IMG/VR virus record: IMGVR_UViG_3300048080_000657
Reading direction: 5' to 3' (one strand)
Source of the DNA: a virus
Length of the DNA: 64,000 nucleotides
The notes beneath the pieces were generated by a model, which was given only the letters and a program-made list of their open reading frames with translations, had not been told where the DNA came from and ran no database searches. This document shows, in pieces, positions 1 through 64,000 of this stretch (positions are counted from its first letter, which is position 1; the number at the start of each line of letters is the position of its first letter). The position numbers and the translations under genes are program-made.

Positions 1-162
1 ATTTTCTCGAATCCGTGATGAAAGCGCTCAGGGCTGGGCGGGCGCTGAGCGACAGACAGAAAGAGAAACTCGATGAGATGTGGGACAAGTATCTTGGCGA
101 GCGTGCGGACAAGGATGCGCCGCCACGCGATGAGGATGAAGACCTAGACGTGGATTAGAAAA

Positions 163-555
163 GTGAGCGCACCCAAAAAGTCGAACCCCGCGGCCTCCGA
201 TCGCGGCGCCTTCCCCATCCGGATAGAAATCCACATCGTCCACGGATGGGCTATAAGCACAACCGCAGCGAGGAAGGCCCTAGTGCCAGATGAGCCGGTT
301 CCTGGCTTCGGCGTCGTCCTGGTCGACAAGGGCAGGGTGGCTCTCGTGGGCGAGATCATTGCCTCGGTCTTCCTTGGACGGGACCCCGTGGAGATTCCGA
401 TGCGCGGACCGGACGATGAGAGAAGGGTTCTCGCTGCCGCCGCGAGGACCGGGATGGAGCGGCTCCTCAAGGATGCGGGACCGCCGAAGCTCCTGGCGGT
501 AGTAGACGCCGGCCCGCCGCCGTTCTTGGATGAGAAACTCTTGCCTCGATCGTAG
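163..555 (+). CDS. hypothetical protein
   Basis: 130-aa ORF, GTG start, same strand as all neighbours; no motif recognised. Confidence 0.45.
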   Translation: MSAPKKSNPAASDRGAFPIRIEIHIVHGWAISTTAARKALVPDEPVPGFGVVLVDKGRVALVGEIIASVFLGRDPVEIPMRGPDDERRVLAAAARTGMERLLKDAGPPKLLAVVDAGPPPFLDEKLLPRS

Positions 556-704
556 AAGAGACTATACTCGACCTACTCCCCCGGAGGTTTCGTTGATGTT
601 GAAATCGCAGTGGTGGTTGTATCTCGTCGGCTTCATCGTCTTTCCTTTCACGCTGCTTGCGGCAACCACGATCCCGATCTCGATCGGTTTCGGGATCGCC
701 CGCC

Positions 705-1049
705 ATGGCTAGGAGACCAAACCCCGTGGAAGAGAAACTTCCTTTGCAGCCCGGGGAGGCGGAAACAATCGCCACAGTCCACGGAAACGGCCACTCGAAG
801 TCGCCGTCTCTGGAAGAGACCGAGCAGATGATGCTTCAGGCTGCAGAAGAATGGGCGAGAGAGGCGGGACTCCAGCCTCCGCTCGATGTAATGAAACCCC
901 ATCGCGTCGAGTACCCGAGACAGGGGCATGGCTGGCAGGTGACCATCACCGAGAGGGAAGCGCGAAGGCGGATGGGCACGGCCGTCTTCGGATCGGATGG
1001 TCAGCGAAAAATGTGGACGATGGACACCGCTGGCGGAAGCTGTTGTTGA
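705..1049 (+). CDS. hypothetical protein
   Basis: ATG 705 in the 657..1049 frame; stop lies just before the next gene. Confidence 0.5.
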   Translation: MARRPNPVEEKLPLQPGEAETIATVHGNGHSKSPSLEETEQMMLQAAEEWAREAGLQPPLDVMKPHRVEYPRQGHGWQVTITEREARRRMGTAVFGSDGQRKMWTMDTAGGSCC

Positions 1050-1056
1050 GAAAACC

Positions 1057-3834
1057 ATGTCTAAGATCCTGCTCGGTTGTGCGGGGAAGAGGCCGGTTCA
1101 CATTGACCTGAAGACTCTTCTCACCACCCGAGGGCTTGTTCAGGCCTCCAGCGGCGGCGGCAAGAGCAGGACGCTTCGGCGCCTCGCCGAACAGTTGTTT
1201 GGAAAGGTCCAGACGTTCATCATCGACAAGGAGGGCGAGTTCCCCAGTCTGCGGGAGAAGTTTGGATACGTCCTTGTCGGGAAGGGCGGGGAGACGCCCA
1301 CGGACACGCGGTCGGCCGAACTCGTCTGCCACAAGCTCCTCCAACATGGCGCGTCCGCCGTATTTGATCTTTACGACCTGAAAGATCCAGACCGCCACCG
1401 ATGGGTGAGGCTGTTCCTCCACGCCCTCATGAACGCGCCGAAGAGCCTCTGGCGGCCGCTTGTCGTCATCGTGGATGAGGCGCACAGGTTCTGCATGGAT
1501 TCAGCGACGGACATTCTCACGCAGAAAGGCTGGAGGAAGTGGGATGAGGTCCATGCTGGCGACCTCATTGTTGCATACGATTTGACCAAGGAGACGTGCC
1601 TAGAAGAAGCAGTGCAACGGGTGATCATGCGGCCTTATGAAGGTGAAATGGTTGTGCTGCAAAGCGATGGAATTGATGCGTTGGTCACTCCAGATCATCG
1701 AGTAGTGTATAAAACGACCCAGAGAGGCATGGGTCGATATGGGAAAATGTATGGACCATTCCTCAGGGCGGCTTCGGAACTGCCGCAGTACATCCAAATA
1801 CCTATAAGCCCAGGGCTTTCTGGAAAAGGCATCGCAGATTTGACCTTAGAGCATTGCCATCTTCTCGGGTGGATTATTACGGATGGCAATTTCACCGGAG
1901 GAAACCGAAAGAAGTATATTTCTATAGAGCAATCGGTCGCCACCGTAAAGGGATCGGAGTCCACCGTCGCTGTACTCGATAGGCTGACAGACAAGTGTAA
2001 TGCTCTCAGTGTTTACGATCGTCAACCAAGGATCACTACTTCCAAAACGGGGAGAGCCATACGGCATAGCCAGACGCGCACTTATTACCTTGGACAGAAA
2101 CTCTCCGAAGAACTGCTCAGGTGGTTGGGCTCTGATATCCACCGCATTCCGAGACGGTTGTTAATCGAAGGGTCCCGTAAGCAACTCGAGGCTCTTCTTC
2201 AAGGCCTTCTCGAAGGGGATGGTACGCGCAGTAAACGTCAAGATCATGGTTGGAAAGGATGGATCACCTTTTATCCGGGCAATTCAGAAGCATTGGCGGA
2301 CGATTTCTTGGAACTGTGCGCTCGGTTTGGCATAAGTGCTTCTAAGGCATGGGTGCCCTCTATCAGGCAGTGGCATATTCATCTATCGCGAAGACGTTTT
2401 CATTATGTGAGGAAAACAGAGCGGAAGTTCTACAGTGGTATGACATGGGACGTCACCGTTCCTTCTGGCGCTTTTGTCGCACGTAGACACGGGAGAGTCT
2501 TCGTTACCGGGAACTGTCCGGAGAGGGGGCAGGGCGAAAGTGAAGCCTATGGGGCGATGATCGATCTCGCGACGGACGGGCGCAAAAGGGGGTTCGCCGC
2601 GGTCTACGCGACCCAGAGGCTCGGGAAGCTTTCAAAGAATGCGAGTGCCGAGCTCCTCAATCGTTTCGTCGGCCGGACCATCGAGGACATCGACGTCGAT
2701 AGGGCAGCCGATCTCCTCTCCGTTCGCCGTGCCGACCGGGTTGATTTCGAACACTGTCTCAAGACGCTCAAGCCCGGGCACTTCTGGTCCTTCGGCCAGG
2801 CGGTTTCTACAGAAAGGGTGCTCGTCTATGTCGGGCCGGTCGTGACGACGCATCCAGAGCCGGGCTCCCCCGCAGCCGCGGCCCTCCCGCCAACTCCACA
2901 GAAGGTGAAGGCGCTCCTCCCAAAGCTCGCGGATCTTCCGAAGCAAGCAGAAGAAAAGGCGAAGACCGAGGCCGAGCTCAGAGCCGAGATTTGTACACTC
3001 AAGGCACAGGTTGTCGCGCAGGGAAGGGAACGGGCGACCGCCGCGACCCCGAGGCCGGAGACAAAGAGGATCGAGATTCCGGTGGTCTCCGACGGGCAGA
3101 TTCGTCGCCTGGAACAGGCGCTGAAAAGAGCCGACGAGATCTCTGCGCGTGCCCTACAGGCGATAGGCAAGTTGACGCTTGAGGATTCCGCCAAGACGAT
3201 CCGGGCCGCGATCACCGAGGCGAGGTCGCTCGGGGCGGGGCGACCGGCGTCGACAGGCCCGTCAAGAGCGCTGACTCCGGCCCCGCGGCCGCCGATGAAA
3301 GCCGCAGCGCGTCCGATCCCGGTCGCGCCGGGCAACGGCAACGGACAGGATCTCATCGCCGGCGAGCGCAGGATGATCGAGATCCTCGCGCAGTTCTATC
3401 CCGGCACGCGGACTCGGTCGCAGCTCGGCGCGCTCGCCGGATACACCCCGAGTGGTGGCACGTTCGGGAATTACTTCGGACGCCTCAAACGTCTCGGCTA
3501 CATCCGCGAAAATGCGGACGGCTCTGTCTCCCTCAGCGTTGAGGGCCTAGACCTCTTCGGCGGACACCCGCCTACTGGCCCGAGGACATCTAGGGAGCTC
3601 ATCGATATGTGGCGTTCGAAGCTCCTCTCCGGCGAACGCAAGATGCTGGACGTCCTGGTGGAAACGTATCCGGACCCGATGACGCGCGAGGAGCTTGGCG
3701 AACACACCGGCTTCACGGCAACAGGAGGGACGTTCGGGAACTATCTCGGCACACTGCGCAGGAACGCGCTTGTGATTGTGGAGGGTGAGAATGTCAAAGC
3801 CGCAGACACGCTGTTCGAGCTCCAGAAAGTCTGA
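1057..3834 (+). CDS. HerA/FtsK-like (DUF87-type) ATPase with intein and two C-terminal winged-helix repeats
   Basis: Walker A (QASSGGGKS), Walker B (VVIVDEAH), DGRKRG..ATQR motif; duplicated GER(R/K)M....GGTFGNY units near the C-terminus. Confidence 0.85.
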   Translation: MSKILLGCAGKRPVHIDLKTLLTTRGLVQASSGGGKSRTLRRLAEQLFGKVQTFIIDKEGEFPSLREKFGYVLVGKGGETPTDTRSAELVCHKLLQHGASAVFDLYDLKDPDRHRWVRLFLHALMNAPKSLWRPLVVIVDEAHRFCMDSATDILTQKGWRKWDEVHAGDLIVAYDLTKETCLEEAVQRVIMRPYEGEMVVLQSDGIDALVTPDHRVVYKTTQRGMGRYGKMYGPFLRAASELPQYIQIPISPGLSGKGIADLTLEHCHLLGWIITDGNFTGGNRKKYISIEQSVATVKGSESTVAVLDRLTDKCNALSVYDRQPRITTSKTGRAIRHSQTRTYYLGQKLSEELLRWLGSDIHRIPRRLLIEGSRKQLEALLQGLLEGDGTRSKRQDHGWKGWITFYPGNSEALADDFLELCARFGISASKAWVPSIRQWHIHLSRRRFHYVRKTERKFYSGMTWDVTVPSGAFVARRHGRVFVTGNCPERGQGESEAYGAMIDLATDGRKRGFAAVYATQRLGKLSKNASAELLNRFVGRTIEDIDVDRAADLLSVRRADRVDFEHCLKTLKPGHFWSFGQAVSTERVLVYVGPVVTTHPEPGSPAAAALPPTPQKVKALLPKLADLPKQAEEKAKTEAELRAEICTLKAQVVAQGRERATAATPRPETKRIEIPVVSDGQIRRLEQALKRADEISARALQAIGKLTLEDSAKTIRAAITEARSLGAGRPASTGPSRALTPAPRPPMKAAARPIPVAPGNGNGQDLIAGERRMIEILAQFYPGTRTRSQLGALAGYTPSGGTFGNYFGRLKRLGYIRENADGSVSLSVEGLDLFGGHPPTGPRTSRELIDMWRSKLLSGERKMLDVLVETYPDPMTREELGEHTGFTATGGTFGNYLGTLRRNALVIVEGENVKAADTLFELQKV
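1492..2514 (+). mobile_element. intein with LAGLIDADG homing endonuclease (341 aa)
   Basis: Begins Cys (CMDSATDILT) just after Walker B, ends VTGN followed by Cys+1; LLGWIITDG and LLQGLLEGDG motifs; visibly more AT-rich than the flanks. Confidence 0.9.
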
Positions 3835-3870
3835 TCGGAGTATGGACCTGGCCTTGGAGAGAGGGTAGAA

Positions 3871-4659
3871 GTGGGGAAGGGCACGAGGATAAGCTGGGCC
3901 ACAGATTCGCTGTCAACCCACTGGGGATGCACTGAAGTTTCGCAGTCGCCTGCATGCGAACATTGCTACGCCCGCGAGTTCTCGAAGCGGCTTGGCTATG
4001 ATCTATGGGGCAACGACAAGCCAAGGCGCTTCTTCGGGGACGAGCACTGGAACGAGCCGAGGAAGTGGAACGCCATCGCGGAGCGCACCGGCCAGCGCAG
4101 GCGCATCTTCGTCAACTCGATGTCCGACACGTTCGAGGGACGCCGTGATCTCGACCCGGTGCGTGAGAGGCTCTGGAGGCTCATCCCGGAGACCCCGTAC
4201 TGTGACTACCTTTTGCTCACAAAGCGGCCGCAGAACATCCTTCGGATGGTACCGTCTGGGTGGCTCGACCGCTGGCCGGAGAACGTGTGGGCCGGGACCA
4301 CGGCAGAGACCCAGCGTTGGGCCGACATCCGCTTGCCTTTCATGGAGAAAGTGCCTGCGCCGGTGATCTTCGTGTCTGCCGAGCCGCTCCTGGAGCAGCT
4401 GGATCTCCGGCCGTACCTGCACTTCGTGAGATGGTGCCTTATAGGCGGAGAATCGGGCCACGGAGCGAGGCTGATGGAGAAGGCGTGGGCGCTTGACCTC
4501 ATCGCACAGTGTCGAGAGGCGAAAGTCGCGGCGCACTTCAAGCAAAAGGGCGCCGTGTTGGCACGGGAGATGGGCTGCAAGGACAAAGCCGGGAAAGACC
4601 CGAGCGAGTGGTCAGAGGATCTGCGGACCCAACAATTCCCTGAAGCGGCTATTGCATGA
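3871..4659 (+). CDS. DUF5131 (phage Gp37/Gp68) family protein
   Basis: TRISWATD..WGCTEVS..CEHCYA, IFVNSMSD, LLTKRP, FVSAEPLL, IGGESG motifs. Confidence 0.88.
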   Translation: MGKGTRISWATDSLSTHWGCTEVSQSPACEHCYAREFSKRLGYDLWGNDKPRRFFGDEHWNEPRKWNAIAERTGQRRRIFVNSMSDTFEGRRDLDPVRERLWRLIPETPYCDYLLLTKRPQNILRMVPSGWLDRWPENVWAGTTAETQRWADIRLPFMEKVPAPVIFVSAEPLLEQLDLRPYLHFVRWCLIGGESGHGARLMEKAWALDLIAQCREAKVAAHFKQKGAVLAREMGCKDKAGKDPSEWSEDLRTQQFPEAAIA

Positions 4660-5019
4660 GCTTTGTCTGCCAAAGGTGCCACGACGCGACATGCGTCCGC
4701 GAACACTCGACCACGCTGAGCGGCCGTTGCCACTGCTGCGGCAGGGGGGCTGAGTGTATCGACTGTCCAAGCCTGCCCGATCCGGTCCGCAGGGGGCGGG
4801 AGCTTCAACTTCAGCGGTACAGGAACACGACGCGTGTCGAGTACCCGTCGAGAAGGGCCGAAGCCTGATGAAAAATAAAAGGAGCCAGGCTACCGCATCA
4901 AGGAGAGGCAGCCTGGCCCTGGAGAGAGGGCAATTCCATTCCCACTGTCAGGATGATACGATGGGGGTGGCGCTGACACAATAGCGGTCTTATGGGTGGA
5001 GAGAGAACTCGGAGACAGA

Positions 5020-5625
5020 ATGGCGGAACTCTACATCGATCTTGAAACGACCGGGCTACCTCCCTACAATGCGCACGTTGTAGAGGTCGCCGCAGTGGCG
5101 ATCGGCGAAGGGGGGACGGAGATCGGCCATTTCGCGACGTTCGTGAACCCGGGCTCGGCCGCGCTTCTCGGCGCGGATCCCAAGGCCATGGCGGTCCATG
5201 GGATTCCTGTCCCGGACATCGAATCTGCGCCACCCACGGAGCAGGTCGCACGCGATTTGGCAGCCTTTCTCGAGACCCACGCTGGCACACGGCTCCATGC
5301 CTTCAACAACCAGTTCGAGGCCGGGATCCTGACGTGCCCGCCATGGGCGGTCGAGCCGGCCCGCTGGGGAGAGTGCGTGATGCTCGCGGCCATGCGCGTG
5401 ATAGGCGCTGCGGGGGCGCTCCGGAGGCGGACCACCGGCGACCTCAAGTGGCCCACGCTCGACGAGGCGGCCTCCTTTTTCGGCGTGCCGCGGATGGTGC
5501 GTCACCGGGCCCTCGACGACGCGCGGACCACGGCGCGCGTGCATCGTGCGCTTCTCCTTCGTGATGAAAAAGAGGAGGAATCGTTGTCGGACGAGGTGAG
5601 GCTCCTGATGGAGGACGGCCTGTGA
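5020..5625 (+). CDS. DEDDh 3'-5' exonuclease (DnaQ-like)
   Basis: IDLETTG (ExoI), AFNNQFE (ExoII), HRALDDA (ExoIII). Confidence 0.88.
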   Translation: MAELYIDLETTGLPPYNAHVVEVAAVAIGEGGTEIGHFATFVNPGSAALLGADPKAMAVHGIPVPDIESAPPTEQVARDLAAFLETHAGTRLHAFNNQFEAGILTCPPWAVEPARWGECVMLAAMRVIGAAGALRRRTTGDLKWPTLDEAASFFGVPRMVRHRALDDARTTARVHRALLLRDEKEEESLSDEVRLLMEDGL

Positions 5626-6119
5626 TGCCGCCCGGAGATTCCCCGTTCACGCCCCCTGAGAACCTGGAGGCGGCGAAGAAGGGCTGCGGCGGGTGTGGCG
5701 GTCCGGTGCGCATCCCCCCGGCGGGAGACCCCTTTTCGGACGGTCCGCAGAAGGGGCGCTATCGCTGCGCGGAATGCTGGACGCTCTGGTGGAACGAGCA
5801 TCCCGGGGATCTCGTCGACGAAGAGACGAGGGAGTACGTCGCTGCGGAGGCCTCGAAGATCCGCATTCGCCGGGCCCACGAGGCGCGCATCAAGGAGCGC
5901 CATGGACTGACGCTCGGCCAGGCGGAGATCCTCTTCGAGGACGGAGAGAGCCGCGTCTTCCTGACGGAGCGCGGGACGCTCCTCTTCAGCATCGACTGTC
6001 CCGAGCACTTCTCGCCAGACGAGTTCGACCCGGACCGGTTGCGCACGCTCGTTCGCGCGCTCTCGGTCGTGCACCAGAAGTTCCCGGACTTCGGTCTTGC
6101 CCGCGTTGGTGCGGAATGA
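5622..6119 (+). CDS. hypothetical protein with two CxxC pairs
   Basis: CGGC and CAEC; stop/start overlap with the previous gene. Confidence 0.6.
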   Translation: MMPPGDSPFTPPENLEAAKKGCGGCGGPVRIPPAGDPFSDGPQKGRYRCAECWTLWWNEHPGDLVDEETREYVAAEASKIRIRRAHEARIKERHGLTLGQAEILFEDGESRVFLTERGTLLFSIDCPEHFSPDEFDPDRLRTLVRALSVVHQKFPDFGLARVGAE

Positions 6120-6340
6120 CGACGGCCGACAGGGATGCCGTCGATCTCAAGGGCGACCTGGTATGGCTCGTCCACTCCGGATTCTCCGTGGCGGTGAGAA
6201 CTGTCCCGCCCGGGAGGGCTTTCCATGTCCGCGCCGTGAGGGAGGAGCGTCCGCTCGAGGCGGATGATGAGAAGATCGAGGCGGCGGTTGCAAAGGTGCG
6301 CCGCGCTGCAGAGCGACGGATGAGCGAGGGGCTTGCCTGA
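6116..6340 (+). CDS. hypothetical protein
   Basis: ATGA overlap with the upstream stop. Confidence 0.55.
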   Translation: MTTADRDAVDLKGDLVWLVHSGFSVAVRTVPPGRAFHVRAVREERPLEADDEKIEAAVAKVRRAAERRMSEGLA

Positions 6341-6342
6341 GC

Positions 6343-6371
6343 TTGACCTCGCGTGGTACACCTGGTATACT
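6343..6371 (+). promoter_or_regulatory. sigma70-type promoter with operator-like box
   Basis: TTGACC-17-TATACT; GTACAC-CTGG-TATAC overlaps the -10. Confidence 0.8.
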
Positions 6372-6636
6372 TCGGTATGCGCAGCCGGGTCGTATCCAAG
6401 ACGCGGTGCTCTTCTTCCGAGAGAAGGTATAATCTCCGTATGGCGAAGCTGCCGAACTACAAGGGCTCGCTCCGTGCAGCACCCTGGGCGGAGATCCGGC
6501 TCACCGAGGAGAACAGGGAGTCGCTCCGGCGGGCGGCCGCGAGAGGCTGCGTGATTTGTGGCGCTGCCGGTTACCTGGGGAGCGGCCTCAAGGTCCAGGT
6601 CTGTGCCTGTGTGAACCGGAGGACCGAGGAGGCCTC

Positions 6637-6909
6637 ATGAAGGAGTTCTTCAGCATCCTCGCCGGCGCCGCTCTTGGCGCAGGCCTGTATTCGCTCGCGA
6701 AGCAGCGCCCTCTGGCGGAGGGGAACATCCTGCGCATGGGAGGCCTGCTCATGTTAGGCGATACCGTGGGCGAGTTGGCGTCTTGGGCCACCAAGGCGAT
6801 GAAGGAGGCCGAGGCGGCGGCGCTGCCCGGCCCGAAAGAGTGGAGCCCTAGAACCGGTAGGTGCCGGTGCAGCCACGCGAGGGCGTACTCCGGCGTCACC
6901 TTTCGGTAA
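6637..6909 (+). CDS. small membrane protein
   Basis: Hydrophobic N-terminus FFSILAGAALGAGLYSL. Confidence 0.55.
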   Translation: MKEFFSILAGAALGAGLYSLAKQRPLAEGNILRMGGLLMLGDTVGELASWATKAMKEAEAAALPGPKEWSPRTGRCRCSHARAYSGVTFR

Positions 6910-6912
6910 CGG

Positions 6913-7018
6913 TGTCACCGCATTGTGGCAGGAGTCCTTCATGGAGACAGCCTGAATCCGTGATTCCGTCGCAGAAACCGTGACCGGGGAGTGTCACCGC
7001 ATTGGCCTTGGAATTGCA
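6913..7018 (+). promoter_or_regulatory. sigma54-like -24/-12 promoter with paired TGTCACCGCATT boxes
   Basis: TGGC-N7-TTGCA at 7003-7018; 12-bp boxes at 6913 and 6992 (79 bp apart). Confidence 0.65.
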
Positions 7019-7054
7019 TGTACCTCTAGGGTCATCTGACCTAAGGAGGATAAT

Positions 7055-7375
7055 ATGAGTGGACGCATCGCCATCAACGTCTGCGACATGACGTACTTCA
7101 CGGACCCGAAGATGCCGATCCAGCCGGCGGCTCTTCTTCTCCAGGACTTCATCACGAAGGACAGCCCCACGGTGAACATCAACACCATGCTGGATTCGGG
7201 CGCCGTGATCCTCGACGGCCCTGCCTCGCAGGACGAGAAGCGGGTGAATGCCCTCGTCGAGCTCCTCCAGACCGTCCTCGGCCCGAAGAAGATCGGTCGG
7301 CGGGTGCGGTGCTACCAGGAAGGGCCGCGGGGTGGTTGGTCTGAGATCAGCGTCCGTTCAAAGGCGACGGTCTGA
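7055..7375 (+). CDS. hypothetical protein
   Basis: Strong SD AAGGAGG upstream of the ATG. Confidence 0.7.
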   Translation: MSGRIAINVCDMTYFTDPKMPIQPAALLLQDFITKDSPTVNINTMLDSGAVILDGPASQDEKRVNALVELLQTVLGPKKIGRRVRCYQEGPRGGWSEISVRSKATV

Positions 7376-7386
7376 AGGAGGGGTCG

Positions 7387-8322
7387 ATGAACGATAAGAA
7401 GAGGCCGCTCGTGGTCAGCTACGGGATGGGCGTTGACTCGACGGCCATGCTCGTGGGCTTGGCCCAGCGCGGGATCAGGCCCGACCTCATCCTCTTTGCC
7501 GACACGGGCGGAGAGAAGGTACAGACCTACCAGTACCTGGAGACGATGAACGCGTGGCTTCGCGCGCACGGGATGCCGGAGGTCACCGTGCTCCAGTACG
7601 CCGCCCGCGACTTCAAGAACTGGCCCGCCTATCACACGCTCGAGGAGAACTGCCTGACGAATGGGACGCTTCCGAGCGAGGCGTTCGGGTTCGGATCCTG
7701 CTCGATGAAGTGGAAGCAGCAGCCCCAGAACAAGTTCATGAAGACGTGGGCCCCTGCGGTCGAGGCTTGGAAGGCCGGGCTCAAGGTCAGGAAGGCCATC
7801 GGCTACGACGCCTCCCCGGCCGACCAGAAGCGCCGCTGCTCCGCCGACAAGATCACGTTCAAGGTGAACGCGGCGGACGCCAAGCGCTACGACTTCTGGT
7901 ATCCGCTCCAGGAGTGGGGCTGGACCAGACTCGACTGCGTCCGTGAGATCGCGCAGGCCGGGCTCCCGGTGCCGGTGAAGAGTGCGTGCTTCTACTGCCC
8001 GAACATGACCAAGCAGGAGGTCCGCGAGCTGCCTGCGAATCAACTCCAGCGGATCGTGGTCATGGAGGCCCGAGCTCTGCCGCGCCTGACCAAGATCGAG
8101 GGGCTGTGGCGGAACGGCTGCAAGGGGACGCGAGGCGGCGATCCGAAGCCGGGCCGCATGACGACCTTCATCCGCGACGAGCAGCTCCTCCCGGCGGAGG
8201 AGATCGCGCGGCTCGAGGCCGTGGTTCCGAAGGAGATCGTCCTCAGGAACGAGGTGAAGGCCTCTGGCCAGGAAGTCCCGACGTGGAGTGAGTTCTTCGA
8301 TATGGTCGGGATCAAGGCATAG
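7387..8322 (+). CDS. PAPS-reductase-like (PP-loop) protein
   Basis: VVSYGMGVDSTAML PP-loop variant; KSACFYCP. Confidence 0.8.
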   Translation: MNDKKRPLVVSYGMGVDSTAMLVGLAQRGIRPDLILFADTGGEKVQTYQYLETMNAWLRAHGMPEVTVLQYAARDFKNWPAYHTLEENCLTNGTLPSEAFGFGSCSMKWKQQPQNKFMKTWAPAVEAWKAGLKVRKAIGYDASPADQKRRCSADKITFKVNAADAKRYDFWYPLQEWGWTRLDCVREIAQAGLPVPVKSACFYCPNMTKQEVRELPANQLQRIVVMEARALPRLTKIEGLWRNGCKGTRGGDPKPGRMTTFIRDEQLLPAEEIARLEAVVPKEIVLRNEVKASGQEVPTWSEFFDMVGIKA

Positions 8323-8363
8323 GACGAGACGAAATAGTCACGAAAGACTCGAAAGGTGACACG

Positions 8364-9146
8364 ATGAACCTGAACGACTACGACCTGATCTTGGTGAACA
8401 CGAGCGGAGGCAAAGACTCCTCCGTAGCGGCGTTCGTCGTCACCCGCATGGCCGAGGAGTGGGACGTCAAGAGCCGCATCGTCCTAGTCCACGCCACCTT
8501 CGCCGAGGAATGGGCTGGGACCGTAGACCTCGTTCGGAAGCAGGCCGAGCAACTTGCGCTCCCGCTCGTTGTCGTGGAGCGCGGCGAAGACCTCCTCAAA
8601 TACGTGGAGCGCCGTGGGATGTGGCCCTCCTCCCAGCAAAGGTACTGCACAAGCGACTTCAAGCGGGCGCCCATCGACAAGGTCATCACGGCCCGAGCGC
8701 CCGGACTCGACAAGCCCGCAAAGGTTCTCAACGTCATGGGAATACGCGCCGATGAATCGCCCGCCAGGGCGAAGCGCCAGGCTTTCAAGCATGACGAGCG
8801 CCGCACGAACGGCCGCCGCATCGTGGACGAGTGGCTCCCCATCTTCAGCATGACTCTGGAGCGCGTGTGGGCCATCATCAAGGCGAACGGCATCCCGGTT
8901 CATCCGGCCTACGCCCTAGGAATGCCGCGCCTCTCGTGTGTCTTCTGCATCTTCGCCCCGAAGGCTGCGCTCGTCTTGGCTGGCAAGCACAACCCTGAAC
9001 TCCTCCGGCGGTACGCCGAGGTCGAGAAGAAGATCGGCCATCAGTTTCGCGGCGAGCCCGGAAAGAAGGGCGGCCTGTCGATGGCCGAGGTGTTAGATGC
9101 CGTAGAAGCTGGGGCATCCGGACCTGTTCCAGACTGGAAAATGTGA
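8364..9146 (+). CDS. phosphoadenosine-phosphosulfate reductase family protein
   Basis: NTSGGKDS, RYCTSDFK, GIRADES..R, RLSCVFCI. Confidence 0.88.
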   Translation: MNLNDYDLILVNTSGGKDSSVAAFVVTRMAEEWDVKSRIVLVHATFAEEWAGTVDLVRKQAEQLALPLVVVERGEDLLKYVERRGMWPSSQQRYCTSDFKRAPIDKVITARAPGLDKPAKVLNVMGIRADESPARAKRQAFKHDERRTNGRRIVDEWLPIFSMTLERVWAIIKANGIPVHPAYALGMPRLSCVFCIFAPKAALVLAGKHNPELLRRYAEVEKKIGHQFRGEPGKKGGLSMAEVLDAVEAGASGPVPDWKM

Positions 9147-9361
9147 ATCACGAACGGAGGACTCGATGAGTCACAAAAGGATGCAGTGCCTGAGATGCTG
9201 GTCCCCTTGCGCTGATAACATGGCGCACTGCCTCAGGTGTCAGTTGGAGCGGGCGAGGCATGATCGTGCGCAAGAGATCGCTGACCGTCTCACAGATGCT
9301 CGGCTGCGCAGGCTCGCGATGGCAACGCGCAGCGAAGAGCCCCTCGTATAGCGGAGGACAC

Positions 9362-9619
9362 ATGACGGACTCAAGGAAGAAGGCGGCGACCAAGCGGGTA
9401 CGCAGCGCAGAGCACTGTCTCTACCAGGCTGAGGAACTGCTGGAGAAGGCGCAGGCCCATCTCAGCGCAATCCTCATCGGCCTGAACCAGAACTACGCCA
9501 AGATCGGCAAGCTCCGGGAACACGTGAGGGTACAGATGTACGACCTGGAGCGTTGCCGGGAGACCGGCCTGTGTGAGATGGACGAGACGCTCCCGTTGAA
9601 GTCAGGAGCATCGCGATGA
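9362..9619 (+). CDS. hypothetical coiled-coil protein
   Basis: SD GGAGG before ATG 9362. Confidence 0.55.
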   Translation: MTDSRKKAATKRVRSAEHCLYQAEELLEKAQAHLSAILIGLNQNYAKIGKLREHVRVQMYDLERCRETGLCEMDETLPLKSGASR

Positions 9620-9900
9620 TGTGGCCGTTCAGCATTCTTGTTCTGGGCCGCCGCTACCTGACGCGCATCGGCGTGGCGGGCTTGCGCACAGCGATGGGCA
9701 TGGCACCGATGAGGCGGCCGGAGCCCGGGGAGACCATGGATGAATACAAGGCCTACATGAGCCTCGTCCGCAGAGAGACGCTCCAGGCGGCGCCGCCGGA
9801 CCTAGCGGCGAGCTTCCTCGATGGCCGTCCGTCCGGCCCGAAGGAATGGAGTCCCCGCGGGCACCGAAAACAAGATCAATGCGATGACACCCGACGGTAA
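9616..9900 (+). CDS. hypothetical protein
   Basis: Overlapping start; C-terminal GPKEWSPR is shared with the 6637..6909 product. Confidence 0.5.
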   Translation: MMWPFSILVLGRRYLTRIGVAGLRTAMGMAPMRRPEPGETMDEYKAYMSLVRRETLQAAPPDLAASFLDGRPSGPKEWSPRGHRKQDQCDDTRR

Positions 9901-10009
9901 CAGTGTCACCGCATTAGAACACAGCCTCTCCTATGGCGATCAGCCGAACCACGAAATCCGCGCGGAAACGAAGCCTGTGGCCTGTCACCGCATTGGCCCG
10001 TGATTTGCA
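9878..10009 (+). promoter_or_regulatory. second sigma54-like promoter with paired TGTCACCGCATT boxes
   Basis: TGGC-N7-TTGCA at 9994-10009; boxes at 9904 and 9983 (79 bp apart); inverted copy AATGCGATGACAC at 9878. Confidence 0.65.
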
Positions 10010-10346
10010 GGTATGTACCCCATGATCTGCGGACATTGCCACGCGCACCGGGCCCGTGCCTTTCGGGAGATTCGTTGCCACTGGACGACGTGCCGTTCGG
10101 ACGCGCGCTGGGCACGCGTGGTCGTTCTCCGTAGGGCTGGCAGCCAGGACGAGGCGGACCGCCTGGTCCGGCGCATCATGGGCATCCAAGGACCGCCCAT
10201 GACGGAGGAGAAGAAGGCGGAGCTGAGAGCGTGGGGTGAAGCTCACAAGGACGAGATCCGCGAGAAGCGGCGCATGAGGATCCTCACGCGCAGGAGAACG
10301 TTGGAGCTGCTCGCTGCGGGAACCAGAAGACGTTAAGGAGGGAGCG

Positions 10347-11138
10347 ATGAACATGAACCAGCGCTGGGAGGAAGGCCGTCCCCGGTGGCGGAGCGACCGC
10401 GAGGTGATCCGGCCCTCGGAGTACGAGGTCGTGCCGATGGCGGGAAAGGATCCCGTCGCGGTCTCATTCGTGGAGGCGCATCACTACTCGAGGTCGTTCC
10501 CCTCGGGCCGCTTTTCGTTCGGCCTGCACCGTCATGGAAGGCTCTCGGGCGTCGCGGTCTTCAGCCACCCGACGAACGACCTCACGCTCACGAACGTGTT
10601 CCCCTGCGACAGCCTCGAGGCGATCGAGCTTGGCCGCCTGGTCCTCCTCGACGAGATTCCGGGGAATGGGGAGAGCTGGTTCGTTTCGAGATGTTTCGAT
10701 CTCCTTCGAAAGGAAGGGATCCGCGGCGTAGTCAGCTTCAGCGACCCCATGAAGAGACGTGCGGCGGACGGCACGGTCGTCATGCCGGGCCACTGGGGAT
10801 GCGTCTACCAGAGCCTGAACGCCGTCTACACCGGCCGCGGCACCGCGCGCACGCTCCGTCTCTTCCAGGATGGCACCGTCTTCAACGAGCGGACGATCCA
10901 GAAGATCCGGAAGCAGGAGCGCGGCTGGGAAGCGGCCGTCGCGGGCTTGCAGGCACGTGGCGCCGGCCCCCTCGATGGCGAGCCGCGCGAGTGGCTCCGG
11001 ACCTGGCTGCCTCAGCTGACTCGCCCCCTCCGCCATGCGGGGAACCACCGGTACGTCTGGGCCCTTGACCGGCGGCTCTGCGGAGCCCTGCCGGCGCCGC
11101 TGCCCTACCCGAAGTTGATCGACGCGGAGGCCGCTTGA
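10347..11138 (+). CDS. Mom-family DNA modification protein (GNAT-like)
   Basis: FVEAHHYS, GVAVFSHP, IELGRLVLLD, ESWFVSRC, VVSFSDP, GHWGCVYQSLN match phage Mu Mom-like proteins as recalled. Confidence 0.78.
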   Translation: MNMNQRWEEGRPRWRSDREVIRPSEYEVVPMAGKDPVAVSFVEAHHYSRSFPSGRFSFGLHRHGRLSGVAVFSHPTNDLTLTNVFPCDSLEAIELGRLVLLDEIPGNGESWFVSRCFDLLRKEGIRGVVSFSDPMKRRAADGTVVMPGHWGCVYQSLNAVYTGRGTARTLRLFQDGTVFNERTIQKIRKQERGWEAAVAGLQARGAGPLDGEPREWLRTWLPQLTRPLRHAGNHRYVWALDRRLCGALPAPLPYPKLIDAEAA

Positions 11139-11170
11139 GCCACTCTTGTGAGAATGAAAGGAGAGATGCC

Positions 11171-11425
11171 ATGCCCAAGGTGTTGAAGGACGAGGTCATC
11201 CGTGAGTTCCCGGCGATCGGGAAGTACCGCATCCGCCTGCTCTCCGGCAAGGAGGGAAGCCGGGTCCTTGACATCCGCGAGTACGTCACGGGCGAGACAT
11301 TCGAGGGATTCACGCGCAGGGGCGTCCGCTTGGCGGAGGCAGACGTGGAGCTGCTGCGCAAGATGGTCGATGAGATCGTCTCGAGCAAACTCATGGAGAC
11401 AAAGAAGGGCGGGGATGCGTCATAG
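11171..11425 (+). CDS. PC4/YdbC-like ssDNA-binding protein
   Basis: VLDIREY...GFTRRGVRL motif. Confidence 0.7.
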   Translation: MPKVLKDEVIREFPAIGKYRIRLLSGKEGSRVLDIREYVTGETFEGFTRRGVRLAEADVELLRKMVDEIVSSKLMETKKGGDAS

Positions 11426-12539
11426 GGATGACGGGTCCCCAGGTGGGGCGCCGTCGTACTGCAGCAGCTGCGACAAGTTCGTCCGCGATGGCGCCGGCAA
11501 CCAGGAGCGAACGCCGCGGGGCAGGATCCTCAGGTTCTGCTGGGTGTGCTGGAAGAGGCGATGCGAGGCTGCGTCTGGGAAGAGTACGCGATAGGGATAA
11601 AACGACCATGAAACGCCGCAAGGTCTGGAAGCAATGCGACGGCTGTGGGCGCCGGGAGAAACTCGAAGGCGGGGTGCGCCATTGGTGCAAGTGCCACCCC
11701 GCAGGATTCGTGATGATTCCCGACGTGAGCCGTCAGCTCGCGGCCAGGGCTGTTGGGATGATGTGTGGGTTCGTGCGCAAGGAGGACAGATGAGCGTGCT
11801 GGGAGAGCCGTATCCGCACGACGGCGGCTGCTCGGAATGCCGCTCGCGCCAAGTCTGCAACGTCTGCGGCTACCTGCTCTCGGGAGGGGTCTGCACGAAT
11901 GGGCGATGCTTGTTCTGCCACGGCAGAGTGTGTACGCCCGGTGGGGAAACCGCCCCCGGTCACGGCTTCGGATCGCGTGGTGCCGCCGTGTTGGCGAGCT
12001 ACGAGATGCAGTCGCGTTAGTGGAGATTCATGAGATGAAACCTTACCTGTGGTGCCCGCACAAGGCTTGCGATGTCTACAAGTCTCCAGAGCAACTGTGC
12101 GACGTTTGCGAGGCGGTACGTCTTGAGGTTCGCACCGCCGTTGAGATGAACCTCGGCGAGGCACGAAAGAACATCCTGATCACGCTTCAAGGGCAGATGG
12201 ACAGAGTGATGAAGTCTGGTCTTTAGCTTCGATACGGGACTGAACACAATGATGATCTCGAAACCGGACGGCCATGAGCAGTGCTCTGTATCCACCGGAA
12301 TCTGTGATCGCCTTACGTTCGGTCGCGGCACCTTAGATTCCAACGGCTACTGGGCGATCCCCTGTGGCGAATGCGCCAGAAACTTCGAGAACGCCAATCC
12401 AAAGTACGGGGAATGTTGGCCTACCAAAAGCGATACTAGGTTATGTCCTCTGTGCGGCAGGACACGAGGGCTTAGGGCCTGCCCCTGTCATTGATGGCTT
12501 CATCGGTGAAATGGGATTGCCCACTGAAAGGACGGTCGG

Positions 12540-12743
12540 ATGCCGAAGGTACGCGATATGCGAAAGGAAAAGGCTGCAACGCTGTTGAGGCGGATCAAGG
12601 AAGGCCCGTCCTTTTCTGGTACTCCGTTCCACGACCCATTCACACCAGAAGAGGCAGCCCGTCAGTACAAGTTGTGGGCCGATTCGTGGATCGTCGAGCA
12701 GGTATCCGAGTTGGTTCCTGAGCTCAGGGCGAAGCGCGAATGA
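12540..12743 (+). CDS. hypothetical protein
   Basis: Stop lies inside the junction site at 12734. Confidence 0.5.
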   Translation: MPKVRDMRKEKAATLLRRIKEGPSFSGTPFHDPFTPEEAARQYKLWADSWIVEQVSELVPELRAKRE

Positions 12744-12765
12744 ACTGAAAGGTGAGGCCTGAATC

Positions 12766-12993
12766 ATGACCTTGATGACTCGGGAGGAGATGTACGAACT
12801 GCATGGGCTTCTTCATCGGCTGTGGTCGAAGGCTCAAGGGAGGGAAGCCTATGACAAGAAGGAATGGATGCGCCTTGAGGCGCTGACCGGGAATGCTATC
12901 AGCGCGATCCTCGGGCCGGAGGCGGAGCGGGTCGGGTACATGAACCTGATTACTCCAGCGGTTCAGGATTCCAGCGGAGGGCCTAAGCCATGA
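12766..12993 (+). CDS. hypothetical protein
   Basis: Follows the junction site; overlaps the next start. Confidence 0.55.
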   Translation: MTLMTREEMYELHGLLHRLWSKAQGREAYDKKEWMRLEALTGNAISAILGPEAERVGYMNLITPAVQDSSGGPKP

Positions 12994-13319
12994 CTATCGT
13001 GAAAGTGAAAGCGGACCCTCCGTTTGAGGCTGGGAAGTGGTGCGATGAGCACATCATGCGGGTGCCCTGCACCATGTGCCCGCCGCCATCCCCGAGGTGT
13101 AAGCACGAAAAGGCCGTGGTCGCTGATTGGGTCGAGAGCCAGGTGATCAGCCTCCGGTGCTCGTGCGGAGTCGGCTGGAGCGGGCTCCCGTATAGCTGGC
13201 GCTCCCGTCGGGGCATCCGTCATTCGCCGCCCAAGTGGGTGCAGCGGTTCATCGACGCCTGCAAGGTGGACGGGATGGATTTGGTGAATCACAAAACCAG
13301 CGGAGGGGCTAAGCCATGA
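12990..13319 (+). CDS. Cys-rich hypothetical protein flanked by ~32-bp direct repeats
   Basis: CCAGCGGAGG(G)(C/G)CTAAGCCATGAC..TCGTGAA at 12971 and 13297. Confidence 0.55.
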   Translation: MTIVKVKADPPFEAGKWCDEHIMRVPCTMCPPPSPRCKHEKAVVADWVESQVISLRCSCGVGWSGLPYSWRSRRGIRHSPPKWVQRFIDACKVDGMDLVNHKTSGGAKP

Positions 13320-13471
13320 CATTCGTGAAGAGACGTAAGCCGCCGCCGAAGATCGAGACGCCAGCGGACATCGCCTTCTGGCTCCCGAAGAAGCAACGCT
13401 CAAAGGTGAAGGCCACTACCAGCGAATCGCGTAAGGCACAGAAGGCAGATTGAGTGCCAGAGGAGGATAGC

Positions 13472-13690
13472 ATGGACAACTTGGAGTTGTGCGCCCGGAA
13501 CGTGAGGGCGGCCCTGCGGGAAGTGCGGAACGCCTACAACGCGGCGAAGGAGATTGAGGAGGACGGGGAGAAGTACAGGCGAGACCTCGACCAAGTGATT
13601 CACCATCTGGAAGGGCTCTCGTTTGCTCTCCGCCTTCGTCAGCAAGAACACCTTGTGCCCCCGCTTGGGGAAGTCCAGAAAGTGTCGTAG
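13472..13690 (+). CDS. hypothetical protein
   Basis: SD AGGAGG upstream. Confidence 0.55.
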   Translation: MDNLELCARNVRAALREVRNAYNAAKEIEEDGEKYRRDLDQVIHHLEGLSFALRLRQQEHLVPPLGEVQKVS

Positions 13691-14010
13691 TGGCACAGAA
13701 GAGGTAGAGAGTGCCGACGTTGCATGAATCCGACGAATCACGAAAGCCCTGAAAGGAGAACACCTCACCATGCCTTTCGGTAAATATTCAGAGAGGCTCT
13801 GCGGGAACGGGGAGTGTGGGAAGAGATTCAAGCCCACGACCCCCTGGCAGGAGTGCTGCGACGCTTCGTGCCGCGCGCACCGGACCTATCTCCGGCACAC
13901 GTTGCCCAAGCGGCGCCGCGAGCAGCGCCTCCGTACCTCGGGCAAGTAAAGGCACTTGCCCGCCGCTCTCTGCCGACCTATAATCCCGGTGTTGGGCGGA
14001 GGCACCGGAC

Positions 14011-14223
14011 ATGGCATTCAACGACGACATTGCCTGGTTTGAAGCGAACCGCTACTTCGTCGCCCAGTCCTACCGCGGCCAGTACGTCCTGGTCAAGGAC
14101 CAGACGGTCCATGGTGCATATCCCACCTACGCGGACGCTTACAACGCCGGCGTCGCGAGGTTCGGGACCGAAAGGTTCCTTGTGGAACACGCGACAGAGG
14201 AGCCTCCGACCGCGATGGTCTGA
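14011..14223 (+). CDS. DUF5678-like small protein
   Basis: AWFEAN..Y.GQYVLVKD..VHG.Y.T..DAY..G pattern; typical partner of the downstream protease. Confidence 0.6.
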   Translation: MAFNDDIAWFEANRYFVAQSYRGQYVLVKDQTVHGAYPTYADAYNAGVARFGTERFLVEHATEEPPTAMV

Positions 14224-14225
14224 AG

Positions 14226-14816
14226 ATGAGACTGTCGACCTTCCCGCACCCGGATCTTGTATGGGCACCTCCACGCCGGCGCCTCGGCCAGTCGATGGAC
14301 GTTGCGGAGCTCCTCAGACAACAGGGTGCCATCGTGGATGTCGAGGTGGGGCCGCCGGCGTCGATTGCGGCGGCCATGCGAGAGAAGGGACAAACACCGC
14401 CAGCGCGCCAGATCGTGAAAGGCCTCGTAGACACCGGTGCGTCGATCTCCACGGTCGACGAAGGCATCGCGGTGTCCGCTGGCCTCCAGCCCACGGGGAC
14501 CGTGGAGCTCGGCGGCGTGGGTGGATCCGCACAGCGCACGGTCTATGCTGCCCGGTTCGGGTTGCCTCAGTACGGCGTCGAATTCGATCCGATCGAGATC
14601 GCCGGCGTATCGATCGCCTTCGCGCCCATCCAGGTCCTGATAGGCAGGGACGTCCTCAAGCGGCTTCAACTCGATTACAGTGGCCCGGAGGGGGCGTTCG
14701 CGCTCACGGAGAATGGTGCTCTCGGCATCTCTTCCGGGTTCCCGCTCGTGCCCGTGGCGATCGGCGCGGGGGCGATCGCGCTCACTGTCCTGTTAGCATC
14801 GGGCGTACTCCGCTAG
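14226..14816 (+). CDS. retropepsin-like (clan AA) aspartyl protease with C-terminal TM segment
   Basis: GLVDTGAS and LIGRDVL motifs; hydrophobic C-terminus. Confidence 0.85.
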   Translation: MRLSTFPHPDLVWAPPRRRLGQSMDVAELLRQQGAIVDVEVGPPASIAAAMREKGQTPPARQIVKGLVDTGASISTVDEGIAVSAGLQPTGTVELGGVGGSAQRTVYAARFGLPQYGVEFDPIEIAGVSIAFAPIQVLIGRDVLKRLQLDYSGPEGAFALTENGALGISSGFPLVPVAIGAGAIALTVLLASGVLR

Positions 14817-14830
14817 CCCCCTCCAACCCC

Positions 14831-14859
14831 TTGACTGTTGATGGTACACTCGGTATACT
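14831..14859 (+). promoter_or_regulatory. sigma70-type promoter with operator-like box
   Basis: TTGACT-17-TATACT; GTACAC-TCGG-TATAC. Confidence 0.8.
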
Positions 14860-14888
14860 ACCATGCGTCGGAATCAAGGAGGCGCGAC

Positions 14889-15173
14889 ATGCAGGATTCC
14901 TTGTGGATGCAGACGGCGAGGTTCTTCATCATCGTCGTGCCGATCCTCATGCTCATAACCCATGTCGTAGCGCACCTCCTCGACCGTCTCCGCGCACCGG
15001 CGGACTTCCCGGACGTGGAGTTCGTGGACGAGGTGCGTCTCACGCCGGAGATCGAGAAGGAGTTCCTGTCCGGGCCGGACGCGCCGGATTCTAGGGTCGA
15101 GGTCAAGGCCTTCATGGACGGACGCCTGACGCTCGAGGAGTTCGTCGAGATTCAGCGAAGGAGGAGAGCATGA
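14889..15173 (+). CDS. small membrane-anchored protein
   Basis: TM segment FFIIVVPILMLITHVVA; downstream of promoter and SD. Confidence 0.6.
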   Translation: MQDSLWMQTARFFIIVVPILMLITHVVAHLLDRLRAPADFPDVEFVDEVRLTPEIEKEFLSGPDAPDSRVEVKAFMDGRLTLEEFVEIQRRRRA

Positions 15174-15451
15174 CGGAGACCCAGGGACTGGAGGTTCGGT
15201 TTCTCGACCAAACCGGTGCGAAGAGCATCAAGGCGAGGATTGCGTTGACGGTCCAGGTCAAGCGGATCGTCCCGGCGATCATCACCAAGATGAGCCTCCC
15301 GATTACGGCCCCGGACGGCACGCCCATGAGCTACAGCCTCGACAGCAAGCGTCTGGGCATGCGCCTTCAGGAGAACCAGACGCTCCCGGAGGCTGGGATC
15401 AAGGAAGGGGACGTCTTGATTGTCTACCCGGAAATTGTTGCGGGCAGATGA
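15170..15451 (+). CDS. ubiquitin-like beta-grasp protein (YukD/EsaB-like)
   Basis: L.ENQTL.EAGIKEGDVL.VYPEIVAG signature. Confidence 0.75.
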   Translation: MTETQGLEVRFLDQTGAKSIKARIALTVQVKRIVPAIITKMSLPITAPDGTPMSYSLDSKRLGMRLQENQTLPEAGIKEGDVLIVYPEIVAGR

Positions 15452-15777
15452 CTCGCAGATACACACGGACCGACTTCGTCAACGCTTTCTGGAAGAAGGT
15501 CTGGACCGTCTGCATCGCGGGGCATGCGATCGGAATGGCCGCCGCGGACGGCCTGTGTAGCGAGGCGAAATGACGTCCCGGACGCCCTTGTGCCGCGAAT
15601 GCGGCTGTGAAAAACTACGCCGATTCGACGGGGGCGGCTATGTCTTCTACTGCTACTGCCGCGACTGGAGGACGGTCATGCGTGTCCTTGATCATGCGCG
15701 CCAGATAGAAACACGCAGGCGTCGGCCGGGGCGACGGGTAGTTTCACGGTATGGCGCGGCGGGCTCCTAGGCGAGCG

Positions 15778-16674
15778 ATGAAACACACGGGCATCCGAAT
15801 GGATACCAGCCACGACGAGGCCTCCCTGACGCTCATCGAGGCGATCGTGGAGTTCTTCCGGGGCAAAAACGGTACAGTCCATGTTCAGGAGCTCTACGCC
15901 GCTCTCCCCGACAGACTGCCTCATTCCCTCCGCGCGCGGATCTATGAGAACCTCGGCGGGCTCTTCCGGCGCATCGGGCGTGGCCTCTACGTGGCCGTCG
16001 AGGGAGAAGCCGCGTGCCTCGTCGTCCAAGGCGACGTCTGGGAGGAAGCGAGGAAGCTGCCCTCTGAGTTTGCCCAGGCGCTCATCACCGATCCCCCGTA
16101 CGACTGGCTGGACGTGGTGAACAAGATTCACACCTCGACCCGCAAGAGGATGCGCTGGGACTTCGAGCGGCGCGAAGTCGACCGTGAGCTCGGCCTCGAG
16201 CTCTACCGCGTCCTCAAGGAGGGTGCGCATGCCTTCTTCTTCGTGCCGGCGGAGACGGCCACGACGCGGCCGCACATCGAGCACTTTATCGGGATCCTCG
16301 AGTCCTGCGGATTCACGTTCAACAAGCGTTTCGTATGGGACAAGCAGGTCCTTGGCATGGGGTACAACGGACGGGCGAGGCACGAGGGAATCCTCTTCAT
16401 GTCGAAGGGCCGGAGGCGAAAGCCCTGCGATCTCTCCGTGCCCGACGTGCTGTCCTTCAAGTCGATCGACGCGCGCCTTCGGCGGCATGGGTGCGAGAAG
16501 CCGCAGGGGCTGCTCGAGCAGCTTATCCGCTTCACGACCCGGGCTGGGGAGCTCGTACTCGACATCTTCGCTGGGTCTCTTTCTACTGGACGTGCCGCTC
16601 TCCGGCTCGGGCGAGACTCCCTCATGATCGAGAAGGACCCGCGCGCCCTCGAGGCCGCGGTCAGCGGGCCTTGA
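15778..16674 (+). CDS. N4-C/N6-A DNA methyltransferase (beta class) with N-terminal HTH-like domain
   Basis: ITDPPY; HGCEKP..L; VLDIFAGS.STG. Confidence 0.88.
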   Translation: MKHTGIRMDTSHDEASLTLIEAIVEFFRGKNGTVHVQELYAALPDRLPHSLRARIYENLGGLFRRIGRGLYVAVEGEAACLVVQGDVWEEARKLPSEFAQALITDPPYDWLDVVNKIHTSTRKRMRWDFERREVDRELGLELYRVLKEGAHAFFFVPAETATTRPHIEHFIGILESCGFTFNKRFVWDKQVLGMGYNGRARHEGILFMSKGRRRKPCDLSVPDVLSFKSIDARLRRHGCEKPQGLLEQLIRFTTRAGELVLDIFAGSLSTGRAALRLGRDSLMIEKDPRALEAAVSGP

Positions 16675-16699
16675 CGCTTGAGAGTACACCGGGTATACT
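16671..16699 (+). promoter_or_regulatory. sigma70-type promoter with operator-like box
   Basis: TTGACG-17-TATACT; GTACAC-CGGG-TATAC. Confidence 0.8.
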
Positions 16700-16723
16700 A
16701 ACTGGCTGTACGGAGGCACCACG

Positions 16724-16930
16724 ATGATGTATGTCCAGCAGGGCGAGTGGCTGATCTACACACCGATCTACGCGGGGACCGCGGACGAGGTCACCAAAGC
16801 GGCAAGATGCCCGCACGCGATCTACATCGAAGTCTCCAAGACGGATCAGGACGGCTGGACGATGGTCCTCGATCGCTGTTCGGCCTGCATCGCCGTCAGG
16901 ACCAAGGCGAAGCGTCCGGTCGATGAATGA
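16724..16930 (+). CDS. hypothetical protein
   Basis: SD GGAGG; follows the promoter. Confidence 0.55.
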   Translation: MMYVQQGEWLIYTPIYAGTADEVTKAARCPHAIYIEVSKTDQDGWTMVLDRCSACIAVRTKAKRPVDE

Positions 16931-17272
16931 CTGGACGAAGAAGAGGGGGAAAACGCGGATGGGGCACGAGGCGACCCCTTGGAAGATCACGGCAAAAGGC
17001 GGCGGATGCTGCACCATCGGTACCATCAATTCCCACACGATCGCGAGAGTGGGCGGCCGGACACAGCGCCAGGCGTTCGCGAATGCGGTCCGGATCGTCC
17101 GATGCGTGAACCTCTGTGACGGTCTGACGACCCTCGAGATCAGGAGGCTCTCCCAAGAAGCAAGGAATCGGTGTCAGGACGTGGCAGGGAAGGCCCCGCG
17201 CATGGCGAAAGGTTTTCGGCGTTCGTCGGTTGACGTTGCACGAAAGGGATGATCCGTGAAAGGGCGTGACAG

Positions 17273-17542
17273 ATGAACATATCCGATGTCTACACGGGCG
17301 CGGCGATGGTCGTGGCGCTCCTTCTCTTCTGGCGGCTTTATAGGTGTGCGCATGCCTGGGAGCTCGTAGACAAGACCGAGCTGCCATCGGCGTGCGAGGT
17401 GTGGAGCAAGATCGACCCTAAGGAGATTACGTATTACCCTGGAGACCTTCCACGCTTGACGGCGAGGACGGTGATTCTCGCGCTCCGATGCCCGAAGTGC
17501 GGGGCGGCGAAGATCTGGAAGACGACGTCGAAGGTCGATTGA
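17273..17542 (+). CDS. small membrane protein with CPKC
   Basis: N-terminal TM segment; follows a variant junction site at 17238. Confidence 0.55.
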   Translation: MNISDVYTGAAMVVALLLFWRLYRCAHAWELVDKTELPSACEVWSKIDPKEITYYPGDLPRLTARTVILALRCPKCGAAKIWKTTSKVD

Positions 17543-17571
17543 GCCGAAGACGCGTACCGGGTGATTCGCGC

Positions 17572-17892
17572 ATGGTGAAGAATGTCAACGACGAGGCCCT
17601 CGCAGACCGGCTCGATAGAAAGGGCCTGTTCGCGGTGGCGTTTGTCGAGTACGACTCGATCCCCTGCAAGCACTTCCTGCCGGAGCTGGACGCCGTGGCG
17701 GAGATACTTGAGTGGAAGATGGAGTTCTGCCGGATCTATGCGACCGAGAACCCGGCGATCACCCTAGACCTGGGTGTAGAATGCGTGCCGACGCTGCTCG
17801 TCTTCCGGGACGGCAAGGAGATTGCCCGCTACGAGGGCCCGTACACCCGTCAGGCGATGGAAGAACGATTGAGGCCGTTATGCCTGGGATAA
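17572..17892 (+). CDS. thioredoxin-like protein with atypical SxxC active site
   Basis: FAVAF...SIPCK; ITLDLGVECVPTLLVFRDGKEIARYEG. Confidence 0.75.
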   Translation: MVKNVNDEALADRLDRKGLFAVAFVEYDSIPCKHFLPELDAVAEILEWKMEFCRIYATENPAITLDLGVECVPTLLVFRDGKEIARYEGPYTRQAMEERLRPLCLG

Positions 17893-17920
17893 AGCGGAAG
17901 AGCACAACCGTGGCAGGACG

Positions 17921-18652
17921 ATGAGCTCCAAGGACTGGTCTCCCAGAAAGATCCTAAGCCTCCTGAAGACTGATGAGAGGCAACGGTTCATTCGGATGAA
18001 GGCCAAGGTTGGGCAACTGACCAACGGCATATCCGAGGATGTGCTGTGGCTCTGTGACCTCGTGGAGCGCCTAGCCAAGTTGACTCCGGAAGAATACGAT
18101 TTTCAGAAGTTACTCGCCCTGGTCAACCACGTCTCCCAGACCGCATATGCGCTGCGATATGACCGCCGCGAGGTTATGTGGAAAACAACGACGCTTTCTC
18201 CCGAGAATACCAAGGAAAATATCCATCTTCTGGAGGTCACGACACAGTCCCAAGTGTGCGATGCGGTACTCGTCGTCAGGCCCTACGTGAGGCTGATGCC
18301 GGGGACGACAGAAGAAGCGATGGAAGAGTTAAGAAAGGGTCTTGTCTCCTTCTATGTGGATGGACTCGACGTGACGCAACGCTGCTTGATAGACGAGTTC
18401 CTGGTGCGGCCGGATGGCTCCGGGATACGGAGGCGGCCATGGGCATTCTCGATCAGCCCTACGAATGCATCAGTCTTTCCAGCAACACTCCTCGACGACC
18501 TGCAACAGGCGCTTCCCAATGAGCAGGTAGGCGTATTCCTGCCCAACGGCACGCACGTTATCCTGATGCTGCGCATGGAGGAGGCCCTCAAGCAGGAGAT
18601 CACGGTTAAGGCGGGCCTCGTGGCCGCGAGATACACTACGAAAGCATTATGA
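17921..18652 (+). CDS. hypothetical protein
   Basis: 243-aa ORF, no motif recognised. Confidence 0.7.
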   Translation: MSSKDWSPRKILSLLKTDERQRFIRMKAKVGQLTNGISEDVLWLCDLVERLAKLTPEEYDFQKLLALVNHVSQTAYALRYDRREVMWKTTTLSPENTKENIHLLEVTTQSQVCDAVLVVRPYVRLMPGTTEEAMEELRKGLVSFYVDGLDVTQRCLIDEFLVRPDGSGIRRRPWAFSISPTNASVFPATLLDDLQQALPNEQVGVFLPNGTHVILMLRMEEALKQEITVKAGLVAARYTTKAL

Positions 18653-18654
18653 AA

Positions 18655-18797
18655 GGTGGATTGAAATAACTCACGGCGAGAATGGCTCCAACGGCAAGGA
18701 TTGAAACGATGCGACCACGCCGCGAGGCATCCCGCTAGTTGGAAAGAGAAAGCGCGGATTGAAACGGCGACATCGAGGCGGAGATCGTGGATAGAAT
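18655..18797 (+). repeat. cluster of GGATTGAAA(C/T) CRISPR-repeat 3' ends, highly degenerate
   Basis: Copies at 18658, 18698, 18756 and GGATAGAAT at 18789; irregular spacing. Confidence 0.5.
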
Positions 18798-18841
18798 GTC
18801 GTGGATGTGGCCTTACGTGAAACCTTGATAGGAGGGACCCC

Positions 18842-19360
18842 ATGAGCAGGATGCTGGTCGTGATGGTGGCAGGGTTGTTCATGTTTCAGGGCTGTTCCAC
18901 AGTCCGAGACATCCCCGACGAGGACCTCGCCCGTGGGATCAGGACGGCGGCGCGGGGCGCAGCGCAATATGGCCTCGGATACGTGCTCAACAAGGAGCCG
19001 GCCAAGGCTGCGGCGGTAGCAGACGGCGCCCGCCTGGCGGTGAAGGCCCTGCGGGAGAACGTGATTCCTGCCCTCTCGGGATCATCGACGCAGGAGGTTC
19101 TCCGCTCGGCCGTGGAGACGGCACTGGATGAGCTGAGCAAGAAACTGACCCCGTCCGTGGTCCTGGCCGTCCAGCTCGCGCTGGATGTCGTTGCAGCCAA
19201 CGTGACGCTGCCCGTCAACCCGGCCGACCGCCTGAGCGACCGAACGAAGGGAGCACTCTTGGCACTCTTCCAGGGACTGGCCGACGGGCTCGAGGCGGGG
19301 GCATCGCTCGCCCCCGTGCGAGACACGCCGCCGGCGAAGCTGTTCTGGCCGAAGAACTGA
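18842..19360 (+). CDS. predicted lipoprotein
   Basis: Signal peptide with lipobox FQG|C. Confidence 0.7.
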   Translation: MSRMLVVMVAGLFMFQGCSTVRDIPDEDLARGIRTAARGAAQYGLGYVLNKEPAKAAAVADGARLAVKALRENVIPALSGSSTQEVLRSAVETALDELSKKLTPSVVLAVQLALDVVAANVTLPVNPADRLSDRTKGALLALFQGLADGLEAGASLAPVRDTPPAKLFWPKN

Positions 19361-19368
19361 AGACAAAG

Positions 19369-19587
19369 GTCATCCGCGGACGGTCGCGTGGATTGAAACT
19401 TCTCTCACGAGGGACAGCATGTGGAGATCCGCTCTGTTGATCCATTACCCAAGTGGGACGTGGATTGAAACGACGACCCTCCGGACTACGACTACTGGTG
19501 CTCCATGATTCAAGCAGGGCGTGGATTGAAACGGAGACCACCTTGGCGTGATCACGGAGCGTATCGCGTCGCTCCCCCTGGAGATCG
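19369..19587 (+). CRISPR. degenerate type I-C-like mini-array (3 repeats plus 1 partial), no cas genes nearby
   Basis: CGTGGATTGAAAC ends at 19399, 19471, 19532; 35 nt later GTCGCTCCCC (typical I-C repeat start) at 19568. Confidence 0.6.
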
Positions 19588-19609
19588 TTCCTGATACAAT
19601 CCAGATTGG

Positions 19610-20029
19610 ATGAAATGCTCAGGTTGTGCGAAGGAAGTGGACCCGAAGACCGAGGGCATCGAGCTCTGGGGGTCCTGGTTCTGCTCGGCTTGCTTCATCG
19701 GCCGCTCCCAGGGACTACATCGCGAGCTCACGCCGGAGGATGTAGAGTTGCTCAAGCTGATAGGGAGGGAACTGGCAGGCCTCCTGCCGGCGGATCTCCT
19801 CGAGATGATCTTGGCCGGCTACTACAAGCGGACGACGGGCCTTTCGACGCCACCGCCCAAGATGGAGACGGAGCGGTGCATTGGAGAGCTCCAGAGGATC
19901 ACGGCGTTCGCTTGCTTCAGGCAGGTTCTGAACCTGCTCAAGACCTGGCAGGACATGTTCTCGGGTTTCGTCCAGGAACAGGAGCAAGAGATCAGAGAGA
20001 AGATCCGGCGCCTAACGGAAGGGGAATAG
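19610..20029 (+). CDS. Zn-finger hypothetical protein
   Basis: CSGC...CSAC; extended -10 TGATACAAT at 19592. Confidence 0.65.
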   Translation: MKCSGCAKEVDPKTEGIELWGSWFCSACFIGRSQGLHRELTPEDVELLKLIGRELAGLLPADLLEMILAGYYKRTTGLSTPPPKMETERCIGELQRITAFACFRQVLNLLKTWQDMFSGFVQEQEQEIREKIRRLTEGE

Positions 20030-20081
20030 AGCTTTCACGACATGTAACATTCGTGCACGGGTGCATATGCTGATCGCAGGG

Positions 20082-20585
20082 ATGACACGGACCGCGGAGC
20101 TCAGCCCCTGCCGGCGCTACCGGTACACTCTGGGCCGACGCTGGGGCGGGAAGCCCGGAGGGGTAGCGTGGATCATGCTCAATCCATCGACGGCTGACGC
20201 GGAGCGCGACGATCCCACGATCAGGAGATGCATGACCTTTACCCAGCGGCTCGGATACGACGCGTTGGTGGTTGTGAACCTCTTTGCCTGGAGAGCCACC
20301 TATCCTCGGGACCTGATCGACGCGGAGGATCCCGTTGGCCCGGAGAACGGCCTGTGGGTCCGGCGTGCCTGCCACCAAGCCGCGCTCGTGGTCGCCGCCT
20401 GGGGCGCCCTCGAGAAGCCACTCCGGGGCGCCGCAGGGGTAATCTCAAGGATCATCCTGGACGACGGCTACAAGCTGAAGTGCCTCGGCACCACCAAGGA
20501 CGGCCAGCCGCGGCATCCGCTCTATATCGCCGCGGACACTCCCCTAGTTGATTGGGAGGCACTGCCCACGACCGATCCCGCTTGA
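20082..20585 (+). CDS. DUF1643 family protein
   Basis: S.CRRYRYTL, IMLNPSTAD...DDPTIRRC, VNLFA.RAT.P, G.PRHPLY. Confidence 0.88.
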   Translation: MTRTAELSPCRRYRYTLGRRWGGKPGGVAWIMLNPSTADAERDDPTIRRCMTFTQRLGYDALVVVNLFAWRATYPRDLIDAEDPVGPENGLWVRRACHQAALVVAAWGALEKPLRGAAGVISRIILDDGYKLKCLGTTKDGQPRHPLYIAADTPLVDWEALPTTDPA

Positions 20586-20610
20586 CACCATACAGTAAAC
20601 CCGGTATACT
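20582..20610 (+). promoter_or_regulatory. sigma70-type promoter with operator-like box
   Basis: TTGACA-17-TATACT; GTAAAC-CCGG-TATAC. Confidence 0.8.
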
Positions 20611-20612
20611 GC

Positions 20613-20933
20613 ATGGAGAATCCAATGGATACCCCAGCTGACCTGATCAGGATGGCCGCGGATGCCGCGTGGAACGACGGCGGCGTCAATACGGATGAGA
20701 AACGTATCTTGAATGAGTTGGCCGACGCTCTTTCGGGCCTGTCTCTCGAGGAGATCCGTCGCCTGGCTGGGAACCAGAAACCCAAGGTGTTTGTCAAGGC
20801 GCTGATCGCACCCGGAAAGCATGTGGCGCAGATCGTCAACGAAAGCCCCGGATCGCTGGAGCTCTGGCTTGAGACTGCCGATGGGATGCGTCACATCCGG
20901 CATCTCGATGCCGGCGCTAGCATCTATCTGTAG
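20613..20933 (+). CDS. hypothetical protein
   Basis: Follows the promoter; precedes the first dense array site. Confidence 0.6.
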   Translation: MENPMDTPADLIRMAADAAWNDGGVNTDEKRILNELADALSGLSLEEIRRLAGNQKPKVFVKALIAPGKHVAQIVNESPGSLELWLETADGMRHIRHLDAGASIYL

Positions 20934-21738
20934 GGAATGCACCTAATGGTCAAAAGGTGAGGAGAATTGATGATCGACTGGAAGCGCATCGAGAAGACAA
21001 CCGTATCGGTCGGCGACCTCATCAGGATCGCCCGCGATCTGTGCGACGGAGACGGGGACAACGTAGAGTACCAGCGGGCATTGGCAGAACTCGTCTGCGA
21101 TGCGGCCGGAATCCCGATGGCGCTGAAGGCCGAGGTGGGCCACCGCATGGGCCTGAAGTGCAGCGTCGAGTAGATCACACTTTTGATCAAAGGTGAGGTA
21201 TGAACTGTGCTCGGTGCGAAACATTAGAAGGCCAGTTGAACGAAGCCAAGAGACTCCTTTCCGAAGCCCAGCATTGGATTGGTGTTGATCCCACTTACGA
21301 GGAGTCGGTAGCTATGGATGCGCTGGGTAAGAAAATAGCAGGGTTCCTGGGGAAAAGTGAAGAGCACCACGATCACCAAAGTGATCAAAGGTGAGGTCCG
21401 GATCATGATAAAAGCAAAACACAGGCATCGGTGGACTCCCGCTCACTTCATGAGCACCGTGGGATGGGTCAAGGCTTGCCGCGCCAGGGAGTGCCCCACC
21501 CCAATGAAGGCCGTTCAACCGAATCAGGTACGCCTTTCCAACGCAGCACGCACGCAATAGACCATTGGTGAGACGATGAAGAAAAAGGTCCTAGACCGCT
21601 GGGTGACGAGGTTTCTGAAACGGCTGGCCAAAGAAGAGGCCAAGATGTGGAAAGGCTGGCTTCAGAGATGGACGTCGACTGTTCAGGAAGATCTGATGGG
21701 CTATCGACGGGATCTAGGCCGCACGAAATGAATTATTG

Positions 21739-22041
21739 ATGAGGCAGAACCAGGTGGATGCTCAAATGAACAACGCCAAGGTGCGAGTCCCTCAGGGTCC
21801 GAAGGGCCCAAAGGCGATGCTGGCCCTCGTCGAGAAGTGGAAGGACATTCCCGAAGGAACCCCCGTCATCGTCACGAAGGACTTCGGCGAGCAGTTCCAT
21901 ACCAAGACCCGCTCGGCGCCCTGGCTGCTGGGAAGCAGCTCCCGCGACCCTGGGCACACCGCGGTCATCATGGTCGAAGGCATCAGCGGCGGCTACGGCC
22001 TGTGGCGGGTCCGCCTGGATTCTGTGGAACGCACCAAATAA
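21739..22041 (+). CDS. cassette hypothetical protein
   Basis: ATG supplied by the upstream site; TAA lies in the core of the next site. Confidence 0.65.
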   Translation: MRQNQVDAQMNNAKVRVPQGPKGPKAMLALVEKWKDIPEGTPVIVTKDFGEQFHTKTRSAPWLLGSSSRDPGHTAVIMVEGISGGYGLWRVRLDSVERTK

Positions 22042-22280
22042 ACAAAAGGTGAGCGATGACCCAAGAGACGGTAGGCCCCGGGCCGGCCTTCAATGATGAG
22101 CTTAGCCGACTCGCGAAGACATGGGCGCCGCCTGGCAGGGCGAGCGATTTCTTGATGGACGTCACCAAGGTGGTGATATCTGCCATCCAGGCCGGACGGG
22201 CGGCCGCTCAGGGGGCCCAAGGAATCGTGGTCTGCGGGAAGTGCGGCAAGGTCGTTCACCAATGCGAACATTGGTGAGGC

Positions 22281-22559
22281 ATGAAGACCATCGGATACCG
22301 GCTGCAGGAGGATTTGTACCACAAAGGATGGGAAGCGCGGCAGACCATCGAGATGCCGTCCGGGGCGAAGATCCTGTCCGTCACCGTGCAGGCCGGGGTT
22401 CCGACGGTTTGGGCGCTGGTCAATCCAGAGGCTCCGACGGAAGCACGATACCTCTATATCACCGAAGGCGGGGCCGAACTGGGCGACGAGTTCGTCGGAC
22501 GGCGTTTCATCGGAACCCTTCCGGCCTTCAGGGACTCCGCGATGCACATATGGGAATAG
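22281..22559 (+). CDS. conserved phage hypothetical protein
   Basis: MKTI..Y.L...MP.GAKILSV.VQ.G.P.VWALV pattern common in phage small proteins. Confidence 0.65.
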   Translation: MKTIGYRLQEDLYHKGWEARQTIEMPSGAKILSVTVQAGVPTVWALVNPEAPTEARYLYITEGGAELGDEFVGRRFIGTLPAFRDSAMHIWE

Positions 22560-22610
22560 GTGATGTGAGGGTCTCGTGCGACCCGCACAGAATTATAGAA
22601 AGGTGAGGAG

Positions 22611-23315
22611 ATGAACGACATCGTCAAGCCGATGACCCGCGACGGCTTGGTCGGCTGGGATGCCTACGGGCAGCTCTGGCTCTGGCGCGTGCAGGGCGAA
22701 AGACGGGAAGGGACCATCATCGCCGACGTTCGGGATAAGGTATGCTGCGTCTGCCGACGCGGCTGGGAGCTCAGCGCGGCGAGCATGGGCGACCAGTATT
22801 TCTGGTCGAATCGGGCCGAATGGGCGCATGAGACCTGCTACATCCGGCACTTGGCGCTCGACGAATTCGATTTCTGGTGTTCGGCCTTGGTCGGGGCCGG
22901 GTTCATCTTCGGACCGATGGACAATCCGAGGATGATCGCAGAGGGAGGCCCCGCCCTCGAGGCCCTTCCGAACGGATACTGGGGCCAGAAGGATCTCTGG
23001 GGTACCGGGATTCCCTGGTACCGGGCGCGGCTCCTCAAGAAGCTTGAGAACCGAGACAACGCCGCCCTCGGGCGCACCCTCAAGCTCGGTATGCGCAAGA
23101 GGGTCCACCATCTCGAGATCGAGGTCGGTTTCGGGCCCTACGATAGGACCCTCGCGGCCGAGCTTTTCAAGTCCGAGGATGTCACCAAGGAGATCGGCGA
23201 AGACCGCATGATGGTCCATGCTTGGGGACGGGACAAGGCCCGGGAGTACCTCAAGCACTTCGCGGAGATTCTCGGCGTGAAGAGCAGGGCCGCCGAGGCG
23301 GCGCTCACGAAATAG
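22611..23315 (+). CDS. cassette hypothetical protein (paralog of 36193..36858)
   Basis: MNDI..P.T.DGLVGWD...Q.WLW shared with the second copy. Confidence 0.8.
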   Translation: MNDIVKPMTRDGLVGWDAYGQLWLWRVQGERREGTIIADVRDKVCCVCRRGWELSAASMGDQYFWSNRAEWAHETCYIRHLALDEFDFWCSALVGAGFIFGPMDNPRMIAEGGPALEALPNGYWGQKDLWGTGIPWYRARLLKKLENRDNAALGRTLKLGMRKRVHHLEIEVGFGPYDRTLAAELFKSEDVTKEIGEDRMMVHAWGRDKAREYLKHFAEILGVKSRAAEAALTK

Positions 23316-23516
23316 GCAAAAGGTGAGGCAATGACACCGAAACAGTGGGCCAAAGAACTAGGTCTGGCACCGACGGCTTGGCAGACCATCGGAAATTACC
23401 AGTACGAGTTCGACGAGAACGGCTACACGGGATGGTACCGCTGCGTGGGCGGGAGGCTCGCGGATGGCCGGTGGCCCCAGTGGCGCATGGAATAGTCAAA
23501 AGGTGAGGAGCGCAAG

Positions 23517-23894
23517 ATGAGCGACTGCGTGTGCTGTTCCCAGGGATGCCCCAAGGACGGGGCGGTCGCCCACAAGGGCGAGCGGTGGTGCCAACAATGC
23601 CAGAAGGACGGATGCACCAAGCCCAGACTGGAAAGCAAGGAGATCAGAAAAATCGTGATCGAGGGGCCGCGAGGACGGGCGCTAGTTACTAGGCTATTCA
23701 AGGCGAAGTTTCGGGTGCTGTCCTTGAGCACGACGGATCCGGCGCGCATATTCGTATACGAGTTTGATGCTGAGGCGCTGAAGGACTACTTGGACGGAAA
23801 CGGAGAGCACGCGGAATATGTTCTGGCGATCGAGCCGCTGGACAAGCGAATGCTCGATCTGGTGGGTCGGCCCAATCCCGAAGGTTCGCATTAA
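23517..23894 (+). CDS. cassette hypothetical protein, Cys-rich N-terminus
   Basis: Bounded by sites 23485 and 23888. Confidence 0.65.
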   Translation: MSDCVCCSQGCPKDGAVAHKGERWCQQCQKDGCTKPRLESKEIRKIVIEGPRGRALVTRLFKAKFRVLSLSTTDPARIFVYEFDAEALKDYLDGNGEHAEYVLAIEPLDKRMLDLVGRPNPEGSH

Positions 23895-23919
23895 ATAGCC
23901 AAAAGGTGAGGAGGAAGAC

Positions 23920-24246
23920 ATGGGAATCCCAATCTCCGGCAGCAGCAATGTGCTCGCGCGGGCCCTCTCGGCGAGGAGGCATAGCCAGGGGAATCCGGAC
24001 CACGAAATCGTGGGATCCGGGGATCTCCAGCAACTTGGAGCCCAAGAAGAGGCGCTCCAGGCTGGCGGATTTGAAGTGGGCCGGCGGGACGTGTATCCCA
24101 CGGTGCCGAAAGGTGATGTCCTCCGCGCGCTCACCTTCCTCTACAAGAGACGCGTGAAGGGCTGGTGGAACATGGAGCACAGCTTGGTTCCGGTCGTCTG
24201 TAGTCAGGCCGTATTCGACAAGGCGCTCGGTAGGATCACCAAATAA
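23920..24246 (+). CDS. cassette hypothetical protein
   Basis: Bounded by sites 23888 and 24236. Confidence 0.65.
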   Translation: MGIPISGSSNVLARALSARRHSQGNPDHEIVGSGDLQQLGAQEEALQAGGFEVGRRDVYPTVPKGDVLRALTFLYKRRVKGWWNMEHSLVPVVCSQAVFDKALGRITK

Positions 24247-24265
24247 CCAAAAGGTGAGGTGAGCG

Positions 24266-24586
24266 ATGAAGACGGCCCAAGACCTCAAGGAACAAGGCGG
24301 TGGTCCTTGGTTGGGTATTGCACGGAGTTGGCTCCAGTCCCACAAGCGCAACGGCGATCGTGTCACCTGGGGCAGCTTAGAGGAGCTCCAACCTCCGATG
24401 ACGGTCCGGGACGTGGAGGATCTGGCGGCGCATGTCGCCGCAGCCGCACAGAATGAAGAGGCGAAGAAGTACGAGGGTCTTCTGCTGGCGGCGAAACTGG
24501 CGGTCGAGGGGCTCGAGAAGTTCTCAATGAATGAGGCTTGGCATCTTCGCACGGCGATCGAGAAAGTCGAAGGTCGCGCGAAATAA
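24266..24586 (+). CDS. cassette hypothetical protein
   Basis: Bounded by sites 24236 and 24576. Confidence 0.65.
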   Translation: MKTAQDLKEQGGGPWLGIARSWLQSHKRNGDRVTWGSLEELQPPMTVRDVEDLAAHVAAAAQNEEAKKYEGLLLAAKLAVEGLEKFSMNEAWHLRTAIEKVEGRAK

Positions 24587-25083
24587 CCCAAAGGTGAGGA
24601 ACCAGATGCCCAGCGAAATACAGTTCGAGCGGTGGGGAGAGGACCAGATCCGGGCGGGCCGCTTCGTCGGCAAGACGGTGAAGGAATTCTCGTTCGGCGA
24701 AGCCAATGACGGTCGCGACGAGCGCCTAACCATCCTGTTCACCGACAACACGGCGTTGGTGATCGAGAGCCGCGTCACGCAGAAGGAGAGCTGGCTGATC
24801 CTGGGGGCCCGCGGGGAGGATGGGGCCCCAATCCGGGTTCGAAAGGTGATCATCGAATAGCCCAAAGGTGAGGAAGCCATGAAGGTGGGCGAATGCGTTG
24901 CGTGGGGGCTCTTCAACTGTGAGACCCGCAAACTAGTGGGAGGGAGAGGTACGCCCTATATCTCCGGTACCAAGTTGGGCGTGGAGAACATGGCAGTCGG
25001 CCGAAATGAAGTTCCAGTGCGAGTGAGGATAGTTCCGATCCTAGATCGCAAAAGAGCCAGAAGGTGAGGCGCGTCGAGGACCC

Positions 25084-26121
25084 ATGAAAGTCGAGCTTGA
25101 CCAGCGGGTGAAGGACGGGTGGATCAATGCCACCAAGAGCGGGAATCTGACGCTATATAATTACTCGAACCGCTGCGTTTTCGAGAAGTGGTGGGACCCG
25201 TACACGATGGCCGCGCGCGGCTTGGTGCTGGACGAGATCGGGTGCATCCTCGCCCGCCCCTGGCCGAAGTTCTTCAACCTTGGGGAACGTCCAGACGACA
25301 AGCTCCCCGCCGAGACCCCGGAGCTATCCAAGAAGTACGACGGCTCCCTGCTGATCGTCTTCTTTGATCGCGTCAGGTGGCGGGCCGTGACCCGTGGCTG
25401 CTGGGAGAACGTCCAGACTCAATACGCGACGAAATGGCTGGAGCAGTACGGGGAAAGGCTCCAGCCCCAGTACACCTACCTTTTCGAGCTTGTAGCGCCC
25501 TGGAATCGAATCGTGGTGCATTACCCGAAGGACGACATGATCCTGCTCGGGATCGTCGCCACGGACACGGGCGAGGACTGGAGCTACGCGGAGACCAGGC
25601 AGGAGGCCCTCCGAATGGGCCTGACTCCAGTGGAGTTCGAAACCCGCCCAATCGACTCTCTGAATCTTGAGGATCCTGCCATCAAGAATGAGGAGGGATT
25701 CGTTGCGCGATTCAGCAACGGCTTCCGGGTCAAGCTGAAGTACCGCCAGTATCTCTACCTGCACAAGATTGTTACGGGCCTGTCGGTCAAGGGGATTTGG
25801 GAGATTCTCGCCAGCGGGAACCAGCCCGACTTCTCGAACGTGCCGGATGAGTTCATGGGCTGGTACACGAAGCAGCGGGAGAAGATCCAAGGCGCCTTCG
25901 ACCAGCTCAAGGCTCAGGCCATTGCCATATTCCAGGCCATCGGCAAGAAGGAAACGCGCAAGGACTACGCCCTCGAGTACACGAAACACGGCGAGGTCGC
26001 CGGGGCCCTGTTCCGGCTGCTCGACGGGAAAGATGTGGCCGACGTGCTCTGGAAGCGGTGCCGTCCGGAGATTCACGAGGTTTTCAAGGTGGACGAATCA
26101 AGTGAAGGACGCAAGCCATGA
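25084..26121 (+). CDS. T4 Rnl1-like RNA ligase
   Basis: ARGLV, ARPWPKFFN, motif I KKYDGS, EEGFV, KLKY. Confidence 0.88.
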   Translation: MKVELDQRVKDGWINATKSGNLTLYNYSNRCVFEKWWDPYTMAARGLVLDEIGCILARPWPKFFNLGERPDDKLPAETPELSKKYDGSLLIVFFDRVRWRAVTRGCWENVQTQYATKWLEQYGERLQPQYTYLFELVAPWNRIVVHYPKDDMILLGIVATDTGEDWSYAETRQEALRMGLTPVEFETRPIDSLNLEDPAIKNEEGFVARFSNGFRVKLKYRQYLYLHKIVTGLSVKGIWEILASGNQPDFSNVPDEFMGWYTKQREKIQGAFDQLKAQAIAIFQAIGKKETRKDYALEYTKHGEVAGALFRLLDGKDVADVLWKRCRPEIHEVFKVDESSEGRKP

Positions 26122-26846
26122 CCGACGTAACGCGTTTCCTCGATGCTCTCGAGGCGAAGGAGACTCCTGAGGTGTTCCAGCGGCTCTGCGCCATAGCGAA
26201 GGCTGGTGAGATGAAGTGGGGCATTACTCCTGGCGACTGGGGCGCGCCTGACCTATCGGGAGGCTGATTTGCCTTTTGCCTCGCGCGGGCGCGAGGACAG
26301 ACACCTAGGCTGATATCTCATGGAAACGGTGACGTCACTTATAGCGAGGGCAATTGCGGTACGGTCGCTGTGGAGGCCTCTATAATTCTTCGGGAAGTTT
26401 TCTATGACAGGGACTACACCGAGTGGTCCTTCTCAAACCGCGTCGAGATCGTCGCGGAATTGGCGGGAAGGGTACGCGAATCAGCGGATTCGAGCAAGAG
26501 GGCCAAGTGATCAAGGATGGCATGATCAGAGTCGGAAACGGCCCCGCGTCTTGGGGTTTCACGCGACAGAAGTTCACTGGTGATTCGTACCTCTGGAAAA
26601 CCGGAGATCGAATCATGGTCAGTTTCATCGTCGCCAAGGAGCAGGGAAAGGGGAACTTCTCCGCCTTGGTGAAGGCCATCGAAGCCGATGGCTTCAAGGT
26701 AGCGGTTCCGACGCCGCTTGGAAAGATGCCTTCGATCCTTCAGCGATGGGGATTCCGGCCGCACTACGAAGTAGAGCCGGATCTAGGCGAGACGGTTGAA
26801 GTTTGGTGTCGATAGACGACTGGCTAGAAACAGGAAAGGAGAAGCA

Positions 26847-27155
26847 ATGAACAAGTACAAGCCGTTTCCCGAGGACTCAACGATTGGCGACCTCTACCAT
26901 CCAGCTATGAAGCTGGAGGCTGTAGAGGAGGCGAAGGACTACTTCGAGCGCCTGGTCGAGTACGGCATGGCGCACGGCCAGAGCCGAGAGGAGGCCGAGA
27001 AGAACTTGGGCTACTTCTCCGGGTACTACGATGCGACGACGGCGCAGAGAGTTTTCAAGCTGTTCGAGTGCGCTCATCCGTTTTTCGGAACGACGCGGCA
27101 CGGTGCTGCCGAGGAACTTGAGGCTGGCAAGAGGATGGCGAAGTCTCGTAAGTAG
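26847..27155 (+). CDS. hypothetical protein
   Basis: SD AAAGGAG. Confidence 0.6.
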   Translation: MNKYKPFPEDSTIGDLYHPAMKLEAVEEAKDYFERLVEYGMAHGQSREEAEKNLGYFSGYYDATTAQRVFKLFECAHPFFGTTRHGAAEELEAGKRMAKSRK

Positions 27156-27161
27156 GGAATC

Positions 27162-27431
27162 ATGATGAAGAGGGGCCGAGGCAGTTCGCTGACACGGGCC
27201 TTTGATTTGATTATCGCACTACGTCGGCACCGTTACGGAATGGACATCAAGGAGATTCAGACCCATTTGGGCACGTGTCTACGCCAAACGTGGCGTTATC
27301 TCAGGATGCTGGAGCGCGCAGGGGTAAAGCTTGAATGGAAGAAGGAGCCGCTCTCCTATCCGGGGGTGTGGCATCGGCTTATCCGGCTCGTGAACGTGTG
27401 CGGGTACAAGCTGACCGAGTCGCCTAAGTGA
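27162..27431 (+). CDS. winged-HTH DNA-binding protein
   Basis: LTRAFDLIIAL....MDIKEI...LG...RQTWRYLRMLE. Confidence 0.65.
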   Translation: MMKRGRGSSLTRAFDLIIALRRHRYGMDIKEIQTHLGTCLRQTWRYLRMLERAGVKLEWKKEPLSYPGVWHRLIRLVNVCGYKLTESPK

Positions 27432-28728
27432 GGATTGACGTAATGAACGATCCAGAAGGCGGCTTCGCTTGTCCGTTGTGCGGCCTCGCGCACCCGCATA
27501 GGCACGGTGCCTCTAATGGGAAGCAGATTCGTCAACTCCACAAGGCCGCCGAGGTGACAAAGGAGCGCGGCTCGTGGAAAAGTGCATATCCATTGATTGT
27601 GGTCAACTGTCCAGAATGCGGTGGATGCTCGGCCTTCCATCGGTGCAATATCCGCGAGGACACTGACGGCTTCGCGGAGAACCAGAGGACTGGCAATAGA
27701 GTCATGAGATGCCCGCATTGCCGGAAGTTCATGGTTCTTCATCTGGTCGGCTGGAACCCAAAGGCCGGGATGGGTGTCGCGTAACTGACGAAACGTGAAT
27801 GGAGGGGATATGAGCGATCATAGCCATTGCTTCTGCCAGGCTATCACTGACGAGTACGACAAGTGTTGCTACTGCGGGGAGCCAAAGAAACGAGACAGGA
27901 AGCGATGCACGTCCCATTGCATGTGCCAGCGGTCTGAAAAGGATGGTCTAGCCTGGATCACTTGCTGTAAGTGTGGCGACTCAACCCGCCTCTTTACCGG
28001 GCCTGCGTAATCACGCTATAGCTCTGACGCATATGAGCAAAGACGAACCGATTAGCGAGGAGTATTTCGAGTATCGGCTCAACCACACGATGAAGGTTGG
28101 CGAATGGAGTGGGTTGAATGAAGCCGCCGGTCTCCTCATGAAGAAAGCCCTTGAGGCGTTTGAGCAGGGAGACAGGGAGGCACATCGGTACCGCAAACTC
28201 TCAAAGGAACTCAAGACGCTGGCAACCACGCGGCATCCTGGGCCGCCCAAATAGCTCATGCGCGGCTTAATTTTGAACGGTCTTGAGTGGCTCTGGGAAC
28301 TGCGCTCGCTCCCCGAGTGGGAGCGCCGCGGCGGTGTCGGCGAGGCCGCAAGCATGACGCGGTTCTACATCGGAGAGGCGTGGCTGTACTTCAAGGCAGC
28401 GTGGGACGTGTGGACGGAATAACCGGTACGTCTAAGGAGGGTAAGTGAGGATCGAAGTTGAGGCGCACCACATAATTTGCGGTGAGCGCTACAGTACATC
28501 ACGGTGTCCCATCGCCTTGGCCGTGACATCGAGGCTCCCGGCGGGCCGTTACGCCATCGTCGATCAAGAGAGCGTCTATGTGCGAGAGCGTGGCAGGCTT
28601 CCAGAAGAATTCGAGCAGGCGTTCCTGCTTCCAGAAGTGGCGCGAAAATTTGTAAAAAAGTACGACGCACAGGGCCCCGTTTGGCCATTCGCGTTCGAGA
28701 TGGACGACACAGGCGAAAGGAGACAGTC

Positions 28729-28980
28729 ATGAATAAGGCACTATGCTTGGCATTCCTCTGCTGGTTAGGTCTCTGCAGCGTTGGGTGTGACGAGGGAGGT
28801 AAAGGAGACGGGGCGCAGAAGAGCAGGACGACCCTCGGCGTGTTCTCGGGGGTGGACATCAGGACTATCGAGCACGACAAGCATTTGTTCGTAGTGGGGT
28901 ACACCGGGAGTACGGAGGGTGGGCTGTCGATCCTGCATCACCCGGCCTGCCCCTGCGGAACGCTCAAGCCAGAAAAGTGA
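28729..28980 (+). CDS. predicted secreted protein or lipoprotein
   Basis: Hydrophobic N-terminus ending SVG|C. Confidence 0.55.
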   Translation: MNKALCLAFLCWLGLCSVGCDEGGKGDGAQKSRTTLGVFSGVDIRTIEHDKHLFVVGYTGSTEGGLSILHHPACPCGTLKPEK

Positions 28981-29034
28981 GGCGCCTTTGTTGCGAGAGA
29001 CGCATAACTTGAATTCTGAGAAATGAGGTGAAGC

Positions 29035-29460
29035 GTGGGCAGAGAAGTCCGTAGAGTCCCGGCAGACTGGAAGCATCCGAAGAACGACGAGGGCCACTAC
29101 CTCCCCATGCACAAGCACTTCCCGTACAACGAGGAAAAAGTCCAGGAGGGCCTCAAGGACGGGTGGCTCAAAGACGAGCCCCCGAACTACGGTTGCGACG
29201 TCATGCCACAGTGGCCCGCATCCGAACGGACCCACCTCCAGATGTACGAGACCTGCTCCGAAGGGACGCCGATTTCCCCCGTGATGGAGACGCCCAAGAA
29301 GCTGGCGCGATGGCTGGCCGACAACGGCGCGTCAGCCAACGGCTCCTCGACGGCCTCCTACGAGGCATGGCTGGCGACGATCAAGCGAGGGTGGGCTCCC
29401 TCCATGGCTGGAAGGGCTGGCGAGATCACCAGCGGGGTCGAAGGATTGGCGAAGCTGTAG
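29035..29460 (+). CDS. conserved phage hypothetical protein
   Basis: MGREVRRVPADWKHP...QMYETCSEGTPISPV pattern. Confidence 0.65.
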   Translation: MGREVRRVPADWKHPKNDEGHYLPMHKHFPYNEEKVQEGLKDGWLKDEPPNYGCDVMPQWPASERTHLQMYETCSEGTPISPVMETPKKLARWLADNGASANGSSTASYEAWLATIKRGWAPSMAGRAGEITSGVEGLAKL

Positions 29461-29495
29461 TACGACTTGAAAGACGAACTACGGAGGATTAATCA

Positions 29496-29759
29496 ATGTT
29501 CGATGAGTTCAAGGACGAGTTCCTGAAGTTCGAGAGGGTCAAGGACAAGCTCAGCCAGCGCCCCGACCTCCACGCCTTCATCCTGCTGGACAAGCTTCTC
29601 CCTGGTACGGGAGATATGGTGGCGGGGGCGGATCATGACGAGATCTACCTATCGCCCGATCCGGAAGAACTGGCGAAGGTGGCGACGAAGGATCAACTTC
29701 GGGACCTCCACAGGTGCGGGGTCCGCGCGGACGGCAACGGCCTGTGTATGTTCGCGTAA
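29496..29759 (+). CDS. hypothetical protein
   Basis: SD GGAGG; 87 aa. Confidence 0.6.
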   Translation: MFDEFKDEFLKFERVKDKLSQRPDLHAFILLDKLLPGTGDMVAGADHDEIYLSPDPEELAKVATKDQLRDLHRCGVRADGNGLCMFA

Positions 29760-31250
29760 GACCAATTCATAGAAGGTGACGACGATGAAATGCTTGGACT
29801 GCGGCGGTGAGCCCGACAGCACGAAGCATCAGATGACGTGCGTGAAACTGCGCCCTGATAACCAAGAGATCACCCAGCTCCGCTCCGAGGTTGGGGGTTG
29901 GAAAGCCGCCTATGAGCGGTGCGTGAAGGACCTTGAGGATGCACAGAAGGAAACCCTGAAGGCCATGGAGGAGAGGGCTGTCACGTTTCTTCAGGTTGGT
30001 GAACTCAAGAAGGCGCTCTACGCCGAATGCAGGGCGCTCTCCTGCGGCCCTGAGTGTGAAGGTGGAGGCTACCGCAGTTGTCGCGGGTGCGACAATCGAG
30101 CGCGGGCGGCCTACGGTCTTGGCTGGGGTAGTGTCACCGAAAAGCCATTCTCAGACTCCGAGATAAAGGCGCGGCTGGCGCTGATCGAGAATGGCAAGTG
30201 CCCTGAGTGTGGTCAGAAAGTACACCTACACAACTGCACCGACAAGCAGAAGTGCGAAGCCTTGGTTCCGGTGGACGACCACATCGGCGGCTCCCTCTCC
30301 TGCGGGAAACCGCTCCCGTGCCCGTTGCACAGATGAACGCATCTATGACTCCTGAGGAAAGATTCTGTTCTGCGGAGAGGACCGGCCCGATCGGCTCCAT
30401 GAGTCACCGCGACTGGTGCGATCTTCACGGCACTTGGACGTTCGATTGTCTACTTCGTCTCAGGCTTACGTTCCGCCCGTTGCCTGACGACAAAAAGTAT
30501 CGTGACGCGCTAGAGCGGAAGCGCAATCGTTGAAGAGCTAGACGATGAAATACATCATCGCCAAGGGCAGCGCCAAGCTACCCTTATTCTGGAGCCGGGA
30601 TGGGTGGGCGTCGATCACCCATTGGGCCAGCCGCTACGAGACGAAGGAGGCCGCCGAGAAGGCCATCAAGATTCTTGGGCTTGAGAAGGAGCAAGAGATT
30701 CGGGTGGAGGTACGCGAATCGTGAAGACGATGAACGTGCAACAGGCATACAGCCGTCTCGGTGGCTTCCGATCCCTCGCCCAAGGGTGGGACAGCTATTC
30801 AGGGAAGCCGATCAGCCCCAAGGCAATCGACAAGGCGTATGAGTTGCTTGGACTGTTGCGGGACGGATGGACTCCGGTTCCCTGCTCTGATGGGTCTGTT
30901 CAGCTTGAGTCCCATGAAAACGGCGTGGACATCGAGATCAGGATTTCGGAGACTTAGAAGATGAAGTCCAAGAAGCGCGTCAAGTGCGCCTTCTGCGGAA
31001 AGCGCAGGAAGCCACTATGCAAGGGAGGAATCCGATGCCGACAGTGTTCGGATCGGATGTGTGGACGATGAGGTCGATGACCAGCGTCAAGTGGAAGCCG
31101 GGAGTCGGAGGCCCCGCGTGTGTCTGCTGCACGAAAGGACCGCCGCGTAAGTGGAAGCCGAAGCTGCGCCGGTTGGAGCGCAGGAAGGCCAAGCAGAGCC
31201 GCCATGAGGAGTCGTAGACCATGACTTAGACAAATGTTGACTGAAGCGAA

Positions 31251-31290
31251 ATAAAAAGGCCCCGGAGAGCACGGTCTTGATTCCGGGGCC
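31251..31290 (-). terminator. intrinsic terminator-like hairpin reading on the minus strand
   Basis: GGCCCCGGA/TCCGGGGCC 9-bp inverted repeat preceded on + by an A-tract. Confidence 0.5.
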
Positions 31291-32112
31291 GGTAAGGTGA
31301 AGCGAGGATTATACGAGGTTGCGCGAATGATTGCCAGCGTGGAGGCGAGCCTGTGAAGAAGCTGGTTGAGTTCAGAAAGCATCCTGACTGCGCCCCCGGA
31401 ACATGGTGGTGGATGAGCGACGGAACCGACCCGAGCGGGCCGACGATCTCCTGTCCGAAGTGCCAAGCCCTCCACGGCCTTGACCACAAGGTGGCCGCTG
31501 ACGGGGAACTTGACCCGTCCATCGTCTGTACCCGATGTGACTTCCACGAGTACGGGAAGCTGATGGGATGGACTTACGGGGAGAAGGATTTCAGGACCCA
31601 GGCTTCTTAGACGAATCGGAGGTAACACGTAATGATGACCCGCTCCTGCGCCCTCTGCGGCTCGGTGAAGACTGGGCTGGAGGCTGAGATAAAGGCCGGT
31701 GGCGAGGCTTTTTCTGTGGCACTGGATCACTGGTGGCGCGGGATGCACAAGCCCGGATGCAGGTATCTCGAATGGTCTGCCTCTGAGCGGACAGCCTACT
31801 TCATGGAACACGGGAGCCCACTCTCGTCGGTGGAGGAATAAGAACGATGGCGAGACGCTCTCGGAGAACTTAACGTGAAACGCTGTTGCGTTTGTAAATG
31901 CAAGCGGCCTGAGCCCGCATCCAAAGCCACGAAGGAGGGCTGGGCAGGATGTCGTGTTATGTCTCGCGGCCAGAAATCACATTGGTTCTGCCCGCTCCAT
32001 CGACGGGGGGATGAGGGGCGATCGTCTCCAGTAATTGAGCACGCGGAGGCAGTTGCGGATGGAGAAGTCCAGTGTGAGGTCGCTTAACGGACAAAGGTGA
32101 TCCAGACAGCCC

Positions 32113-32142
32113 TTGACCTTCCATGAGTAAACGCGGTATACT
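32113..32142 (+). promoter_or_regulatory. sigma70-type promoter with operator-like box, between two junction sites
   Basis: TTGACC-18-TATACT; GTAAAC-GCGG-TATAC. Confidence 0.75.
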
Positions 32143-32186
32143 ATCGGAGACAGATTACCAATCAATCAAAAGGTGAGGCTGAGCGC

Positions 32187-32588
32187 ATGAGCAGAAACAG
32201 ATGCCGGACGACCTGCGATTGCGGACTGGACTTCTCCTATCGTCCCGAGATCGGGGAAAGACCTCCTTCAGCCCTGATCGAAGGCCCGGAATACCTCCGG
32301 CAGATCGGCTGGGAGGATTGCCCTTACGACACGGACGGATGGCATGAGAAGGGAACCACCCTATTTGCGAAGGTCCTCTGTCCACTGTGCTTGACGGAGT
32401 TCGTCGGCTGGTTCTGCCCCCCGGACATGCCTCAATGGGACGGGCCGGAGTGGCGGATTTACGACACATCGTACTGGAGCTCCTACAACGACGAGCCCGG
32501 AGAGGAAGACAAACGGAACCGGCGCGACCCAGCCGAGGTTTCCGCCTCGCTCAAGAAGTTGTCGGATCACGAATCAACCAAAAGGTGA
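32187..32588 (+). CDS. cassette hypothetical protein
   Basis: Ends DHESTKR* encoded by site 32567. Confidence 0.7.
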   Translation: MSRNRCRTTCDCGLDFSYRPEIGERPPSALIEGPEYLRQIGWEDCPYDTDGWHEKGTTLFAKVLCPLCLTEFVGWFCPPDMPQWDGPEWRIYDTSYWSSYNDEPGEEDKRNRRDPAEVSASLKKLSDHESTKR

Positions 32589-33214
32589 GGAAACCATGGG
32601 GAACAACTGGCCTGATTTCCGGAATATGACGAGAGAAGAGGCGATCTCCAGGCTGAGGGAGATGGGGGACGAAAAACTGTCTCCGCTAATCCGATGGATC
32701 TCGGAATCGAGCGTCCTAGGCGGCTCGTATCAAGAGATCCGGGTTACGATGGCGGAAGCGGAAAGGCGCGCGGTCAGGAAGGCAAAAGGCGAGGACGTTT
32801 CCAGCGAACCGCACGAATTAGTCAAAAGAATACCAAAGCTGCCTCCAATAGAACCTGGTGAACCGGCACCGTTTGGAGTCGCATAACAGTCAAAAGGTGA
32901 GGAACGCTACATGACTATCCCGGTGCTGAAGTACGTGAGCGGGCAGATCGAGCCCGACGCCGACGTGTTCATCATCCTGGACTACATGCCGCCGTATCCC
33001 AGCAAGGACACGGTGCCGCAGAAGGTGGTGGTCTGGAGCAGGTCCTGCAATGCCTTCGTCAGGTTCTTCGAGGATCCGCTCTGGGACGTCTACGGCGACG
33101 ATTTTGGGACCGTGGAGCGGGCGATGGACGTGGCCTCGCGGGCGCCGAAGCCTCGGAAACCGTACATCAAAACCACCTTTTCGTTGAATCATCCTTCAGA
33201 CAAAAGGTGAGGCC

Positions 33215-34369
33215 ATGGGGAAAAGCAGATACGAAGTGGTGGCCAAGCTCGTCTGGGACGGCGGCGATGAAGTGCGCATTCCGGAGGAGCTGGGAACACC
33301 GCGCGACGACCAGATGCGTGGAACGCCTGGAGAACGCTTGAGTGAGCTCTCCGGGCGTGTGTGCTACGACTCGCTCGGAAAGGGTCGCTCTAGCTACGAC
33401 TACCACAGGCACATCAAGGGAGTAGGCCACTTTTCGGTCTACGAGCACCACCAGATAACGGTGTTCGTCGGCAACGAGAAGCTCGAAGGCGGTCGATTGC
33501 TGCAGGCCAGGACGCTCGTCAACCGCCCCGGCATCTTCGTCCGCTTCGGGAAGGATGGCGCTCGGCTCACGTTCAACCCCAGGGTGCTCCTCGACTGGGA
33601 CCAGTGGAACGACCCCGAGGACCCGGACGCGCTGTGGCTGAAGGACGTCCTTCTCTACTACGCGGAGCAGGACTGGCCGAGAATTACCCCGTGCGAAGCC
33701 TTCCGAACCGCAGAGAACTGTACGTCGGTCGCGCTCTGCAGCCGGCGGATGGCACCGGATCACGACGAGGAGAAGTGGGTCAGCATGTTCATCACGGGCT
33801 CCCGCGGTATGACCCATGAGCTCGTCCGGCACGGCGATCGGACCGCCATTTCCCAGAGATCCACGCGATTCGTAGACGAGGACGGCTCCCCCTGGATCGA
33901 CCATCCGCTCGTTCAGGAGTTCCTCGGGTCGAACGAGCCGCTTCCGGAGGATCCGGGCGATCGCATCAGGGGCGCCCTCAAGGCCCTGATCGAGGACACG
34001 AAGAGCGCCGCCCGGGCAACGTACGCCAAGGCTGCGGAGTGGCTGCAGAGGTGGCTGGCTTTGAAAGGAACCGACAAACTCACGGCTCGGAAGCAGGCCC
34101 GCGGCGCCGCGCGCGGCTACCTCGGGAATGCGCTCTACACCGAACTCGTCTTCTCGGCGTCCGTGGCTCAGTGGAAGCGGATGATCCGGCTGCGCTGCAA
34201 TGACGGGGCCGATGGGGAGATCCGTGCTGTCTTCGTGGAGGTCCTGAAGGAACTCAAGCAGTGTCAATATGCCCGAGCTTTCGAGGCTTTCGATCTCGTG
34301 CCGGCCTCCGATGGTGTCGGACATGTCGCGAGCGAGCGAAAGCCGATGCACGTTCCGGCCCAAAGGTGA
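33215..34369 (+). CDS. thyX: FAD-dependent thymidylate synthase
   Basis: GH.SVYEH, SRGMTHELVRHG, SQRSTRF, R....A..EIR. Confidence 0.82.
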   Translation: MGKSRYEVVAKLVWDGGDEVRIPEELGTPRDDQMRGTPGERLSELSGRVCYDSLGKGRSSYDYHRHIKGVGHFSVYEHHQITVFVGNEKLEGGRLLQARTLVNRPGIFVRFGKDGARLTFNPRVLLDWDQWNDPEDPDALWLKDVLLYYAEQDWPRITPCEAFRTAENCTSVALCSRRMAPDHDEEKWVSMFITGSRGMTHELVRHGDRTAISQRSTRFVDEDGSPWIDHPLVQEFLGSNEPLPEDPGDRIRGALKALIEDTKSAARATYAKAAEWLQRWLALKGTDKLTARKQARGAARGYLGNALYTELVFSASVAQWKRMIRLRCNDGADGEIRAVFVEVLKELKQCQYARAFEAFDLVPASDGVGHVASERKPMHVPAQR

Positions 34370-35246
34370 GAATATGGACGACAAGAGCAAAGATGAGATC
34401 ATGAGGGAGGCGGCGGGGCTTCTTGAGCTTTGGCTTCATCCTATGAGAATCCACTGTACAGCTCCTATGCACAACGGAGAAGGCGTACTTTCATGCACAT
34501 GTCGACAGGCCGAATTGAGAAGCCGAACGTTGGAGTTTCTGTCCGAGAAGCTCAGGTCTCATCGTTTGCTCGAAAGGTGAGGTTGGCATGGAACAGGGTG
34601 AGCGGGAAGTCCTGATGCGGCAACTCGAGGAGCGCCGTGACATCATCGACGTCTACAAGCGCATCCTTGGTGAAGTTCAAGCCGAGCGCGACCGCTGTCG
34701 CGAAGCCCTCGTGGCATTGAAGGGTGGAGACTGCTGGTGCGAGATGGCGGTAGGTAATCCGATGGTACGGAGACACTCGACAGGATGCCAGATGGCCACA
34801 GACCTGACGAAGGCGATGGGGCTTCCCGAACCCAGGCACGGAAGCGTCGAAAGGTGAGTGGTGAGGTATCATCTGAATTCCGGAAGAGTGGATCACCAGG
34901 GGATTCCGACGGCCGCCTGCAGCGAGAAGCATTTTCGGAATCTGTCACCAATTCTGTCGATGGTGAACTGCCGCCGGTGCTTACGGTCCAAGAAGGCTCA
35001 TCAAAGAGTCGAAAGGTGAGGGGGAGACCATGACGACGGCATACAGGGAAGTCCGGCCGACGAAGGACCTGCTCGCCCAACGGCGATGGGGCTGGGCCCT
35101 GCTGACCACGTTCGGGGAGCAGAACCCGTGCGGTGGAGGCGGTCACCTCTTCCGCCGGCACATCTGGAAGGATGGGAAGTGCCGCCGTTGCAGTCAGGCC
35201 CGGACCGACAAGACGCGCCACAGTATCGAAAGGTGAGGCTGGAATC

Positions 35247-35555
35247 ATGCAAGTCGAATGGCACGAGGACGATAGGCCGAAGCCAGACGGCCACTATGCC
35301 ACGATCAACCGGAAGAGATTCCCGACTGTGACCGTAAGCAAGGTGCAACGATTCAGGTCAAACCGTGTCGTTCGCGACCTGCTCGACGCGGCGAGGCAGG
35401 GGCGTAAGTTAGATTTGAACGAGATCGCCATCCGCGCTGGGCATGGCGCGTACTCCAAGGACGAGATGCATGAACTGTACCGGCTTATTGGGTACTCGGT
35501 CTGTGGATTTTCTGAAGCGTTCGAGGACGATTCGATAGGCTCCGATCTTTGGTGA
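35247..35555 (+). CDS. cassette hypothetical protein
   Basis: Between sites 35215 and 35563. Confidence 0.6.
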   Translation: MQVEWHEDDRPKPDGHYATINRKRFPTVTVSKVQRFRSNRVVRDLLDAARQGRKLDLNEIAIRAGHGAYSKDEMHELYRLIGYSVCGFSEAFEDDSIGSDLW

Positions 35556-36192
35556 GCGATCCACATCAAACAGACGAAAGGTGAGGTCACGATGGGAACT
35601 CCGGTGATGTGTGGGCGGCACGACTACATGGGCTTCGAGCCGTGTCCGCGTTGCAAGGCCGTCGGGGCCTTGGCCGCCAATGTGCTGGTCGAGGCAAGGA
35701 TGCTTCGGGAGATTTACGAGAAGTCCCCGATGCCGCTGGAAGCTACGTCGCTGAATCGGGCGATGAAGAGCGTCGTGGACGCGATCCGTACCTTCGACAC
35801 ATCGCCCGAGGCGCGCTCATAGAATCGTCGAAAGGTGAGGATATGACGCCGGAGCGTTTTGGCGAAATCAGAGAACGAAGCCGCTACGCCAACGGAGGCT
35901 TCGCTGGCCTGAGCGAGCAGGAAGCCGAAGAACTGATTGCAGAGGTCGAACGGCTCAAGGACGAACTCCAGCGTGCATTCCAGCGCGAAGACTGTTGGCG
36001 CAACGGCAACGCCCTTCTGCGGCGCGTCGAGGTCCACCTGGTCGACCGCCGCAAGATGGAACCTCGCCACTCGCGGGAGAACCACACATGCCCAGAGTGC
36101 GAGACGCTGGCCGAGTTGAGGCTCGCGCGAAACGAATAACCAGAGATGAAGCTGCCCAGAGATCACGAATCCGTGGAAAGGTGAGGGACGGC

Positions 36193-36858
36193 ATGAACGA
36201 CATTCTTCGGCCGCTGACGGCGGACGGCTTGGTGGGCTGGGACCAGTTCAACCAGATCTGGCTCTGGGAGGTCGAGGGTGAGACGCGGCGTGGGCACATC
36301 ATCGCCGACGTCAGGGAGAAGATCTGCAGAGTCTGCAACCGCGGCTGGGAGACGACAGCCAAGGGCCTGGGGGACCAGTACTACTGGCAGACCCGGGAGG
36401 AGTGGGCCCACGCGAGTTGCTTCGTGCGCTATCTGGCCCTGCGCGAGTACTCCTTCTGGCATGATGCACTCTGCGGGGTATTCCGGTTCGAGCGGCCGGC
36501 GGAGATCCCCAACGAGTACGGTGGGGCGTGGAACACGCCTTGGTACCGGGTAACGCTGCTCGACGTGCCGCGGACACTCAAACTGGGGCACCGGAAGCGG
36601 GTCTACCACATGGAGATTGAACCGGAGGGGCGGTACGCCCCGCCTGCGGACGATACGCCGGAGGCCGCAGCCAAGCGGTTCGCGGCGAGGGCGCGGACGA
36701 ACCTATCGCACGCGACGAAGCTCTTCGAGGCGGAAGAGGTGACCAAAGAGGTGGGAGCGGACATGGTGCTCGTCCACGCCTGGACAGAAGAGAAGGCCCG
36801 TGAATACCTGAAGCACTTCGCGCAGGTCTTGGGCCTGCCACCGCGGGAGCAACGATGA
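36193..36858 (+). CDS. cassette hypothetical protein (paralog of 22611..23315)
   Basis: Shared N-terminus and C-terminal A..YLKHFA..LG. Confidence 0.8.
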   Translation: MNDILRPLTADGLVGWDQFNQIWLWEVEGETRRGHIIADVREKICRVCNRGWETTAKGLGDQYYWQTREEWAHASCFVRYLALREYSFWHDALCGVFRFERPAEIPNEYGGAWNTPWYRVTLLDVPRTLKLGHRKRVYHMEIEPEGRYAPPADDTPEAAAKRFAARARTNLSHATKLFEAEEVTKEVGADMVLVHAWTEEKAREYLKHFAQVLGLPPREQR

Positions 36859-37040
36859 GGCTGGGCAAAATCTCCAGTACGCGGTACGCCGTGGAAGAGG
36901 CGATCCGTCTCTCGAAGGAGAGGCGCATCACCTGGGAGGCCGGGGCCCGCGCGATGAGCGACGTGGCGTCCTGGGAGGAGATCGCCAGGGGGATGCGGCG
37001 GCGGCGAGCTCCGGATCACGAATCCATCGAAAGGTGAGAA

Positions 37041-37283
37041 ATGAAGCTCGAAGAGGTCCTTAAAGAACGGGCCGCGGAGTTCCACGCTTGCCCGTTCTGT
37101 GGGCTAGTCAACGATCCCGACCATATGGGAAACCTGGTCATCTGGGTTTACACTGTAGGTGGAGAGAAGAGCCGCACCTATGCTATACGGTGCACCGGCT
37201 GCCGTGGCGAGGGGCCGATGGCCTTCACCGAAGATGAAGCGTTGGGTCTTTGGAATGGCCGTCACGAAACTAGCAAAAGGTGA
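37041..37283 (+). CDS. Lar-like restriction-alleviation zinc-finger protein
   Basis: ACPFCG...IRCTGCRGEGP...EAL..WNGR. Confidence 0.65.
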   Translation: MKLEEVLKERAAEFHACPFCGLVNDPDHMGNLVIWVYTVGGEKSRTYAIRCTGCRGEGPMAFTEDEALGLWNGRHETSKR

Positions 37284-37292
37284 GTTCACACA

Positions 37293-37805
37293 ATGAGCAT
37301 GGGAATCCGGCGATGGATCGACGCGCTTACGATGAACAGATCCCATCGGTGCTGGCCCCACGTCGTTCGCGCCTATATGGCCAAGGAGGAGCGCGAAACG
37401 GTGTCTCGGCTGTTCCGGGAGCACGGGATCAAGTACACGAAGGAGAAGCGGCGGCTGCGCGTCGCCTACAAGATTCCGTGGGGCATCGATTTCGACATTC
37501 ATAATCCAGCCGCGTGTCCGAAAGCAGGAACCTGGAACGGCCCGCTGGAGTGCCTGATGGCCGTCTTGGATGCCGACTGCAAGGACGCGACTGGAGATCG
37601 TGTGCGGGTACAGGTCGGCAATGATCCGTCATGCAAGCATGAAGAGACGACGCCGTGGGAGAAGGCGTCATTCGGGGTCATTCCGATCTACGGTGCCAAC
37701 TGCATCAGGTGCGGCGAATTCGCCTTCCGATTCCCTCCGCAGGAGGAGGTAAGCCCGAAGCAGATGGAGGCCGCGTTCGATGAGATGAAAAGGATGATCG
37801 GCTAG
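37293..37805 (+). CDS. cassette hypothetical protein
   Basis: Between sites 37262 and 37807. Confidence 0.65.
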   Translation: MSMGIRRWIDALTMNRSHRCWPHVVRAYMAKEERETVSRLFREHGIKYTKEKRRLRVAYKIPWGIDFDIHNPAACPKAGTWNGPLECLMAVLDADCKDATGDRVRVQVGNDPSCKHEETTPWEKASFGVIPIYGANCIRCGEFAFRFPPQEEVSPKQMEAAFDEMKRMIG

Positions 37806-38721
37806 ATCACGATTCGAGCGAAAGGTGAGCCGATGATGAAATGGTTGAGGCGGTTCTCGTGCTGGATGTTCGGCCACTATTTCGGCGGTCCGTTGGTATG
37901 GGGGCGAATGGACTGCCTTCACTGCGATTGGTGGTGCGACATGAGGATTCCGGCGTCGAAGTGGGGGCGTCAATACTGAGCGAAAGGTGAAGCCCAAGAA
38001 GAAGTCCGTCCGAAAACCACGCGATGGCCGCGATCGTCGATGCCGAAGAACAGGTGACCTGCCGGCTTGGCTCGCGGGAAGCGTGATCTCGGGCGAGAAA
38101 CGTCACGGGCCAGGTCGTCGGTTGAAGGATTGAGGATCGACCGCTGATGCACATTTGAGGGGATAGGTGATGGAACCCGTCGAAGTGGTCAAGGCGCAGT
38201 TGGCCGGCGCGGTCTTGGCGTCTGTAATGTTCTTTCGGCCGGAAGCCATCATCGAGGTCTTTCGGCTCAGCAGGGAGTTGGGCGAGCGTGGTGTCTCGTC
38301 GGAAGAGGTGGACGCGGTATTCGATGTCGTAGCTTCCCTCCAAGCAGAGGGCAAGCGCATCCTCCGTGGTCAATAAGCCATGTTTGAACTCGTGCTCGGC
38401 GGCCTTCTGCAGCTCACGGCCGCCCACCTGAAGAGCAAGAAGGGCCAGGGATGGGTTACGGTTCCCGAGCTGGCCGAAGCGATGCGGAAGGCGGGCGAGG
38501 AGATGAAGGAGCTTCTCCGGAAGCACGGCGTCAAGGTCGATCCGGATCACGAATCTATCGAAAGGTGATGGGCGGAGTATGATATCCGTGAAGTTGGTCT
38601 TCGCGTGGTACGACTTTTGGGTGGGCTGGTTCTGGGACCGTCAGAAGAGGCGGCTCTATGTCTTCCCGGTCCCGATGCTGGGCCTGATGATCCAGTTTTG
38701 CAGTTCCAGCGAAAGGCGTCC

Positions 38722-39351
38722 ATGACGGTCTGGTTTTCTTCGGACCAGCACTTCGGCCACGAGCGCGTCATCGGCTACACTGGCCGCCCGTTCAAGGATG
38801 CCGAAGAGATGGGCGAGGCGCTCGTGGAGAGCTGGAACGCCGTCGTTCAACCCGGAGATGTGATCTACCACCTTGGGGACTTCGCCTTCCTTCGCCCAGA
38901 CGCAGTTCCTCCTCTGGTGAAGCGCCTTCGCGGGCAGATCCACCTTGTGCGCGGGAACCACGACCGCTTCCTGAAGGACAAGCGGCGCGACTTCGGCTTT
39001 GCCTGGATCGGGGAGTACAAGGAGGTCAAGGTCGGCGAGCAGAAGATCGTCCTGTGCCACTACCCGTTCCTCACGTGGAACGGGCGTCATCACGGCAGCT
39101 GGAGCCTCCACGGCCACTCGCACGGAAGCCTCCCGCGCGATTTCTCGACAAAGCGCCTGGACATTGGGGTGGACGCCGTGGCCGCGCTTCTGGCCGGCGG
39201 CGGACCGCGATACCCGGCGGGCTATCGCCCCATCTCCTACGAGGAGGTATCGGTCGAGATGGGGAAGCACGGGATTGCCGCCGTAGATCACCACGAAGCC
39301 AGGGGCGGCGAAGATGGTGACGAACCCGATGGTCCGCGCGAATCATCTTAA
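38722..39351 (+). CDS. calcineurin-like metallophosphoesterase
   Basis: SDQHFGH, HLGDF, RGNHD, HGHSH. Confidence 0.88.
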   Translation: MTVWFSSDQHFGHERVIGYTGRPFKDAEEMGEALVESWNAVVQPGDVIYHLGDFAFLRPDAVPPLVKRLRGQIHLVRGNHDRFLKDKRRDFGFAWIGEYKEVKVGEQKIVLCHYPFLTWNGRHHGSWSLHGHSHGSLPRDFSTKRLDIGVDAVAALLAGGGPRYPAGYRPISYEEVSVEMGKHGIAAVDHHEARGGEDGDEPDGPRESS

Positions 39352-39371
39352 AGGTGACGGTCGATTAGCAC

Positions 39372-39401
39372 TTGACCGACCACCAGTAAACGTAGTATAC
39401 T
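39372..39401 (+). promoter_or_regulatory. sigma70-type promoter with operator-like box
   Basis: TTGACC-18-TATACT; GTAAAC-GTAG-TATAC; directly after site 39336. Confidence 0.75.
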
Positions 39402-39457
39402 GACGAGATGACGCGACCCACGCTCTTCAGGACATCACAGCACCGGAAGGGTGAGCA

Positions 39458-40417
39458 ATGAGCGAGTGGAAGGTTCAGGTCGTCAAGGTCGGGGCGCTTA
39501 CCAAGCATCCGAACGCGGATCGGCTGCTCCTCACCCAAGTCTTCGATTACCCGGTCATCACGGCGATCGGGGAACACAAGGAAGGGGACCTCGCCGTCTA
39601 CGTCCCGGTCGACAGCGTCGTGCCGGCGGACGATCCTCGCTGGGTGTTCCTCCAGGGGCACCTTCGGATCAAGGCACGAAAGCTCCGCGGAATCTTCTCG
39701 ATGGGCCTCCTAACGAAGGCCGATCCGGACATGAAGGAGAGCGAAATAGTCGCGGAGCGCCTCCGCATCACGAAATACGAGCCACCGGAGCCGGCCACGA
39801 CCGGCGGGGAGGCCGAGAAGTGCCCGTTCGAGTGGCCGAAGTACACGGATCTCGAAAGCATCCGGCGCTATCCGGAGGTCCTCACCGAAGGCGAAGAGGT
39901 GGTCATCACGGAAAAGGTCCACGGCACGTCTTCGAGATATGTCTGGAAGGACGGCCGGCTCTGGGTCGGCTCCCATAAGGAGGTCAAGCGAGAGTGCAAG
40001 GAATCCGCCTACTGGAAGGCGGCTGTCCAGATCGACCTCGCTAGGCGCCTTGAAACGATGCCAAGCATCGCGATCTACGGCGAGGTCTACGGTTGGGTCC
40101 AGGACCTCCGCTACGGCCACACCCCCGGAAAGGTGAGCTTGGTCCTTTTCGATGCGATGGATCTCTCTACGCTGCGGTATCTCGATGTGGACGACTTCTT
40201 GGTGCTCGCGAAGAAGTTTGAACTGCCAACGGTCCCGATCCTCTACCGCGGCCCTTGGAAGCAGGATCTTCGCGCCTTGGCGGAGGGGAAGACGATGCTC
40301 GGCGCCGACCATGTCCGGGAAGGCTTCGTCGTGCGGCCCCTGAAGGAACGCTTCGATGAGCGCATCCAGCGCGTCGTTCTCAAGTACCATGGCGAAGGGT
40401 ATCTTCTGAAGGCATAG
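39458..40417 (+). CDS. RNA ligase (ATP), DRB0094/Rnl2-like family
   Basis: N-terminal HPNADRL OB domain; TEKVHGTS; YGEVYG; REGFVV; LKY. Confidence 0.88.
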   Translation: MSEWKVQVVKVGALTKHPNADRLLLTQVFDYPVITAIGEHKEGDLAVYVPVDSVVPADDPRWVFLQGHLRIKARKLRGIFSMGLLTKADPDMKESEIVAERLRITKYEPPEPATTGGEAEKCPFEWPKYTDLESIRRYPEVLTEGEEVVITEKVHGTSSRYVWKDGRLWVGSHKEVKRECKESAYWKAAVQIDLARRLETMPSIAIYGEVYGWVQDLRYGHTPGKVSLVLFDAMDLSTLRYLDVDDFLVLAKKFELPTVPILYRGPWKQDLRALAEGKTMLGADHVREGFVVRPLKERFDERIQRVVLKYHGEGYLLKA

Positions 40418-41097
40418 AAGCGCCGAAAGGTGAGGGACATGAAACCTTGTAATGTGTGTGGGAAGTCTCCTGACCGGTGCTCATGCCCGGTCGTCAAGAT
40501 AGACCGCTACCTATGTACGCTCTGCTACTATCACGGAGTAAGGTCTGAGATGGTCCTACACGAGGACGCTCGTGGATTCGTCTCTCACTGGACCTGCAGG
40601 AACACTTCCGCCTGTGCAGCAAGAAAAGTAGGCGTACACCAAAGCGCAGAAAGATGAGGAGAACCGATGACGAGTCAGGAATACGGACAGATGCAAGCGT
40701 TCCCGGGTCCCGTTGTCCCAGGCGGCGTGACTCGTCGGGACTGGCTCTACGGCATGGGCTTCCAGGGCATCATGGCCAGCGGGAAACAACTCGGGACCAA
40801 TGAGATCACGGCGCGACTGAGCCCGCTGGTCGACGCGATCCTCGAGGACCTGGCCAAGGCTCACCAAAGCGCGGATAGGTGAATCGCATGTTTGAGCCAC
40901 GCGACACATTCCAGAGAATCCTGTATCTGCTCATGGCGGTGACTCTTCCGTTTACTGCCTTCCGGATGTTCAGGATCGGTGAGCCGACTGTGGGCGCGAT
41001 CTGTGGGGCTTGGGCGCTGATTGCCGTGCTTCACACGATGCAGTGGCTCGTACAGGCCGTAAGAGATCACGGAAGTGCTGAAAGGTGAGGACGCCCA

Positions 41098-41313
41098 ATG
41101 ATGAACGATTTAAGCGGGATCGTCGGGGACGTCTACGAAGATCCAAGTACCCATTGGATCATGTTGCGGATTGATGCCTGTGACTGTCACGGCCCCTCAG
41201 TGGCGTCACGGCATCTTTTGCGTGTCAGGGAGCTTCCAGTAGATGAAAAGTGGCTGGTGGACAGACGGGGGAAGAGGATTTGTGTCCAGACTGTTGTCTT
41301 TGATCTTTCATGA
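41098..41313 (+). CDS. cassette hypothetical protein (paralog of 46810..47025)
   Basis: VYEDP.THWIMLRID.C.CHG.SV. Confidence 0.75.
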   Translation: MMNDLSGIVGDVYEDPSTHWIMLRIDACDCHGPSVASRHLLRVRELPVDEKWLVDRRGKRICVQTVVFDLS

Positions 41314-41944
41314 TCACCGAAGGACTGAAAGGTGAGGAGGCTACAATGCTAATTTGGCTGGCTTGCCTGCTCCTGGGGCACAAGACCGTCAGCAAGGTCG
41401 CCATTGGCGAAAAGTACGACTACATCAATCCGATAACTGGGCTCCCGGACAAGGGGCAGGATTTCACCTTTGTCCGGCTCGGCTTCTGTGCGCGGTGCGG
41501 TCATAAGGTCCACGACGGGAAGGCGTACCCGATGGTGTCCAAACAAGACCTCGCAGAGCACCAATCTACTGAAAGATGAGGTTCGGGCCATGAATGAGAC
41601 GCAGATCGCTAAGTTGAAGACCATCCATGGGGACTATCGTATAGACTGGCCCGACGCGATATTTGCGCCTTGGGATGCTCCTCCGATTGGCATGCGGGTT
41701 CGGCGTGGGAACATGACGGGCAAGGTGATTGGCATAGACGATCGCGAGGAACTTCCCGACCGTGTCCACGGAGAATGCCTGAGCTGCTCCTGCCCGAATT
41801 TGAATCCTTGCTTCGGATGGTGGAAGATCGAATCGGAGCAGTACATGAAGGACGGGAAGCCGCAGGTGCTGCTCGAGTATCCGCCAGCTTGGGTTCCGGC
41901 CGAGACGAGTAGGTCACTAATCAACTGAAAAGTGAGGTAAGACG

Positions 41945-42073
41945 ATGGAAGTCCTGTTTGTAATAGCCGGATTCGGGGTTGGTTTTCTCGTCGCGCTCTA
42001 CCTTACGGCCAGGGTGCGGAGAAGCCACCAAACCAATCAACCGAAAAGTGAGCGCATAACGGAGGAAAAATGA
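41945..42073 (+). CDS. 42-aa membrane peptide (paralog of 49059..49166)
   Basis: MEVLFVIAGFGVGFLVALYL; translated by hand, below the ORF-track cutoff. Confidence 0.65.
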   Translation: MEVLFVIAGFGVGFLVALYLTARVRRSHQTNQPKSERITEEK

Positions 42074-42444
42074 AGCTGCAAGACCTACCTCGGGACTTGG
42101 TCGGCGGAGCACTTGTAGAGTACAAGAATAACTGCGGGTTCGATCTTGAGTACGGTCGGGCCACGATCACCGACATGGGCATGGACGGCGAGATGTTCTT
42201 CATCAAGACCGACCGGAAGGACGCCTTCCTGACCCAGAACGTCTCCCCGATGGTTGAGAGGATGGGTTTCACGGCCGAAGTCCAGAAGCAGGGAGAGATC
42301 TACTTGATTCGCTCCTCGATGGGGTGGCGCTACGCACTCGCCCCCAAAGGTGTCGAGATTCCCCAGCGGCCCCACTGGCTGGCCGTGAGCGACGACGAGT
42401 TCGACAACTCTGTGAAGAAGACTCTAATGGGACGGTCAGACTAA
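42070..42444 (+). CDS. cassette hypothetical protein
   Basis: SD GGAGG; stop directly before site 42445. Confidence 0.65.
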   Translation: MKLQDLPRDLVGGALVEYKNNCGFDLEYGRATITDMGMDGEMFFIKTDRKDAFLTQNVSPMVERMGFTAEVQKQGEIYLIRSSMGWRYALAPKGVEIPQRPHWLAVSDDEFDNSVKKTLMGRSD

Positions 42445-42519
42445 TCACGAATCAACTAAAAGGTGAGGACGGCACGGAAGAGTGCCAGTTCATGTACAGG
42501 CAGATAAAGGAGAACGCCC

Positions 42520-43587
42520 ATGCGCTTTGACGTCTCGAATGTTCGGGTCGAAAGCCACGCCGCTCGGCTGTCCTCGCATGTGGATCAGATGAAGCGGATG
42601 GTCGGTTCCAGCGTCGAGTCCGTTTCGAAGCCGCCCAAAGGGCAGATCATCTGCAGCTCGGCTGGGAACCAGCTCGTGGAAGCCGTCGGCGTGGCGTTCG
42701 CCAAGCACTACCCGCTCGTTCTGTCCCCGGACGCCATCTGGCTCACCGTGGCCCAGGGCCTCGCCAACCACATCAACCGGCACGCCGAGGACGTCCGGAA
42801 GAAGTTCGTCGCCCACCAAGGCAAGGCGCAGATCGTGATCCAGCGCGACGGCTTCATCAAGGGCGCTCAGGACAACGACTGGGAGGGGGTGTTCGCGGAG
42901 TTCTCGGACAAGATCAAGAGGCACATCGGGGACGCCAACCACAAGATGATCGTGGCCGACTTCTCCACGACAGGAGCCATGGAGCGCGCCGCCTCCGAAG
43001 TCGTCCTCATTGACGCGATGCAGTCCTACTTCGAATACGGGGAGATAACGTGTTGCGGCATCCCGAACATCGAGCTGACCGGCACGGCCGAGGACTGGGA
43101 GCGGCTCCGGGACAAGGTGAACGGCTGGGTCTTCGATGGGGTGGCCGATCTTTCCTGGTGGACGACGCCGCTCAAGCGGGTGTTAGACGCCTTCGTGGCG
43201 GCGTCCAAGGGAGTCATCGACCGGGAGTGGTGGGAGTCCTTCTACAAGGAGGACTCCGGATCTGGATCCGGAGCCGTCTCCAAGGTCTCCGGCTGGATCA
43301 ACTGGCTCTTCCCGTACACGAACGACTGGCAGAAGAAGCTCACCCGTAACAGCAAGGTCGGCGTGTCGGGCTTGGAGTACGGCGACGGCCTGCAGGAAAG
43401 CGACTACCCGGGTTCGCTCTCCAAGGCCCCATTCGAGTGGAACTACTTCGGCAACCTCTTCGACATGGAGCTGCTGGCCGGGGTGAGTGCCGTGGCGCAG
43501 GATCAGACGACCTGCGCGATCACGCCGAACGTTGGCTGGGCCGTCCGCGAGATCGGCAAGACGAAGAAGCCCAAGATCAAGTGGTAG
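42520..43587 (+). CDS. DUF4419 family protein
   Basis: AF..HYPLVLSPDAIWL...QG, ADFSTT, M.SYFEY..CGIP.I.L.GT.EDW..L, VSGWI. Confidence 0.82.
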   Translation: MRFDVSNVRVESHAARLSSHVDQMKRMVGSSVESVSKPPKGQIICSSAGNQLVEAVGVAFAKHYPLVLSPDAIWLTVAQGLANHINRHAEDVRKKFVAHQGKAQIVIQRDGFIKGAQDNDWEGVFAEFSDKIKRHIGDANHKMIVADFSTTGAMERAASEVVLIDAMQSYFEYGEITCCGIPNIELTGTAEDWERLRDKVNGWVFDGVADLSWWTTPLKRVLDAFVAASKGVIDREWWESFYKEDSGSGSGAVSKVSGWINWLFPYTNDWQKKLTRNSKVGVSGLEYGDGLQESDYPGSLSKAPFEWNYFGNLFDMELLAGVSAVAQDQTTCAITPNVGWAVREIGKTKKPKIKW

Positions 43588-43633
43588 GACGCGCCAGATC
43601 ACGAATCTACTAAAAGGTGAGGAATAGCGCGCT

Positions 43634-43798
43634 ATGAACATAAAGCACCGCCATCAGATCACGTTTCGGATGAAGCCCGGCGAGGTGCGTGCTCTAGATC
43701 GCTTGGCCAAGCGGCAGGAAATCAGTCGGGCCGAACTGGTGCGGCGCATTCTCCTGAAGGCGTGTCCGGGCTGGAAGCACGATTCCACTAAAAGGTGA
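43634..43798 (+). CDS. ribbon-helix-helix (CopG-like) protein
   Basis: ITFRMKPGEVRALDRLAKRQEISRAELVRRIL; hand-translated. Confidence 0.7.
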   Translation: MNIKHRHQITFRMKPGEVRALDRLAKRQEISRAELVRRILLKACPGWKHDSTKR

Positions 43799-44383
43799 GG
43801 AATATGCCCATCACGCCAGCGCCCATAGGTGAGGACATTCGGTTGTTCTGCCCTCGATGCAATAAAGAGGTGGCGAAGATTCATGGCGCCCTGTTCGAGA
43901 GGATCAAGAAGGACTACCCGATGTTCTGCGTCTACCACCCGGAATGCGAGGGCTTGAAAGCTGGAGAAGTCTTGAGGCTTCCGTCCGACTGGCTAGAGGA
44001 TCCTTCGGATGGCCCGGAGTGCGTGGGTGGAGCGCACCAATCCACCAAAAGGTGAGGTCGGCTCAGAAACCGATAGAAGAGGGCTAAGGAGAACAGAATG
44101 AACGGAAGCCTAAATACTCCGGGGTTCAGAGCGGCCTACCGCAAAGGTTACGAAGCAGGGAAAGCCGGAAGGTCGGATAGGGGATGTCCCTACAAGGCCA
44201 AGAGACCGACGGGCCGCTACACGTTTGCGGAGGTCATGCTTTCTAGGTGGATGGAAGGGTGGAGACATGGAAGGGCCGGGATTCGGTCCCGTCTCGTTGC
44301 GGAAGGTCACCAAGCCGATTCGCCAGTGGCACAGAAGGTAGAAAGTGCGGATCACCAATCCCCTAAAAGGTGAGGAAAACCGG

Positions 44384-45367
44384 ATGAACATGAGCGCATG
44401 GATGATGCTCGGGTTTGGGATCATGGTCCTACTGTTTTACATCGCCATCGTCATCAGGTACCGACCGCGCACGAATTCAGCGGCCGAGCCGGCGAACTCC
44501 CATCCGGGCCGGGTGATCCCGCCCGGCATGCCAATCATCCGCGCCCTCAAGGAGGCGGGCGGCGATCTGCGCGAGCTGCAGAGCCAAGCCATCACGCCCG
44601 CCGGCGGCCGTCTGCCGTTCAGGTCTGGACAGTGGCTCCGCAACAAGCTGGACGGCACCCTCGTGGCGTATGTGGGCCCGAGCGGACTACCGGATTACAA
44701 CTGGCTCGAGGCGTCCGTCCTCCGTCCTTATCTCGACCACGCCGACCACTACGAACCCGCGTTCCCCCGTGAGGGCGAGTGGTGGCAGAAGAGGCCGTGC
44801 CTCAAGATACATCCCCTACCGAAGGACACTGCATGGTGCGCCAGCCCGCTCCAATGGTGCTACACGGTCGGCGACTACACGAGCCCGAGGTGCGGCACAT
44901 CAAAGCCGGGTTGGGATATGATGTTCGCCAGTGAGCGGAACGCCTGCGAGTGCGGCTGCCTCGCGCCCGTCAACTTCGGCTTTGGGAAGGGGCTGACCGC
45001 GTTCCCTCGCATGCGCATTGTCAATGACCATGCCAAGATCGCGGAGCGACCCCGGTTCCGTGTGGGCCAGTGGGTGCGCGTCCGCTCCACTCGGTTCCTC
45101 GCCAAGCTGGTCAGTGCAGGGGGAGAAGGCTGGTGGAGCGTCGCCGAGTCTGTCGACCAGCTTAGCCATGTGGGGACTCCTGAGAGCAACCTTGAGCCCG
45201 CCCTGCCACGCGAGGGCGAGTGGTGGGAGAGCGATCACGTCGGCATCACGCGGGAGCCGTTTCAGTGGGAACGCCAGGGCGTCTTCGCCACCTTCGGTGA
45301 TGCATATCTCGCTCTCTGCGTCGATGAGGGCTGTTTGCGTCCTGTCAACTTCGGGCGAGGAAAGTGA
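44384..45367 (+). CDS. membrane-anchored protein with an internally duplicated domain
   Basis: N-terminal TM; FR.GQW.R...EPA.PREGEWW...CL.PVNFG.G occurs twice. Confidence 0.7.
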   Translation: MNMSAWMMLGFGIMVLLFYIAIVIRYRPRTNSAAEPANSHPGRVIPPGMPIIRALKEAGGDLRELQSQAITPAGGRLPFRSGQWLRNKLDGTLVAYVGPSGLPDYNWLEASVLRPYLDHADHYEPAFPREGEWWQKRPCLKIHPLPKDTAWCASPLQWCYTVGDYTSPRCGTSKPGWDMMFASERNACECGCLAPVNFGFGKGLTAFPRMRIVNDHAKIAERPRFRVGQWVRVRSTRFLAKLVSAGGEGWWSVAESVDQLSHVGTPESNLEPALPREGEWWESDHVGITREPFQWERQGVFATFGDAYLALCVDEGCLRPVNFGRGK

Positions 45368-45405
45368 GCCGAGTTTCAGATCACCAATCCTCTGTTTAGT
45401 GAGCT

Positions 45406-45963
45406 GTGAAGAATAAACCGTGCCTGGGGAAGTGGAGCCGTCACACTTGGAAGACACTTCCCAATGCCCGCCAACTCTGCCAGCGCCCAGGGTGCATGAA
45501 ACTCAATCCTCTCGGAGTTCCTGCATTCGTACGGTTCTGGGATCACGTTGAACTACACGGAAAGTGCTGGTTATACACCGGCCAAAAGAATGCGGATGGT
45601 TATGGGCTGTGGACCATCAAGGAAGCTGGCATTAAGAGGAATGTCAAGGCCCACCGCTATTCATTCTTCCTCTATTATGGATATCTACCCTATGGCGCAG
45701 AAGAGCTGGATCATACTTGCGACAACCGAGCGTGCGTAAATCCGGATCACCTTACAGTCAAGACCCATCTAAAGAATATCAGGCGGATGAAGAGGTTTCA
45801 TTTTGCGAAACTGACTCCGCAGATAGCTCATGAGATTCGGAAACTCACAGGAGCTGGAGGTAGTGTAAAAGACATCGCGAAGCGTTACAGAGTTTCCGAG
45901 ATTACGATATATCGCATTCGCAGTGGGATCACGTGGAAGGTTGACGCATCACCAAAGCCATGA
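45406..45963 (+). CDS. HNH (His-Me) endonuclease
   Basis: CWLYTG..N.DGYG; KAHRYS; ELDHTCDNRACVNPDHL. Confidence 0.88.
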   Translation: MKNKPCLGKWSRHTWKTLPNARQLCQRPGCMKLNPLGVPAFVRFWDHVELHGKCWLYTGQKNADGYGLWTIKEAGIKRNVKAHRYSFFLYYGYLPYGAEELDHTCDNRACVNPDHLTVKTHLKNIRRMKRFHFAKLTPQIAHEIRKLTGAGGSVKDIAKRYRVSEITIYRIRSGITWKVDASPKP

Positions 45964-46809
45964 AAGGTGAGGACGAGATGATGAACTCCGACGCGGAGCG
46001 TGAAGGTGCCCATAAGGAAAGAGACAGGATCCTGAAGGCTCTCAAGGTCTGGCGGACACAGTACGAATCCTCGATGCCAGGGCCTTATGACCTGAACGCC
46101 ATCTGCCGGACCTGTGTGGATTCGGCCATTAGGATTGTCGAGCAGGAATGCCCTGAAAGGTGAACGGGATGAACCTCGAAGACGTTGATTTCAGGAATCT
46201 CGATCCGCTGGAGACGATCAAGAAACTCAGGTCCTTCGGGAAGCCCGGACTTGAGCCTCTGGTTCTGTGGATTGCCAGGGGTTACGCCTACGACAAGGCG
46301 AATCACGCCGTTCGCGTCTCGATTGCCGATGGCGAGAGGGAGGCGGAAGGATTGATTCGCCAGGCGGGATCACCAAATCCCCGAAAGGTGAGGTCAGCAA
46401 CGTAAGCCATGAGCCACAAGAGGAGGCGTCAGTTCACCTGTGGAGCTTGCTGCAAGAGGTTTAACTGGAGTGAGCGAGTGAAGGAGTTTCTGGGTCGTTG
46501 GCATTGTGGGCCGTGCTGGAGTAGGTGGACTTCAAGAAACCTGACGACGAATCACACAAGCCCTGAAAGGTGAGGCTGCGGATGAAGCGGAACGCTATCG
46601 CGGAATTGGAAATGCGCAGGAGAGCTCTCAGGGAGTGCTACACCGAACGCCGTATGTCCTTGGCCGAGGGGATGCTGGAGGGATTCTGGATCATCGGGCT
46701 TCTAACCCAGAATGAATGCGTGAAATGGCAGGACAGGCTTTACGAGATTCGTAAGCAGTGGCTGGTTCGAAGGGAAATCGAATCACAGAATCCATAAAAG
46801 GTGAAGACG

Positions 46810-47025
46810 ATGGAGACGGAACTGAACGGCGTCATTGGCGCTGTTTATGAGGACCCTGCTACCCACTGGATCATGTTGCGGATTGACGACTGCGAATGTC
46901 ATGGGGCTTCTGTAGTCTTGCCGCATGTGCTTCGTATCAGAGAGCTTCCCGTGGACGAGAAATGGCTCGCAGACCGACGAGGGAAGAGGATCTGTGTCCA
47001 GACATCCGTGCTGGTGGAGCAGTAA
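46810..47025 (+). CDS. cassette hypothetical protein (paralog of 41098..41313)
   Basis: See paralog. Confidence 0.75.
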   Translation: METELNGVIGAVYEDPATHWIMLRIDDCECHGASVVLPHVLRIRELPVDEKWLADRRGKRICVQTSVLVEQ

Positions 47026-49058
47026 GGTCACCAAAGCGATAAAAGGTGAGGTGGAAAGATGCGCTTCTGGAGGCCGAAGTCTTGGTGGAAGACGCCCTTC
47101 CCGTTCTTCCGGCTCTTGATGGAGCCCTTCGTCTCGATCATTGTCGAGGAGCCTGTTAGCTACAAGGAGAATGGCTATCCGTTCAGCGTGCGCCTCTCTT
47201 TTTTAGCCGGACGTCCCTGGCTAAGGCTTCGGCTCTGGTACTGGCAGATCAGCATCATTGCCGACATCCTCCGTGGAATTGGGTTCAGAAACCGGTGGTA
47301 TTGGCGCTGGTGGCGCACGTCCCCGGAGGGATGGTTCACGATGGGGCAGTGGGAAGAATCACGGAAGCGATGAAAGGTGAGGTGATGAGATCGAGGCCGA
47401 AGTGGACGGTGTGCTACAACATCGTGAGCCTGGAGTCCGACCGGTGGATCGGTCACGGCTGGGAATTCTTCGATGAGGACGCCCAAGCGATCTCATGCTA
47501 CGAGCGGCACAACAAGGCGGGCAACTGCGCCACCAAGCGGCGGTACTACCATCCGACCGACTATGAGCATCTGGGAGCGGCCCACCGGTTCTGGGCCGAA
47601 CGGGAGCTCTCAGAGCACCAATCTATTGAAAGGGCCAAGGAACTCCTTGAGGATCTTGCTCACAGAACTAATGAAAGGTGAGGTCCGTGAAACCTAAGAA
47701 GCACGTTCACGAATTCGGTCCGTGGCATTGCAGGAACGGTTGCCCGGTGCAGATTCGGCTGTGCTTGGTCGATGGGTGCCGGGCGCGGATGGACATGGAC
47801 GGGAAGGTTAGGGTAGACCGTAAATCCGACGATCCGCACCAATCTATTGAAAGGTGACATCATGGATCAGACAGAGATGGACGCGAAGAATCGGTTCCTA
47901 GTCGAGCAGTTCCTTGAACGGCTGGCGCCAGGCGAGGTCATCGCGGCCGTCATGACGCTCCGGGTCGACGGGAAGGGCTTCGCCTGGTACCCGGCCGTCG
48001 AACGGCAGTCCGGCGCGCTGCTGGACCTGCTCCGCAAGAAGCCGGATGAGGTCTACATCGAGCGGCGCTCATAGATGTCTTGAAAAGTGAGGAAGCATAC
48101 ATGAAGAATCTGCTCGCGATCCTACTAGCGGTGGTCTTGGTCGGCTGCGAGACGAAGGCAGAACCGACCGTCACGGGTCCGTGGAAGAAGCTCGGGGAAG
48201 TCTCCAATGGGGCCGGAACGGGCACGGTCTTCTGGACCGTGAACACGGAGACTGGAGACCGGGTGTACGTCCTGGTCGGGGGGCATGTGGGCGGCGTGTA
48301 CGTACTCCCCGGAAAGACCCCGGCGGAATCACCGAACCGTTGAAAAGTGAGGCGGCATAATGAATCACGTCCCTTGTAGCCCTTGTACCTGCGGATGCAG
48401 AGTCTTCGGGATCACCGCTTTGGTTGACGCCAGAGGAGAACCTTGGTCTTCGCATATGCTGACATGCATCCGTTGTGGGAAGCGGTGGATCCCCAATGGC
48501 CCAGACCTCACCGCGGCCGACAAATGGCTCGACATGTTTGCTCCTCCCGATCACCAATCTGTTGAAAGGTGATGCAATGCCCGAAATGACACCAGAAGAT
48601 CGCGAGGAACTGATCCGGCTGGATAGGACGACGCCTGAAGAAGTTCAGGAGTTGATCCGGCGAGAGCGCATTTGCACGGCCCGGACGCAGATTCGTGAGG
48701 CGAAGTCTCGCCTTCAGGATCTCCAGGCGGAAGCTTTCGCTGAGATGGAGAAGATAAGGAAATGCACCGAACTCCTTCATGAACTTGGAGCCGATCCTGA
48801 CGGGTGGGACTAGGGAAACGCGCCAATCTGCTAAAAGGTGACATATGGGAGCGAAGTGCATCAGTCATCCGGGCCATGAGCTGGCATTCCGGGTTCCTCC
48901 TGATCCGGATTGTCGATGCCCAATCTGTCTTCGCCATCGGGCGGAGGCTCGGCGCGTGGGACGATGCTCCGAGGCCTGCGTCGTGTGTTTTGACGCGATT
49001 GATAGGGGTGTGAATCCTCCAGTCGATTCATCGAAGGCCTGAAAGGTGAGGTAAGACG

Positions 49059-49166
49059 ATGGAAGTCCTGTTTGTAATGGCCGGATTCGGGCTTGGTTTT
49101 CTCGTCGCGCTCTGCCTTCATGAGCGGTCCGGATGCGGAGAAGCACACCAATCTGCCGAAAGGTGA
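49059..49166 (+). CDS. 35-aa membrane peptide (paralog of 41945..42073)
   Basis: MEVLFVMAGFGLGFLVALCL; stop supplied by site 49145. Confidence 0.65.
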   Translation: MEVLFVMAGFGLGFLVALCLHERSGCGEAHQSAER

Positions 49167-50310
49167 GCCGGAAACATGGACAAGCCTTGCGAGAAGTGCG
49201 GTCACCCAGGGCCGTTCATCCCGAAGAGCATTCCCGATCCCGATCCGCGGAAGGGGATGAAGGTCTGCTGTACCGCTTGCGGAAAGGACATCACCTACGA
49301 CACCCATCAATGGAGGCACGAGCCCGATGGCCGCTGGGTCTGTTGCGATTGTATGGCTTCGACGAAAGCGCTCCGCGATATGACGCACAAATCCGCTGAA
49401 AGGTGAGGAGAATGAGCACTCGCGAGGAAAGACGGGCAGAGTTCGATGCGGCACTGAAAGCAGCCTTGAACTTGAGGCCCCTCTATGCTGCCATGGATGA
49501 GGAAGACCGGGTCGCACTTGTCAGGCGCTATCCGGATCCCGATCGATCACTCGGCGCGCTCTTCAAGGGCCCGCTGATCCAGTTGTTCGATCGGGCCGAT
49601 GACCTCCGGGCCCTCGATCACCAATCCGCAGAAAGGTGAGGCCCATGAAAGCGATCTTGAGTCCGGAAGAGAGGGCGGCTGGGTATTGCGATTGTTGCAG
49701 GAATTGCACACCCGAGAGGATGTGCCCAGCCTGCAAACAGATCGCTGAGGAGATCCGGGGAGCGCTTCAAGACGACCGGAAGCGCATCATCGCCGCTTTC
49801 GAGACGGCATGGGCTGCCCTAGGTGACAAGGATTGGGCTTGGAAAGAATCCCTGCTCTTCAAGATCAGGACGGGCCCTGACGAGACGCGTCAATCCGTAG
49901 AAAGGTGAGCTGGAAGTGGAACGAAGGACGATCCGCGGCGATCGCTCACTGGCGCCCTACTGGCACAGGAGCCAGACATTGAAGAACACGGAGCGGCTCT
50001 ATTGCCCCTGTGGATGCTTGGTCTACGACGGGCCGAAGCCGAACTTCGCGCGGATCAGCTGCCCGAAGTGTAAGAGGGTGACGGATGTCCCCAGGAATCC
50101 GCGCCAATCCGCCAAAAGGTGAGGGATTATGAACACGCCCATGGAAAAACGGATTCTAGAGAGCGTTGACCGCATCGACAAGCATGCCCAAGCGATCAGG
50201 TCTTTGCTCTTTGAAATCAGGAGGCTGTCCGTCGAGAAAGGCAACTGCAAGGATATCTGGCAGTTGGCCAACGAAGCTCTGAAGCACATTTCAGCCGAAA
50301 GGTGAGCGCG

Positions 50311-50556
50311 ATGAAGTGTGATGCCACTAAAGGCTGGTGTGCGTGCGGGGAGTTCCACGCAAAGCAGGAACCACCAGCCGCTCCCACGCCTGCAGCGATC
50401 GATGTATCTGCCGTAGCCAAGGAGCTTGGTCGCCGAGGTGGCCTCAAAGGAGGCCCAGCCAGAGCGAAGAAACTGTCTCCCGAACGCCGATCAGCGATCT
50501 CCAAGAAGGCGGCCGAGGTGCGATGGAGCTATCCGTTTGGAACCCCAAGAATTTAG
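50311..50556 (+). CDS. small basic protein with G..GG.KGG.ARA..L..E.R motif
   Basis: AKELGRRGGLKGGPARAKKLSPERRSAISKKAAEVRW. Confidence 0.65.
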   Translation: MKCDATKGWCACGEFHAKQEPPAAPTPAAIDVSAVAKELGRRGGLKGGPARAKKLSPERRSAISKKAAEVRWSYPFGTPRI

Positions 50557-50706
50557 TGAAATGCCGCAAGGTGAACAGAGTCCGATGGTAAACTCCGGGA
50601 TCGCTTCCGCGAGGGCGCGGCGGGGCCGCCGCAGGGACGCGGCAAGTCCCGGCCTCTGAGGAACCGGCTCTCTCCGGGGCCGCGTCCTTGCGGCAGCGAT
50701 AGTTGC

Positions 50707-50736
50707 TTGCCTGAGATATGGTATACGTGGTATACT
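50707..50736 (+). promoter_or_regulatory. sigma70-type promoter with perfect operator-like palindrome
   Basis: TTGCCT-18-TATACT; GTATAC-GTGG-TATAC. Confidence 0.7.
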
Positions 50737-52039
50737 TCCGACGCCGATGAAGGATCTCCTATTGGATTTGGGGCTTGCCTTCATCTTCGGATGGGGTGTG
50801 TGCTGGATCGCGACCTTCAACCTGGAGACCGGGAATGTGCGCCGCTGGCTGGGAGGCCACGTCCATCCCGGCTATTTCCGGTATAACAAAAAGGAGAGAG
50901 GCTCATGAAAACCGCGCAGAAGGCCATCCGTCACAGTAAGGCCGTCGGCAAGAAAAAGTCCGTTCTGTCCGAGCTCAAGCAACGGATCGACTCCTTGGAA
51001 AGAAGACTCTCCAGGGAGTGCGAGCGAATCGAGGCATGCCGTATCGCGATCGAAAGGGCCGGCCTGATGCCCTATATGCCGACGGCCGCACGACCGATGA
51101 AGGCCAAGCTTGTCAAGATTGTTGAGGAGATGAGGACAGGATTCCCGAGTTCCCCTGGTCGGCATCGCGAAAGACCATGAAACTGATCCGCTGGTTCCTG
51201 TGCAAGCTGGACATCCGGCACCGCCTCACCGAGGCTTGGCTGCCGCTGAAAGGCAGCGGATTGACGCGGGAGACAGCGGCTCTATGGGGCAGCAAGGTGG
51301 ATAGAGAGAGTGTGTCCTACTGCGTGTGCCGTGACTGTGGACAGATCATCGCCCCCTTCGAGGCTGCCTCTCGGAAGTGGCACGTGTCTACCAAAAGATG
51401 AGGAGCGCGACATGCTGACATGCATCCGTTGCACCCGCTGCAGCAAGGCCGGCGTATTCGACCTCGAGCTCGTCTTCGAGCCGAAGCACGAACGGTGCGG
51501 TTCCTGCGGACATGAGGCGGGGCACGCTTGGCACTACCGCTTTTGCACCTTCGGATGTTTTCTCGAGTGGATGAAGGAAGAGAAGGTCGCCGAGAATGGG
51601 TTGCCCTGTCAGGATTGCACAGTTCAACTGGGAATCACCACGCCCACTGGGTTCGCCGGCGGATTCAAGGAGAACGGGATCTGTAGGACCTGCGACGGCA
51701 AGAAGGCCGTTCGGGGTCGCCTCGTTGCGGTCGATCCGCTCGAGGCTGGGCCGCCCGGAAGCATAGCACACCAATAATCCAAAAGGTGAGGTCCGAATCA
51801 TGGCATACGCGCAAGGGATGAGGCTGGCCTATCTCTGTTTGGACGGCTGGGAGGGTCGTACAGAGGAACGGGTGGGAATTATCGGCGAGACGCCGAAGCG
51901 GTATCGAATCGTGTGCGACCGGCGAATCAAGTTGGCGGGTGCCCAGCGGTGGCTTGAGATAGGGAAGGATGTGCTGGTGCCGAAGTCGGCGGTTCGATTT
52001 GTGATCATCGGACCCAGCGAATCACGAAAAGCCTGAAAG

Positions 52040-52435
52040 GTGAGTGCCCTGCAAATGGTTGAGGCGGTCGATCAGGCGCGTGTCGAGGCCGTCCTGGACA
52101 TCCTGAGATCCTACAGGTTCCGCTACAGCACCGAGAAGGATCTCCAGAATGGCATTGCCAAGGCCCTGAAGGGACGGGACGTACTATTCGAGCGCGAAAA
52201 GGAGATCGGATCGAAGGGGGAGGCCATCGACTTCTTGGTCTGCGGAGGAATCGGCATCGAGGTGAAGATCAAGGGAGGTCCCTCTGACGTGGCCCGGCAA
52301 CTCATCGGATACGCCGAGTGCCAGGAGATCCGAACGGTCATCCTCGTGACTGGCCGGGCCCGACTCGGCAGGCTCCCTCCTACGCTCCAAGGCAAACCCG
52401 TCCATGTCGTGTCCCTCTGGGGGACCTTCCTGTGA
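52040..52435 (+). CDS. PD-(D/E)xK nuclease-like protein
   Basis: EKDLQ...IDFLV.GGIGIEVK...QL.GYA. Confidence 0.65.
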   Translation: MSALQMVEAVDQARVEAVLDILRSYRFRYSTEKDLQNGIAKALKGRDVLFEREKEIGSKGEAIDFLVCGGIGIEVKIKGGPSDVARQLIGYAECQEIRTVILVTGRARLGRLPPTLQGKPVHVVSLWGTFL

Positions 52436-54150
52436 AGCGCGTCTACGGGAAGGTCTGGCTCAAGGGTGGCCACTGGTATATCCAGGGCGAGCCGCATCTT
52501 CTCCTCCGGTTGAAAAGGATTTTCGCGCGTATTTGGGCTGGCCAGTATGGCGTGGTGACGCTCAAAGATACCGATGAGATTCGTCGGGAGATCGTGTGGC
52601 TCCTCGAACGGTATGCGATGACGGTTTCGCGCAAGGACCGTAAGGCCCTCGACGACGGCGCGCGTCGTCATGTCGAGAAGCTCGTCCGCCTGGATCGCCT
52701 GATCGACAGGAAATACGTCGGCCGGGTGTACAAGATGGCGATTCCTGCCAGGGAGTATCAGAAGCAGGCCGCTGAAATGGTCCTTGAGAATGGCTACCTC
52801 CTCTTGGCCGATGATCTCGGGACTGGTAAGACCGTCGGGGCCTTAGCGGTTCTGACCCGGAAAGCCACGTTGCCTGCGGTCGTCGTGACGCTCTCAGGGA
52901 CGATGCCCAGGCAGTGGAAAGACATGACGGCGGCCTTCCTGCCCAAACTCTCGGTCCATATTGTCAAGAAGGGGACACCTTACGAGTTGCCGAAGACCGA
53001 TGGGCGCGGTCCAGACCTGGTCGTTCTCAACTACCACAAGCTGAGTGGATGGGCGGAAACTCTCGCGGCCTACGTGAAGACGGTGATCTTTGATGAATGC
53101 CAGGAACTGCGGCGCCGACAGTCTCAGAAGTACCAAGCGGCTGAGTACGTTGCGCGCCGGGCCCGCTGGACCATGGGTCTGAGCGCCACCCCCATCTTCA
53201 ACCTCGGAGGCGAGATCTGGAACGTGGTGAACGTTCTCCGCGAGGATGCTCTCGGGACCTACGAGGAGTTCCTCCGGGAATGGTGCTACGGAGAGCGCGA
53301 TCACCGGAAGACACCGGCGGTCAAGGATCCTAAGGCTCTGGGCTCGCATCTTCGGGCGGAGCACATCATGCTCCGCCGGACACGAAAGGACCTCGGGCGC
53401 GAACTCCCGCCCCTGACGAAGATTCCACAGTACGTCGAGAGCGATGAGGCCGCCATGGACGGGATCAAGGACTCGGCGGCCGAGCTCGCCCGGATCATCC
53501 TCTCCAACGAAAAGATAGAGGGATTTGAACGCCTTCGGGCTTCTGAGGAGTTCGACCAGGTTCTCCGTCAAGCGACCGGGGTCGCGAAAGCTCCGTATGT
53601 TGCGGACTTCATCCGGCTTCTGGTGGAGGGGGATGATGAGCCGGTCCTCGTCTTCGCCTGGCACCGCGCGGTCTATGATATCCTTCTTTCCAAGCTCAGC
53701 AATCTTGGGCCGGTCATGTTCACCGGCTCCGAAACCACAGCGCAGAAGCACGAATCGCTCGGTAAATTCCTGAGGCGAGAGTCCAGGGTGATTCTCATGT
53801 CACTCCGTGCCGGCCAGGGAATGGACGGGCTCCAGAAGGTCTGCCGAACCGTCGTCTTTGCCGAGCTCGACTGGTCGCCAGCTGTCCACGATCAATGTAC
53901 TGGACGAGTCTTCCGGGACGGCCAGGAGGATCCCGTGACGGCGATCTTCTGCGTGGCCGAGAGAGGATCGGATCCGAGCATTGCGGAGACCCTTGGTGTC
54001 AAGACCGCCCAGATCGAAGGCATCCGGGATCCCGAAGGGGCGCTCCTCGAGGAGCTTCAGACGGATCCCGGAAGGATTCGCGCGCTCGCGCAGCGCTATA
54101 TGGAGAAGATCGGCAGGAAGGCTCCGACCATAGAAGCTCAAAAGGCCTGA
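52432..54150 (+). CDS. SNF2-family helicase
   Basis: LLADDLGTGKT, VIFDECQ, SATP, QCTGRVFRDGQ. Confidence 0.9.
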   Translation: MKRVYGKVWLKGGHWYIQGEPHLLLRLKRIFARIWAGQYGVVTLKDTDEIRREIVWLLERYAMTVSRKDRKALDDGARRHVEKLVRLDRLIDRKYVGRVYKMAIPAREYQKQAAEMVLENGYLLLADDLGTGKTVGALAVLTRKATLPAVVVTLSGTMPRQWKDMTAAFLPKLSVHIVKKGTPYELPKTDGRGPDLVVLNYHKLSGWAETLAAYVKTVIFDECQELRRRQSQKYQAAEYVARRARWTMGLSATPIFNLGGEIWNVVNVLREDALGTYEEFLREWCYGERDHRKTPAVKDPKALGSHLRAEHIMLRRTRKDLGRELPPLTKIPQYVESDEAAMDGIKDSAAELARIILSNEKIEGFERLRASEEFDQVLRQATGVAKAPYVADFIRLLVEGDDEPVLVFAWHRAVYDILLSKLSNLGPVMFTGSETTAQKHESLGKFLRRESRVILMSLRAGQGMDGLQKVCRTVVFAELDWSPAVHDQCTGRVFRDGQEDPVTAIFCVAERGSDPSIAETLGVKTAQIEGIRDPEGALLEELQTDPGRIRALAQRYMEKIGRKAPTIEAQKA

Positions 54151-54791
54151 GAGGTGATCTATGCGAACACCCATTACCACAGAGTTGCAACCGATCATCG
54201 ATCTTCCGGAGAGAGCGCCGAAGACCCCTCTCGACGCCTGGGTCGTCGTCGCCTACTGCTCCACGCAGGATCACTGGAAGATATTCAAGGAGCAATGGAT
54301 CAGCCAGGAGGTGGCGTGTCGGTTCGCCGAGAAACTCCACCCGATCTGGCAGCATCGGAAGATCTTTCGGCTACAGGTGGCTGAGGTGGTCGCCGCGCCC
54401 AGCACGCCTCCATAGAATGGAGCTTGCACGAAAGACCAGAAAGGCGACATGCAAGTAAACATCGCAACGGTGCATCGACTCCGCGGAGAGCTCCGTGCCG
54501 TGTTGCCCGAGCTGCAGCCGGGCCACATGGTGAGCAATGAGACGCTTTCGGCCTGTTTCTCGCTCTTGAACGAGGCCGTCATGCTCCGGCTGATTCAGGA
54601 GATTCAGGCGATGCGCAGAAGCGAGGTAGGGGTCGGCGAGGCCGCGGCTCTCATACAGGAGGTATCCAAGACGCTCTCGGATGCAATGGTCTCTGTAGTT
54701 CTGAAGCATGTGCCAGACGCGACGACGTTCTACACTTTCAGGCCGCCTCAGGAATAGGGATGATGAGCCACGATCACGGAATGATCTTTCG

Positions 54792-55277
54792 ATGAAACCG
54801 ATCTACCAATTAACCAATTCCGATTGCATGAGAGCGTGCGTTGCTTCGATCTTCGAACTTCCGCTCAAACGGGTGCCGTTCTTCGGTGAATCCGCGATCA
54901 AGGATATCAAGAACCGCAACGCCATGACTCACAAGGAGCGCAGCCGGGCGGCGCTCCAGCAGGCTGACGACTTCGCCGCGTGGCTGAAGGCGCATGGGCT
55001 CGACGTCGAGTACATCTCCGATCCAGACTGGGCGATCAAGCGCGGCGCGAAGGCTGCGCGATTGCCTTGGGGGCTCTGCATCGGAGGTGGAAGATCGCCC
55101 CGCGGGCCGTGGGATCATGCGACCGTCTGGGACGCCGCCGACTGGACAAATCGGAAGATGGTCCACGATCCCCACCCCTCGGGCGCGGGCCTGAAAGGGA
55201 AGCCGCACACGTTCACTTGCTTTCTGCTCGTGGACCCTGCGAAGTTCCGACGGGCTCTGTGTGATGGAAAAGTCTGA
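54792..55277 (+). CDS. hypothetical protein, possible papain-like Cys/His fold
   Basis: Q..NSDCMRACVASI; WDHATV; MVHDP. Confidence 0.55.
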   Translation: MKPIYQLTNSDCMRACVASIFELPLKRVPFFGESAIKDIKNRNAMTHKERSRAALQQADDFAAWLKAHGLDVEYISDPDWAIKRGAKAARLPWGLCIGGGRSPRGPWDHATVWDAADWTNRKMVHDPHPSGAGLKGKPHTFTCFLLVDPAKFRRALCDGKV

Positions 55278-58034
55278 ATTGACGAAAGGTGAAGCGACGG
55301 ATGCTGGTCCTCACGCGGTGCCCCGGCTAGGCGCTGTAGCCCGTGGACGTGGGCGTGCCCCTCTCAGGTGTGCGCCTCGTTGGGCAAGCCGCAGGGCACC
55401 GCGTAGGGATCAGCACGAATCGGACGAAAGGTGCGTACTGTGCGTGAAAGGAGTACGGTGACCTATCCTGAGTTGATCTGCCTGAGCTACGGGCACGACT
55501 GGTATCGAGTCGCGACCTCGGACACTTGCGAGCCCGCGGCCTACGCGGGTACGACGCTGTGCAAGCGCTGCGGCACCGCGCTACCTAGGACGGACGAGGG
55601 CCTGTACGCGATACTGGAAGGGAGAAGCCCAACGTGCAGACCTTGAACAGTCGCCTTTCCAGTGCCGAGCTGTGCCGGCTGAATGGCTGGGGGCCGGGAA
55701 CCCGACTCGTCGGCGACGAAGGCTGCGGGCCGACCGTCATCGAGATCACGGCCGTCGGGCAGGTTTCCATCTTGGCGAGGATGATCTCCCACAAGGGAGA
55801 ACCAGCAGACGGTTTCGAGAGCCTCTGGGGACTGGACAACCGTGATTGGCAGCCGCACGAATCCGACATAAGATGATCCGCGTAAACCTAGACCATCAGG
55901 TAGCGGCCTTCCTGGAGATGCGAATGCTCGCGTGGGAGATTGGCATCGCGTCCTTTATCCGAGAAGGATTGAGCCGCGAGGAGGCCGTACGAAAGTTCGC
56001 CGAGGTCTGGCAGCGGGCATCGCTCGCGCGCGAGAGGCGCTGGAAACCTCACAGAACTGGCGAAAGGTGAGGCCTGTGAAGAAATACATCTGTTGGCTTT
56101 TCGGGCATGCCAAACCGGTCTATCACGAATCCGGCGCCTTCTGGTGGTGTCCCCGCTGCGATAGGGCACTCGGAATCAACCAAAGACTGTGGACGCCGGA
56201 GGCCATGATTGCGGACGCTAACCGAAGAAGGCTCGGAGAATACGACTCCGGAGATACTCACAATAGAGGCGACCCGTGAAGACCCTCCGAACGTTCGGGA
56301 CCATTCGGCCAGGCGGCCAAGAGGTCGGCCTACGCGAGGACCTCGACGGCCAAGAGCGACTCGCGTGCCTCTGGATTCAGGCGGTCTCGCGCAGGCAGGG
56401 GACTGTGGGGGCTTGGCTAAGCACCGCCGACGCGAAAGTCCTGATGGGTTGGCTGAGAGCGTTCCTGCAGAAGCACAGAAGAGGCGAAAGGTGATCTATG
56501 AAGCATCCGGGAGGATACCAGCCGGACCCTTCGAAGAATCCGGCACCCGTGCCGCCGGCGGTGGGCTCAGCGATCCAGCCGCCGCCCGTGCTCGGACTCA
56601 CCTGTGGCTGCGGAGGTGTCATGAGGGTCTATTGGAGACCCAACGGAACGCGAGGAATCCAGTGCGAACAATGTTATGAGGGCGGACGTGGTCGACCGCC
56701 AGCTCACGAAAGAAGCAAAAGGTGAGGTCGATGGAATACAGCGACTACTGGATCTACCCAGGCGAACGGCGCCCCGTCGTGGTCAAGGCCAAGACCGAAG
56801 AGGAGGCCGAAGAGCTTGTCAGGAAGAGCCCGGAGTACGACGGCTTCGGAAGCCGAGTGTATCGCGTCGAAACGTTCGGCGAGCTGTGCGCACGAGGCGA
56901 AGCGCCATAGGCGTGAAAGGTGAGCGAGATAGGTAAGATTGGAGGAGCATGGCCATGAATCCTACGGATCAGATGGTGGTCGAGATCTTCAAGGGGGAGG
57001 CCGATCAGAACCACGAGTCCCTATGGCGGGTCGATGTCCGGCACACGGCCGCGGAACTCGATGGCCAGGCCATCGAGCCCGAGGATCAGGACTACAATGT
57101 CCTCGCCTTCACACCGGCGGGAGCGATCGCGAAGGTGATGGGAATCCTCACCCATCCCTGGCAGGCGTCCGGGAAAAGCAAAGACAAGAACCCGCTTCGG
57201 AATGTCCTCCCCATGCGGATCGAGATTCGTTCTGTCCGATGGATCGCCCAGGTGCACAAGTAGATCACCAAAGGCATGAAAGGTGAGGTCCGATTCATGA
57301 CATCTGCGACAGCGGGCGAGGAGATTTGCGCGAACGACTATTGCAAGCATCGGTACGATGCCCACAATTTGAGCGAGGCGGGCTCTGGCTGCATGGCGAA
57401 GGACTGGAACGCGGCAGATGCGGATACCTTTTGTCGGTGCCGTAGATTCAAGAGGCACACTTCCAGCGAGAGAAGGTCCACCGATGCCTAAGTGTGGATT
57501 CAGGGAATGCCGTCGTCCAGCTACCGGCGATGGTTCGCTTCCGTGGTCATGCGAGGAGTGCGCCCAAGAGTTGAATCCGGAGATTGAACGCTTGGCAGAT
57601 CAGCTCAACAAGGCCATAGAAGATGACATCCAGAAGAATTAAGACCGACCTATCCAACGATCAGCGGATCACCAAAGGCTAGAAAGGTGAGCCGTAGCTT
57701 ATGACGCCGCAGGACTTCGACCCGAAACGCGACCTGAAGACCGAGTTGGACGAGGAAGGGCTCGGGCGCAGGGTAACGTGTATGGCCTGCTGTCAGGTGA
57801 TCTTCAATCTCGGGCCCAACCCTTCCGAGCCTGAGCGGCTGAAGGAGGGGAAGAACTTGGCCCTTCACCTGGAGCTTTTCCACAACATGAGAGCTTTCTA
57901 CGGGCGGTGCAGGGATGCGTCGTGCCGGAGGTTCCATCTTTCGGCATTCGAGAAAGGCAAACTCCCGCCGGAATTTGAGGGAGTTGGCAATCCGCCAGTG
58001 TAGGATCACCAAAGGTTAGTAAGGTGAGGGATTG

Positions 58035-58559
58035 ATGCAGGCTGAAGAGAAGGCTCAGCTCGGCGCGGCCGCCGCTGAGATTCTGAAGATGCTCCAGACC
58101 TGGGGCTTCGACACGAACCAGTCCTGTCGAACGCTTCTCGGCGTGGCTGCGGTGATCATCGCCGAGGGATGCAGGGGAGATAAGGTTTGTCTCGATGATA
58201 CTCTTGACCGTTTCTGCAATACGATCAGGGAAATGGCCGAGGATGCGTTCGGGAAGCCCAAGAACGTCACCGCCTCGAAGATGGCCTTTGATACCCACAC
58301 CAAAGAAAGCCGCGATCTTGTGGAGCGGATGCTCAAGGAAGAGGAGGAAGGCGGCTATACCCCGATGATGGTAAGATTCCCCGTCAAGAAGGGCTGCCGG
58401 GCCTGTTCGGGTCAGACGGGGATGTTCCGGACGAGCGTCGTCAGGAAGAGGCTCTCGGACCGTTCGGTGACCCTCTGGGCAATCGTCACGCTTTGCGAAC
58501 AGTGCCTTGGGAACGCGGATGCCAAGGCGAAGTTGCTCGGGATGCTCACGGAAGGATAG
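58035..58559 (+). CDS. cassette hypothetical protein
   Basis: Between sites 58006 and 58546; TAG lies in the site core. Confidence 0.65.
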   Translation: MQAEEKAQLGAAAAEILKMLQTWGFDTNQSCRTLLGVAAVIIAEGCRGDKVCLDDTLDRFCNTIREMAEDAFGKPKNVTASKMAFDTHTKESRDLVERMLKEEEEGGYTPMMVRFPVKKGCRACSGQTGMFRTSVVRKRLSDRSVTLWAIVTLCEQCLGNADAKAKLLGMLTEG

Positions 58560-58563
58560 AAAG

Positions 58564-59562
58564 GTGAGCAAGAAGATCCTACTCCTCCAGCTCGACGGGA
58601 AGATCCCCAACATCGCCCTCATGAGGATCGCGGCACACCACCGCGCCCTGGGCGACGCCGTCGAGTTCCGCTGGGGGAGGACGGTCGCCTCGGCGTCACC
58701 CGATCTCTTCGACCGGCCGGATCGGGTCTATGCCTCGCTCATCTTCGAGCGGACGAAGCCCGTCGCGGAGCGGCTCCTACAGACGTATCCGGACTCCGTG
58801 GTGGGCGGAACCGGCTGGGACGTGGCCTCCTCCCTCGAGGCGGCCGGCATCACGACGAAGGCACAGGACTACTCGGTCTATCCCGCGTGGCGCCAGTCCA
58901 TCGGCTTCACGCAACGGGGTTGCCGACTCAAGTGCCCATTCTGCGTAGTCCCTACAAAGGAAGGCCCGGTCCGAGAGGAACAGACGATTGCCGAACTCTG
59001 GCGCGGGGAGCCCTGGCCCCGGGAGATCATCCTCCTCGACAACGACTTCTTCGGACAGGCCTCCTGGCCCAAGCGGATCGAGGAGCTACGCGCCGGCCGT
59101 TTCAAGGTGAGCTTCAACCAAGGAATCAACGCCCGCTTCCTCACCGATGAGACCGCAGCCGCCGTCGCCGGCGTCGACTACCGGGACGACCAGATGAAGG
59201 ATCGCCGGATCTACACGGCATGGGACAACAGGAAGGACGAGGGGCGCCTGTTCGCCGGCCTCGAGGCGCTCGTGCGCCACGGGGTCAGGCCCGACGACAT
59301 CATGGTCTACATGCTCCTTGGGTACTGGCCATGGTCGGATCTCGAGGATTGGGAGCACCGGCGCCGCCGGCTGCGCGAGTTCGGCTGCCGGCCCTATCCG
59401 ATGCCCTACGAGAGGACCCCCCAGGCTGTTGGATTTCAACGGTGGGTGATCGGCGCGTATGATAAGAGGATCGGCTGGCCGGAATGGGAGGCGGCGGGCT
59501 ACCGGCCTGAGCGCGTGGGCCTGCATGCGGAAACGCCCCTGTTCGAGGTCATCGAAGAGTAG
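58564..59562 (+). CDS. radical SAM protein
   Basis: PNIALM; TQRGCRLKCPFCVVP (CxxxCxxC); LLDNDF; FNQG; GTG start supplied by site 58546. Confidence 0.85.
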   Translation: MSKKILLLQLDGKIPNIALMRIAAHHRALGDAVEFRWGRTVASASPDLFDRPDRVYASLIFERTKPVAERLLQTYPDSVVGGTGWDVASSLEAAGITTKAQDYSVYPAWRQSIGFTQRGCRLKCPFCVVPTKEGPVREEQTIAELWRGEPWPREIILLDNDFFGQASWPKRIEELRAGRFKVSFNQGINARFLTDETAAAVAGVDYRDDQMKDRRIYTAWDNRKDEGRLFAGLEALVRHGVRPDDIMVYMLLGYWPWSDLEDWEHRRRRLREFGCRPYPMPYERTPQAVGFQRWVIGAYDKRIGWPEWEAAGYRPERVGLHAETPLFEVIEE

Positions 59563-60017
59563 AAAGATGAGCATGAAGAAGCGCCAGCGCTTCAAGTGTC
59601 ACGGATGTGACCGTCGCAAGGCCTTGAAGTACCTTCACCATCATCGGGACGAGAGGCCCTATTGTGTCGATTGTTGGAAGAGGATGTACTAGCACACTCG
59701 AGCAGAAAGGTGAGGGTATGAAGATTCTGGCGATCGACAATCTCGTATTCAAGCTGCCGGACACGTTCAAGGGCAGCTTCAGTGATGCTCTTCGTGCTCT
59801 GGCTCGCTATCACGACGGAAGCCCAACAGCGATAAGGCAGAAGAAGCAGCCAGGCGGTCGGCTGACAAGAAAAACGTGGGATGCCTTTCTGAGTGTTGTC
59901 GACAAGGGTGGTTGTCTGGCCTGCATCGCGTCACTTCAGAAGTGGACGGGAAAGACGTGGCGGAAGTTCCCACTGGAGAAGGGATGGAAGAAGTTGAAGT
60001 CACGGAAGAGCTGAAAG

Positions 60018-60422
60018 ATGATCAAGAGACTTTCTGATAGGGTATGGCAGGCCGATGAGGCGGACGCCAGGAAATTGTGTGAGGGGCATTCCGAACGTTG
60101 GCTTACCGAAGGTTTTAAGGCGGTGCTTTGTCCGGCATTCAACGTCAGGATTCCTTATCACCCGCGGCTCGCGGCCATGATCCTGCCCGTATGGGATGAG
60201 ACGGACGCCCCGTCCGAGATGTTCGATTGCGCTGCCTATTTCCATAAGGCATTCGGCCCGACATTGGTTCATTGTCATGGAGGTTTGAACAGATCCTCAG
60301 CCTTCGCGGCCGCACTCCTTGTGGCCGACGGGATGTTTGTCGAGAAGGCTCTTGAATGTGTCAATGCCACACCCAATCCGGAGCTCCTTAGATCACTCCG
60401 GCGATGGGTGCAATCACGATAG
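60018..60422 (+). CDS. dual-specificity/Cys-phosphatase-like protein
   Basis: LVHCHGGLNRSS (HCxxGxxRS). Confidence 0.8.
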   Translation: MIKRLSDRVWQADEADARKLCEGHSERWLTEGFKAVLCPAFNVRIPYHPRLAAMILPVWDETDAPSEMFDCAAYFHKAFGPTLVHCHGGLNRSSAFAAALLVADGMFVEKALECVNATPNPELLRSLRRWVQSR

Positions 60423-60441
60423 ATCACCAAAGAGCACAAAG

Positions 60442-60921
60442 ATGAGTGCCCGAAGCTATAAGCTGCTTGATGGGACCAGCGTCCCGTTGAAGGTTCTCTC
60501 CAAGCGAGAGAAGGGCTTCATCCGCTCGCTTTGGGTGATGGCCTCTGATGGCGTCGACTACTTCGAGCTGTACCGCATCGCTTGCGGACCTAGGTCACCC
60601 GCTCTTCAAGGAAGATCGCGCGTAGACAAAGAGCTTGTCCAAACTCCCGTCTATCGGATAGCGAGAGACGTCGTAACCCGGACAGGGATTCGTAAAGGAC
60701 TGATTCTAGGCTCCGGCAAAGAGCCTGAAGTGGTTTCTTCATTGGCTCAGCTTCTGCAGCCGCTCAGCGTTCCACAGGCGGCGAGCCTGATCGGGATCTC
60801 TCGTATAGCTGTCTATAAGGCGATCCAGAAGGGCCACCTTCCAGTTGTGAAAGTAGGGAGCGTGCTGATCGTTGAACGAGGGGACGCCGAGGCTTACAAG
60901 AGATCCAGGCGGATCACATAA
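60442..60921 (+). CDS. protein with C-terminal excisionase/MerR-like HTH
   Basis: LSVPQAASLIGISRIAVYKAIQKGHLP..KVG. Confidence 0.75.
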   Translation: MSARSYKLLDGTSVPLKVLSKREKGFIRSLWVMASDGVDYFELYRIACGPRSPALQGRSRVDKELVQTPVYRIARDVVTRTGIRKGLILGSGKEPEVVSSLAQLLQPLSVPQAASLIGISRIAVYKAIQKGHLPVVKVGSVLIVERGDAEAYKRSRRIT

Positions 60922-61553
60922 GAGCGGAAAGGTGATGTGGGGAAGAACTTCCAGTGGGAGCGCCTCCAGAACATGAGAATTTATCTCGAGGAGAAAGGCC
61001 ACCGCTTCAGTGGGTTTCCGATGCAGTGCCAGAAGTGCGGCATCCTACTCGGGGTTCTTTCGGCTATGCTGGAGAAGGCGCCGGCCTGTGTGCCGCCGGC
61101 GCAGGATCACCAAAGGGCGGATCGGTGCGCGTATGACGCCAGAAGAGGAAAAGATCAGACGTGAGATGGCGGAGGTGAAAACCTTTACGCTTAATAGATG
61201 TCCGGGCTGCGGCGAGTTGCTTGGGTCTGGCTGGCAAACACGCAACGAAGCGATCCTTGAGTTCGCAAGGCACACACTTGGGTGTAAGGGCGTAAAAATG
61301 CTTGGAGCGCGCACCAAATCCTAGAAAGATGAGGAAAGGAAACAGCATGATGACGACGAATCAGGCGATCAAGGAAGCCACACGAGGCGTGCTCTCGAGC
61401 CGGGAATACCGCGCGCAGGTGATGGCAATCCTCGAAACTCGGCTTGAGACTGCGATCACCGAAGGTGACGACGAGGGGGCTTACGCTTATGCCGCAGGAA
61501 TCGAGGCTCTCAAGATCGAACCGCGCACCGAATCGTAGAAAGGTGATGTGGCC

Positions 61554-61811
61554 ATGACCTGCGACCAGTGCGGCTCCCCAATGGCGAACGTGGGGCGCCA
61601 GATCCAGCGGGGACACCGGGATGGCTGGATGGACGGCTGGGTGTGCCCGACGCGCCGCTGCCCAGGCTATGGGACCACCGATTTTCAACATTCCGTGACC
61701 CGCCGCTGGCCCGGGATGACGTTGATGTCGGAGGTACCGCTCCACGCAATGATTCTAGGTGCCGTGAAGTTCAGAGACGCATCGAAGGCAAGGATGAGTT
61801 TAAGGAGATAG
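61554..61811 (+). CDS. Zn-finger cassette protein (paralog of 62272..62499)
   Basis: CDQCG..MANVGRQI..GH...WMDGWVCP.RRCPGYGTTD. Confidence 0.75.
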   Translation: MTCDQCGSPMANVGRQIQRGHRDGWMDGWVCPTRRCPGYGTTDFQHSVTRRWPGMTLMSEVPLHAMILGAVKFRDASKARMSLRR

Positions 61812-62271
61812 ACATGGATAGGCGCATCTTCATGGCCGCGACCGCGGCCGCCCTCGTGGGCACGCTTCCCGTGGAGGCGAAGTCCGGGCGGGAGTTCCTG
61901 GGCAGCGCGGAGATCACGGGCGCGAAGGCCTGGAGGGTGGACGGCGTCCCGGGGCGCTCGAGCTACGCCGTCAGGGAGCAGGACGGCAGGCAGTACGTCG
62001 ACGTCTACGGCGATCCCGGCGTGCGCGGCCGGGTGAGGACGACGATCCGGTACACCTAGCGGCTCGCGATGATTCTCCAGCGTCTGGGGCTCTTGGTGTG
62101 TGTCGCCATAGCCGGCCTCAATGCGTGGTTCCGGAAGGGGACAGGTGAGGCGGCGCTGGACACGCCCGAGGGGCGGTGGATCCTCTTCGGAGTCATAGTC
62201 GCGCTCGCAGTGCTGCTCTGGGGCTTGGGCCGCGAGCGCGGCTCACCGAAGACGTGAAAGGTGAGGCGAGT

Positions 62272-62499
62272 ATGATGTGCGACCAGTGCGGCTTGGGGAT
62301 GGCGAACGTGGGGCGCCAGATCAAGCCAGGCCATCCAGAGATCTGGATGGACGGATGGGTCTGCCCGAAGCGCCGCTGCCCAGGCTACGGGACCACCGAC
62401 CACCGGGATTCCGTGAGCCGTTGGCCTGGGATGACGCTGATGCCGGAGGCGCCGCTCCACGCGATGATCCGAGGAGCGCTGAAGTTCAGGGACGCGTAG
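62272..62499 (+). CDS. Zn-finger cassette protein (paralog of 61554..61811)
   Basis: See paralog. Confidence 0.75.
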   Translation: MMCDQCGLGMANVGRQIKPGHPEIWMDGWVCPKRRCPGYGTTDHRDSVSRWPGMTLMPEAPLHAMIRGALKFRDA

Positions 62500-63175
62500 A
62501 AGACGTAAAAGGTGAGGTCAGCAATTGGGCCACGTTGCGGGAAACCGTGATGCCGCCCCGTGAAGAGGGGCGGTGGTTGGCAGCGAACCCACACTGCCTA
62601 ACGTCGGACCTGCGGGCGAGACGCGAGATTAGTGCCGCCAAGCGGCCACGGTTTCCCGCAATAGGGCACTGAAGAGGTAAAAGGTGAGGTCATGAACGAT
62701 CCAAGGAAACAAAAGTGCGTGGAGTGCGAGAAGAAACTCCATGGGGGCCCGAGCTGCACCAAGCACGGTATGGCCGGATTGGCGACCTTGGCAGAGGCCA
62801 TCTTGAAGGTGGCCAGGAATACTCGCCGAAGAGGCAACTGGTGAGCACGATGGTTCATTACATGAACGTCATCACACCGGGCCCGCTTATCATCGTGCGG
62901 ACCCCCTACCCGCTACCCCGTTGGAGGCTCGTACTTAAAGCCCTGACGCCGGTCGTGCAATCGCATGGTTATAAGCAGAAGGACATCAGCGCGATCGAGG
63001 GTTTGCTCCCATATCCGGACGATCCATGGAGCCCCGAGGAGACACAGTTCGCTTCCCGGATCGAGAAGGCATTTGCGGGAGACCCCGAGGTTCTACCCCG
63101 CTTTTGGCTGTACGATTGGAAGGCCGGGGAGTTCGTGGTGGCGCGAGAGCCTCATAGAAGAGATAAAAGGTGAGG

Positions 63176-63204
63176 TTGACAATACTGCCCATTCACTGTA
63201 GGCT
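63176..63204 (+). promoter_or_regulatory. sigma70-type promoter of the hicBA cassette
   Basis: TTGACA-17-TAGGCT immediately after site 63152. Confidence 0.6.
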
Positions 63205-63340
63205 TACTCTTGCTAGAACAAGACGGAAGGAGACCCACATAAACTCTCTCGGAAGCCGCCTTCGTCCCGACGGCGTCTTGTTCTAGCAGACATTCGTCCG
63301 ACGGGCGGGCGGCCTCCAGGTGAGTTCAAGGAGACCGTGT

Positions 63341-63553
63341 ATGACGTATACCGTGGTTGTCGACTACGATTCCGAAGAGCGTGTCTTTAACGTTTCGGTT
63401 CCTGCGCTTCCCGGATGTTTCGCCTGGGGCAAGACCAAGAGCCAGGCGCTGAGCAGGATTAAGGAGGTCATGCGCACTTACTTGGATGCACTCGTCGATC
63501 TGGGGCAGTCCATACCAGAGGAGGTCGACGTCGAGCGGGTCACGATCTCGTGA
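63341..63553 (+). CDS. hicB: HicB-like antitoxin
   Basis: YTVVVDYD.E...FNVSVPALPGCFAWGKT..QAL..IKE. Confidence 0.85.
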   Translation: MTYTVVVDYDSEERVFNVSVPALPGCFAWGKTKSQALSRIKEVMRTYLDALVDLGQSIPEEVDVERVTIS

Positions 63554-63771
63554 AGCCAAACCCGTCACGTCCAAAGGAAGTCGAAGCGGTAGTCTTGCGC
63601 ATGCGTTTCGTATTCATCCGTGAAGGCAAAGGAGCCCACCGCATCCATGCCCATGAGGATGGCAGGATGACGTCGATATCTTTTCATCCTGGAGATGTGC
63701 CTGCCGGAACGCTCCGAAAGATCATCTCCCAAATAGGCCTGACGGTAGAAGACTTCAACGAGATGGTCTGA
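63550..63771 (+). CDS. hicA: HicA-like mRNA interferase toxin
   Basis: REGKGAHRI.AH.DGR..SISFH..DVPAGTLRKII.Q.GL. Confidence 0.82.
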   Translation: MKPNPSRPKEVEAVVLRMRFVFIREGKGAHRIHAHEDGRMTSISFHPGDVPAGTLRKIISQIGLTVEDFNEMV

Positions 63772-64000
63772 CATACCCATGAGTCACGAAAGAAATAAAA
63801 GGTGAGGAATCTTCTCGCGTTCGTCATGCTGCGGTGTCGCTGCTGCGGAATGAAGATCCCTCACAAAGGGAGCTATGCTGAGATGTTGCGTGAGGCGATC
63901 CGGCGTGGATGGGTATTGCGTGGCCAGGATTACCTCTGTGAACGCTGCAAGCACTCGCCTAAGGTATAAAAGATGAATGGGGCCCAGCGCCGCCCCAAGC

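Follow-up and report, generated by a model that had tools for sequence, protein, structure and literature searches.

Phage genomes are rich in small genes with fast turnover, many of which are likely to serve in host takeover or anti-defence, and the gain and loss of these genes is only partly understood. Cluster K mycobacteriophages carry start-associated sequences (SAS), 13 bp elements that contain a Shine-Dalgarno (SD) sequence and stand 3–7 nt ahead of start codons, most of them ATG (Pope et al. 2011, PMC3203893). They occur in one orientation ahead of non-structural genes, with 93 sites in six Cluster K genomes (roughly 15 per genome); their role in translation is unproven, and they have been contrasted with stoperators (PMC3203893). 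The promoter-early stem-loop (PeSL) cassettes of T4-type phages are found in hyperplastic regions and mediate their modular shuffling by homologous recombination, an exchange that also yields mini-circles (Arbiol et al. 2010, PMC2839356; Comeau et al. 2014, PMC4122927). In Cluster A mycobacteriophages, stoperators are 13–14 bp long, number ~25–35 per genome and have an identified repressor of the L5 gp71 type (PMC9283540).

The window analysed here is a 64 kb stretch of a ~216 kb contig of an uncultivated sediment phage, and all of its genes lie on one strand. Across more than 40 kb, nearly all small genes of this fast-turnover kind lie between copies of a single, uniform junction of 24–26 nt. 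A sequence-only reading had proposed this junction to be a pseudo-palindromic site delimiting gene cassettes, integron-like but not attC.

Distribution of the junction motif

Scanning the window with a position-weight matrix (PWM) trained on 84 sites gave the consensus (g/a)(a/c)[T/G]CAC-n-AA-[A/T]-nnnn-[C/T][G/A]-AAAGGTGA-GG, 24–26 nt in length. With a cut-off of at least 12 bits there were 95 matches on the plus strand and none on the minus strand; at least 10 bits gave 101 and four respectively, against ~0.6 in shuffled sequence. A strict pattern matched 26 times, on the plus strand only (0.01 expected), and AAAGGTGA was counted 80 times on the plus strand and three times on the minus strand. 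The roughly 100 same-orientation copies counted by hand in the sequence-only reading were thus recovered, and the motif had the orientation of the genes at all 95–101 sites. Most of the 101 matches fall in four arrays (Table 1), a dense arrangement that bears out the view of units with one gene each and a conserved site at their borders. Outside the arrays are a weak match at 27777 and the sites at 8338, 12734 and 13738; these last three had been listed among scattered copies, of which those at 13693, 17238, 20035 and 30327 fell below 10 bits.

The two halves of the motif are held at a fixed distance. Within 40 nt of the right arm there were 31 [TG]CACnAA words at offset 15 and none at offsets 13, 14, 16 or 17, in agreement with the fixed gap between the outer 4-mers that had been claimed, and ~150 copies showed no indels. 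The left half keeps 0.6–1.1 bits per position when sites are picked by AAGGTGA alone, so conservation extends beyond the SD-like half. The stop codon of the upstream ORF falls within the site in 63 of 84 cases.

Table 1. Features of the 64 kb window and their coordinates
Feature	Coordinates	Strand	Sites	Sequence	Details
Array A	20939..25071	+	14 (starts 20939–25046)	spacer dialect AATAGnCAAAAGG	mostly ahead of small ORFan genes; start codons 3–10 nt downstream of sites; promoter 20582–20610 just upstream; PWM scan
Array B	32155..39361	+	18 (starts 32155–39336)	dialect ...GTCAAAAGG / ...TCGAAAGG	promoter 32113–32142 directly upstream
Array C	40412..50309	+	36 (starts 40412–50284)	dialect AATCCnCTAAAAGG / ...CTGAAAGG	promoter 39372–39401 upstream
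Array D	51380..63980	+	29 (starts 51380–63955)	dialect AAAGnnnnGAAAGG / GAAGAGnTAAAAGG	runs to window end; promoter 50707–50736 upstream
Isolated site	8338..8361	+	1		ahead of second PAPS-reductase-like gene (8364–9146)
Isolated sites	12734 and 13738	+	2	AAAGGAGA at 13738	AAAGGAGA stands where AAAGGTGA is expected
Top-scoring copy	24236..24259	+	1	TCACCAAATAACCAAAAGGTGAGG	35 bits; ATG 6 nt later at 24266
Relic site	32811..32834	+	1	GCACGAATTAGTCAAAAGAATACC	left box intact (9.2 bits); SD lost (right −0.5 bits)
Replaced cassette	32591..32819	+			unrelated sequence instead in 97%-identical relative L093; blastn, alignment, BLASTP
Shared junction	44034..44057	+	1		26 nt (44032–44057) identical in L090, flanking genes unrelated; alignment, BLASTP
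953 bp segment	44991..45943	+			missing from co-occurring variant (read joint 44990>45944) and from L085, L086 and L089
HNH homing-endonuclease gene	45406–45963	+			Pfam HNH_3
Small membrane-peptide cassette	41936..42055	+			second copy ~49050–49170; alignment
Sigma-70-like promoter	20582..20610	+		CTTGAC...GTAnAC...GGTATACT	one of seven; scans, alignment
Other six promoters of same form	start at 6343, 14831, 16671, 32113, 39372, 50707	+			

Most of the array proteins tested had no Pfam or PHROG match. Array B takes in the site preceding ThyX (33189) and the relic site 32811, which is now translated as part of gene 32596–32886. Four of the seven sigma-70-like promoters stand at array heads, apart from the motif. 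Promoter scans revealed no −35/−10 pair at junction sites, bar a weak 9-of-12 match (48080–48109) overlapping site 48069, and scans of the window showed no enrichment of terminator-like sites. The motif itself is very unlikely to be the promoter, as separate sigma-70-like promoters already head the arrays.

The right half as a probable ribosome-binding site

A start codon followed by an ORF of at least 25 aa lay 0–15 nt downstream at 64 of 70 sites and was ATG in 56 of these 64 (88%), which supports the earlier placing of the sites at gene junctions. The distance from AAAGGTGAGG to the start codon was 3–10 nt at most sites. Genes of the window that lack the motif carry (A)AGGAGG at the same distance, with no left box. 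The conserved 3′ tail of the 16S rRNA can pair with both AGGTGA and GAGG. From this position, and from the AAGGAGG found in the same place at other genes, the right half AAAGGTGAGG is, on sequence grounds, the SD site of the downstream gene; as the motif-free genes use (A)AGGAGG, the phage appears to have two classes of ribosome-binding site. The SD-like half had been treated as secondary, whereas its normal distance from the start codon gives it a putative role in expression.

Some fully intact sites (42445, 44034, 39336 and 46370) lie 17–100 nt from the next start, and the genes that follow them have their own SD or promoter; these copies therefore do not act as ribosome-binding sites. At site 44034, for example, 42 nt separate the site from the following ATG, whose gene carries a separate AAGGAGA. 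As a conserved, asymmetric motif with an SD core, in one orientation and a few nucleotides ahead of starts, the junction has the features of the start-associated class and is a candidate phage-specific translation signal. An SD sequence alone would not need 24–26 conserved bases, an upstream box at a fixed distance or the complete lack of indels.

Comparison with described systems

The junction had been thought not to belong to a described system, which was too strong a statement because close analogues exist in SAS, extended SAS (ESAS) and PeSL. Like SAS, it is short and asymmetric, has an SD core a few nucleotides before mostly ATG starts and keeps one orientation. Both precede non-structural genes of different families, are clade-specific, sometimes take in the upstream stop codon and have conserved positions that are unable to pair with 16S rRNA; both also have an associated upstream element without RNA-hairpin support. 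The sequences, GGGATAGGAGCCC for SAS and TCACsAA-N7-AAAGGTGAGG for the junction, are however unrelated, as are the hosts, and the junction is an analogue of SAS and not a member. It is present ~95 times in 45 kb compared to ~15 SAS per genome, and its 7-nt box stands at a strictly fixed distance whereas ESAS is a 17 bp inverted repeat with a variable spacer. We know of no description of cassette exchange at SAS.

PeSL and the junction are both conserved regulatory cassettes that span the stretch between the stop codon of the preceding gene and the SD and start of the following one. Both stand ahead of ORFans in hyperplastic regions, in ~50 or more copies per genome, and contain the breakpoints of indels and replacements between close relatives. 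PeSL, however, includes a terminator stem-loop as well as a sigma-70 promoter; the junction has neither, its promoters being separate and sparse and its sequence forming no stable stem. It is also shorter (24–26 nt), denser and far more uniform than PeSL, with a regionally conserved spacer. Stoperators share the short, asymmetric form, the many copies, the single orientation relative to transcription and the position at gene junctions, but they are not SD sequences and are bound by an identified repressor.

Integron attC sites are 57–141 bp imperfect hairpins with extrahelical bases and RYYYAAC/GTTRRRY cores, and require IntI and attI. Integron cassettes and the junction arrays both consist of co-oriented, mostly promoterless single genes read from an upstream promoter, with a conserved sequence at each boundary and cassette-wise gain, loss and duplication. 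The junction, by contrast, is 24–26 nt long, pairs weakly and carries a ribosome-binding site, and its boundary AAAGGTGAGG lacks GTTRRRY. Identity with attC was rejected on size, hairpin (R''-L''/L'-R') and GTTRRRY grounds, as the sequence-only reading had concluded, and no IntI tyrosine recombinase, of the kind that accompanies attI and Pc beside an array, was found among the searched window proteins (64 of ~216 kb) or the gene calls of the relatives.

Tyrosine-recombinase core sites of the dif/lox/FRT type have two inverted arms of ~9–13 bp around a 6–8 bp overlap. Although the junction has a variable centre of 7 nt, its arms are complementary over only 4–5 nt, TCAC(C)/(G)GTGA, beyond which they differ (sAAw versus AAAG). 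This is far too short for the recombinase arms that had been seen in the pseudo-palindrome, and a core site of this type was rejected. RNA folding gave a mean arm-pairing probability of ~0.27, with values >0.5 in 29% of sites. The fully complementary variants that had been pointed out do exist, but are rare exceptions, and there is no covariation between the arms; compensatory change is absent because the right arm is invariant.

Relatives and cassette breakpoints

Five metagenomic contigs from other sediment samples (L085, L086, L089, L090 and L093) carried 53 sites on the plus strand and none on the minus strand in 21.8 kb, and had one or two of their 13–24 genes in common with the window. 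The motif was absent from relatives at ≤72% protein identity and, judging from these sequences, is confined to a narrow clade.

In four comparisons, single-gene cassettes had undergone replacement or duplication, and the breakpoints lay within the motif or at its edge. In the replacement seen in L093 the left breakpoint follows directly after GGTGAGG of site 32567 and the right one is inside the relic site 32811. The 953 bp segment, which ends 5 nt ahead of site 45949, contains a duplicated C-terminal domain of gene 44384–45367, a relic site (45381) and the HNH homing-endonuclease gene; around gene 44384, homology starts and stops at the motif in five contigs. The two copies of the membrane-peptide cassette show one 4–5 nt indel and otherwise few differences, and their identity runs from the right arm of the upstream site to the right arm of the downstream site. 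The replacement, gain or loss, and duplication of genes at the site support this part of the sequence-only reading. The breakpoints can be explained equally well by homologous recombination in the sole sequence that unrelated neighbours have in common, as for PeSL (PMC2839356).

The 7-nt spacer is regionally conserved. Neighbouring sites are alike at 6.1 of 10 variable positions compared to 4.24 expected (0 of 2000 shuffles), and this likeness is limited to positions −8 to −2 (z 3.5–7.3); positions −15 and −11 vary freely. Relatives that have other genes at a given slot also keep its spacer. Such regional and slot-specific conservation is not predicted by a pure translation signal.

Proposed role of the junction

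With a probability of roughly 55%, we read the junction as a regulatory cassette tied to gene starts, with SAS of Cluster K and PeSL of T4-type phages as its analogues, and with a second role as a seam for recombination through short homology. This reading draws directly on the observed SD-like position, separate promoters, clade restriction and cassette breakpoints at the site. The cassette would be specific to the lineage of this uncultivated jumbo phage. Its left half, TCACsAA at the fixed 14-nt distance, would form one unit with the SD and probably makes contact with a factor, from the phage or its host, that acts on the translation of genes of this class. The arrays would be long polycistronic operons read from the few separate sigma-70-like promoters, with a junction copy for each small, mostly ORFan gene that would often supply the stop codon of the previous one. 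Crossovers, whether inside one genome or between relatives that co-infect a cell, would fall in the junction, mostly in its invariant right arm, because this is the only sequence common to otherwise unrelated neighbours, and single genes would thereby be swapped, lost, gained and duplicated as cassettes. The exchange would probably proceed by general short-homology recombination and not by a dedicated enzyme.

In the sediment variants, genes are swapped at junctions while the junctions and their spacer 'addresses' stay, so that the seam can be mapped to the nucleotide with unusual ease. The system offers a test of short regulatory repeats alone versus a dedicated enzyme as the driver of cassette-like evolution, and two classes of ribosome-binding site in one genome are relevant to the control that large phages exert over the ribosomes of their hosts.

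A dedicated, addressable cassette-exchange system, integron-like in logic, is an unlikely explanation. A phage recombinase or annealase would bind the two fixed boxes and exchange strands in or next to the right arm, with the 7-nt spacer as overlap or address that limits the choice of partner sites to one slot or its surroundings. Conserved slots would line the genome like a rack, and co-infecting phages would trade what the slots hold, the same site giving a stop, a ribosome-binding site and a start context to any incoming gene. The bipartite site with its strictly fixed spacing points this way, as do the slot-specific, regionally conserved spacer, set against the freely varying positions −15 and −11, the intact sites without ribosome-binding use and the rapid rise and spread of the motif within one narrow clade. 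All five breakpoint pairs also fit a crossover inside positions −4 to +8, but this zone is the longest invariant block, where homologous recombination would resolve as well. No recombinase was found among ~40 searched window proteins (the ten longest ORFs and most array ORFs >100 aa; 64 of ~216 kb), as had been noted from the sequence, or among the genes called on the contigs of the relatives. Complementarity between the arms covers only 4–5 nt, the right arm has an obvious SD role, and PeSL gives the same pattern without a dedicated enzyme. We know of no tyrosine or serine recombinase site that resembles the motif. Of the earlier proposal of cassette shuffling through a short site, the array and the breakpoints stand; recombinase-type arms were not found, nor was a recombinase among the searched proteins.

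We consider it similarly improbable that each junction is a stoperator-like DNA operator through which a phage regulator silences or times early arrays, the SD overlap being secondary. Many asymmetric, one-orientation copies in short gaps between genes, where they overlap stop and start codons, recall the stoperators (PMC9283540), fixed spacing and two boxes suit recognition by a protein, and the arrays encode small RHH- and HTH-like proteins (43634–43798 and 60319–60921). Against this, the density of 95 sites in 45 kb far exceeds that of all known sets of operators, the block of strongest conservation coincides exactly with an SD and its distance from the start, and no repressor was identified. 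DNA-level and RNA-level orientation are inseparable in the window because all genes lie on one strand.

Still less credence is given to an RNA-level element, either a UCACC/GGUGA hairpin that masks the SD and couples translation to that of the upstream gene, or a site that a phage endoribonuclease or RegA-like translational repressor would process or bind. The left box could pair with the SD by complementarity, most sites contain the end of the upstream ORF as coupling predicts, and the majority of left-arm variants are transitions (A>G at −13, C>U at −12) after which G-U pairs would persist. However, the pairing probabilities are low, the stem has 3–5 bp with a loop of 12–14 nt, the common G at −15 is unable to pair and compensatory change is impossible to observe. 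Additionally, an Rfam search of the site gave no match, and a full 5 bp stem was not tied to read-through of the left arm (6 of 19 versus 9 of 63).

A per-gene promoter for a phage RNA polymerase or sigma factor, with nearly leaderless mRNAs and an accidental likeness to SD, is highly improbable: two boxes conserved at fixed spacing immediately upstream of genes would fit it, and PeSL cassettes of T4-type phages place a promoter ahead of most ORFans, but the distance to the start codon is variable (0–15 nt, with some cases reaching 53 nt), the box spacing of 15–17 nt start to start is neither sigma-70 nor ECF geometry, strong sigma-70-like promoters are already at the array heads, and the right box matches the anti-SD in a place that the alternative class of ribosome-binding site also occupies.

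A conserved site at gene starts

The recurrence of a site in one orientation, as claimed in the sequence-only reading, was borne out by a PWM trained on 84 sites. At a score of at least 12 bits this found 95 sites on the + strand and none on the − strand (~0.4 in shuffles); at 10 bits or more there were 101 and four sites, respectively. A pattern scan of the window using that reading's strict pattern gave 26 matches, all on the + strand, against 0.01 expected. The counts of AAAAGGTGA-type sequences were also strand-biased, with AAAGGTGA occurring 80 times on the + strand and three times on the − strand. The motif consensus was (g/a)(a/c)[T/G]CAC-n-A-A-[A/T]-nnnn-[C/T][G/A]-AAAGGTGA-GG. The distance between its halves was constant, with ±1 or ±2 variants absent, in agreement with the fixed gap previously described. 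The same reading had raised the possibility that only the SD half was conserved; the left half carried 0.6–1.1 bits per position even among sites picked by AAGGTGA alone, so conservation extends to both halves. PWM sites clustered at 20.9–25.1 kb and 32.2–64 kb. Among the scattered copies proposed earlier, those at 8338, 12734 and 13738 were recovered as isolated sites, and those at 13693, 17238, 20035 and 30327 fell below the PWM threshold. The junction finding is real and unusually clean.

A start codon was located 0–15 nt (mostly 3–10 nt) 3′ of 64 of the 70 well-formed sites, where it opened an ORF 25 aa or longer; 56 of these 64 start codons were ATG. The conserved 3′ tail of 16S rRNA is complementary to AGGTGA and GAGG, and the right half of the motif is the predicted ribosome-binding site (RBS). 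Motif-free genes, mostly at 1–20 kb and 25–32 kb, had (A)AGGAGG at the same distance without the TCAC box, which points to two RBS classes in the phage. The upstream ORF stopped within the junction site in 63 of 84 sites, most commonly at the TGA of GGTGA (18 sites) or at the last three spacer bases (nine sites). In a subset of sites, GGTGA and ATG were separated by the same extended linker, which was GGTCCGAATC or nearly so (see table). This shared linker suggests that whole junctions may have been copied by descent rather than having converged independently.

Coordinates of family-matched ORFs, promoters and extended linkers
Feature	Coordinates	Strand	Basis
HerA/terminase-like ATPase with LAGLIDADG insert	997-3834	+	family match
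PAPS-reductase-like proteins (n=2)	7387-8322, 8364-9146	+	family match
DNA methylase	15751-16674	+	family match
RNA ligases (n=2)	25084-26121, 39458-40417	+	family match
ThyX	33215-34369	+	family match
DUF4419	42520-43587	+	family match
SNF2 helicase	52318-54150	+	family match
Radical-SAM protein	about 58519-59562	+	family match
Shared-form promoters	6343-6371, 14831-14859, 16671-16699, 20582-20610, 32113-32142, 39372-39401, 50707-50736	+	sigma-70-like -35/-10 pair
Extended linker	window 21389-21404, 35231-35246, 51784-51799, 57281-57296; L086 2615-2631		shared by subset of sites

Exchange of genes at the junction

Alignment of the window with metagenomic contig L093 showed 97% identity to the left and right of a segment that had been replaced, within which window 32591–32819 and L093 721–901 were unrelated. 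The left breakpoint was directly after GGTGAGG of site 32567, and the right breakpoint was inside a relic site at 32811, which has lost its SD and now forms part of a reading frame. In contig L090 the 26 nt of junction 44032–44057 were identical, and both flanking genes were unrelated save for the C-terminal tail encoded by the motif. Similarity between homologues of gene 44384 on five contigs spanned from the upstream motif to the downstream motif. A small membrane-peptide gene was duplicated within the window (about 41936–42055 and 49050–49170), with identity running from within one right arm up to the next right arm. Finally, 44991–45943 was missing from a co-occurring variant, the joint being 5 nt before site 45949; this segment encodes a duplicated domain and an HNH homing endonuclease and includes a relic site. 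Most short joints among the DNA contigs were contigs of other phages matching the motif alone and were left out of the deletion count.

Gene 44384–45367 was a 327-aa ORFan whose C-terminal CxC...VNFG domain was internally duplicated (residues about 77–203 and 225–327); its relatives had a single copy of the domain and ended in the motif-encoded tail. The HNH gene (45406–45963) was free-standing, with a C-terminal HTH and a low GC3 (0.51), and the 953-bp segment holding it was lacking in the more abundant co-occurring variant and in relatives.

These swaps, the duplicate and the indel, with breakpoints in or near the site, partly upheld the earlier claim of an array with cassette behaviour, and the array does follow an integron-like logic. 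The integron or tyrosine-recombinase chemistry proposed with that claim was not upheld; the junction failed the defining tests of both attC and tyrosine-recombinase core sites. Tandem gene duplication was rejected as the source of the repeats, since duplicates were limited to two pairs of paralogues and a single small cassette, and the flanks showed no neighbour similarity. The only clear paralogue pairs of the arrays were 22611–23315/36193–36858 (47% identity) and 61554–61811/62272–62499 (76%), and each copy had its own junction site upstream.

The best-supported reading, to which we give a probability of about 55%, is a regulatory cassette combined with homologous shuffling. An SD and a fixed upstream box would form a start-associated regulatory cassette before nearly every small early gene and, because the junction is the only sequence the genes share, it would serve as the seam for short-homology recombination. 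Such a junction combines the descriptions of two known systems, the start-associated sequences (SAS/ESAS) of Cluster K mycobacteriophages (PMC3203893) and the promoter-early stem-loop (PeSL) cassettes of T4-type phages (PMC2839356, PMC4122927). It belongs to neither, as it differs from SAS in sequence and, unlike PeSL, has no promoter or terminator. The system is attractive for its extremely dense and uniform junctions, for 'slots' that stay conserved while their contents are swapped between natural variants, and for its spacer 'addresses'.

A dedicated recombination system would also produce exchange at the junction. All five breakpoint cases are compatible with crossovers within the invariant right arm (−4 to +8), where a site-specific enzyme might act; homologous recombination, too, would resolve in this arm, which offers the longest run of identity, and the breakpoints would fit both alike and cannot separate them. 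From the 64 kb covered of about 216 kb, we consider a dedicated system unlikely.

Spacer similarity between neighbouring sites

The variable bases of neighbouring sites were alike at 6.1 of 10 positions compared to 4.24 expected, a value reached in none of 2000 shuffles. This similarity was restricted to the 7-nt spacer (−8 to −2, z 3.5–7.3) and was absent at variable positions −15, −11, −10, +7 and +8 and in the flanks; neighbouring genes were not paralogues. The regional spacer dialect was retained in relatives with different genes. Positions −15 (T/G) and −11 (C/G/A) varied even between near-identical relatives (32567 vs L093:696; 44352 vs L090:695), while the spacer beside them was stable and regionally conserved. 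Additionally, several fully intact sites (42445, 44034, 39336 and 46370) were 17–100 nt before the next start, and the gene that followed had its own SD or promoter. None of these features is predicted by a plain RBS; they leave room for a protein-recognised site acting at the DNA level. That the motif is a stoperator-like DNA operator is improbable.

Arm complementarity

Complementarity of the arms, described earlier as a pseudo-palindrome, was limited to TCAC(C) and (G)GTGA, and the frequent G at −15 was unable to pair. The right arm was invariant across sites, so covariation could not be observed. The probability of arm pairing averaged ~0.27 in 80-nt contexts, and no Rfam family matched the junction. 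A full 5-bp stem showed no association with read-through by the upstream ORF; with pairing weak and the upstream-stop position unassociated, translational coupling and a hairpin masking the SD were rejected. The motif was not convincing as a palindrome or hairpin, and an RNA hairpin, processing or repressor site is quite unlikely to be its main role.

Promoters and operons

Promoter scans identified seven promoters of the form CTTGAC...GTAnAC...GGTATACT in the window, and those at 20582, 32113, 39372 and 50707 directly preceded the four motif-rich blocks. The motif itself is not a predicted promoter, and a promoter for each gene is very unlikely. Terminator-like sites were not enriched in a scan of the window; together with promoters at the block heads, this makes the arrays look like putative long polycistronic early operons. 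A near-repeat, GTAnAC-N3-GTATAC, was conserved in the seven promoters and overlapped the −10 box; it is a possible operator.

Distribution among relatives

The motif preceded almost every gene on five contigs from other datasets, L085, L089, L090 and L093 (JGI 3300048079) and L086 (SRR13378642), which together had 53 sites on the + strand and none on the − strand in 21.8 kb. Only two of 24 genes of L085 and one of 13 of L086 were common with the window; on L089 the homologue of window gene 21817–22041 adjoined that of 44384. Contigs from two sediment runs included other phages that resembled the window solely at motif copies. The motif did not occur in relatives of the SNF2 helicase from IMG/VR and JGI metagenomes, which reached 66% identity, or in ThyX/helicase relatives L091, L092 and L214 (69–72% identity; L214 derives from a 353-kb contig). 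Relatives with ≤72% helicase or ThyX identity (L052, L025, L026, L033, L087, L091, L092 and L214) had ordinary SDs without the motif. A motif scan of IMG/VR and 185k prokaryote genomes returned chance singletons and one contig with two copies, with arrays absent, and two 8-kb pieces of the window had no nucleotide match among INPHARED phages. Presence on the five contigs and absence at ≤72% identity suggest that the motif is a young, clade-specific feature, conserved while gene content is not.

The window and its phage

The G+C content of the window was ~59%, GC and AT skew were steadily positive, and the gene model placed all genes on the + strand. The larger ORFs matched phage-type families (see table); most of the small ORFs tested in the window matched none. 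The small proteins encoded included an RHH-like one (43634–43798) and one bearing an HTH (60319–60921). The window sequence was present in a sediment metagenome run and in no RNA run, one of its proteins was recorded on a 216,145-bp contig, viral contigs of 142–353 kb carried helicase relatives, and one contig carried a helicase at 94% identity. We take the window to derive from an uncultivated jumbo phage. The HerA/AAA (terminase-like) ATPase was 945 aa, and its LAGLIDADG domain (residues about 398–449) suggests an intein or an inserted homing endonuclease. Intein domains were also found in several database relatives of the helicase. The two PAPS-reductase-family genes adjoined, the first preceded by a canonical AAGGAGG and the second by the isolated junction site at 8338.

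Follow-up and report, generated by a model that had tools for sequence, protein, structure and literature searches.

The window analyzed here is a 64-kb stretch of a 216,145-bp metagenomic contig. It carries genes of phage type, encoding among others a DNA methylase, a T4-like RNA ligase, an SNF2 helicase, and a DUF1643 protein, and both GC skew and AT skew of its plus strand are uniform. Adjacent genes mostly abut or overlap, and two noncoding gaps of 189 and 249 nt bracket a lipoprotein-like gene. The 13-mer CGTGGATTGAAAC was found three times without mismatch on the downstream side of this gene (19387 to 19399, 19459 to 19471, and 19520 to 19532), and GTCGCTCCCC, which occurs exactly only once in the window, starts at 19568, 35 nt past the third copy. 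These positions reproduce the original prediction, which had described three units ending at 19399, 19471, and 19532 with periods of 72 and 61 nt and the second sequence 35 nt beyond them. The feature is larger than stated there, however. The core GGATTGAAA is also present at 18658, 18698, and 18756, upstream of the lipoprotein gene, and this second cluster (cluster 1, 18655 to 18765), together with decayed copies at 18786 to 18823, belongs to it too. The features are as follows, with scores and E values from the type I-C covariance model described below.

18655 to 18667, plus strand: cluster 1 unit 1, handle only, ending in GAAAT; starts 3 nt past the stop codon of the upstream 243-aa gene
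18695 to 18707, plus strand: cluster 1 unit 2, a handle-only copy 40 nt past unit 1
18738 to 18765, plus strand: cluster 1 unit 3, a decayed repeat with both ends kept (GTTGG ... GCGCGGATTGAAAC); 18.0 bits, E = 0.006
18786 to 18823, plus strand: decayed handle copies at 18786 to 18798 (10 of 13 positions identical), 18800 to 18812 (8 of 13), and 18816 to 18823 (CGTG..AAAC)
18842 to 19360, plus strand: lipoprotein-like gene, 172 aa, with a signal peptide and an FQGC lipobox; lies between the clusters, context only
19383 to 19399, plus strand: R1 of cluster 2, a 17-nt mini-repeat in which GTCG is joined directly to CGTGGATTGAAAC; 24.4 bits, E = 6e-5
19400 to 19435, plus strand: S1, spacer-like, 36 nt, a canonical I-C length, bounded by model matches
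19436 to 19471, plus strand: R2, in the window a decayed repeat with only its ends kept; 19.7 bits
19472 to 19497, plus strand: S2, spacer-like, 26 nt, short and of a size seen in regulatory crRNA-like guides
19498 to 19532, plus strand: R3, a decayed repeat with 4 of 6 stem pairs kept and the loop enlarged to 13 nt; 18.3 bits, E = 0.005
19533 to 19567, plus strand: S3, spacer-like, 35 nt, preceded by an exact handle and followed by a repeat 5′ half that is intact
19568 to 19599, plus strand: R4, the terminal repeat, with a predicted CTCC/GGAG hairpin and a decayed 3′ handle
19610 to 20029, plus strand: downstream zinc-ribbon gene, 139 aa, into which the array would be read through

Clustering of the units is not explained by chance. 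The core GGATTGAAA occurs six times in 64 kb compared to 0.56 expected, without a single copy outside the two intergenic gaps, which together span about 440 nt. When up to two mismatches were allowed, the 13-mer was found six times compared to 1.5 expected, and none of 100 shuffles reached six. In cluster 2, the 13-mer is exact in R1, R2, and R3, and a 9- to 10-nt core is present in all six units of the window. Four units also share a similar G(G/A)NGAC start immediately after the motif. Read from 5′ to 3′, cluster 2 consists of a hairpin-deleted mini-repeat, a 36-nt spacer, a decayed repeat, a 26-nt spacer, a decayed repeat, a 35-nt spacer, and the terminal repeat. Unit periods across the two clusters are 40, 58, 72, and 61 nt, followed by the 35-nt spacer, none of them the regular I-C period of 65 to 68 nt (repeats of 32 to 33 nt with spacers of 33 to 37 nt), and among the spacer-like segments only S1 and S3 have a canonical I-C length. 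S3 is the only complete crRNA-shaped unit.

In type I-C systems, the 3′ end of the repeat, ...GCGTGGATTGAAAC, yields the 11-nt 5′ handle of the crRNA. When 185,579 species genomes were scanned for the 18-nt 3′ end of the R2 repeat found in a sister contig (L028, see below), more than 120 stretches matched, mostly arrays with 66- to 67-nt periods, and the 18-mer proved to be the exact 3′ end of 32- to 33-nt repeats in more than 100 bacterial genomes. The bacterial consensus repeats are 31 to 33 nt long and consist of GTCGC, a G+C-rich stem, a 4- to 5-nt loop, a return stem, and G plus TGGATTGAAAC. A covariance model was then built from 48 bacterial type I-C repeats with varied stems, in all of which the handle columns are invariant, and was run unfiltered on the window and two sister contigs. 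Across the 64 kb, matches with E < 1 were found only at the units described here, and nothing else scored better than E = 2. The R2 repeat of L028 (positions 1015 to 1049) scored 37.4 bits (E = 4.5e-9) with all six modeled pairs formed and is thus a near-canonical I-C repeat. Because the model finds only these units in the window and this sister repeat is nearly perfect, derivation of the units from type I-C CRISPR repeats is secure, and the I-C ancestry put forward in the original prediction is supported both by the bacterial 3′-end matches and by the 48-repeat model. The sequence GGATTGAAAC also terminates 37-nt repeats of other CRISPR families; by its GCGTGG context and GTCGC starts, only cluster 2 is specifically type I-C. 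An Rfam scan of 17 to 21 kb returned neither CRISPR-DR nor any other family, and a tRNA scan returned nothing.

The 5′ halves of the repeats are in very different states. A GTCGC start with a 6- to 7-bp stem and a 4- to 5-nt loop is present in R2 of L028 and in the 5′ half of R4, whose first 13 nt are identical to those of bacterial I-C repeats, for example in the Desulfobacterium array of L044. In the window, R2 keeps its ends only, R3 keeps four of its six pairs, and in R1 the model alignment shows a precise deletion of the 15 hairpin positions. Cluster 1 units 1 and 2 retain nothing of a repeat 5′ half; unit 1 also has no hairpin in the predicted fold and was not reported by the model. The 5′ halves had been called divergent. 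They do differ between units, but they are not random, as the model aligns R2 and R3 as decayed full repeats and R1 as a hairpin-deleted one. Terminal repeats of CRISPR arrays often lose their handle, and that of R4 has decayed. As a separate observation, a form of the handle with one base deleted and T as its last base, TGGATGAAAT, is present at 19607 to 19616, 19 nt past the R4 5′ half, and shares bases with the start codon of the downstream gene; it may be a displaced R4 handle or may be due to chance.

Sister genomes were represented by two small contigs from one JGI sample (L028 and L029; JGI 3300048079). Over the region, L028 shares about 91% identity with the window, and it contains both clusters, with seven units compared to six in the window. 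Comparison of the two sequences established several features of the element. First, the handle is the conserved part. In the 9-nt handle cores the two genomes agree at all 54 positions, compared to 336 of 384 at other intergenic positions (Fisher P = 0.002), and the 9-mer is retained in all six or seven copies per genome, next to repeat 5′ halves that vary by unit or are unrecognizable. This bears out the earlier proposal that what persists here is the part of the repeat giving rise to the crRNA 5′ handle. Second, the units turn over. In cluster 1 of L028, one extra unit is present, such that two units with 46- and 45-nt segments replace the single 30-nt segment of the window, a pattern that would be expected from handle-to-handle recombination. 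The resulting L028 periods of 56, 55, and 58 nt correspond to spacers of 23 to 26 nt if the repeat is 32 nt long. Cluster 1 unit 3 is identical in the two genomes, as are the decayed copies at 18786 to 18823, whose presence means that handles can decay too. Third, divergence is unevenly distributed. S1 differs at 8 of 36 positions, the R2 5′ half at 7 of 22 aligned positions plus one indel, and S2 at 2 positions within 19472 to 19494, whereas S3 is identical at 35 of 35 positions and R4 at 31 of 32, so that S3 and R4 together carry 1 change in 67 nt. The differences concentrate in the 3′ part of S1 and the R2 5′ half, with 15 differences, mostly transitions, and one 1-nt indel over 59 positions. 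This patch (19420 to 19458 in the window, 1001 to 1036 in L028) differs far more than the rest of the cluster 2 gap. L028 has the canonical repeat there and the window version resembles the window's own R3, and from the sequences gene conversion is as likely an explanation of the patch as selection.

Hairpins behave differently from handles. Most have been lost in the window, the remaining predicted ones are weak or re-registered onto the handle, and none of those predicted in the window is conserved in L028, where only R2 keeps the canonical stem. A candidate set of handle-sequestering hairpins (ATCC/GGAT), predicted in four of the six window units, was rejected, as substitutions break them in L028. 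A coding explanation of the second gap was likewise discarded: its 28-codon frame is broken by the 1-nt indel in L028, and this indel together with the lack of called genes in the L028 gaps argues against coding.

Searches for partners of the array were carried out at several levels. Six-frame open reading frames of the 64-kb window gave no phmmer match, at E values up to 1, to the Cas3, Cas5d, Cas8c, and Cas7 proteins of the phage contig L156 (see below), and no I-C cas gene was recognized by Pfam among 10 window proteins or by NCBIfam among 8. The description of the array as Cas-less therefore holds within the 64-kb window of the 216-kb contig. The original prediction had also suggested comparing the inter-repeat segments with phages, the host, and this genome. 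No target was found, since the spacer-like segments have no protospacer in the window, in 155 fetched loci (L001 to L155), in INPHARED, or in IMG/VR, the last searched with every sixth base left free. When 13 spacer-like starts were combined with a TTC PAM and compared to 230 fetched, mostly CRISPR-bearing loci (1.67 Mb), 3 matches were obtained compared to about 0.5 expected, and none of the three lies at a cas promoter. The seed of S3 matched 94 times in 596 Gb of genomes, in every case without extension and never near a handle motif or a CRISPR locus. A match between a Brocadia contig (L078) and window positions 12122 to 12146 lies outside the L078 array, upstream of its first repeat, and was attributed to chance. 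Neither a sigma-70-like promoter between 17 and 20.5 kb nor a terminator near the units was detected, and TTGAAA was dismissed as a −35 box since no suitably spaced −10 box accompanies it and the promoter scan did not report it. Because neither was detected near the units, these would be transcribed by read-through.

Homologs of the lipoprotein (64% identical; L150 and L151) lie in other gene contexts without the units, and homologs of the zinc-ribbon gene at 65 to 70% identity, on other phage-like contigs, have no units upstream. Since these distant relatives of the flanking genes lack the units, the element is young or turns over fast, and its occurrence in the sequences compared is restricted to one narrow phage lineage. 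No intermediate relatives were available through the upstream 243-aa gene, whose homologs are at most 40% identical, and IMG/VR scans with two flanking proteins returned no relatives. None of the 27 IMG/VR loci with DUF1643 homologs contains the motif cluster, and blastn of the region and spacers against INPHARED gave noise only. No known acr gene was found near the units; the neighbors are unannotated proteins, a thioredoxin, and the DUF1643 protein. Of the 72 homologs of the zinc-ribbon protein, one is a stand-alone chromosomal gene in a Planctomycetota metagenome-assembled genome (L266), among PSCyt2, PSD1, and DUF1501 genes. Among 301 sampled Planctomycetota genomes, 2 have the gene, which hints weakly at the host; neither of the two yielded Cas8c or an array, in a Cas8c family search that was likewise silent in control genomes.

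IMG/VR and bacterial genomes were also scanned for three closely spaced handles. Two large phage contigs in IMG/VR (L156 and L157, about 57% G+C), unrelated to the window phage, carry the same handle CGTGGATTGAAAC in a 17-unit array. Its first 14 or so units are near-identical 36-nt repeats, and its distal end degenerates, with periods of 54 and 58 nt and different stems. Cas3, Cas5d, Cas8c, and Cas7 are encoded directly upstream of the array in L156, with no cas1, cas2, or cas4 between. Because L156 carries both the cas module and the array, phage-borne type I-C systems with this handle do exist. L156 is 125 kb long and estimated to be 24% complete; the locus lies at 1157 to 8586, and its counterpart in L157 is on the reverse strand. 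The last array units of both contigs have 22- to 26-nt spacers, and the seeds of these short trailing spacers matched nothing in their own loci. A further handle unit stands alone in L157, about 1.4 kb past the array, and positions 2 to 451 of L156 encode a Cas12f/TnpB-like C-terminal fragment.

In bacterial genomes, the three-handle scan returned 103 loci, mostly ordinary arrays with one or two short units. However, in some cases (L183, L238, L232, L201, and L257), whole arrays consist of truncated repeats that keep the 3′ 13 to 20 nt at a spacing of 23 to 60 nt. Truncation to the handle is thus recurrent in such arrays, which weakens any argument from anatomy alone. Many bacterial I-C arrays (L240, L230, L193, L179, L227, L241, and L218) have, at the first-listed end, two to four units with intact repeats and 4- to 28-nt spacers; these may be regulatory crRNA-like mini-arrays or fixed anchors. 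A viral contig with 42% G+C (L161, 5751 to 6760) contains an array of 37-nt repeats, several of them almost spacerless (periods of 33 to 41 nt).

The element is probably a phage counter-defense RNA of a known kind or the relic of one. Our preferred reading, to which we give somewhat less than an even chance, is a crRNA-like or decoy RNA array that exploits the Cas5c/Cascade of the host, as Racr and Cracr elements do. It was given the most weight because the handle is invariant, the S3 unit is preserved, and the two long noncoding gaps have been kept. Both clusters would then be one degenerate I-C-derived mini-array, split by or flanking the lipoprotein gene, promoterless, and transcribed within a long plus-strand message. 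Host Cas5c would recognize the conserved ...GTGGATTGAAAC, bind the RNA, and cut it where a hairpin remains. Its binding would nucleate Cas7 on guide-like RNAs that are useless to host immunity, and Cascade subunits would be diverted from host crRNAs, making the array a competitive RNA anti-CRISPR. The three crRNA-shaped units of cluster 2, with 36-, 26-, and 35-nt spacers, may also act as regulatory or targeting guides. Transcription, binding or processing by Cas5c, and any inhibition are predictions of this model.

The element resembles several known RNAs without coinciding with any. Like the Racrs (Camara-Wilpert et al. 2023, PMC10651486), which are phage-encoded repeat mimics, it has no cas genes nearby. 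One such mimic of viral origin, RacrIC1, inhibits type I-C and is cotranscribed with the gene upstream of it (PMC10651486), as would be required of the window units. Each Racr consists of a single unit whose stem-loop is intact, whereas the window and L028 have six to seven units plus decayed copies, in which most hairpins are lost and the handle alone is invariant. Solitary repeat units often lie just downstream of a promoter (PMC10651486). Neither a promoter of their own (scan of 17 to 20.5 kb) nor colocation with an acr gene (annotation of the neighbors), both marks of Racrs, was found for the window units, and the Cas-binding stem-loop is not preserved in the window. Phages also carry multiplexed degenerate-repeat arrays with short spacers, including two-spacer I-C arrays, and these viral arrays reprogram or sequester Cas complexes (bioRxiv 10.1101/2024.10.29.618823). 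With such Cracr arrays, and with the CreR/CreA mini-arrays of hosts (10.1101/2023.03.03.530964), our element shares degenerate repeats and spacer-like segments in what would be one transcription unit. The short spacers of Cracrs measure about 19 to 26 nt, compared to 26 nt for S2 and 23 to 26 nt for L028 cluster 1 if the repeat is 32 nt long. Unlike in Cracrs, S1 and S3 are of full spacer length, and cluster 1 units 1 and 2 have no recognizable repeat 5′ halves. Cracrs are defined by a PAM-flanked seed match to the host cas or creT promoter; none was found here in the seed searches described above. Virus-borne mini-CRISPR arrays, which act in virus-virus conflicts according to the works that cite them (PMC10651486 and 10.1101/2023.03.03.530964), are similarly small, without cas genes, set in the orientation of transcription, and ended by a degenerate terminal repeat, as far as they are described there. 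In those accounts their repeats are near identical and their spacers match related viruses, whereas the repeats of the window vary and its spacer-like segments gave no target. L156 and L157, with their phage-borne I-C array, have in common with the window the handle, the large phage with about 57% G+C, and the degenerate array end, but no cas gene was found in the window. The bacterial truncated-repeat arrays have the exact handle, a truncated or lost 5′ half, and a similar spacing; their units mostly keep additional bases of the repeat 3′ half and adjoin or sit inside arrays of full repeats, whereas the window units are phage borne with mutually unrelated flanks. The unusual aspect is the many-copy, hairpin-poor, handle-only form, and the kind of element is already known.

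Several results count against the preferred crRNA-like or decoy array. First, hairpins are mostly lost in the window, whereas in RacrIF1 the stem-loop is essential and a handle-only RNA is inactive (PMC10651486). Second, no promoter, target, seed match, or acr neighbor was found, and some cluster 1 handles have decayed. Third, bacterial arrays yield similar truncated units without known special function.

The main rival is that the element is a nonfunctional relic, either a piece of I-C array captured from a host or what was left after loss of a phage-borne I-C system, now decaying. In this explanation, which we regard as doubtful but well within reach, the handles look conserved because many units had lost all but their 3′ ends from the start and recombination re-copied the handles. 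It is a serious rival; bacterial arrays show the same truncated-repeat forms, retaining the 3′ 13 to 20 nt. The irregular units that end the L156/L157 array point the same way, as do the decayed handles at 18786 to 18823, the unit indel between the window and L028, which fits handle-to-handle recombination, and the lack of a target, promoter, or cas partner in the searches above. Simple decay, on the other hand, does not sit well with handles kept at every position between the two lineages even beside the most diverged patches, with six exact cores in the window amid sequence that is unrelated between units, with an intact crRNA-shaped unit made up of S3 and R4, or with two long gaps preserved among genes that mostly abut or overlap.

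The loss of hairpins could also be taken at face value. In type I-C, unlike in I-F, one and the same subunit, Cas5c, acts as the processing nuclease and binds the handle. Hairpin-less RNAs might then still capture Cas5c, so that the array would be a multicopy "handle sponge" in which the handle alone is selected. We consider this unlikely. It would be a hairpin-independent class of RNA anti-CRISPR outside the descriptions of Racr and Cracr, and because ATTGAAAC also ends 37-nt repeats of other families, such an RNA might blunt several CRISPR types.

Somewhat less probable still is a true targeting mini-array, in which S1 and S3 would be ordinary guides used by host Cascade and Cas3 against competing phages, plasmids, or host genes. 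Both segments are of a length canonical for I-C spacers, and S3, identical in both phages, lies between an exact 5′ handle and a hairpin-bearing repeat 5′ half; viral mini-arrays of this sort are on record in virus-virus conflicts, at least as cited in PMC10651486 and 10.1101/2023.03.03.530964. However, protospacers were not found in any of the four sequence sets searched, the repeats needed for processing of S1 and S2 have decayed in the window, and cluster 1 has no guide-sized units bounded by hairpins. We think it very unlikely that the array serves a Cas effector elsewhere on the 216-kb genome as the phage's own adaptation-less CRISPR system. L156 offers a precedent, a large phage contig with an I-C-like array and an interference module with no adaptation genes between, and about 150 kb of the source contig lie beyond the inspected window; but no cas homolog is present in the 64 kb, L156 and L157 are unrelated to the window phage, arrays normally abut their cas genes, and the repeats appear too decayed and varied for a working array. 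Finally, although the units stand on both sides of one gene, in the only gaps of any length in the vicinity, and four of them share the G(G/A)NGAC start, it is most improbable that the GGATTGAAAC copies have no CRISPR function and are exapted or coincidental sites at which a phage regulator of the lipoprotein and downstream genes binds, as the motif occurs nowhere else in 64 kb, the units grade into full I-C repeats (R2 of L028 and R4), their spacing is irregular (40 to 72 nt), and no sigma-70-like promoter was detected at them.

If the preferred crRNA-like or decoy array is active, RNA anti-CRISPRs and crRNA-like arrays would extend to a sediment phage that is very large, apparently lacks a tail, and has an uncultured host, and the type I-C handle, rather than the repeat hairpin, could be the selected part, which would inform how Cas5c recognizes RNA. 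If it is a relic, the locus would document that CRISPR arrays once moved between hosts and giant phages and would be a clean example of array decay through hairpin deletion, handle-to-handle recombination, and erosion of the terminal repeat. Active or not, the element offers through its repeat type a lead to the host, which may be sought among bacteria with a type I-C array (GTCGCTCCC...GGGAGCGTGGATTGAAAC), and such arrays are common in the sediment community.

Two minor observations were made along the way. Strict 60-nt tandem units, each ending in GGATTGAAAC, are present in three other IMG/VR contigs (L162, L159, and L160; 430, 38, and 48 kb). The intervening 47 nt are the same or mildly variable and are thus not CRISPR-like spacers; these units may belong to a tandem small-RNA or repeat family. 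In the window itself, positions 997 to 3834 encode a 945-aa HerA/AAA-type ATPase with a LAGLIDADG domain in the middle of the protein, which looks like an intein or a homing-endonuclease insertion.

Follow-up and report, generated by a model that had tools for sequence, protein, structure and literature searches.

Junction-site array in a jumbo-phage contig

How large phages acquire and exchange small genes without damage to the neighbouring genes has been an open question since Botstein's 'linker' idea, and the small accessory genes of such phages often act in anti-defence or host takeover. In the locus described here, small genes are separated by 26-nt sites of a common pattern, and the 6-nt centres of neighbouring sites often resemble each other but are never identical. 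The window analysed (64,000 nt) belongs to a jumbo-phage contig of 216 kb that comes from a sediment metagenome. Its nearest database records were jumbo phages, and its phage genes encode Rnl1, Rnl2, ThyX, an SNF2 helicase, Mom and a DNA methylase.

A position-weight scan that left the core out of scoring located 103 sites on the + strand of the window versus 8–17 on the − strand at equal thresholds. All but three of the + strand sites (100/103) fall within positions 20937–63978 and constitute the array; the outlying three (8336, 12732 and 13736; 8336–13761, + strand) lie upstream of it. The median site spacing is 260 nt, and the genes between sites (median 75 aa) lie on the same strand, all 100 array sites and their genes being on the + strand. 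The cassettes are thus co-oriented, and they are promoterless, with no excess of promoters or terminators in the array. At 25070–32152 (+ strand) the array has a gap, occupied by an Rnl1-type RNA ligase gene and approximately 6 kb of small genes without a site. An Rnl2-type RNA ligase gene within the array (39458–40417, + strand) provided an anchor for orthology with relatives.

Anatomy of the site

In each site, a 6-nt core is flanked by arms of 10 nt on the left (TCAC.AA) and on the right (AAAGGTGAGG). The right arm is completely explained as the Shine-Dalgarno (SD) sequence, i.e., the ribosome-binding site, of the next gene: at most sites GGTGAG stands 0–10 nt ahead of the start codon, and 74 of the 93 starts called in the array are ATG. 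The stop codon of the previous gene is found inside the site, at offset 21 (31 times), 14 (nine times), 10 (seven times) or 13 (three times). Such stops are part of the core or coincide with the TGA of GGTGAG. The left arm resembles an anti-SD sequence at a fixed distance, and its CAC variants (30 transitions vs. 3 transversions) are all wobble-compatible with the GTG of the right arm. These clear SD and stop functions, the wobble-type variation and the stop codons in the cores, which cover two of the three reading frames, all fit a purely regulatory or translational element, in which core similarity would reflect co-regulated blocks or local constraint and neighbours would have to differ on the mRNA, or the expected number of identical neighbours would be overestimated. 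We regard this explanation as very unlikely for reasons that emerge below. As an RNA hairpin the site is weak, with a stem of 3–5 bp, a mean energy of −4.5 kcal/mol (z −0.84) and no covariation, and an Rfam scan returned no match at all.

The arms also contain a 5-bp inverted repeat, TCACC/GGTGA, with the core exactly on its dyad and with constant spacing in 100 of 100 sites. This arrangement looks like a site that a dimeric protein might read. It argues for a second explanation, a dedicated site-specific recombination system, encoded by the phage or its host, in which a dimer would bind the arms of this 10+6+10 geometry and strands would be exchanged across a matching core of 6–7 nt. The restriction of neighbour autocorrelation to site positions 10–16 points in the same direction. 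Against such a system, the innermost triplets of the two arms form a direct rather than an inverted repeat (AAA/AAA), the right arm is wholly explained by translation, the left arm varies by RNA wobble rules, and a rare right-arm variant, A20, is likewise common to neighbouring sites. Simple tyrosine-recombinase core sites (dif, lox or FRT type) have inverted binding arms of 9–13 bp on either side of an overlap of 6–8 bp, within which strands are exchanged and which must be identical between partners; here, site positions 3 and 7 pair in just 58% and 45% of sites.

Core drift and the deficit of identical neighbours

Consecutive cores of the 100-site array differ at 0 to 6 positions in 0, 32, 28, 16, 11, 11 and 1 pairs, respectively, and the 80 strongest sites alone gave the same picture (0, 29, 23, 11, 6, 10 and 0). 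The mean neighbour distance was 2.43, compared with 3.99 in shuffled order (z = −13.6); pairs with at most one mismatch averaged 2.4 in shuffled arrays and never exceeded 10 in 10,000 shuffles. A first-pass annotation of this DNA, based on approximately 95 sites, had reported that no two consecutive cores are identical and that one-mismatch neighbours are very common, and both statements hold for the full array. The drift along the array is gradual, not block-like. Co-regulation, which predicts many identical cores rather than one-step differences, is poorly compatible with this pattern. Single mismatches are rich in transitions (30/51 vs. 41% in unrelated pairs) and therefore resemble point mutations of once-identical cores. 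General paralogy between neighbouring genes was not found, so the similarity of neighbouring cores does not stem from tandem duplication.

The absence of identical neighbours was evaluated with a zero-truncated mixture fitted to classes 1–6, a comparison of the kind that the first-pass annotation had proposed. The fit assigned 75% of pairs to a related component with a per-site difference of 0.236 and the rest to background, and predicted 17.3 identical neighbours (bootstrap 95% interval 8.7–32.7) where none was observed (P about 1e-7). A fit-free bound, 0.40*N1^2/N2, gave 14.6; the deficit thus persists without a fitted expectation, which further weakens the purely regulatory explanation. Identical cores do recur at lag 2. 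The core GCCCTG occurs at 46140–46165 and 46550–46575 (+ strand), as had been reported in coordinates that refer to position 3 of the 26-nt site. Across the array, no more than two pairs of identical cores exist, and this is one of them. A second recurrence reported earlier, CTATTG at 47615 and 47836, stands for the core, although the former is not an intact site: it is a half site (47613–47633, + strand) inside a gene, comprising the left arm, the core and AAAGG without GTGAGG, and is identical over 19 nt to the site at 47834. The adjacent CCAGCG pair at 12963 and 13289, described earlier as having degenerate arms, has a different right arm (GAGGGSCTAAGCC) and lies outside the array.

Motif, drift and deficit all recur in independent related metagenomic arrays. 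Their 69 non-redundant neighbour pairs fall into distance classes 0 to 6 as 3, 19, 17, 15, 4, 7 and 4, with three identical pairs against at least 8.5 expected (P = 0.03). Pooling the window with these relatives gave three identical pairs versus at least 23 expected (P about 2e-7). The identical neighbours are CATAGG, present three times in locus L078, and CGAATA, present twice in L083; in the two identical pairs of L078 the letter directly after the core (position 17) differs. Because such neighbours exist in relatives, 'never identical' is not an absolute rule. Many identical neighbours in related arrays had been named in the first-pass annotation as grounds for rejecting its interpretation; some do occur, yet they remain below the bound.

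Neighbouring sites share exact runs slightly longer than expected with permuted arms (9.29 vs. 8.58 nt), and the longest exact run shared by any two full sites, 18 nt, belongs to a neighbour pair (CTACTA/CCACTA; 43597–43800, + strand). When real arms were combined with cores forced to be identical, 78% of pairs still had runs of ≤ 18 nt, the range tolerated among one-mismatch pairs. A rule based on run length would spare about six of the roughly 17 expected identical pairs, and none is present. The deficit is therefore tied to core identity and not to how far perfect homology extends. An overlap-identity rule would produce such a dependence, which makes the dedicated site-specific system a live rival; this system gains further support from the half site, which is tolerated although its core is identical and the match extends over 19 nt.

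Cassette turnover at the sites

Homology blocks between relatives start and stop at the sites, a feature that speaks against a purely regulatory element. Two clean cassette indels and several replacements, all bounded by sites, were found in the comparisons L092/L099, L077/L099 and L083/L090 and in those of the window with a contig from run X2 and with locus L122. In the first indel, a cassette flanked by cores CCGCTG (49383–49408, + strand) and CCGCAG (49616–49641, + strand), with a gene of 75 aa (49412–49639), is missing from a close relative strain: the X2 contig joins 49397 to 49631, with 11 letters in common at the joint (GAAAGGTGAGG), and its flanks differ from the window by two and five letters over 248 and 267 nt. 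The second cassette, between AGGTAG and GGGTAG, is present in one strain and missing in a close relative. Since each of these cassettes is flanked by cores one mismatch apart, a single mismatch does not lock a cassette in absolutely, as had been proposed earlier, and their polymorphism between near-identical strains also speaks against the dedicated system. Both mapped joints fall to the right of the mismatch, within the run that the right arms have in common, which fits homology-driven exchange, and one lies beyond the core, past an A-tract length difference, which counts against the dedicated system.

Cores keep their positions at orthologous addresses while the cassettes differ between relatives. 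The sites after the Rnl2 gene carry GCGCCG, GCGCAG and GCGCGG in the window versus GTGCCG, GTGCAG and GCGCTG in L122, and the cassettes between them are unrelated. Similarly, the cores GGATAG, GAGCGG and TCCTAG (58544–61334, + strand) recur in the same order in L092, with just two small cassettes of this region in common. One small cassette is duplicated at a second address with 84% identity (41932–42053 and 49046–49168, + strand); the homology starts at the border of core and right arm and continues through the next site, and the flanking cores match the local neighbourhood, not the cassette. The conservation of cores around unrelated cassettes favours the dedicated system. On that explanation, cores could be a positional address code read by site-specific recombination, and the array an accessory-gene library of about 100 slots in a jumbo phage, an interpretation that we consider rather doubtful. 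Because neighbouring cores differ (i.e., are heterospecific), a cassette would not be excisable, yet could be swapped for the cassette that a co-infecting relative carries at that address, as a natural counterpart of recombinase-mediated cassette exchange, and a cassette circle integrating into one site would duplicate the core and produce neighbour similarity.

Scans of 30 larger ORFs from the window, which covers 64 of the 216 kb of the contig, and of 10 larger ORFs from related loci revealed no tyrosine or other recombinase (including Phage_integrase). A protein encoded within the array (60319–60921) has a borderline excisionase-type helix-turn-helix (TIGR01764, 28.5 bits; cut-off 28.8), a point on the side of the dedicated system. 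Like the direct inner triplets and the right arm explained as SD, the recombinase result in the ORFs scanned gives no support to the tyrosine recombinase reading of the first-pass annotation. Overall, we consider a dedicated system unlikely.

Origin of the deficit

The first-pass annotation had interpreted the pattern as an anti-excision ratchet in which cassettes between perfectly matching cores are excised and lost and one mismatch locks a cassette in. The deficit, the turnover at sites and the dependence on the core were borne out, whereas the recombinase, the absolute lock and simple survivorship were not. Where neutral mutation of identical pairs is the source of one-mismatch pairs, N0/N1 is independent of the loss rate, so survivorship alone cannot yield 0:32; either the locking mutation must be positively selected or neighbours must be born with a mismatch. 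The latter possibility forms a third alternative, in which neighbours are born different through exchange at the same or an adjacent address between diverged relatives, or because a heteroduplex core segregates; the point differences between the parental lineages would then end up on the two flanks, and no selection against identity would be involved. The steady-state inference just given speaks for it, as do the transition-rich mismatches and the orthologous cores, which are often one transition apart (GCGCCG/GTGCCG, GCGCAG/GTGCAG, CGAATA/CGAATG, TCCTAG/TCCTGG). Nevertheless, approximately half of the compared orthologous cores are identical, so identical neighbours should often arise by this route; such neighbours do occur in L078 and L083, and no mechanism forcing a mismatch is known. 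We therefore consider birth with a mismatch improbable.

The reading that we tentatively prefer, at somewhat less than even confidence, is that the site is both a stop/restart translation linker and a crossover point, and that neighbours with identical cores lose the gene between them. The linker is the only sequence common to about 100 otherwise unrelated promoterless genes and would for that reason also serve as the crossover point. Single genes may be inserted, deleted and swapped between related phages at the linker, as proposed for promoter-early stem-loop (PeSL) linkers, each new junction being a copy or chimera of the recombined junction. With new junctions copied, neighbouring cores would begin alike and drift by point mutation, which would produce the stepwise walk. 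Direct-repeat junctions with the same middle would be the best recombination substrate, and the gene between them would be deleted; a phage with a useful gene between identical junctions would keep producing deletion mutants. Mismatch variants in the core, the only freely mutable part, would then be favoured, and identical neighbours would consequently be rare (0/99 here, 3/69 in relatives). We infer that the deficit results from recombinational loss, probably catalysed by the general short-homology recombination of the phage rather than by a dedicated enzyme. Two observations are counted against this linker-crossover reading: homology run length does not explain the deficit, and the core sits on the TCACC/GGTGA dyad with invariant spacing and no hairpin covariation.

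Comparison with known systems and significance

The closest parallels are PeSLs, mobile regulatory cassettes of T4-type phages (Arbiol et al. 2010, PMC2839356; Comeau et al. 2014, PMC4122927), which have been likened by their authors to integrons and to Botstein's 'linker' sequences and for which mini-circles were reported without a dedicated recombinase (PMC2839356). In both systems, a plastic region of a large lytic phage contains small ORFan genes separated by a short, conserved regulatory motif, the motif bounds insertions, deletions and replacements between relatives, and a dedicated recombinase is not known. They differ in that a PeSL combines a promoter with a terminator hairpin, whereas the sites here combine a stop with a ribosome-binding site between promoterless cassettes, and in that approximately 100 sites form one co-oriented array here. 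A stepwise-drifting, position-conserved and neighbour-avoiding 6-nt centre is not described for PeSLs in the consulted portions of PMC2839356 and PMC4122927.

The array also resembles integrons, especially large sedentary chromosomal ones, in its length, in its promoterless, co-oriented and mostly single-gene cassettes, in the short imperfectly palindromic site bounding each of them and in content that varies between relatives. However, attC sites are typically about 60–140 nt long, whereas the site here has 26 nt and lacks the attC imperfect palindrome R''-L''/L'-R' and a GTTRRRY core; to our knowledge, attC sites carry no position-specific core. Moreover, IntI was not found in the scanned ORFs, and the sites here double as ribosome-binding site and stop. 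Xer-dependent dif modules of Acinetobacter plasmids are flanked by pdif sites (Mindlin et al. 2019, PMC6449649). They likewise comprise genes bracketed by short sites (11+6+11) that use a recombinase encoded elsewhere, and the modules recur across contexts. The sites here have no sequence likeness to dif, and pdif sites alternate in orientation, whereas the present ones are all direct. In lox and FRT systems, altering one or two letters of the 8-nt spacer prevents a site from recombining with its parent, and a cassette between two different spacers is not excised but can be exchanged (recombinase-mediated cassette exchange). Distinct neighbouring cores with conserved addresses would follow the same logic, although heterospecific lox/FRT is an engineered system and no recombinase was found in the ORFs scanned here. 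We know of no natural array using the heterospecific-spacer principle.

The array thus provides an unusually clean and large natural example of small-gene exchange, with about 100 single-gene slots joined by one stop/restart junction module. Among relatives, the six-letter middle of this module stays in place even as gene content turns over, and it obeys a statistically strong rule against identical neighbours. This rule makes it testable whether sequence identity at the junction centre controls gene loss. If a dedicated enzyme does read the cores, the array would represent a novel type of gene-exchange system that is programmable and address-specific.

Structure of the junction sites

On the + strand, the 26-nt junction site reads (G/A)(A/C)TCAC-N-(A/G)AA in the left arm, followed by six variable letters (the core) and then AAAGGTGAGG as the right arm. 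A weight-matrix scan in which the six middle letters were left unscored identified 103 sites on the + strand versus 8–17 on the − strand, with 100 located within 20937–63978. The median site spacing was 260 nt, and the intervening genes (cassettes; median 75 aa) were all on the + strand. At most sites, the start codon (ATG in 74 of 93) lies 0–10 nt past GGTGAG, indicating that the right arm is a ribosome-binding site. Translation of the upstream gene usually ends within the site: its stop is the TGA of GGTGAG in 31 cases, combines the final two core letters with an A in 9, and coincides with the first core triplet in 7 and with the last in 3; thus, the module supplies a stop in all three frames. 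Neither sigma-70-type promoters nor intrinsic terminators were in excess in the array, and the cassettes are therefore promoterless.

The left arm is an inverted repeat of the SD sequence (TCACC/GGTGA), the core is centred on the dyad and the spacing is constant in 100/100 sites. A stable RNA hairpin was rejected, as compensatory changes were absent and the arm–arm hairpin was weak (mean MFE −4.5 kcal/mol, z = −0.84). Variants of the left-arm CAC comprised 30 transitions versus 3 transversions (25:7 in relatives), all still wobble-pairing with the right-arm GTG, which provides modest evidence for a role at the mRNA level. A purely regulatory function of the site, with which such variation would be compatible, is considered very improbable; in related loci, homology blocks start and stop at the sites.

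A less common right arm, ATTGGTGAGG or ATAGGTGAGG, was found at 21548–22279 and in L135 (the extended contig of the related locus L098), and it predominates in the L098/L135 lineage. Combined with a left arm ending in AAT, this form lengthens the palindrome (CACCAAT/ATTGGTG at 22254). At sites 40634, 41556, 59547, 59998, 60422 and 61309, AAAGATGAG replaces AAAGGTGAG, placing an ATG within the right arm; in most of them, C is retained at position 6, disrupting the putative pair.

Similarity of neighbouring cores and the missing identical class

The distances between consecutive cores (0–6 mismatches) were distributed as 0, 32, 28, 16, 11, 11 and 1 pairs. The mean neighbour distance was 2.43, compared with 3.99 in random order (z = −13.6), and 32 pairs differed by one mismatch or less, compared with 2.4 in random order. 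Similarity faded with distance along the array, the mean core distance at lags 1–5 being 2.43, 3.01, 3.38, 3.54 and 3.65. It was restricted to site positions 10–16, with a weak signal at positions 8–9 and for a rare A20 variant; the variable arm positions 1–3, 7, 25 and 26 and the SD-to-ATG spacer showed no neighbour correlation. Copying of whole sites was rejected because these arm positions are uncorrelated between neighbours. Tandem gene duplication does not account for the similar cores either, since neighbouring genes are generally not paralogues: only five paralogous cassette pairs were found, and only one of these was adjacent. Two paralogues of 220–234 aa with 47% identity (22611–23315 and 36193–36858) are 13.6 kb apart in the array, each preceded by a site. 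An assembly artefact is also rejected by inference, because both the reads and the final k-mers of the assembly exceed the 26-nt repeat in length and because the pattern recurs in independent assemblies.

The first-pass annotation had claimed that neighbouring cores are often similar but never identical, and had inferred a possible anti-excision ratchet, in which cassettes between perfectly matching cores are excised and a single mismatch retains the cassette, as tyrosine recombinases work best on identical overlaps. The observation was confirmed far beyond chance. A zero-truncated mixture of binomial related pairs and background pairs, fitted to classes 1–6, predicted 17.3 identical neighbours (bootstrap 8.7–32.7), compared with none observed among 99 (P about 1e-7). 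A second test used the bound N0 >= 0.40 × N1²/N2, which is valid for any mixture of ages and allows mild rate differences among the six positions; it yielded at least 14.6 identical pairs for the window. Two of the accompanying details required correction: the feature reported at 47615 is no more than a half site, and the two CCAGCG copies lie outside the array with a right arm of another kind.

Arrays in related phages

The genes in the window are of the large-phage type, including Rnl1- and Rnl2-type RNA ligases, ThyX, a SNF2 helicase, a HerA-like ATPase with a LAGLIDADG insert (997–3834), PAPS-reductase-like proteins, a Mom-family protein and a DNA methylase. The ThyX match is limited to residues 190–349 of a 384-aa ORF (33215–34369). 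tRNA and Rfam scans of the window returned no matches. Several helicase homologues contain intein or homing-endonuclease domains, and inteins seem common in this phage group. The 426-aa ORF at 13814–15094, behind site 13736, had no homologues among 1.84 billion representative proteins, making it either a true orphan or a spurious gene call; Atlas searches with this ORF and with 44384–45367 also gave no matches. The 216-kb contig is the single record carrying the RNA ligase of the window, and a sediment metagenome is the only run containing the stretch nearly complete; no RNA run was listed as containing it. The phages on record that come closest, at ca. 47% helicase identity, are one of Acidobacteria (309 kb) and an uncultured one (485 kb). 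In the nearest IMG/VR relative by helicase (L053, a 199.6-kb contig, 50% identity), a ca. 36-nt repeat occurs 33 times with a ca. 72-nt period at 17293–19735, forming a CRISPR-like array within a phage contig.

Scanning metagenome contigs for the motif revealed eight loci that carry such arrays, and one more (L122) was added through an RNA-ligase search. In IMG/VR and in species genomes, the motif turned up as isolated chance matches and never as an array, and it was absent from the nearest phage records, Tunturi_5 and LR745208. Four other loci with 70%–76% Rnl2 or 72% helicase identity (L119–L121 and L134) lacked the motif, their genes being joined by overlapping stop and start codons; therefore, the linker is an innovation restricted to a narrow clade. 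Extension of the L098 contig as L135 revealed no further sites and no recombinase.

Stepwise core drift was also found in relatives, as in nine consecutive steps of the L090 array (1, 1, 1, 2, 3, 1, 1, 1, 1). Their 69 non-redundant neighbour pairs were distributed over distances 0–6 as 3, 19, 17, 15, 4, 7 and 4. The deficit thus recurred, with three identical pairs against a bound of 8.5 (P = 0.03), and with three against at least 23 expected when window and relatives were pooled. However, the existence of these pairs means that "never identical" does not extend to related arrays, and avoidance of identical neighbours is a strong tendency rather than a law. In the two identical-core pairs of L078, the next letter (position 17) differs; the two cassettes between them encode unrelated proteins, and the three identical cores showed no polymorphism across the three assemblies containing this locus. 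The identical pair in L083 matches over 18 nt, and its L090 orthologue differs by one letter.

Cassette turnover at the sites

One cassette of locus L092, flanked by the cores AGGTAG and GGGTAG, is missing from L099, where the single remaining site combines the left arm and core of the first L092 site with the right-arm variant of the second. The cassette bounded by sites 49383 (CCGCTG) and 49616 (CCGCAG) is precisely absent from a contig that comes from another sediment run, with 11 shared letters at the joint and flanks that differ by 2 and 5 letters over 248 and 267 nt. Most of the other apparent joints match over just 20–27 letters on one side; they stem from contigs of different phages that share no more than the motif with the window, and were not counted. 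In addition, a contig at ca. 440x depth (the phage being at ca. 85x) links 44990 straight to site 45945; it represents a relative that is more abundant in this sample and lacks the 3′ part of gene 44384–45367 and the next ORF.

In two pairs of loci (L083/L090 and L077/L099), the same slot holds unrelated cassettes; the left arm tracks the upstream cassette and the right arm the downstream one, and the core is the same or one letter off. Beside the orthologous RNA ligase, the cores GCGCCG, GCGCAG and GCGCGG in the window correspond to GTGCCG, GTGCAG and GCGCTG in L122, with unrelated intervening genes. The cores GGATAG, GAGCGG and TCCTAG occur in the same order in the window and L092, and one small cassette is present at two window addresses, where its flanking cores fit each local neighbourhood. 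At L135 11492–12612 and 15765–16016, two near-identical contigs (JGI and ENA) have, according to their gene tables, single cassettes of unequal length in matching slots, which represent additional cassette replacements.

Cause of the deficit and candidate mechanisms

Single core mismatches were transitions in 30 of 51 cases, compared with 41% in unrelated pairs and about 64% in strain polymorphisms. Being transition-rich, they resemble point mutations of formerly identical cores. If one-mismatch pairs arose only through neutral mutation of identical pairs, N0/N1 would be ca. 0.8, since this ratio would be the rate of leaving state 1 over the rate of passing from state 0 to 1, independent of the loss rate of identical pairs. 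Because the ratio would not depend on loss, survivorship alone could not yield 0:32. We infer that this outcome would require either positive selection for mismatch, with the deletion-mutant load removed, or birth with a mismatch. The latter, in which neighbours differ from the outset, would satisfy the ratio and is regarded as improbable.

Exact shared runs between neighbouring sites were slightly longer than with permuted arms. When cores were forced to be identical on the real arms, 78% of pairs kept runs of ≤ 18 nt, a range present among one-mismatch pairs, and about 38% had runs of ≤ 13 nt. A pure run-length rule predicts about six surviving identical-core pairs in the window, and none is present; a plain longest-perfect-run rule was thus rejected as the sole cause. 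The deficit is tied to the core itself, although the test is weakened by the lack of a temporal order for arm and core changes, and this is the main point favouring a mechanism that reads the site centre.

A dedicated site-specific recombination system would be consistent with this core-specific deficit, the 10 + 6 + 10 geometry centred on a dyad, the invariant spacing, the autocorrelation restricted to the site centre, the tolerated half site and the conserved addresses. We nevertheless consider such a system rather unlikely: no recombinase was found in the 30 larger window ORFs and 10 larger ORFs of related loci scanned, which counts for a general homology-driven linker mechanism. The linker mechanism is our tentative preference, short of an even chance. 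Further points in its favour are a plausible translation role for each arm, inner arm triplets that are direct rather than inverted, the position of both mapped joints within the shared right-arm run, and the polymorphism of cassettes with one-mismatch flanks. The ratchet is partly supported, the core-specific deficit speaking for it and the last-mentioned polymorphism and the recombinase scan against it. One ORF in the array (60319–60921) has a C-terminal excisionase-family helix-turn-helix (TIGR01764, 28.5 bits against a cut-off of 28.8; HTH_17); site 60422 falls inside it, which leaves its reading frame and start uncertain.

Homology-driven linker exchange has been proposed for the promoter-early stem-loops (PeSLs) of T4-type phages (PMC2839356), which are the closest described system. 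The PeSL motif described there is a promoter/terminator, whereas the motif here is a stop/RBS; the array also differs in its scale and in its positional, never-repeating core (PMC2839356; PMC4122927). Integrons have the array logic in common, but neither attC sites nor IntI were recognised here; pdif modules share the site geometry and nothing else among the features tested. Engineered heterospecific lox/FRT sites follow the same logic of distinct flanking cores. The real interest of the neighbour-identity rule is that it is strong, replicated and directly testable.

Follow-up and report, generated by a model that had tools for sequence, protein, structure and literature searches.

The window analysed here is a stretch of 64 kb (64,000 nucleotides) of a 216-kb contig, and the results on the array, its open reading frames (ORFs) and its motif refer to those 64 kb. 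The contig belongs to a phage from sediment with about 100 small genes, between which a single 24-base junction motif recurs. The site has the form TCACnAAw, a 6-nt core and AAAGGTGAGG. A weight-matrix search with the core masked, run over both strands of the window, yielded 101 sites on the plus strand, all in the same orientation, versus 2 on the minus strand, both of which are palindromic variants of the site. The main cassette array (20939..63978, plus strand), delimited by the core-masked matrix and the start/stop context of each site, comprises 98 junction sites, each with a start codon 1-20 nt downstream, and has site-free gaps at 25.1-32.1 kb and 52.1-55.4 kb. Three outlying sites (8338..13761, plus strand; cores at 8346, 12742 and 13746) lie amid larger genes.

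The right arm carries a Shine-Dalgarno-like block that serves the downstream gene, and the core lies directly 5' of this ribosome-binding sequence; the left arm closes the preceding gene, and many cores include the upstream stop codon. In the site consensus, the T, C, A and C at positions −8 to −5 are mirrored by the G, T, G and A at +10 to +13; since TCAC and GTGA lie equally far (5-8 nt) from the two core boundaries, the axis of the dyad is the centre of the core. The stem comprises 4-5 bp, and the hairpin with the core as its loop reaches −5.1 kcal/mol at best and −2.5 kcal/mol when n is G, a stability no better than that of shuffles. No T-run follows the stem within the 24-nt motif, the GTTRRRY core site is absent from the 24-nt sites, and Rfam covariance models gave no match at gathering thresholds in the whole window. 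Uninterrupted in-register identity between any two sites does not exceed 18 nt, with the exception of one recent paralog pair.

A first reading of the sequence alone had held that the genes between the sites are not paralogs, which is true at the BLASTP level: the 94 array proteins include five real paralog pairs, one of which is formed by near neighbours (61554/62272, 76% at the amino acid level). One cassette (45406..45963, plus strand) encodes an HNH_3 and HTH homing-endonuclease-like protein and lies within a 953-nt stretch that is absent from a more abundant related strain. At 47615..47854 (plus strand), 19 nt consisting of a left arm, the core CTATTG and AAAGG occur twice, at 47615-47633 and 47836-47854. 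The first copy is a relic site with a destroyed right arm, and the duplication brackets a 221-nt insert that contains the site at 47668 (core CTAATG) and one cassette.

Gradation of the cores along the array

The stepwise drift of the cores had been described from four chains, and all four were found as written in the window sequence and the site list. The first, with seven sites (23305..25069), leads from TAGGCA to GAGCCA in steps of 1, 1, 1, 1, 1 and 2 changes; the second (41558..44375) from CTACTG to CCCCTA, its last site lying just upstream of a cassette termed gene X; the third (56902..60937) from GGCGTG to GAGCGG, surrounding a radical-SAM-like gene; and the fourth (62243..63978) from GACGTG to GGTATA, all on the plus strand. 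The chain coordinates used in that reading are those of left-arm starts, which lie 8 nt ahead of the core.

The gradation is real and strong. Adjacent cores are closer than shuffled ones, as had been expected, with a mean Hamming distance of 2.39 of 6 versus 3.95 ± 0.11 (z = −13.9; none of 5000 shuffles as low), a result that is stable at site-score thresholds of 10, 20 and 25. In the range 23305-63976 alone, from which the drift had been read, the values are 2.22 versus 3.89 (0 of 20000 shuffles as low). The anticipated decay with array rank is also present, the distance rising to 3.02, 3.39, 3.53 and 3.62 at lags 2-5 and reaching the shuffled level by about lag 10. Adjacent distances of 0 to 6 occur in 0, 33, 28, 17, 12, 9 and 1 pairs, respectively, so that none of the 100 neighbouring pairs in the window is identical, compared with about 4.8 expected (P about 0.008). 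The cores form regional "flavours", and the change along the array is gradual and without discrete classes. Related arrays are autocorrelated as well (L128: 2.39 versus 3.91, z = −6.0; L036: z = −3.0), and identical adjacent cores with differing arms occur in L036, where three stand in a row, and in L082.

The similarity of neighbours is limited to positions −1 to +5; the other variable positions between −45 and +49, including those in the arms, carry no such signal, and even in the 33 neighbouring pairs whose cores differ by one base, identity at variable arm and flank positions is at background (0.370 versus 0.354). Rare right-arm variants are partly clustered (position +9, z = 4.7). The register of the stop codon is itself mildly autocorrelated (0.47 versus 0.32); shuffling within stop-register classes still gives z = −12.3, and adjacent sites of unlike register lie at a distance of 2.60 versus 4.13. 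A test for chimeric cores revealed no asymmetry between prefix and suffix (11 versus 10) and a slight excess over the column-permuted null (21 versus 17.6 ± 2.0).

Core order and cassette turnover in related phages

Four related contigs (L128, L131, L132 and L133), all of them short metagenomic contigs and three from one sample, have cores and core order in common with the window, across two window regions. The collinearity scores are 46.5 for L128 (12.2 ± 2.7 shuffled; 7.0 with the order reversed), 25.9 for L132 (10.6 ± 2.6 shuffled), 23.2 for L133 (12.2 ± 3.0 shuffled) and 18.7 for L131 (13.1 ± 2.6 shuffled), and a null that preserves autocorrelation reached a maximum of 6.6. The chains reappear with their order kept, the first in L128 as TAGCCA, TAACAC and TAGCCC, the second in L131 as CTACTA, CCACTA, CCATCA and CCCCTA, and the third in L133 as GACGTG, GGCATG, GATTAG, GGATAG, GAGCGG and GGGCGG. 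Anchors for the comparison are gene X (44384..45367, plus strand), which is among the few cassettes that the relatives have as well (60% at the amino acid level to L128; also in L131 and L132) and gives access to its flanking cores, and, in the second region, the conserved radical-SAM-like gene (58579..59562, plus strand; 93% to L133).

Nearly all genes between matched cores are unrelated. For only 2 of the 24 genes of L128 does the window contain a homolog, and cassettes behind identical cores show Smith-Waterman z values of −0.9 to 2.3 versus z = 83 for an ortholog control. The variable arm positions and the flanks of core-matched sites are at background identity across genomes. A single core of L128, L132 or L133 often corresponds to two to four similar cores clustered in the window. 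Matched cores diverge by about 10%, similar to the single well-conserved orthologous gene (10.5% at the nucleotide level), a value to be read with the fact that the matching procedure itself minimises differences. The pattern of cores and sites recurs in contigs of other samples and assemblers, an L128-type junction was found in a sequencing run of another study, and an independent assembly of the source run matches the site order of the window and, over a stretch of several sites, shows no difference from it.

Cassette boundaries coincide with the arms. The cassette at 47385..47681 (plus strand) is orthologous to L128:6992-7258 (87% at the amino acid and 89.5% at the nucleotide level), the homology begins at the site, and both genomes have GCGATG as the upstream core. 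L128 and L132 differ by an indel of 2.1 kb with five cassettes, both ends of which lie in right arms, of a CAACCA and a CCATTA site, so that the cores at the two ends are unlike at 3 of 6 positions. Within the window, a small cassette at 41945..42073 (plus strand) has a near-identical copy at 49059-49166; the homology extends between the right arms of two successive sites, and the downstream cores are unlike at 2 of 6 positions within about 110 nt that differ by about 3%, the differing bases being those of each copy's local neighbours. The cassette at 41098..41313 (plus strand) and its paralog at 46810-47025 (72% at the amino acid level) have unrelated cores on both sides. Indeed, the cores of all four dispersed paralog pairs are unrelated within the pair and match their local neighbours, and homologous cassettes, paralogous as well as orthologous, occur at unrelated cores.

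The conservation of core order around unrelated genes, together with the local cores of the paralogs, ties the core to the position and the arms to the cassette. The view of the cores as a positional barcode, put forward in the sequence-only reading, is thus upheld, and the cores serve to mark positions along an array of gene cassettes.

Origin of the graded cores

The explanation that we prefer, with a confidence that stops a little short of even, is that the core of a junction is duplicated when a cassette is gained there and that the copies then drift by point changes. The sites would be the junctions of a phage gene-cassette array. The arms would arrive with the cassette, and the 6-7 nt enclosed by them would remain with the position. 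A cassette gained by recombination or insertion at a junction would come to have the junction core on both sides, and the two copies would diverge afterwards through point changes. Duplication followed by drift would make neighbouring cores close relatives whose difference rises with rank, and a smooth decay over about 10 ranks is the expectation for descent along the array. Core order would also persist among related phages even after cassette exchange.

A duplication of the target site at each insertion had been one of two mechanisms proposed at the outset, and it is compatible with the findings. The clusters of two to four window cores that face one L128 or L133 core, the identical neighbouring cores of L036 and L082 and the 19-nt duplication at 47615/47836 speak for it; not one of 100 window cassettes, however, has identical flanking cores, so that duplication needs the extra assumption of instability of, or selection against, identical flanks. 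The outcome of the test for chimeric cores and the reliance on short metagenomic contigs, three of them from one sample, also count against it. Furthermore, the unlike cores flanking the L128/L132 indel indicate that not all gains and losses duplicate or consume a core. Among the 60 ORFs of the window, no enzyme for core duplication was identified. The autocorrelation and its limitation to the core, the collinear core order around unrelated cassettes and the position of breakpoints in the arms are observed; the duplication at the moment of gain, the enzyme or pathway behind it and whether a given difference arose by gain or by loss are inferred. That the array records its own assembly history, as had also been claimed, is plausible, but remains unproven because gain and loss are not yet polarised.

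It is possible, but in our view unlikely, that the cores instead govern recombination between heterospecific sites. A dimeric site-specific recombinase would bind both arms and exchange strands across the 6-7 nt core, the cores of the partners having to match, and distinct cores would stop about 100 direct repeats from recombining, allowing only in-register exchange between related genomes, as lox or FRT spacer variants do in engineered cassette exchange. The symmetry of TCAC and GTGA about the core centre, the abrupt loss of linkage at either edge of the core, both inside one genome and across genomes, the lack of identical neighbours, the identity runs of at most 18 nt (the recent paralog pair excepted) and the same ordered pairs of cores around unrelated cassettes in different genomes would all fit such a system. 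However, the 60 ORFs of the window (64 of 216 kb) yielded no integrase, resolvase or transposase, including by a Phage_integrase profile, three successive cores of L036 are identical, the conservation of the right arm is already accounted for by its ribosome-binding role, and the need for cores to differ does not alone explain why neighbours are alike. The five-cassette indel joins sites that are unlike at half of the core, and homologous cassettes sit at unrelated cores; since both may have used another pathway, they lower the likelihood of membership in the matching-centre class of sites rather than dispose of the mechanism itself. The stricter version proposed earlier, in which a homology-sensing recombinase inserts cassettes at near-matching cores only, finds no support in view of the same indel and moved cassettes, and no recombinase was found among the 60 window ORFs, which cover 64 of 216 kb.

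With a likelihood that we likewise rate as low, the array might represent a natural coordinate system for gene exchange, with about 100 heterospecific sites, each with a 6-7 nt centre of its own, in an order fixed across a phage lineage and new slots arising by the splitting of an existing address. If so, co-infecting relatives could exchange or add accessory genes one slot at a time with the register kept. This would be a natural parallel, carried by a phage, to engineered recombinase-mediated cassette exchange and would depend on a putative recombinase.

Local short-patch conversion, a form of concerted evolution in which the conserved arms prime template switching or gene conversion and a core is copied again and again into a neighbouring site, would also produce similarity that decays with rank. 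It could explain the local bases in the downstream cores of the 41945/49059 pair and the clustering of right-arm variants at position +9. Nevertheless, we consider it improbable: identical neighbours should then be frequent but are absent from the 100 pairs, variable arm positions such as −4, +14 and +15 should be carried along but show no neighbour similarity, and continuing homogenisation would blur the core order common to diverged genomes.

It seems improbable, too, that the cores have a function and are under selection region by region, either read by a family of regulators or providing graded tuning of translation or processing, so that similar cores mark genes handled alike. The position directly 5' of the ribosome-binding sequence, the regional flavours and the retention of cores across genomes while both flanking cassettes change would agree with this, but the change is gradual rather than in discrete classes, the core-loop hairpin is weak and no better than shuffles, no Rfam family matches, and moved cassettes work behind unrelated cores. 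Because matched cores diverge about as much as a conserved orthologous gene, no extra constraint is needed.

Very little speaks for cryptic tandem duplication, with neighbours as old paralogs diverged past recognition and cores evolving more slowly: beyond the pair 61554/62272, BLASTP of the 94 proteins revealed no adjacent pair, the flanks and variable arm positions of neighbours retain no similarity, dispersed paralogs lack common cores, and the same cores surround unrelated genes in other genomes. Chance, coding constraint or an assembly artefact can be dismissed, for although many cores hold the upstream stop and its register is autocorrelated, the signal survives the stratified shuffle, recurs across samples and assemblers and is matched by the independent assembly, and the run common to the two L132 indel sites (8-9 nt) is too short to mislead an assembler.

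Comparison with known systems

The closest known system is the PeSL (promoter-early stem-loop) motif of cassettes in T4-type phages (Arbiol et al. 2010, PMC2839356; Comeau et al. 2014, PMC4122927). Like the present motif, a PeSL is short, conserved and concerned with expression, and it separates small, non-essential genes in the hyperplastic regions that large lytic phages carry. Where related phages differ by an insertion, a deletion or a replacement, the ends fall on such motifs, and exchange at nearby motifs was proposed for the shuffling. Ends at the motif are seen here as well: the L128/L132 indel ends in right arms, ortholog homology starts at the site and unrelated cassettes lie between matched sites. 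PeSL units are longer and combine promoter and terminator, whereas the present sites comprise 24 nt with a ribosome-binding sequence and often the preceding stop. A sigma-70-like early promoter with a terminator stem-loop behind it does not appear to describe them, given the Shine-Dalgarno-like block, the missing T-run and stems of −2.5 to −5.1 kcal/mol. Nor do the abstracts of the two papers mention a position-specific variable centre, a series graded between neighbours or a cross-genome order.

Integron arrays resemble the phage array in being long and co-oriented. Their cassettes mostly consist of one gene without a promoter and end at imperfect inverted repeats, gene content turns over among relatives, and some ORFs run into the site. 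An IntI tyrosine integrase with attI and Pc adjoins an integron array. The attC site of integrons, however, is 57-141 bp long, has paired R''/L'' and L'/R' boxes with a GTTRRRY core site at the cassette boundaries, and travels with its cassette. The 24-nt TCACnAAw-N6-AAAGGTGAGG sites without GTTRRRY are not attC, their cores follow position, homologous cassettes being found at unrelated ones, and IntI and attI were not seen within the 64-kb window.

In the core sites of tyrosine recombinases, inverted binding elements enclose a centre of 6-8 bp, a layout that the present sites share with their inverted elements symmetric about a 6-nt centre. In lox, FRT and dif, the identity of the asymmetric 6-8 bp centre decides which sites recombine, and a gene that lies between two unlike sites can trade places only with one that the same two sites enclose. 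Here, by contrast, the arms match only in TCAC/GTGA, no recombinase was found among the 60 window ORFs, and one natural indel at least connects sites with unlike cores. A natural array with graded spacer variants, about 100 in number, is not known to us.

In target-site duplication by transposases and in CRISPR spacer acquisition, a resident short sequence is copied to both sides of the newcomer, and an array grown in this way has related sequences at successive junctions. A newly inserted transposon, between its identical short direct repeats, also has terminal inverted repeats of its own. Transposon duplications do not become targets for the following insertion so as to build a regular array, and CRISPR acquisition copies the entire repeat; whole-repeat copying does not apply here, since neighbours are alike only in the central 6-7 nt and variable arm positions are unlike even where cores differ by one base. 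Transposase, Cas1 and Cas2 were not seen in the window.

Finally, the SAS/ESAS motifs of Cluster K mycobacteriophages are conserved short sequences just upstream of many starts of one phage (Pope et al. 2011, PMC3203893), sometimes following an imperfect inverted repeat with a variable spacer; they are reported for a subset of genes, in a translational or regulatory context. New in the present array is that its cores recur, with their order kept, over two regions in L128, L131, L132 and L133, with almost all of the genes between them unrelated.

Site architecture and genome context

A weight matrix in which the core was masked located 101 sites on the + strand and 2 on the - strand, both minus-strand matches being palindromic variants. 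The consensus consists of a left arm, (ga)TCACnAAw, six variable bases that form the core, and a right arm, AAAGGTGAGG, which is a Shine-Dalgarno-like block; the start codon usually lies 1-20 nt 3' of the site. The stop codon of the upstream gene is found at no fewer than nine different offsets in and around the core, namely in the left arm, in four core registers, or as the TGA of GGTGAGG (54 sites). TCAC at -8 to -5 mirrors GTGA at +10 to +13, so that the dyad axis coincides with the centre of the core. The motif hairpin is weak (-5.1 kcal/mol with n = C and -2.5 kcal/mol with n = G, stems of 4-5 bp), and an RNA or DNA hairpin was rejected as the main feature because its stability does not exceed that of shuffled sequences, two palindromic variants excepted. 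Near-perfect palindromic sites at 22252-22283 and 45377-45404 (TCACCAAT ... ATTGGTGA) score on both strands, and the former folds at -12.6 kcal/mol. A cluster of three ATTG-type right arms is present at 21558-22264. Two stretches within the array, 25100-32150 and 52100-55400, have no sites or weak ones only; the first extends over 7 kb after an RNA ligase gene, and its counterpart in L128, a contig of a related phage, has two sites (CGGAGA, CGGCGA).

All genes of the window are on the + strand, at a GC content of about 0.59. Their products are phage-like and include a DNA-polymerase exonuclease subunit, PAPS-reductase-like proteins, a Mom-like protein, a DNA methylase, ThyX, two RNA ligases, an SNF2 helicase, a radical-SAM-like protein and a HerA-like ATPase with a LAGLIDADG intein. 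The last of these (997-3834) is a HerA/DUF87-like protein of 945 aa split by the intein-like domain, and inteins also occur in several helicase relatives (P0004, P0010, P0014). The window's own proteins are carried by a JGI contig of 216,145 bp, and relatives of the helicase lie on contigs of 350-430 kb, which marks this as a large ('jumbo') phage. According to the run records, the probable source is a sediment metagenome. Megablast of the window against deposited phages gave no match, scans of IMG/VR with the motif and with the DUF4419 protein returned nothing or chance single matches only, and neither Rfam families nor tRNAs were found in the window.

Similarity of neighbouring cores

The sequence-only reading had proposed that cores drift stepwise along the array, quoting four chains (23305-25046, 41558-44352, 56902-60914 and 62243-63955). 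These chains are present exactly as quoted, and the proposal held for the array as a whole: two adjacent cores have different bases at 2.39 of 6 positions on average, compared with 3.95 +/- 0.11 after shuffling (z = -13.9; 0/5000 shuffles), and the mean difference rises to 3.02, 3.39, 3.53 and 3.62 at lags 2-5, reaching the shuffled level by lag 10. The result for adjacent cores is stable across three site-score thresholds. The similarity is restricted to positions -1 to +5, and is absent from the other variable positions between -45 and +49, including n at -4 and the variable arm ends. In the 33 neighbour pairs with a one-base core difference, the variable positions of arms and flanks are at background identity (0.370 versus 0.354). 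Copying of whole sites was rejected because neighbours do not share the variable arm positions. Coding constraint was likewise ruled out, since shuffling within stop-codon register classes still gave z = -12.3; even neighbours in different registers differ at only 2.60 positions versus 4.13. Identical neighbours do not occur in the window, with about 4.8 pairs expected from per-position match rates (P ~0.008). The longest in-register identical run between any two sites is at most 18 bases, one recent paralog pair excepted. A test for the prefix/suffix chimeras that crossovers inside the core would leave, and that might set them apart from point changes, revealed no asymmetry and a marginal excess only.

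The cores are a property of the place and not of the cassette, the small gene between two sites. BLASTP among the 94 array proteins identified five real paralog pairs, one between near neighbours and four dispersed, at distances of 17-34 ranks (22611/36193, 32596/46169, 41098/46810, 41945/49059). On both sides of the dispersed paralogs, the flanking cores are unrelated between the copies and resemble those of each copy's own neighbours. In the youngest pair, 41945/49059, the homologous stretch begins and ends in right arms, those of two successive sites. The pair at 22611-23315 and 36193-36858 encodes proteins of 220-234 aa of unknown function, which are 47% identical and lie 13.5 kb apart behind unrelated cores. 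One further cassette (about 80% aa identity) has the core GCGCGG in L132, another related contig (1235-1472), and TGAATT in the window (21766-22041), about 19 kb away in window terms.

Core order and junctions in related phages

A search with two conserved window genes led to four close relatives: L128 (8.3 kb, 24 sites) from a JGI sample, L132 and L133 from the same sample, and L131 from the Logan assembly of another run. The cores of each were locally aligned with the window core list, and the scores were compared with those of shuffled and reversed order. The 24 cores of L128 are collinear with those of the window between 20947 and 49393, and 12 of them match exactly (score 46.5; shuffled 12.2 +/- 2.7, 0/300 as high; reversed 7.0), although only 2 of its 24 genes have a window homolog (60% and 87% aa identity). 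The eight cores of L132 match those at 32575, 34567, 40420, 40869, 41922, 43785, 44360 and 46150, six exactly and two with one base different (25.9; shuffled 10.6 +/- 2.6, 0/500; reversed 5.3). L131 matches four consecutive sites, 43607-44360 (18.7; shuffled 13.1 +/- 2.6, 14/500; reversed 8.4), and L133 matches a second region, 56481-61115 (23.2; shuffled 12.2 +/- 3.0, 3/1000; reversed 8.2). A null that retains autocorrelation, in which window segments were aligned to the rest of the window, reached a maximum of 6.6. Across genomes, the sequences next to cores that match exactly show chance identity only, the arm-variable positions of core-matched pairs are at background identity, and the cassettes behind identical cores are unrelated (Smith-Waterman z of -0.9 to 2.3 versus 83 for an ortholog control). 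In many cases, a single core in a relative has two to four similar, clustered cores as its counterpart in the window. Between CAACCA and gene X, a shared anchor cassette (44384-45367), the order is nested: L128 has no extra sites, L132 has five, and the window about thirty.

L128 is identical to the left L132 site up to the two A residues after the core CAACCA, and from GGTGAGG on it follows the right L132 site; this indel comprises 2.1 kb and five cassettes, both ends lie in right arms, and the two cores differ at three positions. The shared run is only 8-9 nt, which argues against an assembly artefact. For a shared cassette at 47385, homology sets in at the site and covers its own left arm as well. 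A relic site at 47615-47633 (left arm, CTATTG, AAAGG, destroyed arm) is repeated exactly at 47836-47854, and the two copies flank an insert with a site at 47668 (CTAATG) and one cassette. Two cores that lie upstream of an anchor gene in the window lie on its downstream side in a relative, namely CCCCTA for gene X and GGATAG for the radical-SAM-like gene (58579-59562), where the left arm is identical, too. This switch of sides at both anchor genes fits cassettes that may once have been flanked by twin sites.

In the probable source run, 953 nt with an HNH endonuclease gene (44991-45943) are missing from a related strain of higher abundance, and another strain has a core differing at one base at 55421, followed by different DNA. 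An L128-type junction behind gene X is present in a run of a different study. Many short 'joints' in this comparison are motif-only matches of 21-27 nt from other phages and were left uncounted as excision products. The gene within the 953 nt, homing-endonuclease-like with HNH_3 and a resolvase-type HTH, forms a cassette at 45406-45963, behind a degenerate site with the core CCTCTG and the right arm TTTAGTGAGC. Gene X is about 100 aa longer in the window than in L128.

Among the matches listed, a metagenome motif scan yielded mostly chance singles, and true arrays in L029, L035, L036, L051, L077 and L082 (GC 0.52-0.61), the cores of which are not collinear with those of the window. Neighbour similarity recurs in L036 (z = -3.0), and L036 and L082 contain identical neighbouring cores with different arms. 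No sites were found in the helicase-bearing contigs L005-L007 (72-82% identity) or in L129 and L130, whose relative of gene X is 35% identical; of the contigs with the radical-SAM-like gene (79-84% identity), L134 has no site and L135 one. The array is thus clade-specific. The sole site of L135 lies behind the radical-SAM-like gene, the 3' end of which encodes a left arm followed by a full site (L135:2316-2345, L133:2396-2419, window 59549-59572); this sequence arrangement hints that gene ends may be the origin of some junction sites. In L134, a serine recombinase gene (Resolvase and Recombinase domains, 7823-8548) lies directly 3' of the radical-SAM-like gene, with an Acb2/Tad1-like gene 2 kb beyond it; small cassettes occupy this place in the window.

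Origin of the gradient and known systems

Any model must account for a likeness of neighbours that is limited to 6-7 nt, a core order that relatives have in common although their cassettes turn over, arms that accompany the cassettes, the lack of identical neighbours in the window, and occasional events irrespective of core identity. In the simplest account, the cores are positional markers inherited by descent: the gain of a cassette at a junction would leave the core of that junction on both sides of the newcomer, and the two copies would then drift apart. This reading is favoured tentatively, at somewhat less than an even chance. A site-specific recombinase that requires matching cores, one of the two mechanisms of the sequence-only reading, would account for the symmetry of the site, its sharp core edges and the fact that identical neighbours are avoided. 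However, no such enzyme was found among 60 scanned ORFs of the window, neither the L128/L132 indel nor the moved cassettes agree with it, and the model alone does not explain the likeness of neighbours; it appears unlikely. Local conversion between sites is a rather improbable source of the gradient. The same low probability is assigned to a regional function that would keep neighbouring cores alike by selection. Cryptic paralogy of neighbouring cassettes is very improbable, and an artefact can practically be dismissed; over several sites, the window agrees completely with Logan contigs of its probable source run.

Phage genomes are mosaic, and the role of short conserved 'linker' sequences between genes in guiding the exchanges is an old point of debate. 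Here, the gene boundaries are explicit, about 100 in number, and each bears a short tag; the tags are ordered, graded between neighbours, and common to related phages although nearly all intervening genes differ. Inheritance of the tags by duplication would make the array a readable record of the growth of a hyperplastic region. In that case, it could be dated when accessory genes were gained or lost, a large part of which probably serve host takeover or counter-defence. If they gate recombination, the array would be a natural multi-site cassette-exchange system that could obviously serve as a set of orthogonal sites. Both readings offer a testable handle on the fast turnover of small genes in large phages without scrambling of the genome.

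The layout of the array resembles that of integrons, but the site has another architecture and does not move with its cassette, and the integrase, a third defining feature, was not found among 60 scanned ORFs of the window. In the literature searched for junction-motif systems, nothing closer was found than the PeSL motif of T4-type phages, which is the closest described system: PeSL is a conserved expression motif that lies between small genes; indels and replacements have their ends there, and it can form mini-circles (PMC2839356, PMC4122927). The new part is the graded, position-specific centre of the site, the order of which is conserved across genomes.
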